Below are positions 1-64,000 of a stretch of DNA of 64,000 nt, piece by piece. The stretch is taken from assembly GCA_036785375.1 (NCBI GenBank), contig JAWMAR010000201.1:124001-188000 (forward strand), written 5' to 3'. Below the pieces are notes generated by a model. The model searched no databases. It saw nothing but the letters and a program-made list of their open reading frames with translations, and was not told where the DNA came from. Positions within the stretch are counted from its first letter, which is position 1. Each line of letters begins with the position of its first letter. Position numbers and translations under genes: made by a program. Origin of the DNA: Leucoraja ocellata (taxonomy: Eukaryota).

Positions 1-105
1 CAATATCCTTCAGCTTTATTGGACTTGCCCTGTGGCCACTGGTCTTTGGCCCTGGGAAGCTCATTCATGTGAAAGCACGGTGCTCAGGGACACGTCTTCA
101 TGCAC

Positions 106-429
106 NNNNNNNNNNNNNNNNNNNNNNNNNNNNNNNNNNNNNNNNNNNNNNNNNNNNNNNNNNNNNNNNNNNNNNNNNNNNNNNNNNNNNNNNNNNNNNN
201 NNNNNNNNNNNNNNNNNNNNNNNNNNNNNNNNNNNNNNNNNNNNNNNNNNNNNNNNNNNNNNNNNNNNNNNNNNNNNNNNNNNNNNNNNNNNNNNNNNNN
301 NNNNNNNNNNNNNNNNNNNNNNNNNNNNNNNNNNNNNNNNNNNNNNNNNNNNNNNNNNNNNNNNNNNNNNNNNNNNNNNNNNNNNNNNNNNNNNNNNNNN
401 NNNNNNNNNNNNNNNNNNNNNNNNNNNNN
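106..429. other. assembly gap (N run)
   Basis: Continuous run of n. Confidence 0.99.
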
Positions 430-860
430 GTCCAGGCTGGGATCTAATCGAGCTGACCGGGAGAAGGGGAGAAGGGGAGGGGGGGGGGGGGGGAGGGGTA
501 TAAAATGAATAATAACTGCCCTGGAGTATGTTACAGGTTGGGAGATAAACCAGTGTTCAGGGGGGAACATATCTACAATCACGCCGACCCAGGAGTGAGT
601 TACACGCTGCAATCTCATTGATGGATTCAGGGGGTTTATACAATATCAGACACTTGGCAGTGAGTTCCAGGATGGGATCGAATCGCAGAATTACCAAATT
701 GACATCTAAATGACAGATCTCAGGGACAGAGTTCCAGGCTAGGATCTAATCGAGGAGTTCAGGGAGCTTATATATAGACTGACAGTTACAACAAGTGACT
801 TGCAGGCCGGGATCTCATCCAGGGTCGTGGGCTTGCTTTATACAGAGAATGTGTGGCCTT
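430..860. repeat. degenerate tandem repeat (~100-bp units) next to the gap
   Basis: Recurring motif gagttc/tacaggc-tgggatctaatcga...gggtttata at about 430, 530, 600, 665, 730 and 800. Confidence 0.6.
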
Positions 861-881
861 GTAAATGAGCTGCTGACTGTC

Positions 882-1039
882 TCACTCCTGGCCATTGGCT
901 CCATCTGGCAGAAGCAACTCGATCGTGACCTCTTTGTTCAGAGCAGAGAACGTCACCACGGGCTCCCCAACAGACGCCTGTGGGCTGATCGCACTGTAGT
1001 CTTCTTCTGTGTCCTTGCCCAGGGCCTGATACGTTGGAT
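882..1039 (-). CDS. Gene A exon 6: ITAM DPTYQALGKDTEEDYSAI, degenerate repeat VTFSALNKE, stop
   Basis: ctctgtccccag acceptor, DxxYxxL-x7-YxxI, TGA at 884-882. Confidence 0.85.
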
Positions 1040-2419
1040 CTGGGGACAGAGGCAATGATGTGAGCAAACTGGGGAAGTAGAAACAAAGAACTGCAAATGC
1101 TGGACATAAAGTGCATGAATAGCTGAGCAGGTCAAACAGCATCTCTGTGGAGAACATGGACAAGTGCCGTTGCGGGTCGGAGTCTGATGAAAGGTCTCGA
1201 CCTGAAATGTCATGTATCCATTTTTCTCCAGAGATGCTGCTCCAGCACTTCGTGTCCTTTTGTGTGAGGGATCACTGAACACAAACAGTTTACAGTGTAA
1301 CAGGAGGCTTGGAGCCCGTCCTGTTCCCACTGTTCTGTGTGGAGTGATCCAGCGAGCCTCCCCCCAGCCCATCTCCTCTCCCCATTTCAGTTTCTCTCCT
1401 ATCATATACTTGTAGGTCTTTATATTACTTATATTTCCTCCCATAAGGGATAGTAGAATTAGGCCATTTGGCCCATCAAGTCTACTCGGCAATTCAATCA
1501 TGGCTGATCTCGCTCCTAACCTCATTCTCCTGCCTTCTCCTCATAAACTCTGACACCTGTACTAATCAAGAATCTATCTATCGCTTCCTTAAAAATATCC
1601 ACAGATGACCTCCACAGCCTTCTGTGGCAGAGAATTCCACAGACTCACCACCCTCTGACTAAAGACATTTCTCCTCATCTCCTTCCTGAAAGAACCTCCT
1701 TTAATTATGAGGCTATGACCTCTAGTCCTAGACTCTCCCAATCGTGGAAACATCCTCTCCACATCCTGCCGCTCCATCTATTTTCATATCATCTGCAAAC
1801 TTTGCCACAGAGTCTTCAATCGATCTTCTTACAGCATCTAATTTTTGTTTGTCATCCTTTGCTGGTTTAAAATTCCCAAGTTCTCTGGCCTCCACTCATC
1901 TGCAAGTGCTGTTCACCCTTACTTTCAGTTGGATGTCACCCTGAAACTCATTCGTGAACCATGGATGGTGCACCCTTCTCCCAGAGCCTATCTGCCTCAC
2001 TGGTACTTTTGCTGAGATTTTCAATGTACTTGTACAATCTTCCCTGTAACACCCTTCAATCCCTACACCCCTCCCTATCTCTGTACCCCCTCCGGTCTCT
2101 TTCCTGATTTCTATCACTCCTCCAGCCCCCATGCAACCTATGATGAATATTCAGATGAAGCCTGCTTGTGCATATCACAGCAGTTCACATCTCCCCCTTG
2201 CACACCTTACTCTGTGCCTGGCTCTACCTCATGTCTGTATCTAGCACGACACCATCACTCTGTAAAACGTTAGAGTATTTGGAGGGTTATGGTCTGAATG
2301 CAGGTATATGGGACTAGGGGAGATTATGTGTTCGGCACGGACTAGAAGGGTCGAGATGGCCTGTTTCCGTGCTGTAATTGTTATATGGTTATATGGTTAT
2401 ATAGTATTTCCAATCTCCC

Positions 2420-2456
<37 letters not shown>

Positions 2457-2915
2457 GTCCCTACCCCTCTCCCCCTCTCTGCTTCTCTCCCCCTCTTCCC
2501 CTCTCTCCCCCTCTCTCTCACTGTCTATCCCTCTCTCTCCCCCAGCTCTCTCCCTACCCCCCTCTCTCTCTCTCCCCATCTCTCTCTCTCCCCTCTTCCC
2601 CTTTTCTCTCTCTGCTCCCCTCTCTTTCCCCGTCTCACTCTCTCTCTCCCCTTCCTTCACTCTCTCCCCCTCCCTCTCACACACCCCTATTTTTCTCTCT
2701 CTCCCCATCTCTCTCACCCCTCTCTCTCCCCCTCACTCTCTCTCCCTCTTTCACCCCCTTTCACTTTCTCTTTCTCCCCTTTCACTCTCTCTCTCCCACT
2801 CTCTCCCATTCTCTCTCCCTCCACTAACTCTCTCTCCCCATCTCTATCTCTCTCCCCTCTCTCTTCCTCTTCTCCCCGTCTCTCTCTTCCCCCTTCCTTT
2901 TCTCTCTCCCCGCCC

Positions 2916-2951
<36 letters not shown>

Positions 2952-5900
2952 CCCCTATTTCTCTCTCTTCTCTTCTCTCTCTCTCCCATAAAATCTCCCA
3001 TAGCCACCGTAGCATTATTTTATTACACGTACATCTACCTCTGTCTCCACATCTCTCTAATCCACATTGATTTATCTCCCTCGACACCTCTCTCTCGCTC
3101 AATTTATTTTGTCTCTAAATTTCTCTCTCCATCTGCCTTTTTGTTTTGCTTGTTGCCCCTCTCTCTACCAGAACCTGCCGTTCTCTGACTGCCTACCTTG
3201 TGGATCTGCCTTGGCAGCTGTCGGTGTAATCATACTGTAGTTGGTGACTTTCTCTTTATTCAGGGCCTGGTAGTTGGTATCAGGGTCTCCTTCAGTCGAG
3301 CTGGGCCCAGGCATCTCCTCATCCTGGGCACTCCCTTTGTTTCCAGTGTCAGCAATTCCCACAGGTGAATAAATCCCTTCCTCATTGTCTGTGGGGGATA
3401 TAATGGAGGCGAAAATGGAAGATTAAGATCCACTTGGTCCCATTTCCCTCATTCTTCACACTTCTCCCTATGGCAGCACCATCTCTCGGTCTCCTCCATT
3501 GAAGGACACATGAGAGAACAGATTTCAAGAAAACAATTAGGGACGGGAGGGGGAGGGGGGGGAGGGTGGGAGGGGGGGGGGGGGTGGGGGTGGGGGGTGG
3601 AGAGCTGGCATCGACCTAATGAGCTGAAAGATCTTGTAAATATTTAAATCTGCTCTTCCACACTTTTTCTGATGTTACCAACCATGCCCCGATCGTCACT
3701 GCTTTCTCTGTGTTGGGAGCAAACCCCAACTCAGTGTCATCCCACTGAGCAAAAGTCCCACATCCCGGGAATTTGAGGAAATTTCCTTGGAATCCTCTGC
3801 AAAAAAATATTCTTGTGGAAACATACAAATTAGGGGCAGGTATAGTTCTCTTTGCCCCTCCCATCTGTGCCCCATCACTACAGTAGGTCATTATCTTAAC
3901 AACAGATTCCCACCCACCTCTGTGACCTTTCTACCTTGGGTCAGGAAGAATGCATACAGTTCTGCCTTTATCATATTAAAAAACTCTGGTTTTATTGCAC
4001 TTTGGGGAGGAGAGTTCCAAAAACTCACCACCCTCAGACCAAAATGGTTTATCTTCACTTTAGCAATAAACAGGTGGCTGCTTATTTGTGAAGCCTTGTT
4101 CAAAATTCTCCCACAAGAGCAGCATCTTCTCCACATAGGCTGTGGGCCGAGGAGCTTTATTCTACAGTTCCATGACCCAAGTCACCAAACTACATGAAAT
4201 TTTCACATATTGTGTAAAAATATTATATAAATCACCACTGAAACTCGTCATGAACAAGACTTGCACATTTTTATTAAATTAGAGAAAAAACGGAAAAAGT
4301 TTGGGTATTTTTAGTCCAACCAAAGCACGTTTAACATTGAGTTGTCTGCCAGTTGGCCAATCACGCGCTTTGTTTCAGGCTAGCACACAACATAGCTGAG
4401 AGGGCTTCACTGATGACTGTTTTACCGGAGATTCCAATGAAGATTCTTTCTAGTTCTGTGGAATACATGTCGTGGAAACTTGCAGCCGGGTAATTGAATT
4501 TAGTGAGAGAAGCATTAAGAAATCTGAAAAATGTGCAGCTAAGTGGATAGAAGTGGAAGAAAGTCTTGAAAGCAAAGTCCCTGCTGAGATGCTGCAACCC
4601 AAAGTTGTGAAACTTTGTGAATCAACTCAAACTGAAAGGTAAGATCTAAGTCTGAATTTATGAAAATTAATCTGTATGGACTTTAATTTATTTAATTGCA
4701 CCCTTTATAATGTGAAAAAATGAGATTTGGAGGCTGTACATTCACTCATTTATTCATTCATTCACTCACTCATCCATTCACTCAATCATTCACTCATGCA
4801 TTCACTCATTCACATATTCATTCATTCGTGAAGTTGAGGGCCTAAACTATATGTATCAATAACAAGGTAAATTAAGCATCTTCACTAATGCCAGCTTGTT
4901 GTAGAGTAATAAGTCTTAATCATCTAGTCTTGGAGCTGCCTGCGATAACTTACCGGTAAAAGGTGCTCCGATCGTGGGGCCTATTTATTTAACATAGTGA
5001 AGCCGCGGTCTCAATTAAAAAGCGGTCGATTCGCAAACGCGGAGCCGCGGATCTTCTCCGCTAGCGGGGCGGGGGGGGGGGGGGGGGGATTGTGTACATA
5101 GTGTCGTCTGTAGCGGCCGTTTTCAGGAAAACGGAGGAATATATCTTTCTGGAATATATATAGGTATAATAATATATTATATTATATCATTGAATTATTA
5201 TATTATTATACCTATATTACTATCTGGAATATATATAGGTATAATGAAATATAGTTTAAATGGACTGCAACACGGAAATAGGCTGCCCATCGTGTAATAT
5301 GGGCATTGGCCACTAGATGGCGCTTACTTTCCCGATCTCATTTTCTAATTAGTTTAATTAATTAATGTGGAACATTTGGCAATGACGAGTTATGACATCC
5401 TTCTCAATTATATTTCATCTAAATCTGTGGAAAATTTCATGTAGTTCTGTAACTTGGGTCACAAAAACTGATTTCTAGACACATTTTTGATGCTCGGCCC
5501 ACAGCCTACAACATTTGCAGGGCCCTCATGTATACACAAGGGGAAACTTACAGTGGCAAATTGATGATGATGATTCTTTATTGTCAGGTTTACCTCGGTA
5601 CAGTGATATTCTTTGTTTTTGCAAACAAAGTACACAAAAGCGTCGCCACAAAGGCACCCGACAAAATTACAAAAAGTGCTCGTCTGTTCTTCGTCCCCCC
5701 CATTCTGCAGGCAAGTTTCTGCATGTCTTTGACACCTAGGAGGAGATTCAAGCACCTGGGAGATACTTACATATCCAGAGGAAGAAAGTGCAAACTCCAC
5801 ACAGACAGATTTGGTGGTCAGGATTGAACGTGATGTCAGAATAAAGCCCGGGTGCCCGGAGGTGTGAGGCCGCAGTTCCTGCCATCCTGCGTGCCTGGGC

Positions 5901-8900
5901 TCTGAAGGGAATGTCAGTATTGCAACAATGCAGGGTCATTGCCAGAGCACATGGGGGATTCTAGCAGTGGTTCTGAACACCAGAGGGATGATTCGGAGTA
6001 CCCATCGGCTCCAGCAACGCCAACTTCCCAGAAATCAGCTTCTGAAAATACCCAGGAGTTGCTGAAGGCAGTGAGAGATCAGCAAATCCCCTTACCTTTG
6101 GCAGTGGTGTGTCCTTTCTTCCCTGCTTTCTTCTGACCTAGTTCAGGAGAGACAGAGGGGCAGTTAGCACAAAGATCCAGCACGGACCCACTGATGTAAA
6201 CTGCAGATGCATCATGCTGACTTCCCACACTGCCCATCTACCTCGCTGCGTGCATTCTACGTACTTATCATGAGTTTGATTTTTTTTATACTCGGGAGAG
6301 CTTAAGAATTACCTCGTACAGTGGGACAGGCCCTTTTGCTTATGAGGCTGAAGGCTGATAAATCCCAGGACCTGATAGTCTCCATCCCAGGGTACTTAAT
6401 GAGATGGCTCTAGAAATTGTGGATGCATTGGTGATGATTTTATAATGTTCTATAGATTCAGGATCAGTTCCTGTGGATTGGAGGGTAGCTAATGTTATCC
6501 ACTTTGCAAGTAAGGAGCAAAAGGGAAAAACGAGGAATTATAAACCAGTTAACCTGACATCGGTGGTGGGAATGATGCTGGAGTCAATTATAAAAGATGA
6601 AATAGCGGCACATTTGGACAGCAGTAACAGGATCGGTCTGAGTCAGCATGGATTTACGAAGGGGAAATCATGCTTGACGAATCTTCTGGAATTTTTTGAG
6701 GATGTAACTAGGAAAATGGCCAAGGGAGCCAGTGGATGTAGTGTACCTGGACTTTCAGAAAGCATTTGATTAGGTTCCACATAGGAGATTAGTGGGCAAA
6801 ATTTGGGCACATGGTATTGGGGGTACAGTGCTGACATGGAGAGAAAATTGGTTGGCAGACAGGAAACAAAGAGTAGGGATTAACGGGTCCCTCGCAGAAT
6901 GGTAGGCAGCGACTAGTGGGGTACCACAAGGCTCGGTGCTGGGACCACAGCTATTTCTAATATATATTAATGATTTAGATGAAGGGATTACAAGTAACAT
7001 TAGCAAATTTGCAGATGACACAAAGCTGGGTGGCAGTGTGAACTGTGAGGAGAATGCTATGAGCATGCAGGGTGACTTGGACAGGTTGGGTGAGTGGGCA
7101 GATGCATGGCAGATGCAGTTTAATGTGGATAAATATGAGGTTATCCACTTTGGTGGCAAGAACAGGAAGGCAGATTATTATCTGAATGGTGTCAAGTTCG
7201 GAAAAGGGGAAGTATAACGAGATCTGGGGGTCCTTGTTCATCAGTCACTGAAAGTAAGCATGCAGGTCCAACAGGCAGTGAAGTAAACTAACGGTATATT
7301 GGCTGTCATAACAGGAGGAGTTGAGTATAGGAGCAAAGGGGTCCTTCTGCAGTTGTGCAGGGCTCTAGTGAGACCACATCTGGAGTATTGTGTGCAGTTT
7401 GGTCTCCAAATTTGTAGAAGACCATTCTTGCTATTGTGGGAGTGCAGTGTAGGTTCACAAGGTTAATTCCCGGGCTGGCGGGACTGTCATTTGCTGATAG
7501 AATGGAGCGACTTGGCTTGTAGGCACTGGAATTTAGAAGAATGAAGGGAATCTTATTGAAATTCATATAACCATATAACCATATAACAATTACAGCACGG
7601 AAACAGGCCATCTCGGCCCTACAAGTCCGTGCCGAACAATTTTTTTTTCCTTAGTCCCACCTGCCTGCACTGATACCATAACCCTCCATTCCCTTCTCAT
7701 CCATATGCCTATCCAATTTATTTTTAAATGATACCAACGAACCTGCCTCCACCACTTCCACTGGAAGCTCATTCCACACCGCTACCACTCTCCGAGTAAA
7801 GAAGTTCCCCCTCATGCTACCCCTAAACTTCTGTCCCTTAATTCTGAAGTCATGTCCTCTTGTTTGAATCTTCCCTATTCTCAAAGGGAAAAGCTTGTCC
7901 ACATCAACTCTGTCTATCCCTCTCATCATAAAGTCCCCCCTTAACCTTCTGCGCTCCAGAGAATAAAGACCTGACTTATTCAACCTATCTCTGTAACTTA
8001 GTTGTTGAAACCCAGGCACCATTCTAGTAAATCTCCTCTGTACTCTCTCTATTTTGTTGACATCCTTCCTATAATTGGGCGACCAAAATTGTACACCATA
8101 TAACATATAAGATTATTAAGGGATTGGACACGCTAGAGGCAGGAAACATGTTCCCAGTGTTGGGGGAGTCCAGAACCAGGAGCCACAGTCAAAGAATATG
8201 GGGTAGGCCATTTAGGCCAGAGGCGATTTTCGAGCGACAGTCACCACCGGCCTGTTGCATAAATGACGCGCAATTGACGCCCAAGTGGGACAGACCCTTT
8301 GGAATTCTCAGCTGCTTCGGGCATTTGGAGTAAAATCAAAGTGCAGGAGGAACTTTGCCATTCAGGGAGGGAATCAACAGGCGTTTGGGGTCGGGAGCCT
8401 TCATCACACTGATGATTAGTCTTTTGAATTCCTCCAGCACTTGCGTTGTGCTCATGGTTCCAGCATCTACAGTTTCTTGTGTCTGTTACCTCTGGTTTAT
8501 CATCCAGTCCCTGCCCTCTCCATGCTGCCCTAACCCAAGAAGACCCCCACTTAACTGGTCTGTCCACAGCAGAAGCAGGCGGTGAATCCCAAGGCACTGA
8601 ACCACAGGCACAGGAAGGTGATTGTCACGGCCATCCTAACTCGGGAGCACATGCCCGAAGAGCCTGTGAACAGAAAGAAACGGGATACTCACCGGCGTTC
8701 CGTGCACAGAGTTGAGGATCACTGTGCATCATGTGCATTATTGTCATTACCTATGACAATCCGTGTTAATTTACATGTGAGACAGAAATAGCGTCCTGTC
8801 TGGTTTTGAAAACGTGACCATCCATGTGTGTTTGACCATTTGTGTGTCACGCTGTATGGTGTGTATGCAAGATCAGCCATGAATGAATGGTGTAGACCTG

Positions 8901-11900
8901 ATGGGCCGAATGGCCTAATTCTGCTACTCTAACATGAACTTATGATCCTGCTCTTTAACTGTTCACACCTGTCTATTGCATGTCTGAAACACTCAAGGTG
9001 TGTTTGTGCCCGTGATTGTGTATTCTGGCTGTTCATATGTATATCTGCGACTAGATGTGTGAGATGTGTAATGGTCTGTGTGTGCTTAACTATGTATGAA
9101 TGCAATTAGTCTTATAGTCACACAACGCGGAAACAGGCCCTTCGGCTCAACTTTCCTCATCTAAACTATTTCCACCTGCCCGCTTTTGGCTTATATCCCT
9201 CCAAATCTACCCTGTCCATGTACCTGTCTAAATGTGTATTTAACGTTATGTATAACTAAGTGCATACATTTCACTTTGTGTGTCAGAGAGAGATTCTGAT
9301 GGTTGTATCTGTGTGTGATGGTGAGAATGTGATTTTTAGTGCAGTTGGCTGTATCTTTGATTGTTCATCTGTGTGTCTGTGATTGCGTATGCAATTCTAT
9401 GATTGTTCAGATAACTGTGTATGTATGTGTGTGTGTGTGCATGTGTGTGTGTTCATGAGATTGTATTGATTTGTGTGTGTGAGGCGGTGTACCTTTTTGA
9501 TTTGATTACTTCTTTGGATCTGTGTGTGCGTGTGGATGTGTATCTGATTTCTATGCCTGTGTGTGGGGGAGAGAGACAGAAACTATGTATATGTTTGCAT
9601 GTCTATGTATGACAGACCATGTGTCTGTATGTGAGAGGCTGGGCATCCAACTTTGCAGATAGCTTTATTGTGCAGTGTTACAGGTATGTGTGGCCACTTA
9701 TGTTTAACCGTGAGACGGTTTGTGCCAATGGTGTGTGATTTTCTCTGCACAGGTCTGCGTTTGTGTGAGACTATGTGTAAGTGCATAATTCTCATGTCCC
9801 TATCTGCAACTCATTATGGGAGGTAGGTAGGTGCATGTGTGCAAGTGTACGTCGGTAATGGTGAACTTGTGACATGTTTGAGATTGTGTTTGTGTAAATA
9901 CATGAGTGTGTAAGTTTCACTGGGAGCAAGACTAGTTGGATGAGATTCCTGCTGATATGTACACGACTATCTAGTGGACGACCGTGTGATTGAGTGAGTG
10001 GTTCAATGCATATGCACGTGTGTCCCTTTCCACTTCGACGACTGTGTGAGATTGGTGTCGGGACAGGAGAGAAATTACTGGGGTGCAGGGGGGGGAGACA
10101 TAACAAAAAGTCCAACCAGTTTTTTGCATAAACTCGCCAATGAAGTTACAGGCTGGGGCCACGTCAACGGATAGGTCCTCCTGGGTTGCCTCCGAAAGGC
10201 ATTTGTACACGGCGCTGTTGGTGTTGGAGTCAGGTGTGACGGTCAGCTGCGCGCCTCCGAATTCCACATGGTGTCTGCTGTCGTCAGATATTTTGGTGCT
10301 ACCTTGGTACCAGTGGAATTTTGTTCCTTGTGCCAGGGTAGCGCATCTCAACTCCAACTGACAGGGACTGCCCGAGGCGGAGAGTTTCTCAACCGTGTAG
10401 GCAATCTTTCCCGCGGAACCTGGGGAGGAGAGAGTGAGGTTAGAGCCCAGTCATATCGGCACGGCACACGGGGTCATCAACACAGGGCCACACGACCTGA
10501 CTGAACCGGGCCGTGTTGCATCACGGGGATAGCAAGTGCACGATCAGTTTAAAGGGCAGAACACCCATCTGCTCAAAAGGCAGGAAACTTCCTGTAAATA
10601 TTCCCCGCATACAGCATGGGACAGTTCAGCGTGCGTCTGCACCTACACGCAGTGGGAGCATCCTACTCCTGCAAAGAGTAGGAGTAAACAAGTCCTTTTC
10701 AGAATGGCAGGTAGTGACTAGTGGGGTACCGCAAGGCTCAGTGCTGGGACCCCAACTATTTACAATATATATTAATGATTTGGACGAGGGAATTAAATGC
10801 AACATCTCCAAGTTTGCAGATGACACTAAGCTGGGGGGCAGTGTTAGCTGTGAGGAGGATGCTAGGAGGCTGAAAGGTGACTTGGATAGGCTGGGTGAGT
10901 GGGCAAATGCATGGCAGATGCAGTATAATGTGGATAAATGTGAGGTTATCCACTTTGGTGGCGAAACAGGAAAGCAGACTATTATCTAAATGGTGGCCGA
11001 TTATGAAAAGGGGAGATGCAACGAGACCTGGGTGTCATGATACACCAGTCATTGAAAGTAGGCATGCAGGCAGTGAAGAAAGTGAATGGTATGTTAGCAT
11101 TCATAGCAAAATGATTTGAGTATAGGAGCAGGGAGGTTCTATTGCAGTTGTACAGGGTCTTGGTGAGACCACACCTGGAGTATTGCGTACAGTTTTGGTG
11201 TCCAAATCTGAGGAAGGACATTATTGCCATAGAGGAAGTGCAGAGAAGGTTCACCAGACTGATTACTGGGATGTCAGGACTTTCATATGAAGAAAGACTG
11301 GATAGACTCGGCTTGTTCTCATTAGAACTTAGGAGATTGAGAGGGGATCTTATAGAAACTTACAAAATTCTTAAGGGGTTGGACAGGCTAGATGCAGGAA
11401 GATTGTTCCCGATGTTGAGGAAGTCCAGGACAAGGGGTCACAGCTTAAGGATAAGGGGGAAATCCTTTAGGACCGAGATGAGAAAAACATTTTTCACACA
11501 GAGAGTGGTGAATCTCTGAAACTCTCTGCCACAGAAGGTAGTTGAGGCCAGTTCATTGGCTATATTTAAGAAGGAGTTAGATGTGCCCTTGTGGCTAAAG
11601 GGATCAGGGGGTATGGAGAGAAGGCAGGTACGGGATACTGAGTTGGATGTTCAGCCATGATCATATTGAATGGCGGTGCAGGCTCGAAGGGCCGAATGGC
11701 CTACTCCTGCACCTATTTTCTATGTTTCTATGTATGCTGTGAGGGGGGGGGGATTCAGTTGGTGGGAAGGGTCGGCGACGGGGGAAGAGTTTCTGTGGGA
11801 GAGGGGATTCGGTGTGTGGGGAGATTCGGTGATGGAGGCAAATGTCGATGGGCCCACAGAGATTCAATGGGCGGAGAGAGTCTGTGATGGGAGTGTCTGC

Positions 11901-14560
11901 ACTGTGTGAGTGGTTTCAGCGGGCAGAGATGGAGTATCCGTGGGCTGTGGGAAATTCAGTAGATGGGAACATTCATGGACTGATGATGTCCAGAATTCAA
12001 GCAGTCATTGCATGTAAAGGATATGCAGCAACATACTAAACATGACTACTTTCATTTACATGACATTGCTGTGTCCCAAACATTATGGTGCCCTGAAATG
12101 GGGAACTATGTATAAACACAGCTGTAATTTCTACATGGTGAAACCAAAATGTGTAAAAATTGCCTTTATGAAAATCTTACAATATGCACTTTAACCAGTG
12201 TGATTTTTTTCTATTACAAATCTCAAATTGTGGCGTATTGAGGCAAATAAATAAATAATGGGTCTTTGTCCCAAACATTATGGAGGGCGCTGTAACCAAA
12301 AAGGAAGAAACTAAGAATGAACACAAACAGATAGAAGCAAGAGGCGGCCACTCGGCCCACAAGCCTGCCACCATTCATTATGATCCTGGTGATCTGTCGC
12401 AGGCCTCAACTCCTGTTCTGTGCCAGTTCCCCATAGCTCTCTAACCTCACAAAAACTTACAGACTTCCTCTTTAAAATCCCCAATGATCTGGCCTCCAGA
12501 GCCTTCTCGGGTAAAAACATTCTAGAGATTCATCACTTCTGCAAAATATTCTGTTTTAAATTGCCACTTGTAACTCTCTACCCTATTCAACAATCTTCCA
12601 CTGGTTATTACATCTTATCATCTACCTTGTTGAACTCCAGCAGGATCTTGTAGGATCAGTAAGATCACCCCTCATTCTTCTAAACCCCAAACAATATTGA
12701 TCTAATTTCTTTAGTTATTTGCGATAGGATTGTCCTTTCATCCTGTGAATTGTCAGAGTGAATATCTTTGGGACTGCTCACAATGCTGGTGTATCTTCTT
12801 CAATTAGATGAACAAAACTGCACAGTAGTGCTGGTGTGAACATCTTTCACAACCTCACCAAAACCAGCAGTCCCCCGCGAGTCATGGCGCCAGGCGGTGG
12901 AGAGCTCTAATCGAACTAGCTGCCTGCCCCATTTCCAGGGATAGGTCCGTGCCTGGGTGCAGTTAGAAAGGGAATACGCGCTGTCCACGGGCACTCTGAG
13001 GGAGTTCCGGGACCGCTGGGCTCCGCAGAGTGTTGAATGTATCCTCAATAAGGATTGTAGCATAGTTGTATAGTAGTTTATTAAGGATATATGTTTGTAT
13101 TGTGTTATGGTGGTGGGTTCTAGCTTGTTTTATTGTAGTGTAAATATTAACTTTAAGTAATTGAATACATTTTATGATTTTTTTTTTAAACAGCAGTCCC
13201 TGGGTTACACCAGAGTGTCGTTCCTGAGAACGGTCCAGCAGCCGGTATCTATGCGTCAAAAACTAAACTTTTCTGCAGAAATCTACATTTTGCCCTATAC
13301 ACATGCTAAAATTCTTGCATTTCATCAAATAATCACACCAACATTACCCGTAATTCTGCAAATGGAATGTTTACTGAATGCAGTCATTAATAAATACCAT
13401 GAAATACATTGTTACTATTATCACCAGCTCACCAGCTTGAAAAATGCTCTATAAGATGTATGGGAGAATTTGTGTAAAGTTGGATAAAGTTGACATTTTT
13501 GGATATTGATGGAATCACAAGATGTGGGGTTAGTGCCGGACAATGGCATTGAGGTAGATCACCATTCCCCCCTCCCATCGCCCTTTCTTTATTGCCCCCC
13601 ATCCCACTGGCTGCCACCACCCTTCTTTCTGTGTCCTGCCAGCTGACTTCACCCGCTCTCTTGATTTCCTTTTGATCAGACTTGTCACTTTCTCTCCTCC
13701 CACATTCTCCCTCTCTCCCTACTCCTCACCCTGCTTTTGCTGACTCCTCACCCTCTCTCTCTCTCTCTCTCGCTCTCTCTCTCATAACCTGTGGGTCCTC
13801 CTCACAGTTCACTTTTCCTGTGATACACCCATTTAAAGCTTATTCTGTACAATGGAGACTCTAAGAAAGGGGAGAGATATGGTCCCTCACAGCCCTCTTG
13901 TGCTGACCACCCCTTGAACCACTACAATATCACCTCACCAGGTGCTAACCACCCCCCCACACCGCATCCTCACTTCCTCAACCAGTTAGTATAGAAATGA
14001 CTTATAAGTCTGAAGCAGCAGTGGCGGCGGTATGGGGTGAGAAAGCCGGTTGAGATGCAGTGAGAGCCCTTGGGAGAATGTTGTGGCTAAAAAGGGGGAA
14101 AGGACCTTTGCCTGGACTGTGCTGGGGAAGAGGTTGACCCACAGCACTGATCACAGTGTATATCATTTACCCTCTGTGTCTCGGGGGATGCCGAGACAAT
14201 GGGCAATAGAGGGGAACTGAGAATTCAAGAGCAACAGCAGATCCTCCGTTTGGTTCTCCCTCCCCATCACTACGCCCCTCTGAACCATCCTCAGGAGCAA
14301 CAGCCCCTCAGTCTATTATTCATTCCTCAGTGCTCTTTCCCACTCCCTCTTGCTATCACTCTCTCACTACTCCCTGTCTCATCCTGCTGATTGTCCTCGC
14401 TCCCTGTCTCTGCCGCTCGCCCCTTCTTGCCCATAAGCTCACTTTTCCCACCCTCTCTCACTCCGCGCTTCCTCTGCCTTCCATGTCCCCACCCCAACTC
14501 ACCAGTCCACATGGAGCAGAAGATGATGACTCCCAGTACAGCCTTGGGCAGGGTATCCAT
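882..14560 (-). CDS. Gene A (whole model): single-C2-Ig-domain, SLAM/CD2-related type I receptor with two ITAMs; 6 exons, 279 aa
   Basis: Exons 14560-14503, 10419-10138, 8663-8556, 6137-6096, 3388-3197, 1039-882. All junctions are phase 1 and sum to 840 nt in frame. Domain order is leader, Ig, TM, basic stretch, ITAM tail. Confidence 0.75.
1075..1260 (-). mobile_element. Penelope-associated 3' repeat (ctgaagaagggtctcgacccgaaacgtc type)
   Basis: Same motif as the tail attached to the Penelope element at 40760-40890; further copies near 16890, 23820, 26585, 51300 and 59000. Confidence 0.55.
1450..1900 (-). mobile_element. CR1 LINE 3' fragment
   Basis: Translates to ESRTRGHSL...FSQRVVSLWNSLPQ (CR1 ORF2 C-terminus). 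Confidence 0.85.
2413..3170. repeat. CT-rich low-complexity tract
   Basis: (CT)n-like polypyrimidine sequence. Confidence 0.95.
3197..3388 (-). CDS. Gene A exon 5: cytoplasmic, EEGIYSPV plus ITAM DTNYQALNKEKVTNYSMI
   Basis: cccccacag acceptor, AAG|GTAGGC donor, 192 nt open frame, DxxYxxL-x7-YxxI. Confidence 0.85.
4136..5508. mobile_element. non-autonomous DNA transposon with terminal inverted repeats
   Basis: taggctgtgggccgag (4136-4151) and its exact reverse complement (5493-5508). Subterminal inverted motif tgacccaagt..aactacatgaaattttc. No coding capacity. Confidence 0.75.
6096..6137 (-). CDS. Gene A exon 4: basic juxtamembrane segment QKKAGKKGHTTAK
   Basis: ctctgtctctcctgaactag acceptor, AAG|GTAAGG donor, 42 nt, phase 1-1. 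Confidence 0.7.
6345..8220 (+). mobile_element. degraded CR1 LINE (RT region) with a nested antisense CR1
   Basis: DWRVANV, QHGFTKGKSCLTNLLEFFE, FADDTKLGG motifs. Confidence 0.9.
7565..8101 (-). mobile_element. CR1 LINE 3' end (second family, (TTATATGG)n tail) nested in CR1
   Basis: VQFWSPNYRKDV...VVAVWNELP translation; interrupts the host CR1 at gaaacatataag. Confidence 0.85.
8551..8663 (-). CDS. Gene A exon 3: stalk and transmembrane segment GSSGMCSRVRMAVTITFLCLWFSALGFTACFCCGQT
   Basis: Acceptor tttctttctgttcacag and ~23 hydrophobic residues. The exon ends at the weak donor A|GTTAAG (8556) or reads into TAA (8553-8551). Confidence 0.75.
10138..10419 (-). CDS. Gene A exon 2: C2-type Ig domain (GSAGKIAY...CQLELRC...FHWY...AVYKC...APACNFI)
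   Basis: Polypyrimidine tract and CCCCAG acceptor. Four-Cys pattern CxxxLxC..W..YxC..C typical of CD2/SLAM C2 domains. 282 nt. Donor is TG|GCGAGT (GC type), or alternatively T|GTAACT ending the exon at 10150. Confidence 0.85.
10672..11731 (+). mobile_element. CR1 LINE, 5'-truncated, (TTTCTATG)n tail
   Basis: [17 protein letters not shown] and [11 protein letters not shown] motifs. Confidence 0.95.
11980..12294 (+). mobile_element. Tc1-like transposon right end
   Basis: Transposase C-terminus RIQAVIACKGY..TY*, direct repeats tgtcccaaacattatgg (twice), terminal ctg|ta. Confidence 0.7.
12865..13200 (+). mobile_element. Tx1/L1-clade LINE 3' fragment with 10-bp TSD
   Basis: LEREYALSTGTLREFRDRWAP C-terminal motif; TSD cagcagtccc at 12865-12874 and 13191-13200. 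Confidence 0.7.
14503..14560 (-). CDS. Gene A exon 1: signal peptide MDTLPKAVLGVIIFCSMWT
   Basis: ATG, hydrophobic core and a canonical phase-1 donor G|GTGAGT. Confidence 0.8.
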
Positions 14561-14779
14561 TGTTTGACAGCTGCTGCAAAGGGGTCTGAGTGGCAGAGGT
14601 GGCAAATATTCCGTGTGATCCCTGTGAGACAAGGTCACAAACTGGCTGCAGATAGAGAGGGAGAGGCTCAGAATGGTCAAGTGACCACAAGACTCAGCAC
14701 TTCCTGACGCATGTGAGAGCAGAATCAAAATAAAAGCCACAGGGACCAGCCCAGATCAGCCCTGAGATCTGGCTGTAGA

Positions 14780-15815
14780 GAGGGAGGGGGTGTAGACAGA
14801 GAGAGAGACTATGAGAAGAGGGGACAAAGAGAGGGAGAGAAAGGGCAGAGAGGTGGGGAGAGAACGAGGAAGTGAGCATAGAGAAGGAGATGGGGCAGGG
14901 AGGAAATGGGTCACAGAGGGTGGGAGAGTAAAGGAGAACGGGAAGGGAGAGAAAAGGAAAGGGGTCAGAGAAAGAAAGGAACGGGGCAGATAAAGAGGGT
15001 GGAGGAGTGATATTGCAGTGGGGGGGAAAGAGAGGGTGAGGGAGAGATAGGTAAATGTGGGGCACAGAGAAGGAGAAGGGAGAGGAAGAGAAAATGTGTA
15101 GGGCCATAGGGGAGGGGCAGAGAGCAAGGGGGAGTGAGAGATGTGCCAAAGAAAAAGAGTCAGAGAATGCGGAGAGAGGGGGGAAAGGCGGGAGTAAGAG
15201 CGGGGAGAGAGACAGGAAAGAAGGAGATGGTCAGAGATAGAGGGAGAGAGTAAGGGGAAAGGGGGGAGACAGAGCCACACTGGGATTGATGGAAAGAGGG
15301 ACATAGAGGGGGTTGGGAGAGAAAGAAGGGAAGCCAACAAAGAGGCAAATAGATAAAAAAGCAGTGGGGGAGAGAAAGATTGGAAAACAGGCAGATAGAG
15401 TGAGAGAAAGACAGACTTAGGGGGGAGGGTGAGAAAGAAGGGAAAGTAAAGACAAAAGGTCAGAGCGAGAGTGATGGGAGGGAGAAAGGTGCATGGAGCA
15501 GCAGTAAGGGAATGAGGGAAAGTAGAGGGGAGCAGAGAGAGGGGGCAAGAAAGGAAAAGGGGCAAATTGATTGAGGAAAGTGGGACAGAGAGAGAGAGAA
15601 AGTAATGAGTAAAACGGGACAAGAGAGGGTGAAGGTGTGTTAAGATGAAGTGGGCTAGAGGATGAGGAGGAGACAGTGAGTGTGGTGATGGAAAGAGGAA
15701 GACAGGAAACAAAAGCAAACAGACAAAGAAAGAGGGGAATAGAAACTTGCAGATAACGAGAGACAGGGAAAGCAAAAGAAGAATGTTGATAAGAAGAGTG
15801 GATGAGAAAGTGGGA
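14780..15815. repeat. GA-rich low-complexity tract upstream of gene A
   Basis: Polypurine sequence. Confidence 0.9.
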
Positions 15816-16209
15816 TAACATAGAACTAACACGAACTATTGATCGATGGTCGGCATGTACTAAATGGGCCGAAGGGCCTGTTTCCATATTGTATCTCTAA
15901 ATTAAACTAAACAAAATGTTGTGCTTTCATCAAGAAGGGCTACAGAGGAAAACCCAGGAGTGCTCAGGTATTATCCTAGATCCCAGAGAGGTACGGGTTT
16001 GTAGGTTATCTGGAACCTGAGGGGCAACTGCCAGAGGAAATGGTTGAGGCAGGCATAATAACATTTTGAAAAACATGGATAGAAAAGATTAGGAGGAATA
16101 TGGGATATGGATCAAATGCTGGAAAATGGGACTAGCTTAGATGAGCACTTGGCCAGCATGGAAGAGTTGGGCCAAAAGGCTTGTTTGCATGGTCTACGAC
16201 TATCTATCT

Positions 16210-16640
16210 CTGACACTATGAGTGGGAGCCGGCATATACTATCTATCGCTACCAATCTAACCTGCATCGCTGCCTCAAAAAGGCTGGCAGCATCATTAAG
16301 GACCTACATCATCCTGGCCACACACTCATCGCCCCGCTACCTTCAGGTAGAAGGTACAGGAGCCTGAAGATTGCAACGACCAGGTTCAGGAATAGCTACT
16401 TCCCCACAGCCATCAGTTATTAAACTTGGCTCGGACAAAACTCTGAACATTAATAACCCATTATCTGTTATTTGCACTTTATTCGTTTATTTATTCATGT
16501 GTGTATATATTTATACAATGGTATATGGACACACTGATCTGTTCTGTAGTCATGCCTACTATATTCTGTTGTGCTGAAGCAAAGCAAGAATTTCATTGTG
16601 TTATCAGGGACACATGACAATAAACTCTCTTGAATCTCTT
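16210..16640 (+). mobile_element. Rex-Babar LINE 3' fragment
   Basis: LPSGRRYRSL-type C-terminus and caataaactctcttgaatctcttg tail. Confidence 0.7.
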
Positions 16641-17659
16641 GTATCTTAAATCCCAGGAATTGAGGAAATCAGTTGTGAGAGAGGGGATGTCATTCACCAA
16701 GGTTTTGTGGGTGCTGGAAATGTTTATGTGAATTGGAGAAAAGAAGGTGTTCATTGATTTGAGAAAGGAGGAAGAGAACATCCAGTAAACAACTGGCCAG
16801 TTAACTTCACATCAGTAGGAAGGAGATTGCTGAATTCTATTATTAACAATGTTGTCACAGCACCCTTGGAAAATAAAAAAAAGAATTAAGAGGCAGAAAC
16901 AAAGAACTGCAGACAATGACACAAAGTGCTGAAGTAACTCAACTAGTCAGGCAGCATTTGTGGAGAACATGGATAGGCGACGTTTCGGGTGGATACCCTT
17001 TTACAGATTCTTGACATTTCAAGTCGGCATGGTGGCGCAGTGGTATTCTCTGCCTACAGCCCCAGAGATCCGAGTTAGAGATACAGTGAATTCAGCGCTG
17101 TATCTCTAAATTAAACTCAACTAAAAGTTGAAACCCATCTTCAAACTCAATTATTAATTAGTGTTGACATTGATTTATTTATAAAGATACAGAACGAGGC
17201 CTTTCATCCCACTATGTAATTTCATATCTCCCCCTGGCCTTGTGACAATGTCATGAGCTCCAACACCCACCACCGATCCCTACTCGCCTACACACCTGGG
17301 GCAATTTACAGCGGGCAATTTATTCTCCTCTCTGCACACCTTTGGAATGTAGGATGAAAATGGAGCACTCCAGGGAAACCCATGCGGTCACGAGGAGACC
17401 ATGGAAACTTCACACAGACAGCTTCTGAGGTTGGGATTGAACCTGGGTTTCTGGAGACGTGAGGCCAGTAGCTTTCCTCGCCACTCTACTGGGTCCAGAG
17501 AGGTTTCTCAGAGCCGTTTGATAAGGAGAATGCTGCGTGGTTGTAGGTTGGTTAACAGGCAGTAGGAATAAAAGAGTCATTTTTGAGTTACATTTGGAGA
17601 GATGCCACCGGGATTGGTGCTGTGGCCGAATTATTCACTGTTGACATCAACAATCTGCA

Positions 17660-17933
17660 AGGGTGGCACAGTGGCAAAGTTGCTGCCTTACAGTGCCAGA
17701 GACCCAGGTTTGATCCTCACTACGAGTGCTTGTCTGTAAGGAGTTTATATATAACCTGCACACTCCCGTAATCCAGTTTCCTCCCACACTCCAGGTTTAT
17801 AGGCTAATTGGCTTGGTATAGCTGTCAAGTGTCACCAATGTGCAGGATAGTGTTAGTGTGCGGGAATTGCAAGTCGGCGCAAGCTCGGTGAGCCGAAGGA
17901 CCCGTTTCCATGCTGTATCTCTAAACTAAACTA
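17660..17933 (+). mobile_element. HE1-like tRNA-derived SINE
   Basis: A-box-like head ggtggcacagtgg, core gtttcctcccacactcc, CR1-like 3' end with (taaac)n. Other copies at 17030-17125 and 23445-23657. Confidence 0.7.
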
Positions 17934-18899
17934 AGGAGATCGTGTAACATATCCAGGTTATTGAGGTTAATGGCGGTTAAGGCTGTGGGGAGGGTATAGA
18001 GGGGCCTCAAGGGGTGAAAGACAAGGCAAATGGAATATAAGGTGAGAAAAAATGTGAGGAATGCTGCAATATGGGAGAGGCAACACTGGCACCCATAGAA
18101 GATATTAAAGGGAGCATCATACTGGAGTAGTACTGAGGGGTTGCTGCTGTGGAGGAGTGTGGAGCTGAGGAAGTGCTCACTGTGGGAGGAGTCGCACTGA
18201 GAGGGTGCAACACTGTAGGAAGGGCAGCACTGAGGGAGTACTGCACTATCTAAAGGGCAGTACTGAGTGTGCACCACTGTGCAAAGAATGTGCTGAGGGA
18301 CTCCCACACCGTGGGATGGGGAAAGAGAACTACCAGGATTACCCCAGGAAAACAGGAGATTTCAACATGCTGACTCTACTCGCCTTTCTCATAATGATTT
18401 AACACACTAAGCCGGAACTCTTACTCTGAGTATACACTTGCAGAAATTCTGTGTCATTGGTTTCCAGAAAACGAACCCTTGCAATAAATGAAACAATAAT
18501 TTACCCAAAGGCACAGTAATATCTGGACAAATCAACAACACAGCATTCCAACTCCACACCCTATTTTGTAAACCCCTCCAGTCCATAACCCCTCCAATCC
18601 GTACACTTGCTACAGCACAATGGTTCAAAAGGCAGTTTTGCTGGTACTCTGCACTCTGGGTAAAGCAGTTCTAATGAGACTCAGAACTGTGTGAGGGGCA
18701 CTTCCAATGGCACTCGAGACTGTGGGAATGGCAGTTCACATCAATTCAGAAACTCAATTCTGTTGGAGGGCAGCTGATGGGACACTACACTATATGAGGG
18801 GCAGTTCTGATGCGAATGCACCGTGTGAAGGGCAGTTTTGAGTCAATGCTGTATTTTCTGAGGTCCTCATCCTCAACAGACTTCTGTCCTCAGACGGGT

Positions 18900-19720
18900 G
18901 CGAAGGAGTCTGTGCCAGCTCCCACTCATGGTTTCAGACCAATAGCCTTTCTCTCAATGTCAGCAAGACAAAGAAGCTAATTATTGACTTCAGGAAGTGT
19001 GGTGGTGTATTTGCCGCAATCAGCTTCATTGGTGCCAAAGTGGAAATGGCTGAGTGTTTCAAGTTCTTTCGCATTAATATCACTAACATTCTGTCGTAGT
19101 CCAATCATATCGATGTCACATCCAAGAAGGTACGCCAATGCATTGACTTCTTTAGGAGGCTCAGGAAATTAGGCATGTTTTCAATGTCTCTTACCAACTT
19201 CTTGAGATGCACCAAATAAAATATACAGCATACATCACAGCTTGGTTTGGGAACAACTCTGCCCGACAACAAGAATTTGCAGAGAGTTACAGATGCAGCC
19301 TAGTCTATCACACAGACCAGACTTCCCATCATTGATCCATCTACAATTCATGCTGCCTTGGAAAAGCAGCCAACATAATCAAAGGCTTGCCCGTGCCGGT
19401 CATTCCTTCTTCTCCCTGCTCCCATCTGGTAGAAGATACAGAAGCTTGAAAGCACACCCCACCATACTAGGAACAACTCCGTCTCTTCTGTTATCCGGCT
19501 TCTGAACCATCCTTCCATAAGTCAGATTCACCTTTACCCATTTGCAGACATTGGTCTTTGTCTATGGAACGGATGCATTACAATATTGAGAGCTACTTTC
19601 TGCATTCTGTATCTCCCCCATTGCTCTACTGTATTATAGTTTGACTTGATTGCATTTATGTGGAGAAGTATCTGATTTGACTGGATCGCATGCAAAGCAA
19701 AGCTTTTCACTGTACTGTAG
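18900..19720 (+). mobile_element. degraded Rex-Babar LINE
   Basis: LNVSKTKKLIIDFRK and FSLLPSGRRYRSL motifs. Confidence 0.7.
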
Positions 19721-20144
19721 ATTAACCCTTATTAATTCATGCCATTTATAACCTTCATCACACATCTGTGCATGCCACCCTTTACAAGGTATTATGGTAC
19801 TACACAAAGACTTTCTCTCTCTCGCTCAGGCACGCTAGTCAGTAAAGCCAGGCGCGAGCAGCTGGCTGTTTGAATGTTCCTGTGTACTTAATGGAATAGT
19901 TGGATTTCACCATGCATGTGTTTTTCATATGGGCCGCCGACAAACATGTACCTTGCAGCACTTGACTATAACAAAGCTGTGGAGCTCTGCTCAGTCTCCT
20001 GGAGTAACATGAACTGGAGGGAAGCACCAGGCAGCGCCAAAAGGTGGCGACTGTGCATTTGTGGTTGTGCAAAAGAATCTCACTGTGCTGTGCGTACGTG
20101 ACAATAAAGACCATTGTGGGGACAGTACTAAGCTGCGGTCTCAC

Positions 20145-21556
20145 CGATAAAATTGAATAGTATAATATATAAGAAGAACCCAATTATTCACAATATAATA
20201 AGAATTTGGAAACAAATAAAAGCATCCTTGAAATTAAATAATTTATCAGTACTAACCCCACTATTGAACAACCCCGCATTCAAACCTTCTCTCATCGACA
20301 ACACATATCAACAATGGGATAGACTGGGGATTAGGAAAGTAGGGGACATGTATGAAGTGGGCAAACTGTTATCATTTCAACAATTAAAATTAAAATTTAA
20401 ATTGAAGGATAATCAATATTTTAAATATATACAGGTATGTGACTTTATGAAGAAACATACACATAGATTTCAAACTATATTTTTAGATCCTTTAGAAGAA
20501 GCAATGAATATCAAGGCTGATTCACAAAAATTAATATCATACTTTTATAATAATATATTAAATAGAGTATCACCCTCAACAGAAGCATTAAGGGAAGATT
20601 GGGAACAAGAGCTAATGACAAAGATCTCGAAGGATAGATGGGAAAAATATTTGATGAATACACATAACTGTTCTATCAATGCAAGACATAATTTAATTCA
20701 ATTCAAATTATTACATAGACTATATTATTCAAAAACGAGGTTGAATAAATTTTATCCAAATGTCTTTCCCAGATGCGATAAATGTTTGTTTCAAAACGCT
20801 AATATAACACACTCATTTGTTGGATGTACAAAGTTGAATAAATTTTGGAGTGATATATTTGATATATTTACAAAGATTTTCAAGTCAAGAATAGAACCCA
20901 AAACGGAATGGATTATATTTGGAATAATAGGAGAAGATACCAATTTAAATAAAGATCAAAATGTTTTTTTTAATTATGGGTTAATAATTGGAAAGAAATT
21001 GATACTTAAATTTTGGAAAAATACAGCCACATCAACTGTTAAAATGTGGATTAGGAATATGATGGACATAGCACGCCTTGAAGAAATGAGACTCCGACTA
21101 ATAGATAAATATGACCAATTCTTAAAGAGTTGGTCTCCTTTCATCGACTTTTTGGAATCATGTGATGCAGCGGTGCCGTAAGGATTGCCGATTTCAGTTC
21201 ATGACGCGGATAGAGCTACATCTCCGAATACAGATTTGAAAAATTCTCTTTTAAGGGGCCTTCTCTTCTATTTCTACTTTCCTCTTTCTCTCTTCCTTTT
21301 TTTATTTTTTATATACACACTTCACGTTTTTCTACTCTCTACCATCTATTTTTCCACTTTTTCCCCTTTCTATTGCTTTCTTTTTCTTGTTCTGCTTACT
21401 TCTTTCTTATAACATAAAACTAGAGGTTGTACATAGAATGGATTACGGTATTACATAGTTGGCACCTAAAATTAGGTGCCACTGTACTGTTTTGTGCTGT
21501 ATTAACTTCTAATAAAATAAACAAAAAAAAAACAAAAAAAAAAAAAAAAAAAAAAA
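20145..21556 (+). mobile_element. L1-clade LINE 3' fragment: intact ORF2 C-terminus (20153-21181), 3' UTR, polyA
   Basis: LIQFKLLHRLY..CDKC..H...C..L..FW cysteine-rich L1 C-terminus; AATAAA then A-tail; flanked by a ~102-bp direct repeat. Confidence 0.9.
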
Positions 21557-22689
21557 GGTGGCGACTGTGCATTTGTGGTTGTGCAAAAGAATCTCACTGT
21601 GCTGTGCGTACGTGACAATAAAGAACCATTGTGGGGACAGTACTAAGCTGCGGTCTCACAAGCTTTGTATATGCCCTGCCAGCAAACCCGCCCTGCATTT
21701 TTACTCTGTGCTAAAGGTAGCATTGAATTGTCTCCAGAAACTCTGTGACAGAGGTTCCCAGAAAATGAACCCTTGCAATCCATTCAACTATAATTTACTC
21801 AAAGTCACAGGAACTTCTCGATGGTGATCAACAACACAGCACTCCAACTCCAACCCCTTTTCCCCTAAACTCTTCCAGTTCATAACCAACTCCAATCTTT
21901 TTAACCTTCCCACCCCTGGAGTTGCTCCGTCTGACTGCCTTTAATCCGTGGGAGCCATCACTTGTTGCAGCTTGCGACCTTTTCAGGACAGACGATGACA
22001 GCGATGTCAACATTTGAAACATGGAAGATGGACATGAAAGAATAAGAAGACTGTCCCATTTGCGTCTGCCCCTCCACACAACTCAATCCCCTGCTGTGAG
22101 ATGTTTATCCCCGTCACGCTGCAGCTTGTTACCAATCTCACATTGTTACATAGTGATAACTGGCAAGCTGATGCCTTGCAAGCACCACCAAGCTCCGTGC
22201 ACCACTCAGCTACTGAAGACACACATAACACAGATGTGAGACATGTTCATCAGAGCTCAAGAGCTTAACAAGGGACAACCAAAGATTAGCAGACATCAGG
22301 AAAGGCAGTTCTAAAAAAACATTCCCCAGCTCGCCTGCAGAGTCATCTCACATGACAAACCCCAGTTTCTGAAAATGTTTTATTTCAGCAGATCAAAATG
22401 ATAAAACCACAACTTTACCACTATGCAATGACACTTTACCACACCCAAAGTATGTACTCATTGAATCTCCTCGCACAGCCTGAGATGCAGTAATTCCGAG
22501 CATGAATAATCACAAAATCCTACACTTCCCCAATCATAAACAGCACATATATTGAATCCCCTCTCACAGCCCAAAGACACTATCCCCCATCAGCGAAATT
22601 CCAGACCCATTGTACCTCCTTTCGCAGCCCATGGACACCCCCACTTCCACTGATTCTCCCCACAGCCACCAGACACCCTACTCTATCAT

Positions 22690-23200
22690 AGGACATTCTT
22701 GCCATAGAGTGAGTGCAGAGAAGGTTGACCAGACTGATTCCTGGGATGTCAGGACTTTCATATGAAGAAAGACTGGATAGACTCGGCTTGTACTCGCTAG
22801 AATTCAGATGATTGAGGGGGGATCTTATAGAAACGTACAAAATTCTTAAGGGGTTGGACAGGCTAGATGCAGGAAGATTGTTCCCGATGTTGGGGAAGTC
22901 CAGAACAAGGGGTCACAGTTTAAGGATAAGGGGGAAATCTTTTAGGACTGAGATGAGAAAAACATTTTTTACACAGAGAGTGGTGAATCTCTGGAATTCT
23001 CTGCCACAGAAGGTAGTTGAGTCCAGTTCATTGGCTATATTTAAGAGGGAGTTAGATGTGGCCCTTGTGGCTAAAGGGATCAGGGGGTATGGAGAAAAGG
23101 CAGGTACAGAATACTGAGTTGGATGATCAGCCATGATCATATTGAATGGCGGTGCAGGCTCGAAGGGCTTAATGGCCTACTCCTGCATCTATGTTTCTAT
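22690..23200 (+). mobile_element. CR1 LINE 3' fragment
   Basis: RGDLIETYKILKGLDRLDAGRLFP. Confidence 0.95.
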
Positions 23201-25574
23201 ATACACTCCCAGCCCACGGAATTGCCTCCCATAATCATGGACATACTCCCTTACAATAGACCCTCCACACCGATACACTCTCCCACAGCCCACATACATT
23301 CTGTTTCCCTTGTTAAACACAATGAAACTCAAGTAACACCCCCTGCAGTATCCACACTTTCTCCCCAATTCAGTCCGTCCCCACTTATATCTGTGATACT
23401 TTGGACATCCTTCACCACTCGGACAGGTTCTAATGACCTGGTCCTGACTTCCCCGTGACTGCATGGGTTTTCCCCGGGTGCCCTGGTTTCCCCCAACACT
23501 CCAAAGACAAACAGGTTTGTAGGATAATTGGCTTCAGTAAAGATGGTAACGCCTCTAGTGTGTAGGATAGTACTAGTGTACAGGGATCGCTGGTCAACAC
23601 GGACTCAGTGGAGTGGGCCGAAGGGTTGGTTTCCGTGCTATATCTCTTAACTAAACTGGACCAATACATCGATTGGGATAAAACATCTCTTCCTCCATCT
23701 GGGCATGTTGCAACCTTCTGGACTTACTGTCAAATTCTTCAATTTGGAAGAACCCTGTTTGCCATTCCTTGTGTAGGCTCTCCTCTTCCTTTCGTCTTCC
23801 TGCCCCCCTCACCCTGCATCAATCTGAAGAAGGGTTTTGGCCTGAAACGTTGCCTATTTCCTCCGCTCCATAGATGCTGCCGCACCCGCTGAGTTTCTCC
23901 AGCACTGTTGTCTATCTCCATTTATAACGTCAACTCTGTTTTTCTCTCTCCATTACCCCTGCTTGACCTTCTGTGCATTTCCTGCATCTCTTCATAGTTT
24001 CAGTTTTGAACTAAATTGCCATTAATAGCTTTTACACATCCTTTATTTTCTCTTTCTTTCTAACTGTACTTTTTAACCCTTCATCACAATAACCAAAACA
24101 CTGGGGACATCTGGGAAAAACCTTGCTTCACCTACTAGAGGTCATTCCTAGTTTTATCCACCTCTACCCCCCTATCTGTTTTTTGAATTTTCTCCCAGTT
24201 TTTCAACGCCCTCGGCTATAAGGGGAAAAGTTGAGATTCCCAGCTGTGGGAATGGGGATGGGATCAACACTCCATCTGTGATGGTTGCCAGCGAGTATGA
24301 GCCAGCAGAGGTCAGGCTGTTGTGGTGGTCAATAAGCCCAGCAACTACTGAGATGTGTTGCCTATCAGATCTCTGCAGTTTCAGGTAGCTGGCTCAGTTT
24401 AATCTCAGAATAATTTTTACTTCCTCATTTTAATTTTTCTGCATTTTCTGAGAAATGCTTGCAAATAAAGTAACATCGAATCATTGAAACTGTTTCCAGC
24501 TGAGAGAACACATTCTCAGATTGTGCAAGTGACTGACTCATGGAAACCTCATGCACGCAGTGCCCATATCATCCCATTTTACAAATTGAAAACCGACATC
24601 CCACTTAACCAAATCGACTGTACAAATTTGAGGACTTCTTCCACCATAGGCCTCATCACAGTCTCTCTCGTAGACATTCCCCTTCACTGCTCCCTCTGTA
24701 ACACCCCTATCTTTGAAACCCACCCCCCCCCCCCCCCCCGTGCCTGCACCTATCCCTATATCTATAATCGCTCCAGTCCCTAACCCCTCATTTTCTCTGT
24801 AATCCCTCCATCCCTTACACCCTTCTGTCTCTGAAACCTCTCCAGTCGCTCTAACCACGATCTCTGCAATCCCACCAGCCCTTAACACCTTCCACTTTCA
24901 GTAACCCGTCCAGATCCTATGCTTCATCAAAAATCCAATCCCTACACTGTAAAACCCTTCTGGCCCAATAACCCTTTTTATCTTCATAATCCCCTGTTTG
25001 GTCCAGCATATGGATAGGAAATATTCAGAGGGATGTGGACCAATTGCAGATAAATGAGCGTAACTTAGATGGGGGATTATGGCTGACATGAAATGAAAAT
25101 GAAATGCCTTCATTTGTCATTGTAAGCACTGCATACAACAAAATTGTTGTTGCCACTCCATTGGTGCATAATATAGAAACATAAAAACACAGGACACAAT
25201 TTAAAAACAATGTTAAAAACTAGGTATTAAAATAAGTAAGTAATCAGTACTGTACATAGTGATAGTAAAAGTTCAAGGTGGGTAGCAGCGTGGAAGAGTA
25301 CAGCATGAATAATACTCAGTGTTTTTTCATTTTGAGTGTGAAGATTGCTTTGGGGAAGAAACTGTCTCAGAGTCTGGAGGTGCGTGTTTTGGCTGACCTG
25401 TAACGCCTGCCCGAGGGCAACAGTTCAAAGCATAGTGGCTTAGGACAAAGTGTCTGTTTACATGCTGTATGACTATGATTCGACACCTTTCTTATTTGTC
25501 CACCTCCAGCCCTACCACCCATCCAGTTTTCTACCCTCCAGGCCCTACATCCACTTAAGCATCCAATCTACAAA

Positions 25575-26176
25575 CTGCAGTTGTATAGGGCTCTGGTGAG
25601 ACCACATCTAGAGTATTGTGTACAGTTTTGGTCTCCTAATTTGAGGAAGGACATCCTTGTGATTGAGGCGGTGCAGCGTAGGTTCACGAGATTAATCCCT
25701 GGGATGGCGGGACTGTCATATGAGGAAAGATTGAAAAGACTAGGCTTGTATTCACTGGAGTTTAGAAGGATGAGGGGAGGATCTTATAGAAACATATAAC
25801 ATTATAAAAGGACTGGACAAGCTAGATGCAGGAAAAATGTTCCCAATGTTAGATGAGTCCAGAACCAAGGGGCCACAGTCTTAGAATAAAGGGGGGGGGG
25901 GGGTTTATTTAAGACTGAGGTAAGAAAAAAATGTTCACCCAGAGAGTTGTGAATTTATGGAATTCCCTGCCACAGAGGGCAGGGGAGGCCAAGTCACTGA
26001 ATGGATTTAAGAGAGAGTTAGATAGAGCTCCAGGGGCTAGTGGAGTCAAGGGATATGGGGAGAAGGCAGGCACGGGTTATTGATAGAGGACGATCAGCCA
26101 TGATCACAATGAATGGCGGTGCTGGCTCGAAGGGCCAAATGGTCTCTTCCTACACCTATTTTCTATGTTTCTATGT
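25575..26176 (+). mobile_element. CR1 LINE 3' fragment
   Basis: [13 protein letters not shown]; tttctatg tail. Confidence 0.9.
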
Positions 26177-26259
26177 ATCTCCTTATCTCTGTAAACACCT
26201 CCAGCCTTCATGCCCTTCTTTACCTGAACAAGCCCCTCTAACCTTCCCTATTCCCTAAT

Positions 26260-26900
26260 CTCAAATGTATCCACATAATATTGCACCTACCATGCATCTG
26301 CCCACTTACCCAACCTATCTAAATCACCTTAGTATCCTTAATACCACTTAGTATCCTCCTCGCAACTCCATCTCACACTGCCACACAGCTTTGAGTCATC
26401 CGCAAACTTGGAGATGTTACATTTAAATCCTTTGTCTAAATCGTAAATATGTATTGTAAATAACGGAGGTCCCAGCACTGAGCCTTGAGGCACCCCACTA
26501 GTCACTGCCTGCCATTCTGAAAAGGACCCGTTAATTCCTTCTCTTTGATTCCTGTGTGCCAACCAGTTCCCTATCCCCTGACATCAGTCTGAAGAAGGGT
26601 CTCGACCCGCAACGTCACCCATTCCTTCTCTCCAGAGATGCTACCTGTCCTACTGAGCTACTCCAGCATTTTGTGTCTACCCTTGATGTAAACCAGCATC
26701 TTTAGTTCTTTCCTATACAGTTCTCTATCCATATCAAAACCCTACCCCCAATACCATGCACTCTAAATTTGCACACTAATCTCTTGTGTGGGACCTTGCC
26801 AAAGGCTTTTTGAAAGCCAGATACACCACATCCACTGGCTCTCCCTTATCCATTCTACTTGTTACATCCTCAAAAGATTCCATAAGATTATTCAAGCATA
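26260..26900 (-). mobile_element. CR1 RT fragment with a nested Penelope-tail repeat (26578-26718)
   Basis: [11 protein letters not shown]...FADDSK on the minus strand. Confidence 0.8.
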
Positions 26901-27399
26901 TATAAAGAAAACAATAGTGGTGCAAAGTCACAAATAATACCTCCATGTCTTTGTAGTTCGGAGCTTATTTGGAGGCTGTAGTGTTTAATAGCTTGATGGT
27001 TGTTCAAAAGAATCTGCTTCTGAACCTGGACAGTGCAGTTTTCAGGCTCCTGTACCTTCTTCCCGATGGCAGGAGTGCAATGACAATGTGGCCAAAATGG
27101 TGTGGTCTCTGAGGATTCTTGCTGCCTTTTAGAGCCAATATTCCTGTAGATCTCTTCGATGGTGGGGAGGTTTGTAACTACGTTGGAGTCAATCTGGAGA
27201 CATCCCCAAGTGAGAGTAGCTGGAGATACTGGCTAGCGGATGGCTATCCACTGAGAGAGAGCAACCGTGAACACCGACATATGGATATCTCATGTGAGAG
27301 AGTTACTTAGAGACACAAGACAGGGAAAAGATAATCTCTGAAGGAGAGGGAGGAGGGTCACTGGTGCCTGTACAGACATCCTTGAGCGAGAGATACCTG

Positions 27400-28295
27400 C
27401 CAGAGAGAGGTCTGGTGGTACGGGGGCTGATGTTCCGGTACCTTATGCCTGAGGGCAGCAGGCAGAATAGACCATGGTCCTGGGTGGCTGGGGTGTTTGT
27501 TGATCCCCCGGGCTTTTCAGCCGCCTGGAGTAGATGTCCTGGAGGGAGGGCAGCTCACACCCGGCGATGAGCTGGGCCTTCCGCACAACTCTCTGCATGG
27601 CCCTTCGGGTGTGGCTGGTGCAGCTGCAGCTGCCATGCCAGGTGGAGATACAGCCTACCAGGATGCTCTCCACGGTGCCTCTGTAGAAATCCCTGAGGAC
27701 CCGGGGGTTCAGGCGGAATTTCTTCAGTCGCCGGAGGTTTTAGAGGTGCTGTTACACCTTTTCTGCTGATGGTGGATATGTGGGTGGTCCAGGGCAGGCC
27801 CTCCGTGATGTGGAGACCGAGGAAGTTGAAGCTCTCCATCCTCTCCACCGCTGCACCGTTTGATGTTGATGGGGGGGGTGGGGGGGGGGTTAAGCCCCAG
27901 GTCCATGAGCTTACCGATGAGTCCATGAACAGCATCCTAAAAAGAAATGTCCCTCTTGTCCAGGTGGGTGAGGGCGGTGTGAAGGGTGTGGGCGATGGGG
28001 TCGTCTGTTGATCTGTTGGGGCGGTAGGCAAATTAGCAGTGGTCCAGGTTGTTGGGTAGTGAGGAGCAGATTATATCCTTGACTAACTTCTCAAAGCATT
28101 TGCTGCTGATGGGTGTCAATGCCATCGGTCCCCAGTCGTTGAGGGTGGTGAGTTTGTTGTGCTTGGGTATGGGGATGATGGTGGTGGTTTTCAGACAGGC
28201 GGGAACGGATCTTAGGGAAAGCGAGAGGTTGAAAAATGTCAATGAACACCCCGCTAGCTGGCTTGCACATGCCTTCCGGACGCCATCGGGTATGA
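27400..28295 (-). mobile_element. degraded Rex-Babar LINE
   Basis: FNLSL...VPACLKTTTIIPIPK and ESILVGCISTWHG motifs. Confidence 0.8.
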
Positions 28296-28315
28296 GGGCA
28301 CGCTGGTGGATGCTG

Positions 28316-29242
28316 TATATGTGTATTTTTACAATACTTGAGAGATTTTATCACAGAGCATTAAAAATGTCATATCTCCGCTAAGTAGTATGGTGTTAAT
28401 TTTTTCAGGGATTGTGACTCAAATGTGCAAGAGATAGTAGAGATAAAATCAAGTTAGGAATTAAATTAATTCCCCGAATCAACCCGTTTATATCTCAAAA
28501 ATATCAATTTTTAGGACACCAAAAATAACATGCTTTGACATTATGAAATAAAGTGGCAATTTCTGCATTAATTACATTATAATTCAAAACATTTTCAAGT
28601 TTGTGTCAAGATTCTGTAAAAGCTGCTGCATGCCAAAATTAGTGAATATTTTTGGTGTCCACCATCACACGCGTAACACCAGCATTTTGCAGTAGCTATA
28701 TTTCGATCAAATTATGTACCTGCAGTCTCTTATTATTTATGGACAATTAGTTCCATAAAATGTATTCAAAACATGAGAAAGATATTACAAAAAATAAATA
28801 CTGGGTGAAACAGGAGCTACTTTCATTTTGGTGTCCACTCTTGGACACTGTGTATGTTTCAGTAGAAAACAGGAATATTGGTCATTTGGTCACATACTCC
28901 ATGTTTATAGCAAGAAAGCACATTTGTCTGTTGAAAAACAACAAAAGTGAGGAAATCAGCTATCATGCTTTGGAAAAAAATGACTTTCTAAATTTCATGT
29001 AACGGTTGTTATGGTGGACATCAAACATAAAGTGTAAAAAAACGTATGTTAAACAAGGAATCTTGTTCATTAATCACATTTTCTCAAACTTCATCAGCTA
29101 TCTCTCCCTGTCATGTACTGTCGCTGTGGGGGGTTTTGATGAATCTGAATCATGTTGAAATTATTTATTTGTGAACTTCAGTTTTATGTATGATTTATTA
29201 TATTACACTTTTTGTACCCAGGATTGTAAAAACACACATATA
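28316..29242. mobile_element. AT-rich MITE-like element with 20-bp TIRs
   Basis: tatatgtgtatttttacaat (28316-28335) versus attgtaaaaacacacatata (29223-29242), 19/20 inverted match. Confidence 0.65.
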
Positions 29243-30317
29243 TGGAATTTAGCAAGCCATCTGACAAGTCCTCTTATATTAACTGCTCGAGGAGGTTAAA
29301 GCAAAAGGGATCCAGGGTAATCTGACTAATTTGATCCAAAGTTGAATTGGTGATATTGATATTGGTTTATTAATGTCCCATATTCATCAACACAGTGAAC
29401 TGTTATGTGTGCTATCAAGCTAATCATCTATACATGATCACAATCAAACCATATACTGTACAAGTACAACAATCACACGAGTTGCAGAATACAGTACTGC
29501 AGTTGCAAAAGGTGCCGGGAGAGGGGATAAGAGAGAATGATGGGGGTGTGTGTGGGCAGTGTAAATGTACATAGAGTTAATGGGGGAGGGGAGGTGTTTG
29601 TAGAGGATGTTTTGCGTGATGTTCTGGGCTGTGTCCATGATTCTTTGAAATTTCTTACATTTAGGCAGAATAATTGCGAAACTAAGGTGTGGTGCATCAT
29701 GGTAGGAGGCGTTCCATGGTGCATCTGTTGAAGGTGCTTAGAGTAATTGCATACATGCCAAATGTTCTTAGTCTTCTGAGAAAATAGAGCTTTCTTGCAG
29801 TGGCATCATTGTGGTTGGTGGTGATGTTTGCACTCAGGAACTTGAAGCTTACAGCTAAGGTTAGTGCTGGAAGAATGCTTTTCTGACTGGAAGTCTGCAA
29901 CAAGTGGTGTACTGAATATCATTGGTGTTTCATTGAGTTAGGCACATGACACCTCAGGAAAGCTCAACCGTTGGTTAGCACAGCACAACTCCCACCAGTA
30001 TCTGCTAAATAAAGGAAACTGCAGGCAATTAGCTCACTCTAACAAATGCTAAACAGCTGCATCCAATCTTCCACTAATCATAGCCCATCATTAAACTTGT
30101 AACACCACAAATATCACCCTTGCACAGACTACAATTACAAAGAAATACACATACTGCATGTCATGGTGGTTGTCCATTGAGTCGTTGTGAGCAGGTCAGG
30201 CAGGGAGAAGCGGGCGGAGGGATTGAACGGCCGGCTGGGAAGGGGAGCTCCCCGTGTGGAAGGGAGAGAGGGACTAGGAGTTGGCGGTTGGCATAAACTG
30301 GTTTGTGACTGGATCAA

Positions 30318-31532
30318 ATGGCAACTCAGGTAGGATTAGAGGATGATGAAGACCAAGATGATGGGGCTTTTGGTGACTGGACGTCAGTATCTAGTCAGAG
30401 ATCAGGAAGGAATCAAGGAGAAGGAGGAGTCAGGCAAAACGAGCTCAGCCAAAGCAGCAAAAGGAGTTTTGAAGGGAACAGTTCAGAGGAGGATAGGAGA
30501 ATGGTTTGGAAAAAGGTTGAAAGGAAGGAGGTTAAAATAATACTGAAATTCAGAAAGGAAGATGAGCATGTCAATTTAAGTCCGATAGTTTTATCCAGGG
30601 AGCTAAAGAAGAAGGTAGGAGAGGTGGAAACAGCTAAGATTTTGAGAGACGGGAACTTGTTAATAATATGTAAAATGGAGGAGCAGAAAAATAAGGCTCT
30701 GAAGAGTGAAAGTGTTTGCAAGAAGATGGTGAGTGAAAGAAAGACTCTGGGTGAGAGTAGAGTGACAAGGGGAGTAATAACAGGTATTCCTGTAGATGAA
30801 GACCTGGAGAAACTCAAACGGAGTATTTTTGGTGGCCAGGTGAGTGTAGCTAAGACATTGTTAAGGACAGTGGAGGGTAAGAGGGTAGAGAGCTTGTCTG
30901 TGCTTCTGGAGTTTCAGCAGTCTGAACTACCAGAAAAAGTGAGAATCGGATGCATGAGTTTTCCAGTGAGGCCTTATATCCCTCCACCGCTCCAATGTTA
31001 TAAATGCCAGAGATATGGACATATAGCAGCGGTGTGTAAGGGGAAGCAGAGGTGTCCCAAGTGTGGAGGAGAGCATAGATTTAAAGAGTGCAGAGAAAAT
31101 ATGCAGGATAAATGCTGCAATTGTGGAGGACCGCACAGGGTAACGTATGGGGGATGTGAAGTCAGGAAGAGGGCTGTGGAGATTCAGCAAGTGAAAACAG
31201 TAAGTAACATAAGCTACTCAGAGGCAGTGAAGAAGGTGCAAGGACAAAGGGGAAGAGTGGATATAATTGGGAGAGAGAATCATCCGGTTTTGAGATTAGA
31301 GGAAAGTCAAGCAGTCAAAACTCACACAGAACTGACAGCTGATAAGCTTATTGTTTTCATTGCATATGTAATCAACTGTACTGATCAGGTTAAACACAAA
31401 ACAGAAAAAATAAAAATCATTGTTAAGGGAGCAGAGAAGTTTTTGGGTTTAAAAGAAGTATCATGGGAGAGTATCAATAAAAAGCTTGAAGCAGATGGAA
31501 GGCAGGAAGGTTCTGGTGATAGGTCAAATTGA
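30318..31532 (+). CDS. I/Nimb ORF1, gag-like nucleic-acid-binding protein (404 aa, intact)
   Basis: CYKCQRYGHIAAVC, CPKCGGEHRFKEC, CCNCGGPHRVTYGGC. Confidence 0.9.
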   Translation: MATQVGLEDDEDQDDGAFGDWTSVSSQRSGRNQGEGGVRQNELSQSSKRSFEGNSSEEDRRMVWKKVERKEVKIILKFRKEDEHVNLSPIVLSRELKKKVGEVETAKILRDGNLLIICKMEEQKNKALKSESVCKKMVSERKTLGESRVTRGVITGIPVDEDLEKLKRSIFGGQVSVAKTLLRTVEGKRVESLSVLLEFQQSELPEKVRIGCMSFPVRPYIPPPLQCYKCQRYGHIAAVCKGKQRCPKCGGEHRFKECRENMQDKCCNCGGPHRVTYGGCEVRKRAVEIQQVKTVSNISYSEAVKKVQGQRGRVDIIGRENHPVLRLEESQAVKTHTELTADKLIVFIAYVINCTDQVKHKTEKIKIIVKGAEKFLGLKEVSWESINKKLEADGRQEGSGDRSN

Positions 31533-34500
31533 TTATATTACAATGGAACGCAAGGAGCATAATAGCAAATGGACAAGAGTTTAAAAGATTCATTAAAGAG
31601 TTAAAGAAGAAACCAGAAGTCATATGTATTCAAGAAACCTGGCTTAAGCCTTCATTAGACTTTGTCATCAAAGGTTATGATAGTATCCGTAGATAGGGTG
31701 GAGGGGGGTGGAGGGGGGTGTGTAATATTTATAAGGCAAGGAATACATTATAGATTGTTGGTGAAAGGAACAGAATTAGAATATTTAGTGGTTGAAATTT
31801 GGACAAGAGAAGGTAAGGTTAAAATTGTTAATTTTTATAATCCGTGTAAAAGGCTTTCAATGGAGTTGATGGATGAACTTGCTGGGTATTTAGGGGGGAA
31901 AGTTATATGTTGTGGAGATTTTAATGCCCATAGCACGTTGTGGGATGATTCTAATGATGAAAATGGGATGGTGATTGAGGATTTAATGGAGAATAAAAAC
32001 CTTGTGTGTCTTAATGATGGAAGTGGGACACGAATCAACATCAGAACAAGGTCAGAATCAGCCATAGACCTCACACTAGTGTCAGACTCATTGGCGGGTG
32101 TTTGTTCATGGGAAGTAATTCGAAGAACAACGGTAGGAAGTGGCCACTACCCGATAGAAATAGTAGCAGGAGTGAGTTTAGAGGAGTATAATACAGAGAG
32201 AATACAGAAGTGGTCTTTTAGTGGTGCTGATTGGGAGAAGTTTAAGATTGTTAGTGATCAAGAAATGGAGAAAATTGATATTTATGAAGATGTGGATAAT
32301 TTAAATATTTCTGTTTGTGAAGCCATTTTAGAGGCAGCAACGAAGTCCATTAAAAAGAAAGGAGGTAAGCACAACAAGAAGAGTGTACCATGGTGGACTA
32401 AGGAGTGTGACAAAGCAATTAAGTGTCGAAATAAAGCTTTTAAAATTTTGAAAAGAAATCACAATTTTCAGAATCTTATTGAATACAAAAGGTTGCAAAC
32501 AAGTGTAAGAAGAGTAATAAAAAATGCAAAGAGGGAATTTTGGAGGACATTTGGTAACTCAGTGGGAAGGGAGACAAAAGTAGGTCAAGTTTGGGGAATG
32601 ATAAGGAGAATGAAAGGAATTAAAAGAGAATACAAATATCCAATCCTAACTGACGGTGAAATTACAGCAGTGAAAGATGAAGAGAAAGCAGAGATGTTGG
32701 CAAAATCTTTTGCTAAAATTCACAGTTCAGACAATGTTAGTGAAGAAGGAAGAAAAGGAAAAGAAAATACTATAGCAGAGAATATACAGTTAATACGATA
32801 TGAGGAAGACACTAACGATGTTTTTAACAAACCATTCACAAAGACAGAATTCAATCGAGCTCTTAGAAAAACCAAGATGTCAGCACCAGGTAAAGATCAG
32901 ATTTGTTACACCATGTTAAACCATCTCAGTGAAACATCCAAGTATTTTTTGTTAGAATTTTATAATAAAGTGTGGGAGGGTGGGAAATTACCGCAAAGCT
33001 GGAAGGAGGCAGTAGTAATCCCAATAGGAAAACCAGGTAAAGATCTGACAAACCCAGGGAATTATAGGCCTATTGCGTTAATTGCGTAGAGGATGCTAGG
33101 AGACTGCAGGGTGACTTGGATAGGCTGGGTGAGTGGGCGAATGTTTGGCAGATGCAGTATAATGTGGATAAATGTGAGGTTATCCATTTTGGTGGCAAAA
33201 ACAGGAAAGCAGACTATTATCTAAATGGTGGCCGATTGGGAAAGGGGGAGATGCAGCGAGACCTGGGTGTCATGGTACACCAGTCATTGAAGGTAGGCAT
33301 GCAGGTGCAGCAGGCAGTAAAGAAAGCGAATGGTATGTTAGCTTTCATTGCAAAAGGATTTGAGTATAGGAGCAGAGAGGTTCTACTGCAGTTGTACAGG
33401 GTCTTGGTGAGACCACACCTGGAGTATTGCGTACAGTTTTGGTCTCCAAATCTGAGGAAGGACATTATTGCCATAGAGGGAGTGCAGAGACGGTTCACCA
33501 GACTGATTCCTGGGATGTCAGGACTGTCTTATGAAGAAAGACTGGATAGACTTGTACTTTATGTTTATACTCTCTAGAATTTAGAAGATTGAGGGGGGAT
33601 CTTATAGAAACTTACAAAATTCTTAAGGGGTTGGACAGGCTAGATGCAGGAAGATTGTTCCCGATGTTAGGGAAGTCCAGGACAAGGGGTCACAGCTTAA
33701 GGATAAAGGGGAAATCCTTTAAAACCGAGATGAGAAGAACTTTTTTCACGCAGAGAGTGGTGAATCTCTGGAACTCTCTACCACAGAGGGTAGTTGAGGC
33801 CACTTCATTGGCTATATTTAAGAGGGAGTTAGATGTGGCCCTTGTGGCTAAGGGGATCAGGGGGTATGGAGAGAAGGCAGGTACGGGATACTGAGTCGGA
33901 TGATCAGCCATGATCATATTGAATGGCGATGCAGGCTCGAAGGGCCGAATGGCCTACTCCTGCACCTAATTTCTATGTTTCTATGTTTCTATGTTAACAT
34001 CCACCATATGTAAAGTAATGGAAAAAATGGTAAATGAAAGGTTAACATATTATGTAGAAAATAAAGGATATTTATCCAATTACCAGAGTGGTTTCAGGAA
34101 GGGGAGAAACACCATGGATCCAGCTATATGTTTAGAACATGAAATTAGGAGAGCACAAATTAACAGAGAAAGTGTAGTAGCTGTATTTTTTTGATATTGA
34201 GAAAGCATATGATATGATGTGGGGAGAAGGGTTATTAGTGAAACTAGGTAAATTGGGGATTAAAGGTCGTATATTTAAATGGATTAAGGATTTTTTATTT
34301 GGGAGGTCAATACAAGTACGAGTTGGAAATCAATACTCAGGAATATTACATATTGAAAATGGAACACCTCAAGGGAGCATAATAAGTCCTTTACTATTTT
34401 TAGTAATGATAAATGATGTATATGAAGAAATTGTAAATGAAATGGGAGTTTCACTGTTTGCGGATGATGGGGCAATCTGGAAAAGGGGGAGAAATGTGAA

Positions 34501-36214
34501 GTTTATTGTGCAGAAACTACAGAGGGCTATAATAAAAGTACAAGAGTGGTCATATAAATGGGGATTCAAATTTTCTGTGGAAAAGACAAAGATAATGTTT
34601 TTTACTAGGAAGAAAATTGATAGTGAGGTAAAACTAAAATTATATAACCAGGAATTGGAGAGAGTAAAATACTATAAATTTTTAGGTTTATGGTTTGATG
34701 AGAGGATTACATGGATGGTTCATATTCAGAAAGTAGTGGACAAGTGTACGAAGATACTTAATGTAATGAGATGTTTAGTTGGATGTGATTGGGGGGCAGA
34801 TAGAACAGCTTTGAAGGCTATATACACTGGGTTAATTAGATCTGTGTTAGATTATGGTTGTGTGGTGTATGGGTCCGCATCAAGTACTTCTCTTAAGAAA
34901 ATAGCCAACATTCAATACCAGGCATTGAGAATATGTACAGGTGCAATAAAAACAACTCCAACAGCAGCATTACAGGTTGAAATGGTGGAGATGCCTCTAG
35001 AGATGAGAAGGATACAGCTTTCATTGAATTACTGGATTAACCTACAGGGCCACAGTCAAGAACACCCAGTACAAGTTACTGTCAAACCATGCTGGGAAAA
35101 GGAGAGCAGGGAAACAAAACGTTTTGGATGGACAGTGACCCAGAGAGCAATACAAATTAGCATAGCCCAATTAAATGTGGTTCCAACGGTTCCATTACCT
35201 TCAATTCCACCTTGGATACTTCCAGATGCAACAGTAGACTTTACAATATTAGAACAGGAAAACAAGGATAAACAACATGTGTATAATTCAGTCATCATAC
35301 AGGAATACATTGACAGATACTACAGTTTTGTCCAAATTTATACAGATGCATCAAAAGATTCAGTAGATAAAGTAGGAGTAGCATTTATTGTACCAGAATT
35401 TCACATCAAAGTAGGGAAGAGGATCAATAATGAGGTCTCAGTATACACAGGTGAAATGATTGCAATATTGTTAGCGGTACAGTGGGTCGAGGATACTAGG
35501 CCTTTAAGGACAGTTATTTGTTCAGATTCAAGTGTAGCAATAAAGAGTTTACAGCACAGTCATTCAGACAATAGACCAGATATTTTGATAGAAATACACC
35601 AAACACTATTCAGAATTCAAATGATGGGGCTTACAGTCATATTTTTATGGGTACCAGCACACATTGACATTAGAGGAAACAAAATGGCAGATAAGGTAGC
35701 AAAAGAGGTAACAAAAAGAAGTAAGATTGATTTAAGTATTAACATAGGTAAAACTGAAATTAAAGACATTATTAAGCAAAGACTGAAGGAAAGATGGCAA
35801 AAGCAATGGGAGGAAGAGCGGAAAGGACGGTGGTTCTACAGAGTCCAGAGGAAAGTGGGAGAGATGAGATGTGCAGGAAAGAACAGAGAAGAGGAGACAG
35901 TGATTTCAAGAATTAGATTTGGACACACTGGTCTGAACAGTACACTTTTTGTAATGGGCAAGCATAATACAGGCAGATGTGAATACTGTGGGCAAGAGGA
36001 AACGATAGAGCATGTCATTGTACATTGTGAGAGGTATGAGGAGGAGAGAGAACGAATGAGTGAGCAGTTCAGAAAAGAAGGAGTACAATTTGATTTGGTA
36101 GATATTTTGCAAGGGAGTTCAAATAAGTGCTATCAAATCCTGATGCTTTTTCTTAGGGTAACCAATTTGTTCGGAAGGATATTGGTTATTAGAATATGTA
36201 ATGGTGTTGTTTGA
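31529..36214 (+). pseudogene. I/Nimb ORF2 (endonuclease, RT, RNase H), disrupted
   Basis: ILQWNARS, CIQETWL, GDFNAHS, NYRPIAL, GTPQGS, LFADD, IYTDAS, WVPAH..GN.MAD, CEYC..ETIEH...C. Frameshifts near 31690 and 34190, CR1 insertion at 33088-33993. Confidence 0.9.
33088..33993 (+). mobile_element. young CR1 LINE 3' part nested in the I/Nimb ORF2
   Basis: Splits NYRPIAL|TSTICK; (tttctatg)3 tail. Confidence 0.95.
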
Positions 36215-36339
36215 TCCACACTCCATGCCAGTTGGTGGCGGTAATGCACCAAAAAAGTTGTTTGCCAACCGCCAAAAAACACTATGTCGAAGAAGTACTG
36301 CATGTCATACATTTCCTTTCTGCCCACAACTGACATTAT

Positions 36340-36740
36340 TTCTTCTTCGCTAAATCAACCTACTGCCTTGCACTGCTGCAAGCTCTGTCTGCGAATTTCT
36401 GGCTCTCCAAATAGCGACATGGTCAATCTCGCTATGAAGATTCTACAGCCCACCTCTACTGGACGTACTCTTGCTCTCCAACCTTGCTGCTCATCTTCTG
36501 CTGCCAACTCTACATATCTAAACCTTTTTCCTTTCATAAGCCTCATCCACTAAGTTCTCCCAAGGCACCGTCAGTTCTATAAAATACACTATCTGCTGAC
36601 CAACTGACCGTAACACTATATCAGGCTTCAAACTAGTACTAATAATTTCATACAAAAATAACAAGATTTCCTCCTAAATCAACCTGCAACTCCCAATCAT
36701 TGGCTCCCCATAACTATGCTGCCACCTTCAGATATCTTTG
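36340..36740 (-). mobile_element. HERO-like (restriction-like endonuclease) non-LTR fragment
   Basis: LKPDIVL...FIELTVPWE...RYVELAAE..GWRARVRPVEVGCR. Confidence 0.7.
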
Positions 36741-36779
36741 GGCTTGTGCACCAAGGTTTGGGCTTTAACACAGCAGCAT

Positions 36780-37620
36780 GTTTCCTGAAGTCGACAATTA
36801 GCACCTTCATCTTGCAGACATTGAGGGAGAGGGTATTGTTGGATATGGCGAGTCTTGAATGTGGTGACATAGTCACAAGGTAATGGGCTGGTTAGTTCGT
36901 TAGTTTTAGTTTATAGTCATGTATACCGAGGTAGAATAAAAAGATTTTCTTGCGTGCTAACCAGTCAGCGGAAATACAATACATAACTACAAATCGAGCC
37001 ATTCACAGTGTGCAGATATATACACGATAAAGGGAATAATGTTTAGTGCAAAATAAAGTCCAGTAAAATCCGATTAAACACTGTCTAGTCTGCAGTTCTC
37101 CAATGAAGTAGATAGTGGCTCAGTGCTGTTCTCCAGTTGTTGATGGAATGGTTAGATTGCCTGATAAGAATAGTTCAGTTGCTGTGAAGAAACTGTCCCT
37201 GAATCTGGAGGTGAGCATTTGAACATCTGTACATCTTGCCTGATGGGAGAGAGGGGAGAACAGAGAGTACCCTGGGTGTGACTTCTCCTTGATTATGCTG
37301 CTAACATTGCCGATGCAGTGTGAAGTGTATATTGAGTCAATGGGTTGGTTTGTGCGATGGTCTGGGCTGCATCTACAATTCTCAGCAATTTCTTGCGGTC
37401 TTGCATGGAGCTGTTCCCAAACCATGCTGTGATCCTTCCTGATAAAATGCTTTCAACAACACACCTGTATAATCTGGTGAAGGTTGTTGGGGACATGCCA
37501 ATCCTCCTTCACCTTCGAAGGATGTAGAGACGTTGGCGTGCTTTCTTGTCCATTGCTTCGATATGGCTGGTCCAGGACAAGTTGTTGATGATATTTACTC
37601 TTAGGAACTTGAAGCTTTGG
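36780..37620 (-). mobile_element. Rex-Babar LINE fragments
   Basis: YRCVVESILSGRITAWFGNSS. Confidence 0.7.
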
Positions 37621-38399
37621 CTTGGTCAATTAAAAAGTGTGCATAGAAATATCTTCTCACAGAGGATTGCTGGAATCTCTACCTCAGAGAGTTATGGAGA
37701 TCATTTAAAGTATTCAAATTGGAGACATAATTGTCTGAAAGATCAGGGAAATGAGCTTCATTGAGAAATTACATAGAATAGGAGTTGAGTCCTGTATTAG
37801 ATCAGTCATGAATGTATTGAATTGCAGGGTAGGCTTGAGAGGCCATTTTCTTCAGTGTTCTCATGTATATTTCACAGAAAAACTTGCCTATTTTGGCCTG
37901 TACCAGCACACATCACTACAATTTTGACTTGGATAAAGTGAATGGAAAGGTTCAATTTGAAGGGACTCGACAGCAGAGAAAGGGTTGAGTCAAGGTGAGA
38001 AGAGGAAAGTTTAGCTGGGCAAGAACAGGCTGAAACAATGGGCCTGCCTGTGCAGTCCAGCTATAGATCTTAGCAGCAAAGTAGAAATGGGTTGTGCAGG
38101 CTATGGCACCAAGATTGGAAGCTGTGGAGGGAAGGGGTTCTGAAGAGAGCTCTGTGACTCTGTGGATTTGATGGAATGGTTGTGTCCCAGAGGAGGTATC
38201 AGGTGTCTGAGAGCTGAATCTAGGCTTCTGCACCACAGAGATCAGTTTACCAGACCACAAAGGAACCACTGTTGTGAGTATGTTTCATAATAATACTAGG
38301 ATTGGTTAATTTGTGAGTTGAATGCTGCAAGTTTAATAAGAGGAAAGATAGTTTGTGAAAAAAGTAGAAAACAGCATAAGAATATCCCCATTGGCCAAT

Positions 38400-39110
38400 A
38401 GTGTCTGTACCTAGCATGCAACCAAGATAAACTAATTCCATCTACCTGCACATGATAGCGCTCCTCTCAATCCGTGCAGATCCAAGTGGCTATCTAAAAG
38501 CCTCTTAAATGCTGCATGCGTCCATCACTATTTCTGCCAGAATATTTCTGATACTCACCACCCTCTGTGTCACCAAATTGTCATGCATATCTCCTTAAAA
38601 CTTTGACCTTCTCATTTTAAAGCTATGACTTCTAGTCTTTGACAATGCCACCTTGCAAAAAAAGGTTCTAACTGTCTACCTTATCAATGCCTCTTATAAT
38701 CCTATATAATTCTATCAGATCATTCCTCAGCCTCTGATATTTCAGAGAAATCAATTCAAGTTTGTCCAACATCTCCCTATTGCTAATACCACCTAACCCA
38801 GACATCATTCTGGTAAATCTCTTCTGCACCATTTTTAAGCCCCCGCATCTTTCTTGTAATGGGGCGACCAGAACTGCATACTCCAAATACAACCTCACCA
38901 AAGTTGTATAAAGCTGCGACATGACTTCCTTGACCGGTTGCAGACAAAGTCATGCCGACTTTCCCTAAATAATCAATTCCCTTCCATGGGATGAATCCAA
39001 TCCTTCTCCAATAGATTCCTTGCCACTGATGTGAGGCTCAGCAGCCTATAATTCCCTGCACTGACTCTACCTCCCTCCTTAGACTAAGGAACAACATTGG
39101 CTACTGTCCA
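38400..39110 (-). mobile_element. old CR1 fragments
   Basis: LYTTLVRLYLEY..VQKRFTRMM..DLIELYRIIRGIDKVD. Confidence 0.7.
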
Positions 39111-39374
39111 GTCATCTGTGGATAGAGAGGTTGCAAAAAGCTCTGTCAAGGTCTATTCAATCGTCTCTCTTGCTTTTTTTTTTAATAACATAGGATAGCT
39201 ATTGGAATTTAACCGTCTGAATGCCCTTCGAGAGTCCTAATGCCACTTCCTCAAACTGCCCTTATATATTAATATTCTCCACACTATTCTCACTGTGCTC
39301 CGTATTCTTCTTGTTTATGAATACATAGGTAAAGTACTATGGTGGGGGGGGGGGAATGGGGAAAAGGAAACCGG

Positions 39375-40890
39375 GGCTGCATCTGCACCCAGAATGAGGT
39401 GTTCCAGACCAGGGCATCGGAGAAGTCCCCATTCTTTTGGGAACAGGTGTTCCCCTCTGCTATTATAGATGAGGCTCCCACCAGGGTCTCCTCTATATCC
39501 CGCAGCTCTGCTCTCACTCCCCATTCCCCTACTCATAACAAGGACAGAGACCCCCCTTGTCCTCACCTTCTACCCTACCAGCCGGCATATACAACATATA
39601 ATCTCCCTAGACATGAACACCTCATTCTGGGTGCAGATGCGGCATAGACGGAGGAATTGGGAGTCAAATTGGGAGTCGAGGATAGAGTCCTTACAGGGAG
39701 CAGGATGGGAAGAAGTGTCGTCCAGAGAGCCATGGGAGTCAATGGGTTTGTAGTCCAGACAGCCATGGAAGTCAATGGGTTTCTACTACAAACCCACCGA
39801 CTCCCATGATTCTCTGGATTATAGTTCCTCCCACCCTGCTTCCCGTAAGAACTCTATCCCCTACTCCCAATTCCTCCATCTACACCGCATCTGCATCCAG
39901 AATGAGGTGTTCCAGACCAGGGCATCGAAGATGTCCTCATTCTTTAGGGAACGGGGGTTCCCCTCAGACTATAGATGAGGCTCTCACCAGGGTCTCCTCT
40001 ATATCCCGCAGCTCCGCTCTCACTCCACATTCCCTACCCATAGCAAGGACAGAGTCCCCCTTGTCCTCACCTTCCACCCTACCATCCGTCGCATTCAACA
40101 TATAATCCTCCGACATTTTCGCCACCTCCAACGGGATCCCACCACTGGCCACATCTTGTCATCTCCTCCCTTTTCTGCTTTCCGCAGAGACCATTCCCTC
40201 CGTAACTCCCTGGTCAATTTGTCCCTTCCCACCTAAACCACCCCCTCCCCTGATACTTTCCCTTGCAAATGCAGGAAATACTACACTTGTCACTTTACCT
40301 CCCCCTTCAACTCCATCCAAGTGACCAAGCAGTCTTTCCAGATGAGGCAGAGGTTCACCTGAACCTCCTCCAACCTCATCAACTGCATCCGTTGCTCCAG
40401 GTGTCAACTTCTCTACATTGGTGAGACCAAGCACAGACTTGGCGATTGCTTTGCCCAACACCTCCGCTCAGTTTGCAATAATCAACCTGATCTCCTGGTG
40501 GCTCAGCACTTCAACTCCCCCTCCCGTTCCGAATTTGACCTTTCTGGCCTGGGCCTCCGCCATTGCCAGAGTGAGGCCCAGCGCAAATTGGAGGAACAGC
40601 ACCTCATATTTCGCTTGGGTAGTTTACATGCCAGTGGTGTGAACATTGACTTCTCCAATTTCAGGTAGTCCTTGATTTCTCCCTCCTTCCTGCCCTTCCC
40701 GGCTCTCTCCCAAGACTACTGTCTCCGCCTCTTCCTTTCCATTTCCCCGCACCCCCCGACATCAGTTTGAAGAAGGGTCTGGACCCAAAACATTGCCTAT
40801 TCCTTCTCTCCATAGATGCTGTCTCACCCGCTGAGTTTCTCCAGCATATTTGTCTACTGATTTATCCAGCATCTGCAGTTCTTTCTTAGG
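39375..40890 (+). mobile_element. Penelope-like element, rearranged 3' part with GIY-YIG endonuclease
   Basis: SIPYSQFLHLHRIC and SSNLINCIRCSRCQLLYIGETKHRLGD. Direct repeat 39378-39608/39888-40110 and inverted copy 39612-39755. Confidence 0.85.
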
Positions 40891-42301
40891 CAAAGTACTT
40901 AGTTAGTACTTCACCTACATCCTCTGATGCCAAGAACACATGTCCTTCTGTATTCTTGAGTGGTCCTACCTTCTTCCTGGTTACCTTGTTGATTTAATAT
41001 ACATATAAAAAGCATTACGATTTTCTTCAACCCAACTTACGTCAGTTCTAATCACCTACTTGAGTTCATTCCTACTTGCTTTATATTCCTCAATATCAAG
41101 AGATTGAATGAAATAGTCAGGGTGAGAGCAGTCGGTTAGTTGTGCTTCCTCTGCTCATGGTGAGATCAGTTCCTGTTTCTTTACTTCCTTTTTCAGAAGA
41201 TATCCGGACCTTAGAACTCAAACCTCAAGATGTGGGGGCTCTTCTCAAGAAGTGTTGTCTGCCTGTTCTGTGCCTACCTTTTTGCCAGATGTTTGGGTAA
41301 TGTCAAGTTTTAGAGTTTGATTCTGATTATAGAGCGGTGAAATATGTGTGAGCGATGTGAGGTTTATAGTGCTTGCAGGGGCCATTCATCATGGTGACAT
41401 CCTCCCTTTGCTTGTTCACACCTTTGCATGTAAATTGCTTACTTGCTCTTTGTCTCTCCCATTCTTTCACACTTTTTCCTCTGTCCCTCTCTAGGTCTTG
41501 ATCTCATTCCATCTCACTTAGTCTCTCTCTATATCTCACTTAATCCACAGACGTTCTATATCTTTGTTCGCCACTTTGACCATGTTTGTTGGTTCCTAAA
41601 CACCTCAAACATCTCTGTAGGACAGACTGTCTTTCCCTTTGTTGCCCCCTCTCTCTCATTCTCTCTTCCTCCTTTTATTCCTCTCTCTCCCTCATGGTCT
41701 CCCTCTGTATACGTATCGGACGTTCAGCACCATTTTATGTTTCACATAATTCTGTTCATTAGTTCTGATCACCTTACCACTTCCTGCCACCATTTGATAG
41801 AGTGCATGACTCGAGTTCGCTTATCATATCCTGACAGACCTTTAATGTGGCGTCTACATGGAGGTATCTTTACAGACTTAAGTACGACTTCTTCCCCATG
41901 GCTCTCAATTTCCTGAACCTTTAATGTCTTTCACACCCCCTTCCCTGAGCTGCTGTCATGTACTCTTGTACCTAATTCTACCTCAATTGGTTATTTTGTT
42001 ATTGCATTTTAGTATTTTTCGTACGTCTTCAGTTTACACAAAAATCTTTGCACAAATCTGCGGATTTGCATACATTATTGTATTTGGATTGTCGTTATTC
42101 TCTTTGTCGTTTACTCTGTGAGCTTCATGCGAACTTGAAACTTCATTGCCCCTGGTGTATATGGCATAAACTAATCTGAATCTTGGGTTTCAAAGGCAGT
42201 GAGTTACTGCCTGGGTTCAGGGTCACACTTGACCGCATTTCTCTTGCCTCAGAAAAATCCATCACTTCTGGTTGTCAGCTGCAAGGTGGGAGTTGCACTA
42301 T

Positions 42302-42605
42302 ACATAGAAACATAGAAAATAGGTGCAGCAGTAGGCCATTCGGCCCTTCGAGCCTGCACCGCCATTCAATATGATCATGGCTGATCATCCAACTCAGTAT
42401 CCTGTACCTGCCTTCTCTCCATACCCCCTGATCCCTTTAGCCACAAGGGCCACATCTAACTCCCTCTTAAATATAGCCAATGAACTGGCCTCAACTACCT
42501 TCTGTGGCAGAGAATTCAAGAGATTCACCACTCTTTGTGTGAAAAATGTTTTCCTCATCTCAGTCCTAAAAGATTTCCCCCTTATCCTTAAAATGTGACC
42601 CCTTC
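42302..42605 (-). mobile_element. CR1 3' end
   Basis: catagaaacatagaaa tail; FFTQRVVNL. Confidence 0.9.
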
Positions 42606-42724
42606 TTCTGAACTTCCAGAACAAGGGGTCACTTCCTATAGTGACCAATGATACCAGACATGGAGGTCACCAGTTGATTTATGACCAGCACACAGAGGAA
42701 TCCTGACAATAATGACAAGTGATA

Positions 42725-43035
42725 AGAGCAGAATTAGGCCATTTGGCCCATCAAGTCTACTCTGCCATTCGATCATGGCTGATCCATCTCTACCTCATAA
42801 CCCCATTCTCCCCATAACCTCTGACACCCGTACTAATCAAGATTCTATCTATCTCTGCCTTAAATATATCCACTGACTTTCCCTCAATGAAGTCCCCCCT
42901 CATTCTTCTAAAGTCCAGTGAGTATAGGCCCAGTGCCGTCAAACGATCATTATATGTTAACCTATTAATTCCTGGGATCAATCTTGTAAACCTCCTCTCG
43001 ACCCTCTCCAGAGCCAGAACATCCTTCCTCAGATA
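42725..43035 (-). mobile_element. CR1 fragments
   Basis: IPGINRLTY..LGLYSL.FRRMRGD. Confidence 0.75.
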
Positions 43036-43039
43036 TAGC

Positions 43040-43775
43040 TCCAGAGGTGCTGCTGCAGCTGACGCCTTCCAGAGGTGCCCATGAGAAGCCGAGGCTGGAC
43101 CCTCATGGGCTGGGCCTCGTGGGCCGGTGTCTCGCCGGCTGGAGCGTGAGCCGGAACCTTGTGGGTCAAAGTTGGAGCCTTGCGGGTCGGAGGTAGAGTC
43201 TCAAGGGTTGGAGTCTGAGCCTCGCAGGTCAGAACCTCACGGGGCGTAGTCTCGCGGGTCAGAGGTGGAGCCTCGCGTGTCGACGAAGCCACGCGGACAA
43301 TGGTGTCTGGGTCAGAGGAGCCTGCGGTTGGGACCTGGGTCAGAGGAGCCTGCGGTTGGGACCTGGGTCAGTGCCACAGAGGCCTCAAGAGAGGACCCGG
43401 TGGTGATAATGGACAGGTCGGAGCGGCGGTCGATGATGGCACCGACTGACCTATGAGGACAGACACGTGGAAGTGTGGACGCCACTGCTGAGGGAATTAA
43501 CAAAGAACGACCGGGCATGAGGGGACCTCCTTGAGGGAGGGGGAAGAACAATGGTACCCGGCGTGGGGGGAAAGGGCTTGGCATGAGGGACAGGGCAGAA
43601 CAATGGATATTGCAGAACCTGCCGTGAGGGGGGAGAAAAACGGGGACCTGGTGAGGGGGTACTTTGTAACTTTGTAAGCACCTTTTAGTGGCGACTATTT
43701 GCATACCTTGGTTGGGCAAACAAACAATTTCACTGTGACTCGTCACGTCTGACAATAAAGTGTTCAATTCAATTC
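43040..43775 (+). mobile_element. GC-rich non-coding retroposon with short internal tandem repeats and a Rex/L2-like tail
   Basis: ctgggtcagaggagcctgcggttgggac repeated; ends aatttcactgtgac..gacaataaag..(caatt)n. Confidence 0.45.
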
Positions 43776-44900
43776 ACAATATTTCAAATGTGGCCGGAGT
43801 CCATCCCTATTTATGTGTACGACCCCTCATGAAATAAATACTAGCATTGCATTTGAATTCTTTACTGCCGATTCAACTTGCAGATTAACTTTTTGGGAAT
43901 ATTGCACCAGCACTCCAAAGTCCCTTTGCACCTCCGATTTCTGGATTCTCTCCACATTTAGAAAATAGTCTACACCTTAATTACACTATATTCCATCTTC
44001 CACTTCTCTGCCCACTCTCCCTACCTTTCCTAATCCTTCTGCAGAATCCCAGCTTTCTCTACATTACCGGCCCCTCCACCTATTTTTCACATCCACAAAC
44101 CTGGCCACAAAGCCTTCAATCCCTACATCCAAATCATAGCTGAATGGTAACTGTCACCTCCAGTTGCTTCCAATTACTAGAGGAGGTGGGTGTTGCTTTA
44201 TGTTTTCTCTGCCAGATACTTGACCACTCACTGACTTGCTTGGATCCCATAACATTTCTCACATTTGCGCATTGAGGAATACATGGAGCAGAATACCTGC
44301 TGGCAAGCACATCTTTCATAGGTCAACAGGAGGAACGCATCAATAGCATTATATGGCAGAATGACACCTATGCCTGGCCCATACAGAACCAAATATGACA
44401 ACCTTTCCCTCTGATGACACAAGAATGGCTGCGGGCAAAGGGAATGCAACGGGCTGATATGGGGCATCCATGATGCATTCCTGTTTCAAAGTGAAGCGCG
44501 CGGTCCATCCACATCCTGAAGGTGTGCAGATTTGTACGTTCATTGGCCTCTGTAAAATTGCTCCTAATGTTCAGGCAGTGGATGAGCAAGTGAGATTGTA
44601 TACAACTCGTGTGAATGACTGATCGATGGACGGAGTGAACTCGTTGGGCCGAAGGGTCTGTTTCCTTGCTGTAAAAAAGTGAAGGGTGCTTTCAGGAGCC
44701 CGTTTACAATCACCAACAGAATCTGCACCCTGTTCCCTCCGTGGGCTCACTGATGCAGGGACTGTGGGCTGGGTATCTCACGGAGCCGGGAGCCAGACGA
44801 TGGGCCGCATGGCCTGCTCCTGTGCTCTGTGATTCTCCCAGCTCCGTTTCCTCCTCCAGTCACTGAGCTGTCCTACTGACTGCCTCTCTTGTCTCCACAG

Positions 44901-45218
44901 CTGGGACTGGGGCCGCCGCTGGCACCGTGACCGGAGCTCGGGGACACTCGGTCTCCTTACCTGCTGGGATCACAGTCACACCGAACATTACGGAAGTGAC
45001 GTGGAGGCAGAAATCGCCCAGATTCAAGATAGCGGAATGCTCGAATGGGAAGATGAATTACTTTCACATCAATTACATGGGACGGGTAACTCTTCACCGC
45101 AGGAACTTCAGTTTGGAAATCCGTGATCTACGGGGAGAGGACGCGGGTGAATATGAGGTGACTTTTGGAACAAGTTCAGGAGATGAAACTCAGGCAATAG
45201 TCCGACTGGAGGTGTACG
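44901..45218 (+). CDS. Gene B V-set Ig exon without the canonical B-F disulfide
   Basis: G.SVSLP..VTW..GRVTL..NFSLEIRDLRGEDAGEYEV..VRLEVY; tctccacag acceptor, G|GTGAGT donor. Confidence 0.92.
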
Positions 45219-48200
45219 GTGAGTGAGACTGCCACAGAGGTCCCGGGTTTCACTGGCTGCTCAACCCGTCTAATTAATGGGTGAGGGCAGATCCTGTGCA
45301 TTCCCCAGTTTACTGAACCCCACTGACTGCCAGTGTGCGGAGTGGGGGTCACGGCCATAGTGCGACTGGGGCAGTGCCAGGCTGGGGGACAGACCCATCA
45401 CATCCCTGGAGGCTGGACCAGGGGCCGCCACGGAACAAACCATCAACGGGGAACCGCTTAGCTCGGAGGCTGGCGGAGCTGAGCACATGGGGAGGGAGAA
45501 ATTGATAGGGTGGGAGGGGTAGTTTAGTTGAGCCGAACAGTCTGTATCTCTGAGACCTAGTTAAACAGATCCCACTGTATCCACAGGTCAAAAGCCTTGT
45601 ATGTTATGTTCAGGGATCCCAGTTGTTCCATCTGTCTCCCACAGCTCTGCCTGTTCATTCCCAAGACTGGGGAGTGAGTTCAGCAAGGTTCTTATTCCTC
45701 AGCCTCCATGCTCTGCTTTGCTGAGCGTTGTCCTGTGTATTTATTCCACAGAACATACTGTCCCAATGAGTGAGGCAGTACTCGTACAAAACAGCACACT
45801 CACACCCAGGAATATTGTTCCTATCTCACTCTTACAATAATATGTGTTCTGGAAGGTTAGATCGCATGGGATCCAAGGAGAGATAGCTGAATGGATAGCA
45901 AATTGGCTCCATGGAAGGAAGCAGAGGGTGATGGTGGAAGGTTGCTTCTCGGACTGGAGGCCTGTGACTAGTGGTGTGCCTCACAGTTCTGTGCTGGGCC
46001 CGTTACAGTTTGTCATCTACATCAATGATTTGGATGAGAACATACAGGGCAAGATTACAAGTTTGCTGATACAAAAGTGAAATGGTTTTGCAGATGGTGA
46101 AGATGGAATTTAATACAGAGAAGTGTGAGGTGTTGCATTTTGGGACATCGAACAAGGGCAGGATCTACACAGTAAATGGTAGGCCTCTGGGGAGTGTTGT
46201 AAAGCAGAGGGATCTAGGAGTGCAGGTACATGGTTCTTTGAAGGTCGAGTCACAGGTAGTTATGGTGGTCAAAGAGACATTTGGCACATTGGCCTTCATC
46301 AGTCAGAGTATTGAGTATAGAAGTTGGGAGGTCATGTTGCAGTTGTATAAGACGTTGGTGAGACCGCATATTGTTTTCAGTTCTGGGCACCATGTTACAG
46401 GAAAGATATTGTCAAGCTTGAAAGGGTTCAGAAAAGATTTACGATGACGCTGCCAGAACTAGAGGATGTGAGCTGTTGGGAGAGGTTGAGTAGGCTGGGT
46501 CTCTATTCCATGGAGCACAGGAGGATGAGGGGAGATCTTATAGAGGTGTACAAAATCATGAGAGGAATAGATCGGGGAGATGCACAGAGTTTCTTACCCA
46601 GAGTAGGGGAATCGAGGACCAGAGGACATAGGTTCACGGTGAAGGGGAAAATAATCTGAGGGGTAACATTTTAACCCAAAGGGTGGTGGGTGTATGGAAC
46701 AAGCTGCCGGAGGAGGTAGTTGAGGCTGGGACTATCCCATTGTTTAAGAAACAGTTAGACAGGTACATGGATAGGACAGGTTTGGAGGGATATGGACCAA
46801 GCGCAGGCAAGTGGGACTAGTGTAGCCGGGGCAAGTTGGGCCGAAGGGCCTGTTTCCACACTGTATCACTCTATGACTCCGACTCTGTATAATGTTCACA
46901 ATAATCTCACCCAGTAGCGTCTGGCTGGAGTCTGGCTGGGAAATCTTCCCTCCTTCATCCCAGGGTTAACCAGTTCCCATGGTTGGGAGGAGAACATCAG
47001 AGCATGGAACATGAGCAGGAGGAGGCTATTTGGCCCTTCAAGCTTGCTCCCCACTCATTGAGATCAGCGCTGGTCTGACCTTGGCCTCAGCTCAACTTTC
47101 CTGCTTATTATTGCACCTCAATATTTCTGCGCTATTCCAGTATTATTGGGGACTTTCTCTTGCACCATTCCACTGTATTGTGCCAGTCGTATTTATTATT
47201 CTCTTATTGTTACTAAACACACTGCTTACTCCATGTCATGTAAGCAAGGAATTTCATTGCATCTTGACCAGATGATAATATATTAATCTGAATCTGGCGA
47301 TTGATTGATTGGTTGATGATTTCTTGTTACATACACTTGGTACAGAGAAATTCTTTGTTTTGCATATAATACACACATACGCAAAGAGTCTCCACATATA
47401 GGGTGCCGACAAGGTTACATAGAATAGAATAGAATAGTTTCTTTATTGTCATTGTAACATGGGCCATGTACAACGAAATTTAAAATGTCAGCCAGTCAGT
47501 GCAGCATTCAAACATTTCTAAAGCTAACGCTACATCCACGGTAAAATAATAAAGATAAACAAATAAATAAATATCACGGACAAAGCAAGCATACACACCC
47601 AACCCTCCATCCTTCTGTCGATTTCACAGTTACCACAGTCCCTTAGTCTGTGTCGCCCCTCCGTTCCTTGGCGGCTACATTTAGTGCTTTTATAGCAGTG
47701 GGGTAAAAACAGTTTTTTAGTCTATTTGTCCTTGTCCTTGTGGATCTGTACCGTCTGCCTGACGGCAACAGTTCAAACAGGGAGTGTCCGGGGTGGGAAA
47801 TGTCCTTTATTATATTCTGGGTTTTTTTGGTGCAGCGGGAACTGTGTAAGTCCTCCAAGGTAAGGAGAGGGCAGCCGACAATCCTCTGGGCATTGTCAAT
47901 GGCCCTCTGGAGCGCTTTCCTCTGAGCCGCTGTGCAGCTGGTGTACCACACGCATACACAGTATGTTAGTATGCTCTCAATGGAGCACCGATAAAAGGAC
48001 AGCAGCAGTCTCTGAGTGATGTTGTTCTTCCTGAGCACCCTCAGGAAGTGCAGTCTCTGCTGGACCTTTTTCAGCAGCGCAGTGGTGTTCACGCTCCACG
48101 TCAGGTCCTCCTCAATATGGATTCCCAGGAAGCGGAAATCCGCCACCCTCTCTACACAGTCCCCTCTGATAGTCAGTGGTACCATGTCCGTTTTGTTCTT

Positions 48201-51200
48201 CCTGAAGTCTATTATTACTTCCTTTGTCTTTGAGGTGTTGAGGAGCAGGTTATTTTCTTCGCACCACACTGTCAGCTGCTCCACCTCATCCCGGTAGGCA
48301 TACTCGTACCCCCCGGAGATGAGTCCCACCACTGTAGTGTCATCCGCAAATTTGACAATGGTGTTGCTGTGGTGGGCGGGGGCGCAGTCATGTGTGTAGA
48401 TGGTGTAGAGCAGGGGGCTCAGTACGCAGCCCTGTGGAGAGCCGGTACTGAGGCTGAGGGCCGTGGATGTGTGATGGCCCACTCTGACTCTCTGGCTGCG
48501 ACCCGACAGGAAGCTATTTATCCACGTACAGGTGGAGTGTGGAAGTCCCAAGTCCCCCAGTTTGTCCACCAGTTTGTGGGGAAGGATGGTATTAAAAGCA
48601 GAGCTGTAGTCCACAAAGAGCATCCGCACGTAGCTCCCCCGCTGCTCCAGGTGAGACAGTGCAGCATGGAGGATGTTATACGTTATCAATATAGTCCTGA
48701 TGGTCCCTCGTTGCTCTTGGTGCCCCCACACTCACCCACCCCCCCATGCCGGATCCCTCTTTGTTCGGAATCAGATTCGGAATCTGAATCCATTGTACAC
48801 ATTCCCGCCTTCCCTCCAGAACAAAGTTCTATCTGACTTGGCCTTAAATACTTTTACCGACTTGGCCTCCACAGCTCTCCAAGGGAGAATTCCACTGATT
48901 TCCAACCCTCAGAGAGAAGGAATTTCTCAATTTCTCCATCTGACAAGGACAGCCCCTTATCCTGAATCTCTAATCCACGATCCCACTCCTCCTGCCTCTG
49001 TTTCTTGTCCTCCCCCCACTGGGGGTCGTTTCTCTCAGTCCCCTCTGCCCATACCGATCAATACGTTAAAAATGTCCATCAGGTGTGAAAGAGACATGGG
49101 GACCACTCACTCACAGGAGTGACAAAATACATGGAACTGAGGAGAATTCCCAACATACAGAGCCATGAAACCTGTGCAGACTGGAGATTTTACAGACATC
49201 TTCAACCTCTCATTACTGAAGTCTGAAGTTCCCACCTGCTTTAAGAGGGCATCAATAATAAAAATTCTAGTAAGGCGACATACTCTTCCAAAAGAGTAAG
49301 GCAATATGCCTCAATGACTATCGATCTGTGGCACTAACATCCGTGGCGATGAAGTGCATTGAGAGATTGGTTACGGTGCATATCAACTCCTACCTCAACA
49401 AGAACCTCAACCCATTACCATATGCGAACTGCAAATTTTTCATGTTTATTATATTATTTACAGATGTTTACTATGTTTACATATTCTGTTGTGCTCCTGA
49501 ATGTAAGAATTTCATTGTTCTATATGGGGCATATGATAATATCACACTTTTGAATCTTGGCTGTAAACAGGACACAGTGGAGAGTTTGTGGATGAGTGCG
49601 GGCAGTGGTCGGGAAGGGGGCGCAGCATGTGTGGACTTCCTCCAGCAACAACTGTCTGAACTGAAGGGGGAGGGAATAGATAAACTGGTGGGTGGAAATG
49701 AGCTGGGATCAGCCTAACATTCACTCATCGCTGTTGGAGACCGGTTGTTGGGTATCGAGGGGTCCACAAGGATCTCCTTTACTCATCTTTCTTCTCTCTG
49801 CCCCAACCTCAGAGCCCGTGGCAGGAACACAGATCAAGGCTGAGAACACCACCGAGATCTGCAACTTCAACCTGACCTGCTTCGTGACCTCTGGTGGCCC
49901 CATCAACTTCACGTGGTGGAAGGAAGCTTCGGGAAACGCCAACACCCATCACCTCGAGGGACATGGAAAGACAATACAGGTTCATCACACAGCAGAGGTC
50001 GGGGACGTTGTGTACAGGTGTGACGCCACGAACCCGGTTAGTGAGGGCACAGCACAGATCCGGCTGAGGGATATCTGTAAACAGACCGCATCTGGTGAGT
50101 GTCAAAGTGAGGATCCCAGGTTATTGGGAGGACAGTAGTTTATTTGTTCATTGGGACAATGTATTGGGAGTGTGTGATGGGACAATGTGGAGGGAACTTC
50201 ACTCTATCTAATCCATGCCTCAGGCAGGGCCGGATTTAGATGAAGAGAGGCCCTAAGCTGTTCCACTTGTGGGGCCCCTCCCAATCCCCCACCTCCACGA
50301 CGAGAGGAAGATGGTCCACCAGATTGACACCGATTTGCAGCCGAGCGTGGCCAATGAGATAAGGGGCTGGAAAACGGCGCTTATTTGTTTATTTATTTAT
50401 TGCCAGTGCTAGTGTCGAGTTATTGGCTTAAAACACTATTATTCTGAAATGGAGGGCAAGGAAAATTACTGAAGGGTTGTTTAGAGACTACGGTGCGTTG
50501 TGACAGCATGTGTAAGAAAGGCCTATGACAGTGTCAAAAATATTATACACCTTGCAGGGTTCTCACTTCACTTTTTTTCTCTGGTGTCAGCCGGGCAATC
50601 TTGGCAGCTTTTTAAGTTGCGAAATGACAGTTTAGGTGGTCATTTAAGGCGGCTTGCATGACGCATGCGATAATGTGGTCGAACGAAGTGCGTAGTTACC
50701 AGTCGGAATTATGCTCAATGAAGCATTCACATATTATTTCTGCTTCAAATAAAGTCACAAACTAAACATATTCACAAATTAAGCCATGATGACATGCAGC
50801 AAAATTATAATACAGTATCTCAACTCGTTTTACACTTTGCAATGAATGCAATTTCTATTATTTCTTTCCACTTCCAAACAAAGATGTGGTTGGATTATTC
50901 AGCATATGATCAACCTTAGTCTTAAATGTCCTCTCCTTTATTCTAAGACTGCGGCCCCTTGTTCTGGTTCTTGATATACACACATCAATAAACTGATAAA
51001 GTGCAATGGGCTGTTATAGGTCAGAGTTTGTTTGAAGTTGTGTTTAATAGTCTGATAGCGGTGGGGACAAGCTGTTCCTGAACCTAGATGTTGTAGATTT
51101 CAGGCTCCTGTACTTTCTACCTGATGGCAGCGGGGAGATGAGGGTGTGGCCAGGATGATGTGGGTCCTTGATGATGCTGGCAACTTTTTTGAGGCAGCGA

Positions 51201-53720
51201 CTGCGATAGATCCCCTTGATGGTAGCGAGGTCAGAGCCGATGATGGACTGGGCAATTTATTACAATGTTTTGCAGCCTTTTCCGCTCCTGGACGCTCAGT
51301 AACTCAGTGGATGAGGCAGCATCCCTGAAGAACATGTATAGGTGAGGCTTCGGTTGGGATACTTCTTTAGACTGATTGAGGCAGGGTGGGAAGAAGTATT
51401 GTCCAGATAACTGTGGGAGTTGATAGGTTCTCACAGACTGTTGTGAGTCTGTGGAATTCCCTGCCTCAGAGGGCGGTGGAGGCCGGTTCTCTGGATACTC
51501 TCAAGAGAGAGCTAGATAGGGCTCTTAAAAATAGCGGAGTCAGTGGATATGGGGAGAAGGCAGGAACGGGGTATTGATTGGGGATGATCAGCCATGATCA
51601 CATTGAATGGCGGTGCTGGCTCGAAGGTCCGAATGGCCTACTCCTGCGCCTATTGTCTATTTATAGTAGTCTTGACTATTGTCAGCGACATCCTCAGGGG
51701 CTGTAAATTACAAACATTTACCCCTCTGGGTGAATACATTTATTCTCTAACCTAAGATGGTGTCCCATGGGTACAGAGACATCAGCCAAGGAAAACATCC
51801 TTCCTGGGTCTAGTCTGTCAATCCCTGTTAAATTTAAAGACCTCAAAGCAATTGCTTCTCATGCTTCTGCTACATTCGACAGAGTTCGGGCCAGGTCTGC
51901 TTCATCTCTCCTCATGGGCCATTGCCCACAAATCCACAAATATCCTTCCATAGGTTGGGAGACCAGATCCAGGACAGTGTGCTTCATTCCGTATATGACC
52001 AGTGCCCTGGGAGTGAGGGTTTATATCTGGGCATACGGTTAACTGCCCAGTACTGCGGGAGGAGGAGATGGCGACTGAAATATTGAGATCTGATTTTGAA
52101 TCCGAAGAAAAATAGTCAGTATCAGAGGATGAGGAGGAGACGGGCTACTGAGGGGCAATGTTCAGAGGGGCAGAATTTGCCATGGGGAGGGATACAGGGG
52201 TGTGATGTGAGGGGTGGTTGGGGAAGCTGAGGCAGGGTGTTGGGGTGATGGGGACTTTCCCCAGCCTGAGGTGGGATGGCGTGGATCTGTTGATCCCGTG
52301 CCCCTCGGAGCGCGAGGATGGAGTAATCACGGAATCTTTTCTCCTCTCCAGATCCAGGGAATGGAGCATGGATAATTCCATTGATATCGGTCCTTGTCAT
52401 TGTGGCCGTTGCCATTGTGGTCTCTGCCATTGTGATTTTCTTCAAACGCTATTCAACAAGGGACGGGCCAGCAGGCAAGTGTCTGACCCCCGAGGGCCAA
52501 AGGTCACAGCCCAGGGGAGAATATGGGGCGAGGGAGGGGGGGAGGTGTTCAGGGTACAGAAAAATCTCAACACGCTCTCTAAACCAGGGGACTCAGTCCA
52601 AGGGAAAAGGTTGAGGTGGGGTTGGTGGTGCAAGGTACAGGAAAGTGTCCCACCCACGCACCCTCTGGACCAAGGGTTGCAGCCCAGGGGAGGAGGTTAG
52701 GGATGGATGGGGTTCAAGATACAGGAACGTCTCAGCTTTAGAGGTCACAGCTCTGAACAGGAGATAGAAAAGGGGGCTGGGGTCAGGGTGAGGGGCCGGG
52801 ATGACAGGAAAAAGGGCAAAGATCCAAGAAAGGGTGTGGGAGGCAGAGGAGACGAAGGTTGGAGGAGGAGGCTGGGAGGGTAGAAATAGCAGACGGTACG
52901 TGCAGTTGGCACGGAGGGAGGGAGAGAGAGGGGTGATCGGGAAGCGTCTTGGTGCGACTGGAGTGCGAAGGAGTTGTTGCATGGTGCAGGGGCAGGTCAT
53001 CATCACTCTCTCTCTGCCCCACAGACCCAGGGCCCACGGAGACTGTCTATGCTCAGGTCGAGCAACCACAGAGACGTCCTGACAAACAGCAGCCTCCGGA
53101 GGGAAACAAAACGGTAACGGGACACGTTCTGACCCATGGGAGAGGGGATCAGTGGGACTGAACCCTCATCCTAGAGACCACGCTCACTATCCCCAGCCAG
53201 GCCAGGGTTAAAAATGGGCATACACCCAGTTACTGGAGTACACTGTCCCCACACCGCCAGTTACTGGAGTACACTCTCCTCCATCTACCCAGTTACTGGG
53301 GTTCACTGTCCCCACACACCAGTTATGAGGGTACCCTGTCCCCACACCCCCAGTTACTGGGGTATACTGTCCCCACACACCAGTTACTGGGGTTCACTGT
53401 CCCCACACCCCCAGTTACTGGTGTGTACTGTCCCCACACCCCCAGTTATTGGGGTTCACTGTCCCCACACACCAGTTACGAGGGTACCCTGTCCCCACAC
53501 ACCTAGTCACTGTGCTATGCCTCCTTCTCTTTACACAGTTGAGTGTATCCAGAGCACAATGTCCCTTTGCTGTGAACACTCTCTGATTTCTCTACAGGTT
53601 CAGAGTGAGGAGGAGAGAATGGGGATCATTGCCTCCGTGTATGATACTATCAACCTACCTGGGACCTCGGGCATTAGATCACCGGACGCCCCTGGAAAGT
53701 CCCAGCACTGTGAGCCATGA
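44901..53720 (+). CDS. Gene B (whole model): SLAM/CD2-family receptor, V+C2+TM with ITSM and ITIM-like tail; leader exon not identified
   Basis: Exons 44901-45218, 49813-50094, 52352-52474, 53025-53113, 53598-53720 join in frame (phases 1,1,1,0). Confidence 0.88.
45845..46880 (+). mobile_element. CR1 LINE, third family
   Basis: SGVP.SSVLGP, KCEVLHFG, RGDLIEVYKIMRGIDR; ctatgact tail. Confidence 0.9.
47420..48680 (-). mobile_element. young Rex-Babar LINE, 5'-truncated, open RT frame (47643-48680), (TTCTA)n tail
   Basis: MLFVDYSSAFNTI, GSPQGCVLSPLLY, KFADDTTVVG, LPSGRRYRS. Confidence 0.92.
49170..49560 (+). mobile_element. Rex-Babar remnant
   Basis: DIFNLSL..VPTCFK..NDYRSVALTSVAMKCIERLV. Confidence 0.65.
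49813..50094 (+). CDS. Gene B C2 Ig exon
   Basis: EPV...CNFNLTC...FTW...YRCDATNPVS...DIC (SLAM/CD2 C2 signature); G|GTGAGT donor. Confidence 0.92.
51435..51660 (+). mobile_element. CR1 3' end
   Basis: VVSLWNSLPQRAVEA..GYGEKAGTGY. Confidence 0.85.
52352..52474 (+). CDS. Gene B transmembrane exon DPGNGAWIIPLISVLVIVAVAIVVSAIVIFFKRYSTRDGPA
   Basis: cttttctcctctccag acceptor; hydrophobic stretch followed by KR; GC donor CAG|GCAAGT. Confidence 0.88.
53025..53113 (+). CDS. Gene B cytoplasmic exon with ITSM TVYAQV
   Basis: ctctgccccacag acceptor, ACG|GTAACG donor, TxYxxV. Confidence 0.85.
53220..53510. repeat. ~32-bp minisatellite (ccagttactggggttcactgtccccacacac), about 9 copies, in the last intron of gene B
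   Basis: Directly visible tandem array. Confidence 0.9.
53598..53720 (+). CDS. Gene B last exon with SVYDTI (ITIM-like) and stop
   Basis: tttctctacag acceptor; SxYxxI; TGA. Confidence 0.85.
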   Translation, partial: VQSEEERMGIIASVYDTINLPGTSGIRSPDAPGKSQHCEP

Positions 53721-54236
53721 GACGTCCATCCTCCACCACAGCCCGGGGCCCACTGATCCCAGGCCAGGGCAGCGATCCTACAGCACAGAAGAAGGCCCTT
53801 CAACACACCATGCGCATGCTGACTATCCATTTAATACACTTGCTCTGGAGCCGTCTGTGCCTTGGTTATTCAAGTGCTCCATAAACAGTGTGAGAGTCTC
53901 TGCCTCCACCACCAAAGATACTAGAGCAGAGCAAGATAGACCACTTCGGCAAAATCCAACGGACTGACGTGTAGTACGCTACGGAGCGTAACTTCCGCCA
54001 TTTCAGTAAATCCGACCCGTCTTCAGCTATGCCTTTCGCAGTGTAATCAGCGTTGCGGGGGAAGAGTGTGTGTTTAAATGTTTTAAATGTTTTTTTAAAT
54101 GTTCTTTTTAAATGGCTCCTGTGTTTGAATCGATTTTTGTATTAAACATATATAAATGTGATAGAGATGCATATAATTATATAACACATATATATTTCTC
54201 TATTTTTTTATATATATAGACACATATATATTCATT

Positions 54237-54276
<40 letters not shown>

Positions 54277-55386
54277 GATGCCCAATGATGTATATATATG
54301 TGTGACATACGTACATAAATATATAACACACATATATATATTCTCTTGTTTCTTTCTTGTGATCTCTAATTATTTGTTGAGCAACCTTTTCCTTTCTTTC
54401 TTTCTTTTTTTCTTTCATTCATTCAACCTCTCTCTCTCCCTCTATGAAATCCTAATATTGTGAATAAAATATCAATGAACACAAAGGCTGGCGGGACAGG
54501 ATCAAGGGTCTGGTTTACTCCAGGGGTCCGCAACCTTTTTTGCATAGGGGCCAGGACCCTCCGGGACTAGCTGCAGCTCCCAGGTTGCATGCGAGCCCCT
54601 GGTCCAGCTGCAGTTCTGCTGTCCGGTCCCGGCGGCCACTCGCAGCCACCCGAGCTACTGAGTGAGTTGCTGGCATGATCCTCCCACCCCCTACTTCTCA
54701 ACACTCCTGCCCTCCCTGCAACTTTACCCCAGGTGGCCCAACCCTGCTGACCCTGGCCAAATTCCCCACACGCTGTGGAAGGAACATAGGCAGATTTTGG
54801 CTTTTTATTGTGATTTTTGGATTATGCACCAACCCACTCAATTTGAAATAATTCAACATCGAAATTCATAAACAAGGATAACACTTTTGATTTCTGTCAT
54901 TCATGGTAAGATTTACATAGTTGACATTGTTTTGTGTGCGAGATATACAGGGTTGCAGTGTTTTGAATATCAGCTAACCAATGATGGCAGTTCTTTGACA
55001 AGTACTCCATAGTTCTGTGTCGGAGATCTTGTTGACGAGTATTCTGGACCCACTGCCGACATCTGAAATCACAGAAAATATCATATAGGATTAATATAAG
55101 AACAATCTTAATATGATTAAGATTAATTTATAGGAATATCTTATAGGATTAATTTATGAGAACTAATTGGATTATAACTACATACCTGCAGACAGTCACT
55201 TAAATGCAAAATTTGTTTTCAGGGGTGGGGCGAGACATGTATATTGAAGATGCATTTTTCCTCTAATATGTCAATTTATCTTAAATGTAGCAGAGCTTAT
55301 TAAAATCTTCTTACATTAGCATGCATGCCTTACAACAAGATCAAAACCAAAAATGTACCCCAGGTGCATAAATCCTTGTAGGAAGT

Positions 55387-56105
55387 AGAAACACAGAAAC
55401 ATAGAAAATAGGTGCAGGAGTAGGTCATTTGACCCTTCAATATGATCATGGCTGATCATCCAACTCAGTATCCTGTACCTGCCTTCTCCCCATACCCCCT
55501 GATCCCTTTAGCCACAATCGCCACATCTAACTCCCTCTTAAATATAGCCAATGAACTGGCCTCAACTACCTTCCGCAGCAGAGAACTCCACAGATTCACC
55601 ACTCTCTGTGTGAAAAATGTTTTTCTTATCTCGGTCCTAAAAGACTTCCCCCTTATCCTTAAACTGTGACCCCTTGTTCTGGACTTCCCCAACATCAGGA
55701 CCAATCTTCCTACATCTACCCTTAAGAATTTTGTAAGTTTCTATAAGATCCCCCCTCAATTCGAGCGAGTAGAAGCCGAGTCTATCCAGTCTTTCTTCAT
55801 ATGAAAGTCCTTCCATCCCAGGGATCGGTCTGGTGAACCTTCTCTGTACTCCCTCTATGGAAAGAATGTCTTTCCTCAGATTAGGAGACCAAAACTGTAC
55901 ACAATACTCCAGGTGTGGTCTCACCGAGGCCCTGTACAACTGCAGTAGAACCTCCCTGCTCCTATACTCAAATCCTTTTGCTATGAATGCCAACTTACCA
56001 TTTGCTTTCTTCACTTCCTGCTGCACCTGCATGCCTACTTTCAATGACTGGTGTACCACGACACCCAGGTCTCGTTGCATCTCCCCTTTTCCTAATCGGC
56101 CACCA
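55387..56105 (-). mobile_element. CR1 LINE 3' part
   Basis: [18 protein letters not shown] on the minus strand; catagaaa tail. Confidence 0.92.
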
Positions 56106-56291
56106 GGTGGGGCAGGTTGACAGAGCAATTAATAAAGCAAATAGGATGCTGGACATTAACAGAGACATTAATATAACAATTATGCCACATAATATAATAC
56201 ATTGTTGGGATCATAAGAATAGAATTGTATATGGTTGTATGTTACATGTATATGGTTACAGTCATCATACATTAGGAAGGAAATTAAGGTT

Positions 56292-56613
56292 GCTGCTGGC
56301 CAGAGCCGCGGTAGGCGGCGCGGCTCTGGCCAGCAGCGGCCTCTGCAGTCTGTCCGCGTTTTTATTATTTTCTGTCTGTGTTTTAATGTAGTTTTTGTTA
56401 TTTTTTGTTGGGGTGTGTGTGTGGGAGGGGGGGGGGAAACTTTTTAAATCTCTCCCTGCACTGGAGACCCGACCTTTTTCTTGTCGGGTTCCGTTGTCGT
56501 TGAGGCCGCAACGAGGAGCGGCCTCCAACAGGAAGAAGCCGGGGACTCTGGTGCTACTCACCGTTGCCGTCGCGGAGCTGGCCGAGACCAGAGCGGTTGG
56601 AGCGGTGGAGGAA

Positions 56614-56653
<40 letters not shown>

Positions 56654-57180
56654 GATGCCGCTGCTGAGTCGGGGGCTGCTGCTGCGGGTCTGCGGACAGC
56701 GGCGCCGGGAGCCCGCGGATCCCTGGAGAGAGACCGCTTTTCGGGGCTCCTGCAACGGAGAATTCTCCCGCCCGTGTTGCGGGGTCGAAGAGCTCCTGGA
56801 GCGGGGCCTAACACCATTGCCCCGCGCGGCTGGAATGGCCGCGGGTACTTGCGAGCGCACACCGGGGGCTCCAACACCAAGACCCGGTGTGCGACCTCTC
56901 ACCACCCGGCGTGGCTTCAATGGCCGCGGGACAATCGCCATCGCCAGCCGGGGGCTTTGACTTTGACTCTGACATCGGGGGGGGGAGAGTGCAGTGGAGA
57001 GATAAGTTTTTTTTGGCCTTCCATCACAGCGATGTGATGGATGTTTATGTAAAATTGTAATTATGTTGTGTCTGGGTCTATTTGTGTGTAATGTATGGCT
57101 GCAGAAACGGCATTTCGTTTGGACCTCTAGGGGTCCAAATGACAATTAAATTGACTCTTGACTCTCTCTTGACTCTTGTA
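56292..57180 (+). mobile_element. GC-rich non-autonomous retroposon with 5' fold-back, (CTG)n tract and (gactctt)n tail
   Basis: 19-bp perfect hairpin at the start; 3' ttggacctctaggggtccaa hairpin then gactctt repeats; related element at 60835-61400. Confidence 0.55.
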
Positions 57181-58212
57181 ATGTGTGATCCTCGTGGCAT
57201 GTCGTTGTTCCCTTTGTATGGGAGCTGCACACGTGCAACAGAGTCTAGATCATAGTCTCTTCTACGACCTTTGGTCTAGATGTTCAGTTGAATTTATACG
57301 GGAGGAAGAAAGAAATTGCATTATTTAGCCTGCCCGATCTCACCCACTTGATAGCTTAGATAGACGAGTCATGGCAACGAGTCGGCTATCTGAGCTGTAG
57401 GGAGAGAGCGGGCAGGCTAAATAATATTTTCATTACACGACAGAAAGTAATACATTTTTTCTCATCTTTCGCTTTTCGTGGGGAACCTGAAGAAAGATTG
57501 GTCGGGTCGCATACCATGGCGATTCGAGCAGTACGCTGCGCTTGTAGATGACAGAAGCCGGTTACGGAAATGACACTGAAGATTACCCATCCGCTACTAC
57601 GGCTTTTCTCTGGTATCTTTGTCCACCACCCTCTCATGCAGTGTGGTCCAGTCTCCAACCACCCTTTGGGTGAAACAATCTTTTCCTCAGATCGCTCTTA
57701 TTCCTCACCCTAGCTTTATGCCCCCTTACTGTGAACACATCTATTGTGGGGTTAGGGAACATACTGATGAATCTCCTCTGCACTCTCACCAGTGCAATGA
57801 AATCCCTCCTTTAGTGCGGTGACCCGAACTGTATATAATACGCTCGCTGAATTCTTATCAATGTGTTACAAAGTTGTACCATAACCTCTCGGTTCTGTAT
57901 TAAATGTCCCAGCTGATGAACCCACACACAGGATGGTGTGCCTCCCTGGTGCCAGAGTTGGGGATGTGTCTGAATGCAACAGAACATTCGCAAGGTGAGG
58001 GGTGGGGTGGGGGTCGGTGGTGAGTGGCCTGAAGTTGTTGACAGGAAGAAAAACGCTGAGATCCTGTGGACCAGAAAAGATTTACTAGGATGTTGCCAAG
58101 ATAATGCAGACTGAGTTACAGGGAAAGGTTGGCCAGGCTAGGACTTTATTCATTGAACGGACAAGACTAATCTTATCGAGGTATCTAAAATCATGAATAA
58201 CATAGATAGGAT

Positions 58213-58679
58213 CGCCTTGAAGAAATGAGACTCCGACTAATAGATAAATATGACCAATTCTTAAGGAGTTGGTCTCCTTTCATCGACTTTTTGGAATCAT
58301 GTGATGCAGCGGTATCATAAAGATTGCTGATTTCAGTTTATGCCGTGGATAGATCTACATCTCCGAATAAAGATTTGAAAATCTCTCTTTTAAGGGGCCT
58401 TCTCTCCTATTTCTACTTTCCACTTTTGCTTTTTTTATATACACACTTCACATTTTTCTATTCTCTACCATCTATTTTTCCTCTTTTTTCCCCTTTCCAT
58501 TGTTTTCTTTTTCTTGTCTTGCTTACTTCCTTTTCAAAACATGAAACTAGAGGTTGTACATAGAATGGATTACGGTATGACATGGTTGGCACCTAAAATT
58601 AGGTCCCACTGTATTTTGTACTGTATTAACTTCTAATAAAATAAACAAAACAAAAAAAAAACAAAAAAAAACAAAAAAA
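58213..58679 (+). mobile_element. L1 3' fragment (same family as 20145-21556) with 14-bp TSD, inside a CR1 remnant
   Basis: Highly similar to 21075-21556; TSD aacatagataggat at 58199-58212 and 58680-58693. Confidence 0.92.
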
Positions 58680-59344
58680 AACATAGATAGGATGATTGCA
58701 CCTAGTCTTTTTCCTGGTGTTGGGGAATTAAGAACTTGAGGGCATAGCTCTAAGATGAGAGTGTAAAGATTGAATAGGAACCTGGGGGGCATATTTTTCA
58801 CATAGAAGGAGGGGTGGAATATATATATAATACTTTATATGGAATGCTGCCAGGGGTAGGTATTTCGTAACATTTAAGACTTTTGGACAGGTGCGTGGAA
58901 TGGTTTAGAGGGATAAGTCAAATTTTGGCAAATGGTAACAGCTAAGTTAGGATGGATGAGTTGGGCCGAAGAGCCTATCTTCTTGGAGACCCAAGGAACT
59001 GCTGAATCTGGTTTATTATAAAGACGTACAGTGCAAAGTGGCAAAGGGCCCGGATGAATGTCTGGACAAGTGATATTTCAGGTTAGCACCTTTCTTCAGA
59101 TTGATTGTAATAGTGAATTGGGGGGGGGGGGGGGGGGTCGGCAGTTGGGTGGAGATATAGATAGTTGGAAGACGTGGGGGCAGGACAAACTTTGGGAAGT
59201 GATAGGTTGATGTAGGTGAGGTGGGATTTGATTGGCAGTTGCATAATTCTCCAACATTTCTGCCATCTTCAATGTGATCCCACCACCAGTCTCATCTCCC
59301 CATCCCCACCCCTTTCCACCTTCTGCAGAGACAACTCCCTTCAC

Positions 59345-60832
59345 AACCTGGTTTCATTCATCCCTTCCCACATTTTCCACCCCTTCCTTTGTTACTTACA
59401 TGTGACACCTGCCCTATAATGTGAATGGTCGGCAAGAATTAGATGGGCCAAAGGGCCTGTTCCAATCTGTATCTCCTACCTAAACTTAAATATAGTTAAA
59501 TATATTAAAATATTGTAACCATTTGCTGTTTGTCTTGCTCTCATATTCTACTTCCCCTTTCTTTGTCAACACCTTGATCCTTTGCTCAACTGTGAAATGT
59601 TTTGCAGTCCTTGGGTCCAACATTCATTCGTAACATTTTAAGTTTGAGTTTATTATTGTCATGTGTGTGAGGTACAGTGTAAATCTTTATTTTGCAGGCC
59701 ACCCAAACAGATCAGATAGTCCATGCACAGCCACAATCATTTCAAACTGAGTACAGTAGATGGAGCAAAGACAAAGATAGAGTGTCGAATATAGTTCCCA
59801 TCATTGTGGCACCAGTTTTCAACATTTCCGTTGATCTAATCTCTTTAATCTTATTAACCACAGATGTCGTACTTATGTTTGTGTTCCGGTGTGGAAATAT
59901 TTCTAACTACTGGCTCGGTCTAGTTAAAGGGTGCCCTTACTGGCTCCTACCATGTTTTTGAAGGTAGAATCTCAGTCAAACAGTCATCGCAGTGTCTGCT
60001 CTCAGTTTGCTTTATTCAGATATATTCACACTTTAGTTGCGGGGGGGGAGGGGATGTCCGTCGTTACAGACAAACTAGCAATTTCATCACTGAACAAACA
60101 CAATTGGAAACCTTTGCAACTGCCGTTGGTTCCAGGAACAGTCCATTGTTTCTTGGGATCATTGATCTGGCACAGGCTCTGTTCTGATCCTGTGCCCGCG
60201 GCGTTATCCCTCTCCCGGTCTCACCTGCTCCACTCGCAGCCACTCCACCTCCATGTTTCATTCATCCCTTCTCACATTTTCCATCCCCTCCCTCGGTATT
60301 TACATGTACTGTAACAAATGCCCTATAGTGTGAATAGGTAATCGAAGGTCTGCATGGACTGGGAGGGCTGAAGGGCCTGTTCCACACTGCATTTCCTACC
60401 TAAATTAAAATATAGTTTCTCCTGTCTGAGTCGTGATGGTTCCATATCAACATTAGCCAATCATTGCCACTCTACAGATCCACAGATGTTTGTAAACATT
60501 TGTTATGTTTTCTTGCTCTTTTATTCTGCCCCTTTCTTTGCCAATGACTTGATCCTTTTCTCAACTGTGAAACATTTTACAAACCGTGGGTACAAATGCT
60601 ACAAACTTTGGTAACATTTTAAGTTTGTGTTTATTATTGTCACGTGTGCTGAGGTACAGTGGAAAGCTTTATTTTGCATGCTACTCAAACAGATTAGATA
60701 GTCCATACACAGACAATAACTTCAAACTAAAGTACAGTAGATAGAGCAAAGGTGAATATATAGCGAGCAGAATATAGTTCCCAGCAGTGCAGCTCATCAG
60801 TTTTAGTCCTTTTTTTAAATCTCTTTAATCTT
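59345..60832. repeat. diverged local duplication (59345-59855 versus 60255-60832)
   Basis: Colinear shared motifs gtttcattcatccctt, tcctacctaaa, ttgatcctttt, taacattttaagtttg, tctctttaatctta. Confidence 0.75.
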
Positions 60833-61404
60833 AGGTGGGTGTGGCGGTGCCTAACGGCAGCGGCTCGACTACAGTCGTATTTTAAAAATTATTTTTGTCT
60901 TGTTAAATGTATGCCTTGATCCTAGTTTTTATTATTTTTTTATCTCTGTATATGTGGGGGGCGAGGATGTGGGGTAAACCGTTAATCTCTTCCCTTAACG
61001 GGGACGCTACATTTTCCCTGTCGGGTCTCCGGTGTCGTTGAGCCCAGCATCGTGGAGCCGGCGGCGACCTCCGGCCGGGATCAGCCTGAGGGCTCTAGTT
61101 GCGGAGCCTGCAGACCTGACATCGCGGATCTGGCCGACTTCGGAACGGGAGGATTTGTGGTGGCTGGCAGCTGCGGCCCGACTTCGGAGATTCGGAGGCT
61201 CCGGCCGCAGGCCCGGTGGACAGGAACATCGGGAGCTCCAGGTCCCTAGTGGGGGGGGGGACGGCTTTTTGGAGCTCCCGCAACGGCAACTTCTACGGCT
61301 GGAATCGTGGGGTTTAAAGGACAAGGAGCAGGGGCCTAACATCGCCCGGCGCGGCTTAATGGCCACAGGACTTACCATCGTCCACCGGGGGCTTTAACAT
61401 CGGA

Positions 61405-63150
61405 GCCCCAGTTGGGCGACATTTTCGGCGACAGACTGAAAAGAGGTTGTCGCGGGGTGGCGCATGTGGAGACGCGCGGTGTCTCCCTGCCGCCCCTGGA
61501 TTTTGGAATGTTCAAAATCTTCAAGCGACAACTGGGTGTCTTGTCATGTCGTGCGTCCTGTCACACGCTGACGTACGCTGTCCTGCGGGTGATGCCCAGT
61601 GACGCGGGTATGTAACGCGCCGACTTTCAAAGCTTTTTAGATTATTTGGCTGAAGATAGCCAGGGCCAAAGTGCCCATAAAGAATAAAAAGTACAAAAGT
61701 ACATAAATGTACAAAGTACATTATTAAGAACATCTGAAATGATGTTCATTCTAATGTGGTGAACAAATAAAGATCTTTTTGTCTTCTTGAAGTTCATTGG
61801 AGTTGATGTAAATTGTAACGTCATTGTCAGATCTGACTATTGTTCTTGAATAAAATCTTTGTATAAGTATGGTGTTCTTTGAAATATGGCGTTAAATATA
61901 TGTTATTTTTGTTGACGTTAAACCTTTCTTGTTAAACAAATTGCTGTTTTTCAATATGATGTTATTTTTGAGCTATTAAATAAACAATTTATTTCTTAAA
62001 AAGTTATTGGTCCTCAAATTTATTGTAGATAAGTTCATTTCCAATGTGATTATTATACTTCAGTGTAACCTTCTTGTGTTGTGAAGGTGGGTGACGCAGA
62101 ATTGAATGCAACATCTCCAAGTTTGCGGATGACACGAAGCTGTGGGGCAGTGTTAGCTGTGAGGAGGATGCTAGGAGGCTGCAAGGTGACTTGGACAGGC
62201 TGGGTGAGTGGGCAAATGCATGGCAGATGCATTATAATGTGGATAATTGTGAGGTTATCCACTTTGGTGGCAAAAACAGGAAAGTAGACTATATCTAAAT
62301 GGTGGCCGATTAGGAAAAGGGGAGATGTAACGAGTCCTGGGTGTCATGGTACACCAGTCATTGAAAGTAGGCATGCTGGTGCAGCAGGCAGTGAAGAAAG
62401 CGAATGGTATGTTAGCATTCATAGCAAAAGGATTTGAGTATAGGAGCAAGGAGGTTCTACTCTAGTTGTTCAGGGTCTTGGTGAGGCCACACCTGGAGTA
62501 TTGAGTACAATTTTGGTCTCCTAATCTGAGGAAAGACATTCTTGCCATAGAGAAGGTTCACCAGACTGATTCCTGGGATGTCAGGACTTTCATATGAAGA
62601 AAGATTAGATAGACTTGGCTTGTACTCGCTAGAATTTAGAAGATTGAGGGGGGATCTTATAGAAACTCACAAAATTATTAAGGGGTTGGACAGGCTAGAT
62701 GCAGCAAGATTGTTCCCGATGTTGGGGAAGTCCAGGACAAGGGGTCGCAGTTTAAGGATAAAGGGGAAATCCTTTAGGACCGAGATGAGAAAAACATTTT
62801 TCACACAGAGAGTGGTGAATCTCTGGAACTCTCTGCCACAGAAGGTAGTTGAGGCCAGTTCATTGGCTATATTTAAGAGGGAGTTAGATGTGGCCCTTGT
62901 GGTTAAAGGGATTAGGGGGTATGGAGAGAGGCAGGTACAGGAAACTGAGTTGGATGATCAGCCATGATCATATTGAATGGCGGTGCAGGCTCGAAGGGCT
63001 GAATAGCCTACTCCTGCACCTAATTTCAATGTTTCTATGTCGTAGCCTGTCATAGATTGACGTACAACTTGACGTTTTGTTAGGGCGACTACGGGTGTCA
63101 GTAACTGACGCTCGCAGTCGCTGAACAAATCGCAAAGTTGGACAGGCCCT
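61405..63150. mobile_element. possible Harbinger-like non-autonomous element split by the CR1
   Basis: Right end gtcgctgaacaaatcgcaaagttggacaggccct; left remnant ttgggcgacattttcggcgac. Confidence 0.35.
62100..63039 (+). mobile_element. CR1 LINE 3' part
   Basis: FADDTK...GDLIETHKIIKGLDRLDA; tttctatg tail. Confidence 0.95.
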
Positions 63151-64000
63151 TTACAGGTGGGAAGGGGGAGGGGGGGAGGGGGAGAGTGAAGGAAATGGGA
63201 AGGAAGGAGGGGAGGAGGGGATGTCCGGTCATTACAGACAAACTGGCAATTTCATCACAGAACAAACACAAGTGGAAACCTTTGCAGCCGCCTTTGGTTC
63301 CAGGAACTGTCCGCTGTTTCTTGGGATCATTGGTTGGGCACAGGCTCTCTTCTGATTCTGTGTCCACGGCGCTCTCCCTTCCCGGTCTCACCTGCTCGAC
63401 TCGCAGTTACAACACCTCACCTCCTCAAACCCTCTTCTCCTTCCCAGACTCTCTCTCACTCCAACCTCAGTCCTTCGACCTCCTCCCGGCTTCCCGACCC
63501 CTGATCACTCTGTCACCTGCCATTCCCAATCAACATTCTCTTCCTCTCTCCCCATCAGGCAGCCTCCATTCCCATGCTCACCCAATCTACAGCCCCACCC
63601 AGCCATCCTCACTCTACTCTTTACACCTCCAGACCTCCTTCTGCTCTGCCCTTCCCCCACTCTCTGTCCCTATGATCCTCCCTCATTCATCTGTCCTTCC
63701 CCCATGCCAACCATCTTCCTTCTAACCCCTCCATCTCCCTTCTTATTCCTGAGACCTCTGCCCACCCACCCCCTACCCCCCACCCGAACCCTCTACATCC
63801 ATTTCCTCTTATCCTTTGTCACTTCTCTCTATCTCTCCTCCCTATCCGTCCCTCACCCTCCCCACCTCTGGCTGCCATAACTCTTCTCACCCTCCCGACC
63901 TTCCTGCTGACTTCCCTTTGTAGAGTAGGGAGTGCGAGAGGGGAAGTACGGAGAGATGTGCTGGGATGGAGAGGGACCGGAAAGAGAAAATGGGGAAGAG

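Follow-up and report, generated by a model that had tools for sequence, protein, structure and literature searches.

The window analysed here is a stretch of 64,000 nucleotides from the skate Leucoraja ocellata, and it contains two genes encoding Ig-domain receptors, arranged head to head with their ATGs 26,670 bp apart. Gene A lies on the minus strand and has six coding exons, running from an ATG at 14560 to a stop at 882, while gene B occupies 41230–53720 on the plus strand; the 26.7 kb between them consists mostly of retroelement fragments. A preliminary description had reported a divergent pair with opposing motifs, ITAMs in A and an ITSM in B, and both the layout and the motifs are real (Table 1).

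Table 1. Exons of genes A and B, in positions of the window
Feature	Position	Strand	Remarks
Gene A leader (signal peptide) coding exon	14503..14560	-	joined to C2 in RNA contigs, judging by bin depths and the offsets of the records
Gene A single C2-type Ig exon	10117..10419	-	303 nt with GT donor (RNA contigs)
Gene A C2 exon, 282-nt form with GC donor	end at 10138	-	sequence
Gene A stalk and transmembrane exon	8556..8663	-	juxtamembrane Cys; Arg at outer end of helix
Gene A 42-nt cytoplasmic exon, short and basic	6096..6137	-	agrees with NCBI models
Gene A cytoplasmic exon, proximal EEGIYS motif and ITAM 1	3197..3388 (ITAM 1 at 3272-3228)	-	
Gene A last exon, ITAM 2 and stop	882..1039 (ITAM 2 at 1031-987)	-	
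Gene B leader exon	41230..41296	+	
Gene B V-set exon, CD2/SLAM type, without canonical disulfide	44901..45218	+	homogenised with Arg-TM neighbours
Gene B C2 exon of SLAM type, 282 nt, with four Cys	49813..50094	+	
Gene B uncharged transmembrane exon	52352..52474	+	GC donor, no RNA confirmation
Gene B cytoplasmic exon with ITSM TVYAQV (53042-53059)	53025..53113	+	
Gene B last exon, SVYDTI and stop	53598..53720	+	

A V exon for gene A was sought in the intron and none was found, a point absent from the preliminary description; the leader is spliced directly to C2 in three RNA contigs. Both genes had been credited with a C2 exon of 282 nt and the same cysteine layout. The layout (C-x5-C...C...C) is indeed common to both and a 282-nt form of the gene A exon with a GC donor exists, but RNA contigs show the 303-nt form: in three of four runs, from two studies, the contig over this exon spans 10116–10417, which fits a 303-nt exon with a GT donor at 10117, and no listed RNA piece in the four runs ends at the GC donor. 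None of these runs is registered as RNA, and they were taken to be of RNA origin from their intron-skipping contigs. Both exon lengths occur in NCBI models of relatives, so that splicing to the GC donor would at most give an alternative form of 282 nt. The transmembrane (TM) segment contains Arg/Lys and neither Asp nor Glu, and CxxC is absent from the window gene. All introns of the gene A tail are in phase 1; the last tail intron of gene B differs. An extra gene A exon at 5901–5771 was considered and rejected, as its phase is broken and it is missing from the models of relatives.

Judged by its sequence, gene B is an ordinary V–C2 CD2/SLAM-family receptor that has an ITSM. Its V exon matches the Pfam V-set at 3e-11, with the B/F-strand Cys pair absent, and has SLAMF5, CD48 and CD2 as its best PDB matches, while its C2 domain nests within elasmobranch SLAM C2 domains in the tree (96/98). 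The description of its tail as an ITSM plus an ITIM-like motif holds for TVYAQV, which fits T-x-Y-x-x-V/I. As the second motif is T-x-Y in five relatives (P0090, P0084, P0091, P0080 and P0094), SVYDTI looks like a second ITSM that has decayed and at present conforms to the ITIM pattern. ITSMs are capable of activation too. The stretch 52300–53200, with the TM and first tail exons, had no contig cover in the four runs; because these were picked via gene A, and because absence is beyond what contigs can demonstrate, this is uninformative on co-expression of the two genes.

Genes A and B are neighbours within a cluster of about 25 C2 exons. C201:1–658k has 22 C2 exons of SLAM type and three of A type, together with 14 V exons, and an FcR-gamma-like TM exon lies at C201:592449; the last exon of this FCER1G-like gene is, as assembled, one base out of frame. 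The cluster lies on a segment resembling human 1q23, which is bordered by nitrilase, kelch, RhoGAP, reprolysin and PEA15 exons; this agrees with the earlier remark that the human SLAM cluster lies near FCER1G on 1q. The divergent layout of A and B is repeated in a mirror arm that is 97.8% identical and probably represents either the other haplotype or a duplication of recent date, and hence is not independent evidence for that layout.

The cluster also contains four Arg-TM exons with short tyrosine-free tails, the nearest such gene ending ∼85 bp to the right of the window; these Arg-type SLAMs have a Cys-rich stalk. The V domain of B is 89.5% identical to that of R3 in amino acids (95.6% in nucleotides) and 72.4% identical to that of R2; C2 identity between B and R3 is 88.2%, against 22.6% between B and A. 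The B and R3 genes face each other, and their C2 domains group at 100/95. When B, B′, R1 and R3 are compared, eight sites in the V exon group by arm, none by receptor type and one otherwise, while in the C2 exon ten sites group by receptor type and none otherwise (Fisher p 2e-5). Upstream of the V exon and inside it there are next to no type-specific sites; immediately after it there are hundreds. The V exons of the Arg-type SLAMs have been homogenised with those of B-type genes, which is the usual signature of paired receptors; replacement changes between B and B′ are over-represented in V at p 0.06 only. We conclude that the activating partners of gene B are likely to be the short-tailed Arg-TM SLAMs that lie immediately beyond the right end of the window. 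Their TM Arg and lack of tail tyrosines suggest that they would couple to an ITAM adaptor, and the FcR-gamma-like gene is nearby.

Eleven homologues of gene A were found in skates, rays and sharks, all labelled uncharacterised by NCBI, and the gene A lineage is older than the shark/ray split. All 11 are without a V domain, ten have the stalk Cys, and ten have a canonical ITAM, with two ITAMs in four of the 11 and in most batoid copies. Since at least one ITAM is kept in 10 of 11 homologous proteins, the gene A ITAMs are not due to chance; that of the last exon scores 18.7 bits in Pfam, under the 22.2 cut-off. No bony-fish or chimaera homologue was recognised among 10 of 59 representative matches checked by name, together with P0021, P0028 and P0011, and a literature search, with subscription papers outside its reach, found no paper on gene A. 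Among the matches each species has one or two copies of gene A, whereas V–C2 SLAMs expand. Its C2 domain is 24–35% identical between skate and sharks, indicating rapid divergence between lineages; between paralogues it is under purifying selection (pN 0.084, pS 0.141), and no positive selection on it was seen. Linkage across species, put forward earlier as a check, is largely but not uniformly conserved: gene A is on the same chromosome as SLAM proteins in five of the six other species that could be checked, the exception being Scyliorhinus, in which gene A and the sole SLAM protein found are on separate chromosomes.

The C2 domains of A and B are 22.6% identical (BLASTP 24% over 70 aa, E 2e-5). 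In a C2 tree of 72 rows, from which P0022 was omitted for want of a domain match and in which P0021 and P0028 (HEPACAM2-like by NCBI name) were moved from ‘other’ to SLAM-type by sequence, the A clade is supported at 100/98 and the union of A and SLAM against other Ig at 79/85. Neither joining A to the B/R clade (p 0.18) nor joining it to CEACAM/HEPACAM-like rows (p 0.30) was rejected by AU tests. The four-Cys layout is found in 12 of 13 A rows and 34 of 37 SLAM rows, as against one of 22 other Ig rows, and the best ten non-A rows for an A-only profile are all SLAM-type. For 11 of the 13 A rows an other-Ig profile outscores the SLAM profile, most of those Ig rows having been chosen for resembling A. 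An AF2 model of the C2 domain alone had a pLDDT of 88 (the full-length model was poor, 37). In structural comparison NTB-A domain 2 was tied best (Z 9.2, rmsd 2.3, 78 aligned), with numerous unrelated Ig domains within 1 Z of it. The best phmmer and Foldseek matches were titin/myomesin-type; Foldseek with this model gave nothing at E 0.001 or better, and SLAM chains were not among the matches listed. A remote ancestor shared by gene A and SLAM C2 domains is likely from these comparisons, although the trees do not settle SLAM ancestry firmly; the common origin earlier proposed for the C2 domains of A and B stands to that extent.

Two observations on gene A are recorded separately. In the ESM Atlas, SLAM-named clusters came first (0.93; 166–173 features in common); FCRL, allergin and CEACAM scored 0.92–0.93, so that this is a lead only. 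By eye its TM segment resembles those of Arg-type SLAMs (SSC-x-C, Arg/Lys), but in a profile test it was no closer to them than other TMs are (p 0.52), and the suggested homology was not upheld.

We consider it probable that gene B is an ITSM SLAM with likely Arg-TM activating partners, and that gene A is an older V-less receptor with a single C2 domain, likely SLAM-derived, which is predicted to activate through its own two ITAMs. Gene A is the novel part of the locus, and is likely to be an early side branch of the SLAMs that carries its own activating tail. It had been proposed instead that A and B form a paired-receptor module, either activating/inhibitory or receptor/co-receptor; on that view they would be co-regulated from their divergent layout. 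Their head-to-head position with motifs of opposite type, the recurrence of this layout in the mirror arm and the AU test that leaves A free to join the B/R clade accord with such a pair, yet it is very improbable: with no V domain in A, the two do not have highly similar ligand-binding ectodomains, their C2 domains are 22.6% identical and their ATGs 26.7 kb apart, the A lineage predates the shark/ray split, the mirror arm is not independent at 97.8% identity, and gene B has closer, matched activating-type partners elsewhere.

Gene A might alternatively be a dedicated signalling subunit resembling CD79 or CD3, one that binds no ligand itself and joins in cis, perhaps through a disulfide, the tail-less SLAMs found in this cluster. 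Its single Ig domain, ITAMs and stalk Cys (10 of 11 homologues), its missing V domain, the purifying selection between paralogues, its low copy number beside the expanding V–C2 SLAMs and the Cys-rich stalk of the Arg-type SLAMs too would all suit a subunit. Adaptors for basic-TM receptors typically have an acidic TM residue, however, and that of gene A is basic; moreover, the FcR-gamma-like gene could already serve the Arg-type SLAMs, and the gene A C2 domain diverges rapidly between skate and sharks, so that we regard this as unlikely. It is a little more doubtful still that A is a separate Ig-superfamily lineage that came into the cluster and independently acquired an extra disulfide like that of the SLAMs. 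The weak tree support (79/85), the non-rejecting AU tests, the generic I-set best matches, the profile scores and the uniformly phase 1 tail introns, unlike the last tail intron of gene B, fit that origin; the near-restriction of the four-Cys layout to A and SLAM rows, the SLAMs at the top of the A-only ranking and the position of gene A within SLAM clusters in five species and the present genome argue against it.

On the preferred reading, known receptor biology suggests that gene B would signal via SAP/EAT-2 or SHP phosphatases, while its Arg-type partners would borrow ITAMs from FcR-gamma and may be decoys for ligands or pathogens that bind the gene B V domain. Gene A, clustered through its C2 domain and possibly as a disulfide-linked dimer, would be phosphorylated by a Src kinase and recruit Syk/ZAP-70; its basic TM residue may also bind FcR-gamma.

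To our knowledge, little is known of the activating innate receptors of cartilaginous fish. The skate locus combines a gene like FCER1G, SLAMs of the Arg-TM and ITSM types that evolve as pairs and a conserved V-less ITAM gene, and so yields testable candidates for how NK-like or myeloid cells of sharks and rays are activated. A further suggestion is that mammals, whose SLAMs have ITSMs only, may show a reduced state of the set. More tentatively, as a possibility that we rate well short of probable, gene A may be an undescribed elasmobranch-wide ITAM chain built from a SLAM C2 domain, whether a CD79/CD3-like subunit or a stand-alone activator, in a KIR-like cluster of paired, gene-converting SLAMs with FCER1G. 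If this is true, the SLAMs of cartilaginous fish would make up a full system of paired innate receptors, in which ITAMs are reached by two routes. In a 2014 survey (PMC4016189), no FcR-gamma homologue is reported in shark genomes.

Among known systems, gene B is like CD2/SLAM receptors (CD84/SLAMF5, SLAMF6/NTB-A, CD48, 2B4) in its V and four-Cys C2 domains, its ITSM and its 1q23-like location. Gene A shares with them the four-Cys C2 domain and the cluster location but is without V and has ITAMs, and the skate cluster, unlike theirs, also has Arg-TM members. CD3, CD79 and FcR-gamma-type subunits have an acidic TM residue or a CxxC stalk motif. Gene A is like CD79a/b and CD3 gamma/delta/epsilon in its single Ig domain, its stalk Cys, its single TM and its ITAMs; it differs in its two ITAMs (in most batoid copies), basic TM residue, lack of CxxC, SLAM-like C2 domain and SLAM-cluster location. 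Human SLAMs signal via ITSMs, and the text of PMC6963180 makes no mention of ITAMs. Xenopus ceacam pairs are described in PMC5112662 as 80–93% identical in V, converting and facing; as in such CEACAM1/CEACAM3-type pairs, B and its Arg-type neighbours have 72–90% V identity, V-exon conversion and facing orientation, but the presumed activating member in the skate has an Arg-TM and is itself without an ITAM, and gene A, which does have ITAMs, is not the one that matches B. Frog (Xenopus) CD2/SLAM members with NxxR-containing (Arg) TM regions, reported in PMC4536121, provide a precedent for activating-type SLAMs, from which the skate Arg-type TMs differ in being without the Asn of NxxR.

The exon models of genes A and B keep an open reading frame from start to stop, and the motifs and orientation assigned to both in the preliminary description are correct. 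Gene A encodes 279 aa; the longer C2 exon raises this to 286 aa. In three of four sequencing runs (two studies), positions 10116–10417 were spanned by one contig, whose flanks (96, 36 and 29 letters; about 108, 81 and 109 letters) correspond to the leader and TM exons, respectively, an assignment read from record offsets and bin depths, not directly at the joint. This shows that the leader is spliced straight to a 303-nt C2 exon with a GT donor. In those contigs the intron beside the leader had no cover and the 282-nt GC-donor form was not seen. It was this 282-nt form that gave the C2 exons of the two genes equal length; both isoforms, of 279 and 286 aa, do appear in a Leucoraja NCBI model.

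Features of the SLAM locus and its surroundings (C201, contig JAWMAR010000201.1; positions without a contig are those of the window, which is C201:124001–188000)
Feature	Position	Strand	Description
Gene A	882–14560	minus	leader, single C2 domain, TM, two ITAMs in a tail of three exons
Gene B	41230–53720	plus	leader, V, C2, uncharged TM, ITSM exon, last exon with SVYDTI; 333 aa
R1	mirror arm		Arg-type SLAM
R2	end about 85 bp right of window		Arg-type SLAM
R3	about 44 kb past end of gene B		Arg-type SLAM
A2	C201:106387–117830	plus	gene A paralogue; short basic exon in three repeats; first ITAM with His in place of Tyr
GC donor	52474	plus	gene B TM exon, as in the GC form of gene A; predicted
Minisatellite	53225–53512		31 bp, about 9 copies, last intron of gene B
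Long non-LTR retroelement-type ORFs	20132–21178, 34181–36211, 47646–48731		resemble reverse transcriptase/RNase H on visual inspection; some between the genes, some inside
FCER1G-like gene	C201:592449–595600		TM exon, 21-nt QEEGIYT exon, last exon
CD247-like TM exon	C175:2976731		contig other than that of the SLAM cluster
GPCR genes	C201, about 798–838 kb		tandem, single-exon, rhodopsin family; downstream of SLAM cluster

Gene A is likely to be SLAM-derived. The four-Cys layout is present in 12 of 13 A rows and in 34 of 37 SLAM rows, as against 1 of 22 other Ig rows, and the top 10 non-A rows on an A-only profile are all SLAM-type. Of 48,161 chains, NTB-A domain 2 is the joint first structural match to the gene A C2 model (pLDDT 88), and its identity is the highest of any match listed. 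Against this origin, generic I-set domains come first in phmmer and Foldseek searches, 11 of the 13 A rows score better on an other-Ig profile, which is itself biased by the way its rows were picked, the tree sets A plus SLAM apart from other Ig at only 79/85 support, and AU tests reject neither of two alternative placements of A. Gene A lacks the N-terminal V domain of CD2/SLAM proteins, and for this reason we do not file it in the family despite its likely origin.

Searches found 11 homologues of gene A, all named uncharacterised: eight batoid proteins and three shark genes (Heterodontus, Scyliorhinus and Stegostoma). The proteins nearest to the window's genes are from Leucoraja and Amblyraja. 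In every homologue the first C2 Cys lies within residues 1–41, so none has a V domain. A canonical ITAM is present in 10 of the 11, two in four, and the proximal IYSx(V/L) motif is kept in eight. Since shark homologues carry at most one ITAM each, and batoid ITAMs 1 and 2 are 46% alike over 24–28 residues, the second batoid ITAM likely arose by internal duplication. The basic residue at the outer TM end is Arg in skates; in sharks Lys takes its place, and in rays Lys lies about one turn further in. No description of gene A was found in the literature searched; a 2011 Xenopus CD2/SLAM paper, outside that scope, may include ITAM-bearing members. The last exon of A2 was not found ahead of the assembly gap; A2-like genes also occur in Leucoraja and Amblyraja.

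C201:1–103226 is an inverted copy of C201:120835–251592; the blocks that align total 110 kb at 97.8% identity, and the two arms meet at a 200-N assembly gap. Three A-type genes lie on C201, and two each come from Leucoraja and Amblyraja. The mirror arm is likelier to be a second haplotype scaffolded in reverse; the recurring A–B arrangement is therefore not independent evidence. A 33-kb block present in one arm only (C201:188660–222188) contains R2 and a decayed B-like tail with a stop in its last exon, which suggests gene-content variation between haplotypes.

Four TM exons in the SLAM cluster encode an Arg and a short tail without tyrosine, and open V and C2 exons accompany three of them (R1, R2 and R3). 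The V domain of gene B is 89.5% identical to that of R3 and 81.0% to that of B', the copy of gene B in the mirror arm. When B, B', R1 and R3 are compared, V-exon sites sort by arm (eight, with none by type and one other), and C2-exon sites by type (10, none otherwise), the type-specific sites setting in abruptly just past the V exon. This signal of V-exon conversion stands under the haplotype or the duplicate reading, unless the arms are chimeric. CEACAM paired receptors show the same pattern, facing orientation included, in the cited passages of PMC5112662; those of PMC4536121 report Arg-TM SLAMs in Xenopus.

Genes A and B had been proposed to form a receptor pair. That pairing is not supported: the closer V match of gene B is R3, and gene A is without a V domain. 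Their ATGs are 26,670 bp apart, across chiefly retroelement fragments. We suggest that gene B would act as a SAP-dependent switch or inhibitory receptor, that the Arg-type SLAMs would mimic its V domain and activate via FcR-gamma, and that gene A would be self-sufficient in activation, signalling by way of its two ITAMs to Syk-family kinases; it may form a disulfide dimer and may have FcR-gamma as a further partner. The main rival to self-sufficient activation is that gene A is a CD79-like subunit serving tail-less SLAMs. What makes the locus notable is gene A, together with the true B/Arg-type pairs.

On C201:1–658k there are 14 V exons alongside C2 exons of two kinds, 22 of SLAM type and 3 of A type. 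Past 630 kb lie reprolysin, kelch, nitrilase, RhoGAP and PEA15 exons, matching human 1q23 neighbours, PEA15 among them. A-type and SLAM-type proteins share a chromosome in Leucoraja, Amblyraja, Rhinoraja, Hypanus and Stegostoma, and their accessions are near-consecutive in the three skates; in Scyliorhinus, the sole SLAM found sits on a different chromosome from the A-type gene.

A zeta-family TM exon within the cluster, at C201:592449, scores 43.7 bits for FcR-gamma and 33–38 bits for CD3-zeta. The last exon of this FCER1G-like gene is off frame by one base as assembled, perhaps through assembly error or a broken allele. For shark genomes, the cited part of PMC4016189 reports no FcR-gamma. 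The proximal EEGIY of gene A (window 3388–3360, minus strand) has the same five residues as the first half of the ITAM in the FCER1G-like gene (C201:594940). The two may be related by descent or may have converged on a Src-substrate motif; intron phases differ between the genes. Another large group of C2 exons of SLAM type, with 23 matches at about 30% identity to the gene B C2, lies on contigs C253, C622, C3022, C1380, C3829 and C4647, and resembles SLAM-like proteins of Heptranchias and Mustelus.

What the first reader, a model, noticed from the sequence alone, without database searches (positions are those of the whole stretch)
882..14560. Hidden single-Ig SLAM/CD2-like receptor carrying its own tandem ITAMs
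Seen in sequence: six phase-1 exons join into 279 aa comprising a leader, one C2-type Ig domain with the CD2/SLAM four-Cys pattern, a stalk with a free Cys, a Cys-rich TM, a basic stretch, then EEGIYSPV, DTNYQAL-x7-YSMI and DPTYQAL-x7-YSAI. Established: CD2/SLAM receptors are V+C2 and signal through ITSMs (SAP/EAT-2), while multi-ITAM tails typify CD247 and single Ig plus one ITAM typifies CD3/CD79. Inference: this is a self-contained activating receptor, or an Ig-bearing signalling subunit, in cartilaginous fish that matches no standard family. It lacks the CD3 CxxC motif and has no acidic TM residue.
Basis: partly seen in the sequence, partly recalled or inferred. Interest (0 to 1): 0.85.

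Follow-up and report, generated by a model that had tools for sequence, protein, structure and literature searches.

The report
Single-Ig SLAM-derived receptor with ITAMs
A skate-like genome encodes a small immune-cell surface protein that keeps only the membrane-proximal antibody-like domain of a SLAM-type receptor and carries its own two activation motifs; unnamed relatives exist in sharks and rays, so it points to an unstudied lineage-specific signalling receptor.

Summary
The six minus-strand exons are real. The 279 aa length is not reproduced: the short exon-2 donor gives 275 aa, and a donor 33 nt further gives 286 aa. Orthologues favour the longer form.

All six exon peptides map in order onto 275-277 aa "uncharacterized proteins" of Mobula and Hypanus. 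Sixteen relatives in eight elasmobranch species share the leader, one Ig domain, a TM helix and a tyrosine tail. No relative was found outside elasmobranchs, and no paper was found.

The Ig domain is SLAM C2-like:
- It has the four-Cys spacing.
- Its best structural match is the NTB-A C2 domain, Z 9.2.
- hhalign gives 96.6% against SLAM-like proteins and 37.6% against CEACAM-like ones.
- It is sister to SLAM-like C2 in a tree.
- A canonical SLAM-like gene lies 30 kb away.

A probable RNA contig ends exactly at the exon 5 donor. The other junctions rest on homology alone.

Two ITAMs occur only in batoids; sharks have one or none. The signalling function is inferred. The scan's notes hold no earlier record of this family.

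The parts
14503..14560 (-). Exon 1: start codon (caaacaATGG) and signal peptide, 58 nt, ends in phase 1
   Evidence: The peptide is 52.6% identical over 19 aa to residues 1-19 of Mobula P0002 and Hypanus P0067. There is no in-frame Met upstream within the stop-free segment 14330-14755.
10117..10419 (-). Exon 2: single C2-type Ig domain with four Cys plus the start of the stalk. This is the favoured long form, 303 nt. The alternative in-frame donor after 10150 gives 270 nt.
   Evidence: tblastn with P0067 gives one HSP over 10420-10115, matching residues 20-120, E 5.6e-29. Pfam Ig_3 E 0.0018 and I-set E 0.0049, both below the cut-offs. AlphaFold pLDDT 80.8 with seven strands. Best structural match is the NTB-A C2 domain, Z 9.2.
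8556..8663 (-). Exon 3: stalk with an unpaired Cys (codon 8647-8649) and a Cys-rich transmembrane helix (about 8566-8634); donor A|GTTAAG
   Evidence: 45.7% identical over 35 aa to P0067 residues 121-155, E 3.5e-8. Kyte-Doolittle mean 1.96 over 19 aa. X1 depths of 0.24 and 1.23 in the two bins match a contig confined to this exon; this is my arithmetic, and the piece itself is not listed.
6096..6137 (-). Exon 4: basic juxtamembrane stretch QKKAGKKGHTTAK, 42 nt
   Evidence: It fits P0067 residues 157-167, exactly between the exon 3 and exon 5 matches, but alone it is not significant (E 3.0). Both organism-A runs show zero depth here.
3197..3388 (-). Exon 5: EEGIYSPV (3360-3383) and the first ITAM, DTNYQALNKEKVTNYSMI (3228-3281)
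   Evidence: 48% identical over 64 aa to P0067 residues 168-231, E 1.5e-14. The 469-letter X11 contig lies only on 3197-3394, starts exactly at the predicted donor edge, and has 261 letters that lie elsewhere. An X1 contig lies on 3202-3394.
882..1039 (-). Exon 6: second ITAM, (D)PTYQALGKDTEEDYSAI (987-1040 including the split codon), the VTFSA motif, and the TGA stop at 882-884
   Evidence: 45% identical over 40 aa to P0002 residues 231-270, E 3e-9. Pfam ITAM PF02189 scores 18.7 bits against a cut-off of 22.2. The same motif in orthologue P0002 scores 25.4 bits and passes.

Best explanation
This is an intact, expressed gene for a type I membrane protein of about 286 aa. It belongs to an elasmobranch-restricted offshoot of the SLAM/CD2 receptor family.

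The lineage lost the ligand-binding V domain and kept only the four-Cys C2 domain. In place of ITSMs its tail carries a near-invariant membrane-proximal EEGIYSx[LV] motif and canonical ITAMs: two in batoids, including this window, and one or none in sharks.

Most likely mechanism (inferred, not shown): the protein is clustered at the surface, either directly or through dimers formed by the stalk Cys, and sits in ordered membrane through palmitoylation of the CFCC cluster. Src-family kinases then phosphorylate the ITAM tyrosines. The doubly phosphorylated ITAMs dock the tandem SH2 domains of Syk or ZAP-70 and give an activating signal without a separate adaptor chain.
For: Gene structure and conservation:
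- Six phase-1 exons have AG/GT sites and no stops.
- All six exon peptides map in order on Hypanus P0067, at residues 1-19, 21-107 (20-120 with the long exon 2), 121-155, 157-167, 168-231 and 233-272.
- Sixteen relatives in eight elasmobranch species share the leader, one Ig domain, TM and tail.

Expression: an organism-A contig ends exactly at the exon 5 donor edge, 3197. It continues for 261 letters that do not lie on the adjoining 47 bases of genome. The flanking intron bins have zero depth.

SLAM C2 origin:
- The C-x5-C...W...[YF]xC...C spacing is found in 9 of 9 family sequences tested, in 4 of 5 SLAM-like proteins, and in 0 of 4 CEACAM5-like proteins.
- The best non-family domain score, 28.8 bits, is to a Ly-9/SLAMF5-like C2 domain.
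- hhalign against SLAM-like proteins gives probability 96.6% and E 6.7e-10. The CEACAM5-like control gives 37.6% and E 3.4e-4.
- Of 48,161 PDB chains, the top structural match is the NTB-A (SLAMF6) C2 domain: Z 9.2, rmsd 2.1 A, 78 residues, 24% identity.
- In the tree, the family (support 91) is sister to SLAM-like C2 (97), with joint support 89.
- A V+C2+TM gene with TVYAQV lies at 44.8-53.7 kb on the plus strand.

ITAMs:
- Two strict matches occur in the window, both in this gene.
- The Mobula orthologue passes Pfam's ITAM cut-off.
- Eleven of 16 relatives keep at least one Yxx[LI]-x6-8-Yxx[LI].
Against: - No binding or signalling experiment exists.
- Reads did not show junctions 1-2, 2-3, 3-4 or 5-6. 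Exon 4 had zero depth in both organism-A runs, and the two raw RNA runs of organism D gave no depth on exons 3-5.
- X1 and X11 are only guessed to be RNA.
- Without a V domain there is no known ligand-binding surface, which fits a signalling subunit as well as a receptor.
- Five of 16 relatives have no ITAM (two Heterodontus, three Mustelus), whereas EEGIYSx[LV] is kept in 15 of 16. The ITAM may therefore not be the family's core function.
- At sequence level the Ig domain matches human SLAM chains in the PDB no better than myomesin or CEACAM1. No SLAM chain appears at E<=10, and Foldseek's top hit is CEACAM5.
- The tree holds only proteins that the query itself retrieved. It contains no CD2, CD3, CD79 or FCRL reference sequences.
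Confidence: 0.55

Rival explanations
1. It is an Ig-bearing signalling subunit rather than a receptor. It has no V domain, so it would pair with ligand-binding chains, for example tail-less SLAM-like receptors of the same cluster. Pairing could run through C2-C2 contacts, the stalk Cys or the membrane helix. It would then supply ITAMs to its partner, as CD79 or CD3 chains do.
For: - The only ectodomain is a membrane-proximal C2 domain.
- An unpaired stalk Cys is kept in the batoids and in Heterodontus.
- A basic residue at the outer edge of the helix is kept: RVRM here, VKI or MKI in relatives.
- Scan notes s1-900028 and s1-900021 report tail-less SLAM-like genes with charged helices just beyond the window. 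I have not checked these.
Against: - The helix has no acidic residue of the kind that couples known adaptors to basic helices.
- Scyliorhinus and Mustelus members lack the stalk Cys.
- No partner has been identified, and the neighbouring SLAM-like gene in the window has its own ITSM tail.
Confidence: 0.22
2. The tail works mainly through the conserved EEGIYSx[LV] motif as a YxxPhi sorting or docking site, or through SLAM-type SH2 adaptors (SAP/EAT-2). On this reading the protein is an endocytic, phagocytic or modulatory receptor, and the ITAMs are accessory or inhibitory (ITAMi).
For: - EEGIYSx[LV] is present in 15 of 16 relatives, whereas ITAMs are present in only 11 of 16.
- In this window both tyrosines of the first ITAM have Thr at -2 (TNYQAL, TNYSMI), so they also fit TxYxx[LI].
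Against: - None of the 16 relatives has a cytoplasmic TxYxx[VI]. The single match lies in the membrane helix.
- Both ITAMs here are canonical in spacing and have an acidic residue at -3.
- The second ITAM is kept from sharks to rays.
Confidence: 0.15
3. The model is an artefact or a dying gene: a decayed SLAM-like copy that lost its V exon, with an exon chain that is not made into protein.
For: - No annotated protein for this exact gene was found in the collections.
- The exon 3 donor is weak, and read-through meets a stop after two codons (note s1-885580).
- Exon 4 had no read depth.
Against: - All six exons are open, with canonical splice sites and matching phases.
- The same architecture is kept in eight other species.
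- Exon 5 is spliced at the predicted edge in a contig from this organism.
- Motif tyrosines and all four Cys are conserved.
Confidence: 0.06

Closest known systems
SLAM/CD2 family receptors (SLAMF1-9, CD2, CD48, CD58). Nearest tested examples: the NTB-A/SLAMF6 C2 domain (PDB 2if7) and elasmobranch 'SLAM family member 5-like / Ly-9-like' proteins.
   Same: - The membrane-proximal C2 domain has the same four-Cys spacing.
- It is the best structural, profile and per-domain sequence match.
- The two are sister groups in the tree.
- The gene lies about 30 kb from a canonical SLAM-like gene.
- Both are type I membrane proteins with a tyrosine-motif tail.
   Different: - There is no V domain. The leader joins the C2 domain directly in the window and in all 16 relatives.
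- The tail carries ITAMs instead of ITSMs. No cytoplasmic TxYxx[VI] occurs in 16 of 16 relatives.
- No human SLAM chain is a sequence-level hit at E<=10.
CD79A/CD79B and CD3 gamma/delta/epsilon
   Same: Each has one Ig domain, a short stalk with a Cys, one membrane helix and a tail with an ITAM.
   Different: - No sequence match to any CD79 or CD3 chain appears in the PDB at E<=10.
- CD3 epsilon/delta appears only in the generic Ig band of the structure search, at Z 7.0-7.5.
- There is no CxxC stalk motif and no acidic or polar helix residue.
- It has two ITAMs, each within a single exon. That classical subunits split the ITAM over two exons is recalled, not tested.
Self-contained ITAM-bearing Ig receptors: Fc gamma RIIA, CEACAM3 and other activating CEACAMs, NFAM1
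   Same: The ITAM sits in the receptor's own tail, so no adaptor chain is needed. CEACAM C2 domains are among the weaker Ig matches.
   Different: - Those receptors keep a ligand-binding N-terminal domain (recalled).
- The CEACAM5-like profile matches far less well than the SLAM-like one: hhalign 37.6% against 96.6%.
- The four-Cys pattern is absent from 4 of 4 CEACAM5-like proteins tested.
- NFAM1 and Fc gamma RIIA were not tested directly.
Expanded CD2/SLAM family of Xenopus (Guselnikov et al. 2011, Immunogenetics 63:679)
   Same: It is a lineage-specific expansion of the SLAM family with altered signalling.
   Different: In the passage I could read (PMC4536121), the Xenopus members diversify through NxxR-containing membrane helices that recruit FcR gamma. 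They do not do so by losing the V domain and carrying ITAMs in cis. The 2011 paper itself is not held, so I could not check whether it reports ITAM-bearing members.

Membership tests
SLAM/CD2 family | N-terminal V-set domain that binds the ligand | tested here: not met
   The leader exon joins the C2 exon directly, and so it does in all 16 relatives. tblastn with four V-containing SLAM-like proteins finds V-like sequence only at 44870-45352 on the plus strand. None lies in intron 1 or upstream on the minus strand.
SLAM/CD2 family | Membrane-proximal C2 domain with two disulfides (four-Cys pattern) | tested here: met
   C-x5-C-x10-W-x34-YxC-x16-C, the same spacing class as the SLAM-like C2 domains. 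Top structural match is the NTB-A C2 domain, Z 9.2. hhalign 96.6%. Sister position in the tree. Disulfide geometry in the model was not measured.
SLAM/CD2 family | ITSM (TxYxx[V/I]) in the tail, binding SAP/EAT-2 | tested here: not met
   In the window, TNYSMI fits TxYxxI and TNYQAL fits with Leu. However, 0 of 16 relatives has a cytoplasmic TxYxx[VI]. Adaptor binding cannot be tested here.
SLAM/CD2 family | Location in a cluster of SLAM-family genes | tested here: met
   A V+C2+TM gene with TVYAQV and SVYDTI lies at 44.8-53.7 kb of the same window. Scan notes report further SLAM-like genes beyond the window (unchecked).
ITAM-bearing immunoreceptors | [D/E]xxYxx[L/I]-x6-8-Yxx[L/I] in the cytoplasmic tail | tested here: met
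   There are two matches, at 3228-3281 and 987-1040. They are the only ones in six frames of the window. Pfam ITAM scores 18.7 bits here, below the 22.2 cut-off, and 25.4 bits in Mobula P0002, which passes.
ITAM-bearing immunoreceptors | Phosphorylated ITAM recruits Syk/ZAP-70 | not testable with these tools
   This needs phosphopeptide binding or a reporter assay.
CD3 chains | CxxC stalk motif and an acidic residue in the membrane helix | tested here: not met
   The stalk SSGMCSRVR has one Cys, and the helix MAVTITFLCLWFSALGFTACFCC has no D or E. Pfam Ig_4 (CD3) appears only at E 0.14 in one relative.
CD79A/B | Sequence orthology to CD79 chains | tested here: not met
   No CD79 chain is among the 36 or 23 PDB sequences matched at E<=10. 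None is among the 59 exhaustive HMMER hits whose names I looked up, which were 24 of the 59.

The most novel reading that the evidence does not exclude
Elasmobranchs built their own Ig-bearing ITAM signalling chain from a SLAM C2 domain. It would be a lineage-specific counterpart of CD79/CD3/FcR gamma that serves the tail-less SLAM-like receptors encoded beside it. The SLAM cluster would then work as a paired-receptor system with an in-cluster adaptor. In batoids, duplication of the ITAM exon would have doubled its signalling capacity.
Probability: 0.15. Interest if true: 0.8.

Novelty: new variant of a known kind. Interest (0 to 1): 0.58.

Why it matters
SLAM receptors are textbook examples of signalling through ITSMs and the SAP/EAT-2 adaptors. 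ITAM signalling is normally delegated to a few ancient subunits: CD3, CD79, zeta, FcR gamma and DAP12.

This family is conserved across sharks and rays. It discards the SLAM ligand-binding domain and attaches canonical ITAMs to the remaining C2 domain. That shows the oldest living jawed-vertebrate lineage re-wired this receptor family in a way not seen in mammals.

The finding gives a concrete, testable candidate for an activating receptor or adaptor of elasmobranch NK-like or myeloid cells, for which very few receptors are known. It also offers a natural case of ITAM exon duplication, with one ITAM in sharks and two in batoids. Practically, it adds a gene that appears to be missing from this genome's annotation.

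Tried and rejected
A hidden V exon was rejected. I read by eye the 42 stop-free minus-strand segments of 55 aa or more between 10420 and 22000, and none looks V-like. tblastn with V-containing SLAM-like proteins finds none on that strand.

Orthology to CD3, CD79 or FCRL was rejected, because the PDB sequence searches give no such hit. The Atlas lists FCRL, allergin-1 and CEACAM20 clusters tied at 0.93-0.94 behind 'SLAM family member 7'. I treat these as leads only.

A CEACAM origin was considered because CEACAM1 and CEACAM5 appear. I rejected it on the hhalign control, the Cys pattern and the tree.

These searches led nowhere:
- PDB sequence searches with the two tail exons gave nothing relevant.
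- The Atlas search with exon 5 scored at most 0.79.
- Foldseek against the PDB gave only generic Ig matches, best E 3.5e-3.
- The raw RNA reads of organism D (X23, X24) covered only repeats, not exons 3-5.
- Five literature searches found no paper on this family: by topic, and by four gene or protein accessions with 0 hits. I saw search listings only, plus passages of PMC4536121.
- Supplements are closed. Gene lists in the supplements of elasmobranch genome or single-cell papers, such as PMC10529500, might name these loci.

Full report
**What is in the sequence.** The gene lies on the minus strand. Reading 16000-8001 and 8000-1 and locating the borders gives six exons: 14560-14503 (58 nt), 10419-10150 (270), 8663-8556 (108), 6137-6096 (42), 3388-3197 (192) and 1039-882 (158, including the TGA). 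Every acceptor is AG and every donor is GT. Every junction splits a codon after its first base, so all exons are phase 1. The split codons read G, C, S, D and D.

- a hydrophobic leader;
- an Ig exon with C-x5-C, W, YxC and a fourth Cys;
- SSGMC followed by a hydrophobic, Cys-rich stretch (Kyte-Doolittle mean 1.96 over 19 aa);
- a basic 13-mer;
- EEGIYSPV and DTNYQAL-x7-YSMI;
- DPTYQAL-x7-YSAI followed by VTFSA and a stop.

I never built or searched the joined protein, so lengths are sums of exon lengths. The strict ITAM pattern [DE]xxYxx[LI]-x6-8-Yxx[LI] occurs twice in six frames of the 64 kb window, and both hits are in this gene. Fifty block shuffles gave a mean of 0.48 and a maximum of 2.

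**Corrections to the observation.** The exon lengths sum to 828 nt, or 275 aa, not 279. The orthologues have 11 more residues between the fourth Ig Cys and the stalk Cys than this model allows. Reading on past the first donor gives NFIGEFMQKT and then ACTG|GTTGGA, a second in-frame, phase-1 GT donor at 10117/10116. With that donor:
- the window has the same 15-residue spacing between the two Cys as Hypanus and Mobula, and it shares their K-T-G before the exon 3 sequence;
- tblastn with P0067 gives one unbroken HSP over 10420-10115, matching residues 20-120.

I therefore favour exon 2 = 10419-10117 and a product of 286 aa. Only transcripts can decide between the two donors.

**Relatives.** An exhaustive HMMER search of 1.84 billion representatives with the exon 2 peptide gave 59 hits at E<=0.001. 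Apart from giant multi-Ig proteins (obscurin, hemicentin-like), the best hits are four small proteins of 224-275 aa in which the match begins right after a 20-residue leader. The source names are all 'uncharacterized protein': Mobula birostris and M. hypostoma, Heterodontus francisci, Scyliorhinus canicula LOC119971552, and Narcine bancroftii.

A profile of seven of these proteins (A1) found 11 proteins at E<=0.001 among 8000 scored candidates. All are elasmobranch: Hypanus sabinus LOC132395789, Scyliorhinus torazame and seven Mustelus asterias paralogues were added. In total that is 16 proteins from eight species, four batoids and four sharks.

No chimaera, bony-fish or tetrapod protein appeared, and no skate protein either. 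A tail-only search with P0067 residues 150-277 returned only Hypanus and Mobula out of 59 candidates. The gene of this window therefore seems unannotated in the collections. The word-based search and its length window limit that statement.

All six exon peptides map in order onto Hypanus P0067:

| Exon | P0067 residues | E-value |
|---|---|---|
| e1 | 1-19 | about 1e-3 |
| e2 | 21-107 | 4.6e-29 |
| e3 | 121-155 | 3.5e-8 |
| e4 | 157-167 | 3.0 (not significant alone) |
| e5 | 168-231 | 1.5e-14 |
| e6 | 233-272 | 4e-9 |

This collinearity with gene models from other species is the main support for the exon order.

**Reads.** The look-up of sequencing runs listed no run on record as RNA for this organism. 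Two small runs of organism A (X1, X11) are guessed to be RNA, and raw RNA reads exist only for another species, organism D.

I laid X1, X11, X23 and X24 on 3150-8750, which covers exons 3, 4 and 5. The results were:
- In X11 a 469-letter contig (depth 10.7) lies only on 3197-3394. It begins exactly at the predicted last base of exon 5.
- Its first 261 letters do not lie on the adjoining 47 bases of the stretch, and the neighbouring intron bins have zero depth. The contig is therefore spliced at the predicted donor.
- Both this contig and a 203-letter X1 contig run six letters past the acceptor with one mismatch, then ten more letters that do not fit. The last six letters of exon 4 differ from the intron's last six by exactly one letter. 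This is what an exon 4 to exon 5 junction would look like, but I could not see the ten letters.
- Exon 4 itself had zero depth in both runs.
- X1's depths of 0.24 and 1.23 in the two bins around exon 3 fit a contig confined to 8556-8663. This is my arithmetic; the piece is not listed.
- X23 and X24 covered only repeats.

Expression and both edges of exon 5 are thus supported. Junctions 1-2, 2-3, 3-4 and 5-6 are not shown by reads.

**What the Ig domain is.** Pfam sees it only weakly: Ig_3 E 0.0018 and I-set E 0.0049, both below the cut-offs. PDB sequence searches give generic I-set and C2 hits, with myomesin at E 1.7e-4 and CEACAM1 at 0.015. No SLAM, CD2, CD3 or CD79 chain appears at E<=10. 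Six further tests point to SLAM C2:
1. The spacing C-x5-C-x9-12-W-x31-34-[YF]xC-x15-18-C is found in 9 of 9 family sequences tested, in 4 of 5 elasmobranch SLAM-like proteins, and in 0 of 4 CEACAM5-like proteins.
2. The best single-domain phmmer score outside the family, 28.8 bits, is to the C2 domain of Heptranchias 'Ly-9-like / SLAM family member 5-like'. CEACAM5-like scores 23.2 bits and obscurin 15.6.
3. hhalign of the family profile against six SLAM-like proteins gives probability 96.6% and E 6.7e-10 over 65 columns, sharing W-x-R-G-x-E-x-[LV]-x-N-D-x-x-H and [VI]YKC. The control against six teleost CEACAM5-like proteins gives 37.6% and E 3.4e-4.
4. I made an AlphaFold model of the long exon 2 peptide (pLDDT 80.8, seven strands) and aligned it to 48,161 PDB representatives. 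The top hit is the C2 domain of NTB-A/SLAMF6 (2if7_A residues 108-193): Z 9.2, rmsd 2.1 A, 78 residues, 24% identity. The next hits are Z 8.4 and below, with rmsd 2.5-4.3 A and 11-16% identity. Foldseek alone gave only generic Ig matches.
5. In a quick maximum-likelihood tree of 73 Ig domains over 79 columns, the 12 family rows form one branch (SH-aLRT 91). It is sister to the eight SLAM-like C2 rows (97), with joint support 89. The window groups with the batoids (95). The tree holds only proteins retrieved by the query, so it cannot exclude a closer family that was never sampled.
6. A canonical SLAM-like gene lies on the plus strand of the same window. It has a V exon at about 44867-45223 (Pfam V-set E 4.9e-11), a C2 exon at about 49680-50135, a membrane exon, and tail pieces with TVYAQV and SVYDTI.

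The Atlas look-alike search with Hypanus P0067 also ranks a 'SLAM family member 7' cluster first, at 0.94. It is tied with allergin-1, FCRL and CEACAM20 clusters at 0.93-0.94.

**The missing V domain.** The V domain is truly absent. The leader joins the C2 domain in the window and in all 16 relatives. V-containing SLAM-like queries hit only the plus-strand gene.

**The tail across the family.**
- The membrane-proximal [DE][DE][GRA]IY[ST]x[LVI] motif is present in 15 of 16 relatives. The exception is a Narcine isoform that lacks a membrane exon.
- Yxx[LI]-x6-8-Yxx[LI] occurs twice in 3 of 16 (Mobula x2, Hypanus), once in 8 of 16, and not at all in 5 of 16 (two Heterodontus, three Mustelus with short tails).
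- The window, with two ITAMs, follows the batoid pattern.
- Exons 5 and 6 are 46% identical over 28 aa around the ITAMs, which suggests an internal duplication.
- Shark tails instead carry a variable number of AEAGPxxSLR-like repeats.
- No relative has a cytoplasmic TxYxx[VI]. The skate's TNYSMI and TNYQAL are a local peculiarity.
- The tail exons have no sequence match in the PDB.

**How it most likely works.** Shown:
- an intact gene;
- conservation across elasmobranchs;
- a SLAM-type C2 ectodomain;
- a membrane helix without acidic residues;
- canonical ITAMs;
- splicing at the edges of exon 5.

Inferred from what is established for ITAM receptors: clustering leads to tyrosine phosphorylation by Src-family kinases, which recruits Syk or ZAP-70 and produces an activating signal without a separate adaptor. 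The stalk Cys may form dimers and the CFCC cluster may be palmitoylated. Both are inferred from the sequence alone. I give this reading 0.55.

Because no ligand-binding domain remains, an Ig-bearing signalling subunit for other chains is a serious rival (0.22). Candidate partners are the tail-less SLAM-like genes that the scan's notes place just beyond the window (unchecked). A role centred on the more conserved EEGIYS motif is a further possibility (0.15). A dead gene or mis-model is unlikely (0.06).

**Novelty.** The gene models exist in NCBI for other species, but all are unnamed. Five full-text searches found no paper on them. The nearest published parallel I could trace is the Xenopus CD2/SLAM expansion. 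According to a citing passage, it uses NxxR helices to recruit FcR gamma (PMC4536121). The original paper is not held, and supplements are closed.

I rate this a new variant of a known kind: a SLAM-lineage receptor without a V domain that carries ITAMs in cis.

Noticed in passing
window 44867-53717, + strand: A canonical SLAM-like gene. It has a V exon (Pfam V-set E 4.9e-11), a four-Cys C2 exon at 49680-50135, a membrane exon at about 52327-52611, and tail pieces with TVYAQV (52937-53158) and SVYDTI (within 53175-53717). Its closest protein is Rhinoraja longicauda 'HEPACAM family member 2-like', at 60-69% identity.
   Followed up: partly
window 8549-8556, - strand: The exon 3 donor is A|GTTAAG. 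If the intron is retained, the frame reads two more codons and then TAA. That would give a tail-less membrane form ending just after the CFCC cluster. Scan note s1-885580 covers the same point.
   Followed up: partly
window 3228-3281, - strand: Both tyrosines of the first ITAM have Thr at -2 (TNYQAL, TNYSMI), so this ITAM also fits an ITSM-like TxYxx[LI]. None of the 16 relatives shares this.
   Followed up: yes
window 3389-3394 and beyond (contigs of X1 and X11): Both organism-A contigs stop ten letters past 3394, at the same point. This suggests a fork in the assembly graph about 16 letters upstream of exon 5, caused by an allele, a paralogue or alternative splicing.
   Followed up: no
window about 6300-8200; also 45841-46817 and 62069-62964: These are reverse-transcriptase-like retrotransposon fragments (FADDTK...HFG motifs) and SINE-like repeats. 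In all four runs they attract depths of hundreds to thousands, with many false joints.
   Followed up: no
P0063-P0071 (Scyliorhinus torazame, Mustelus asterias): Shark family members differ mainly in the number of AEAGPxxSLR-like repeat units in the tail. Mustelus has at least seven paralogues, and three of them end before the ITAM.
   Followed up: partly
window 2400-2990 and 14700-15800: Long CT-rich low-complexity tracts lie in intron 5 and just upstream of exon 1 on the gene's strand. There are poly-G runs at 480-495, 3550-3600 and 5070-5090, and an N run at 106-429 that I left untouched.
   Followed up: no
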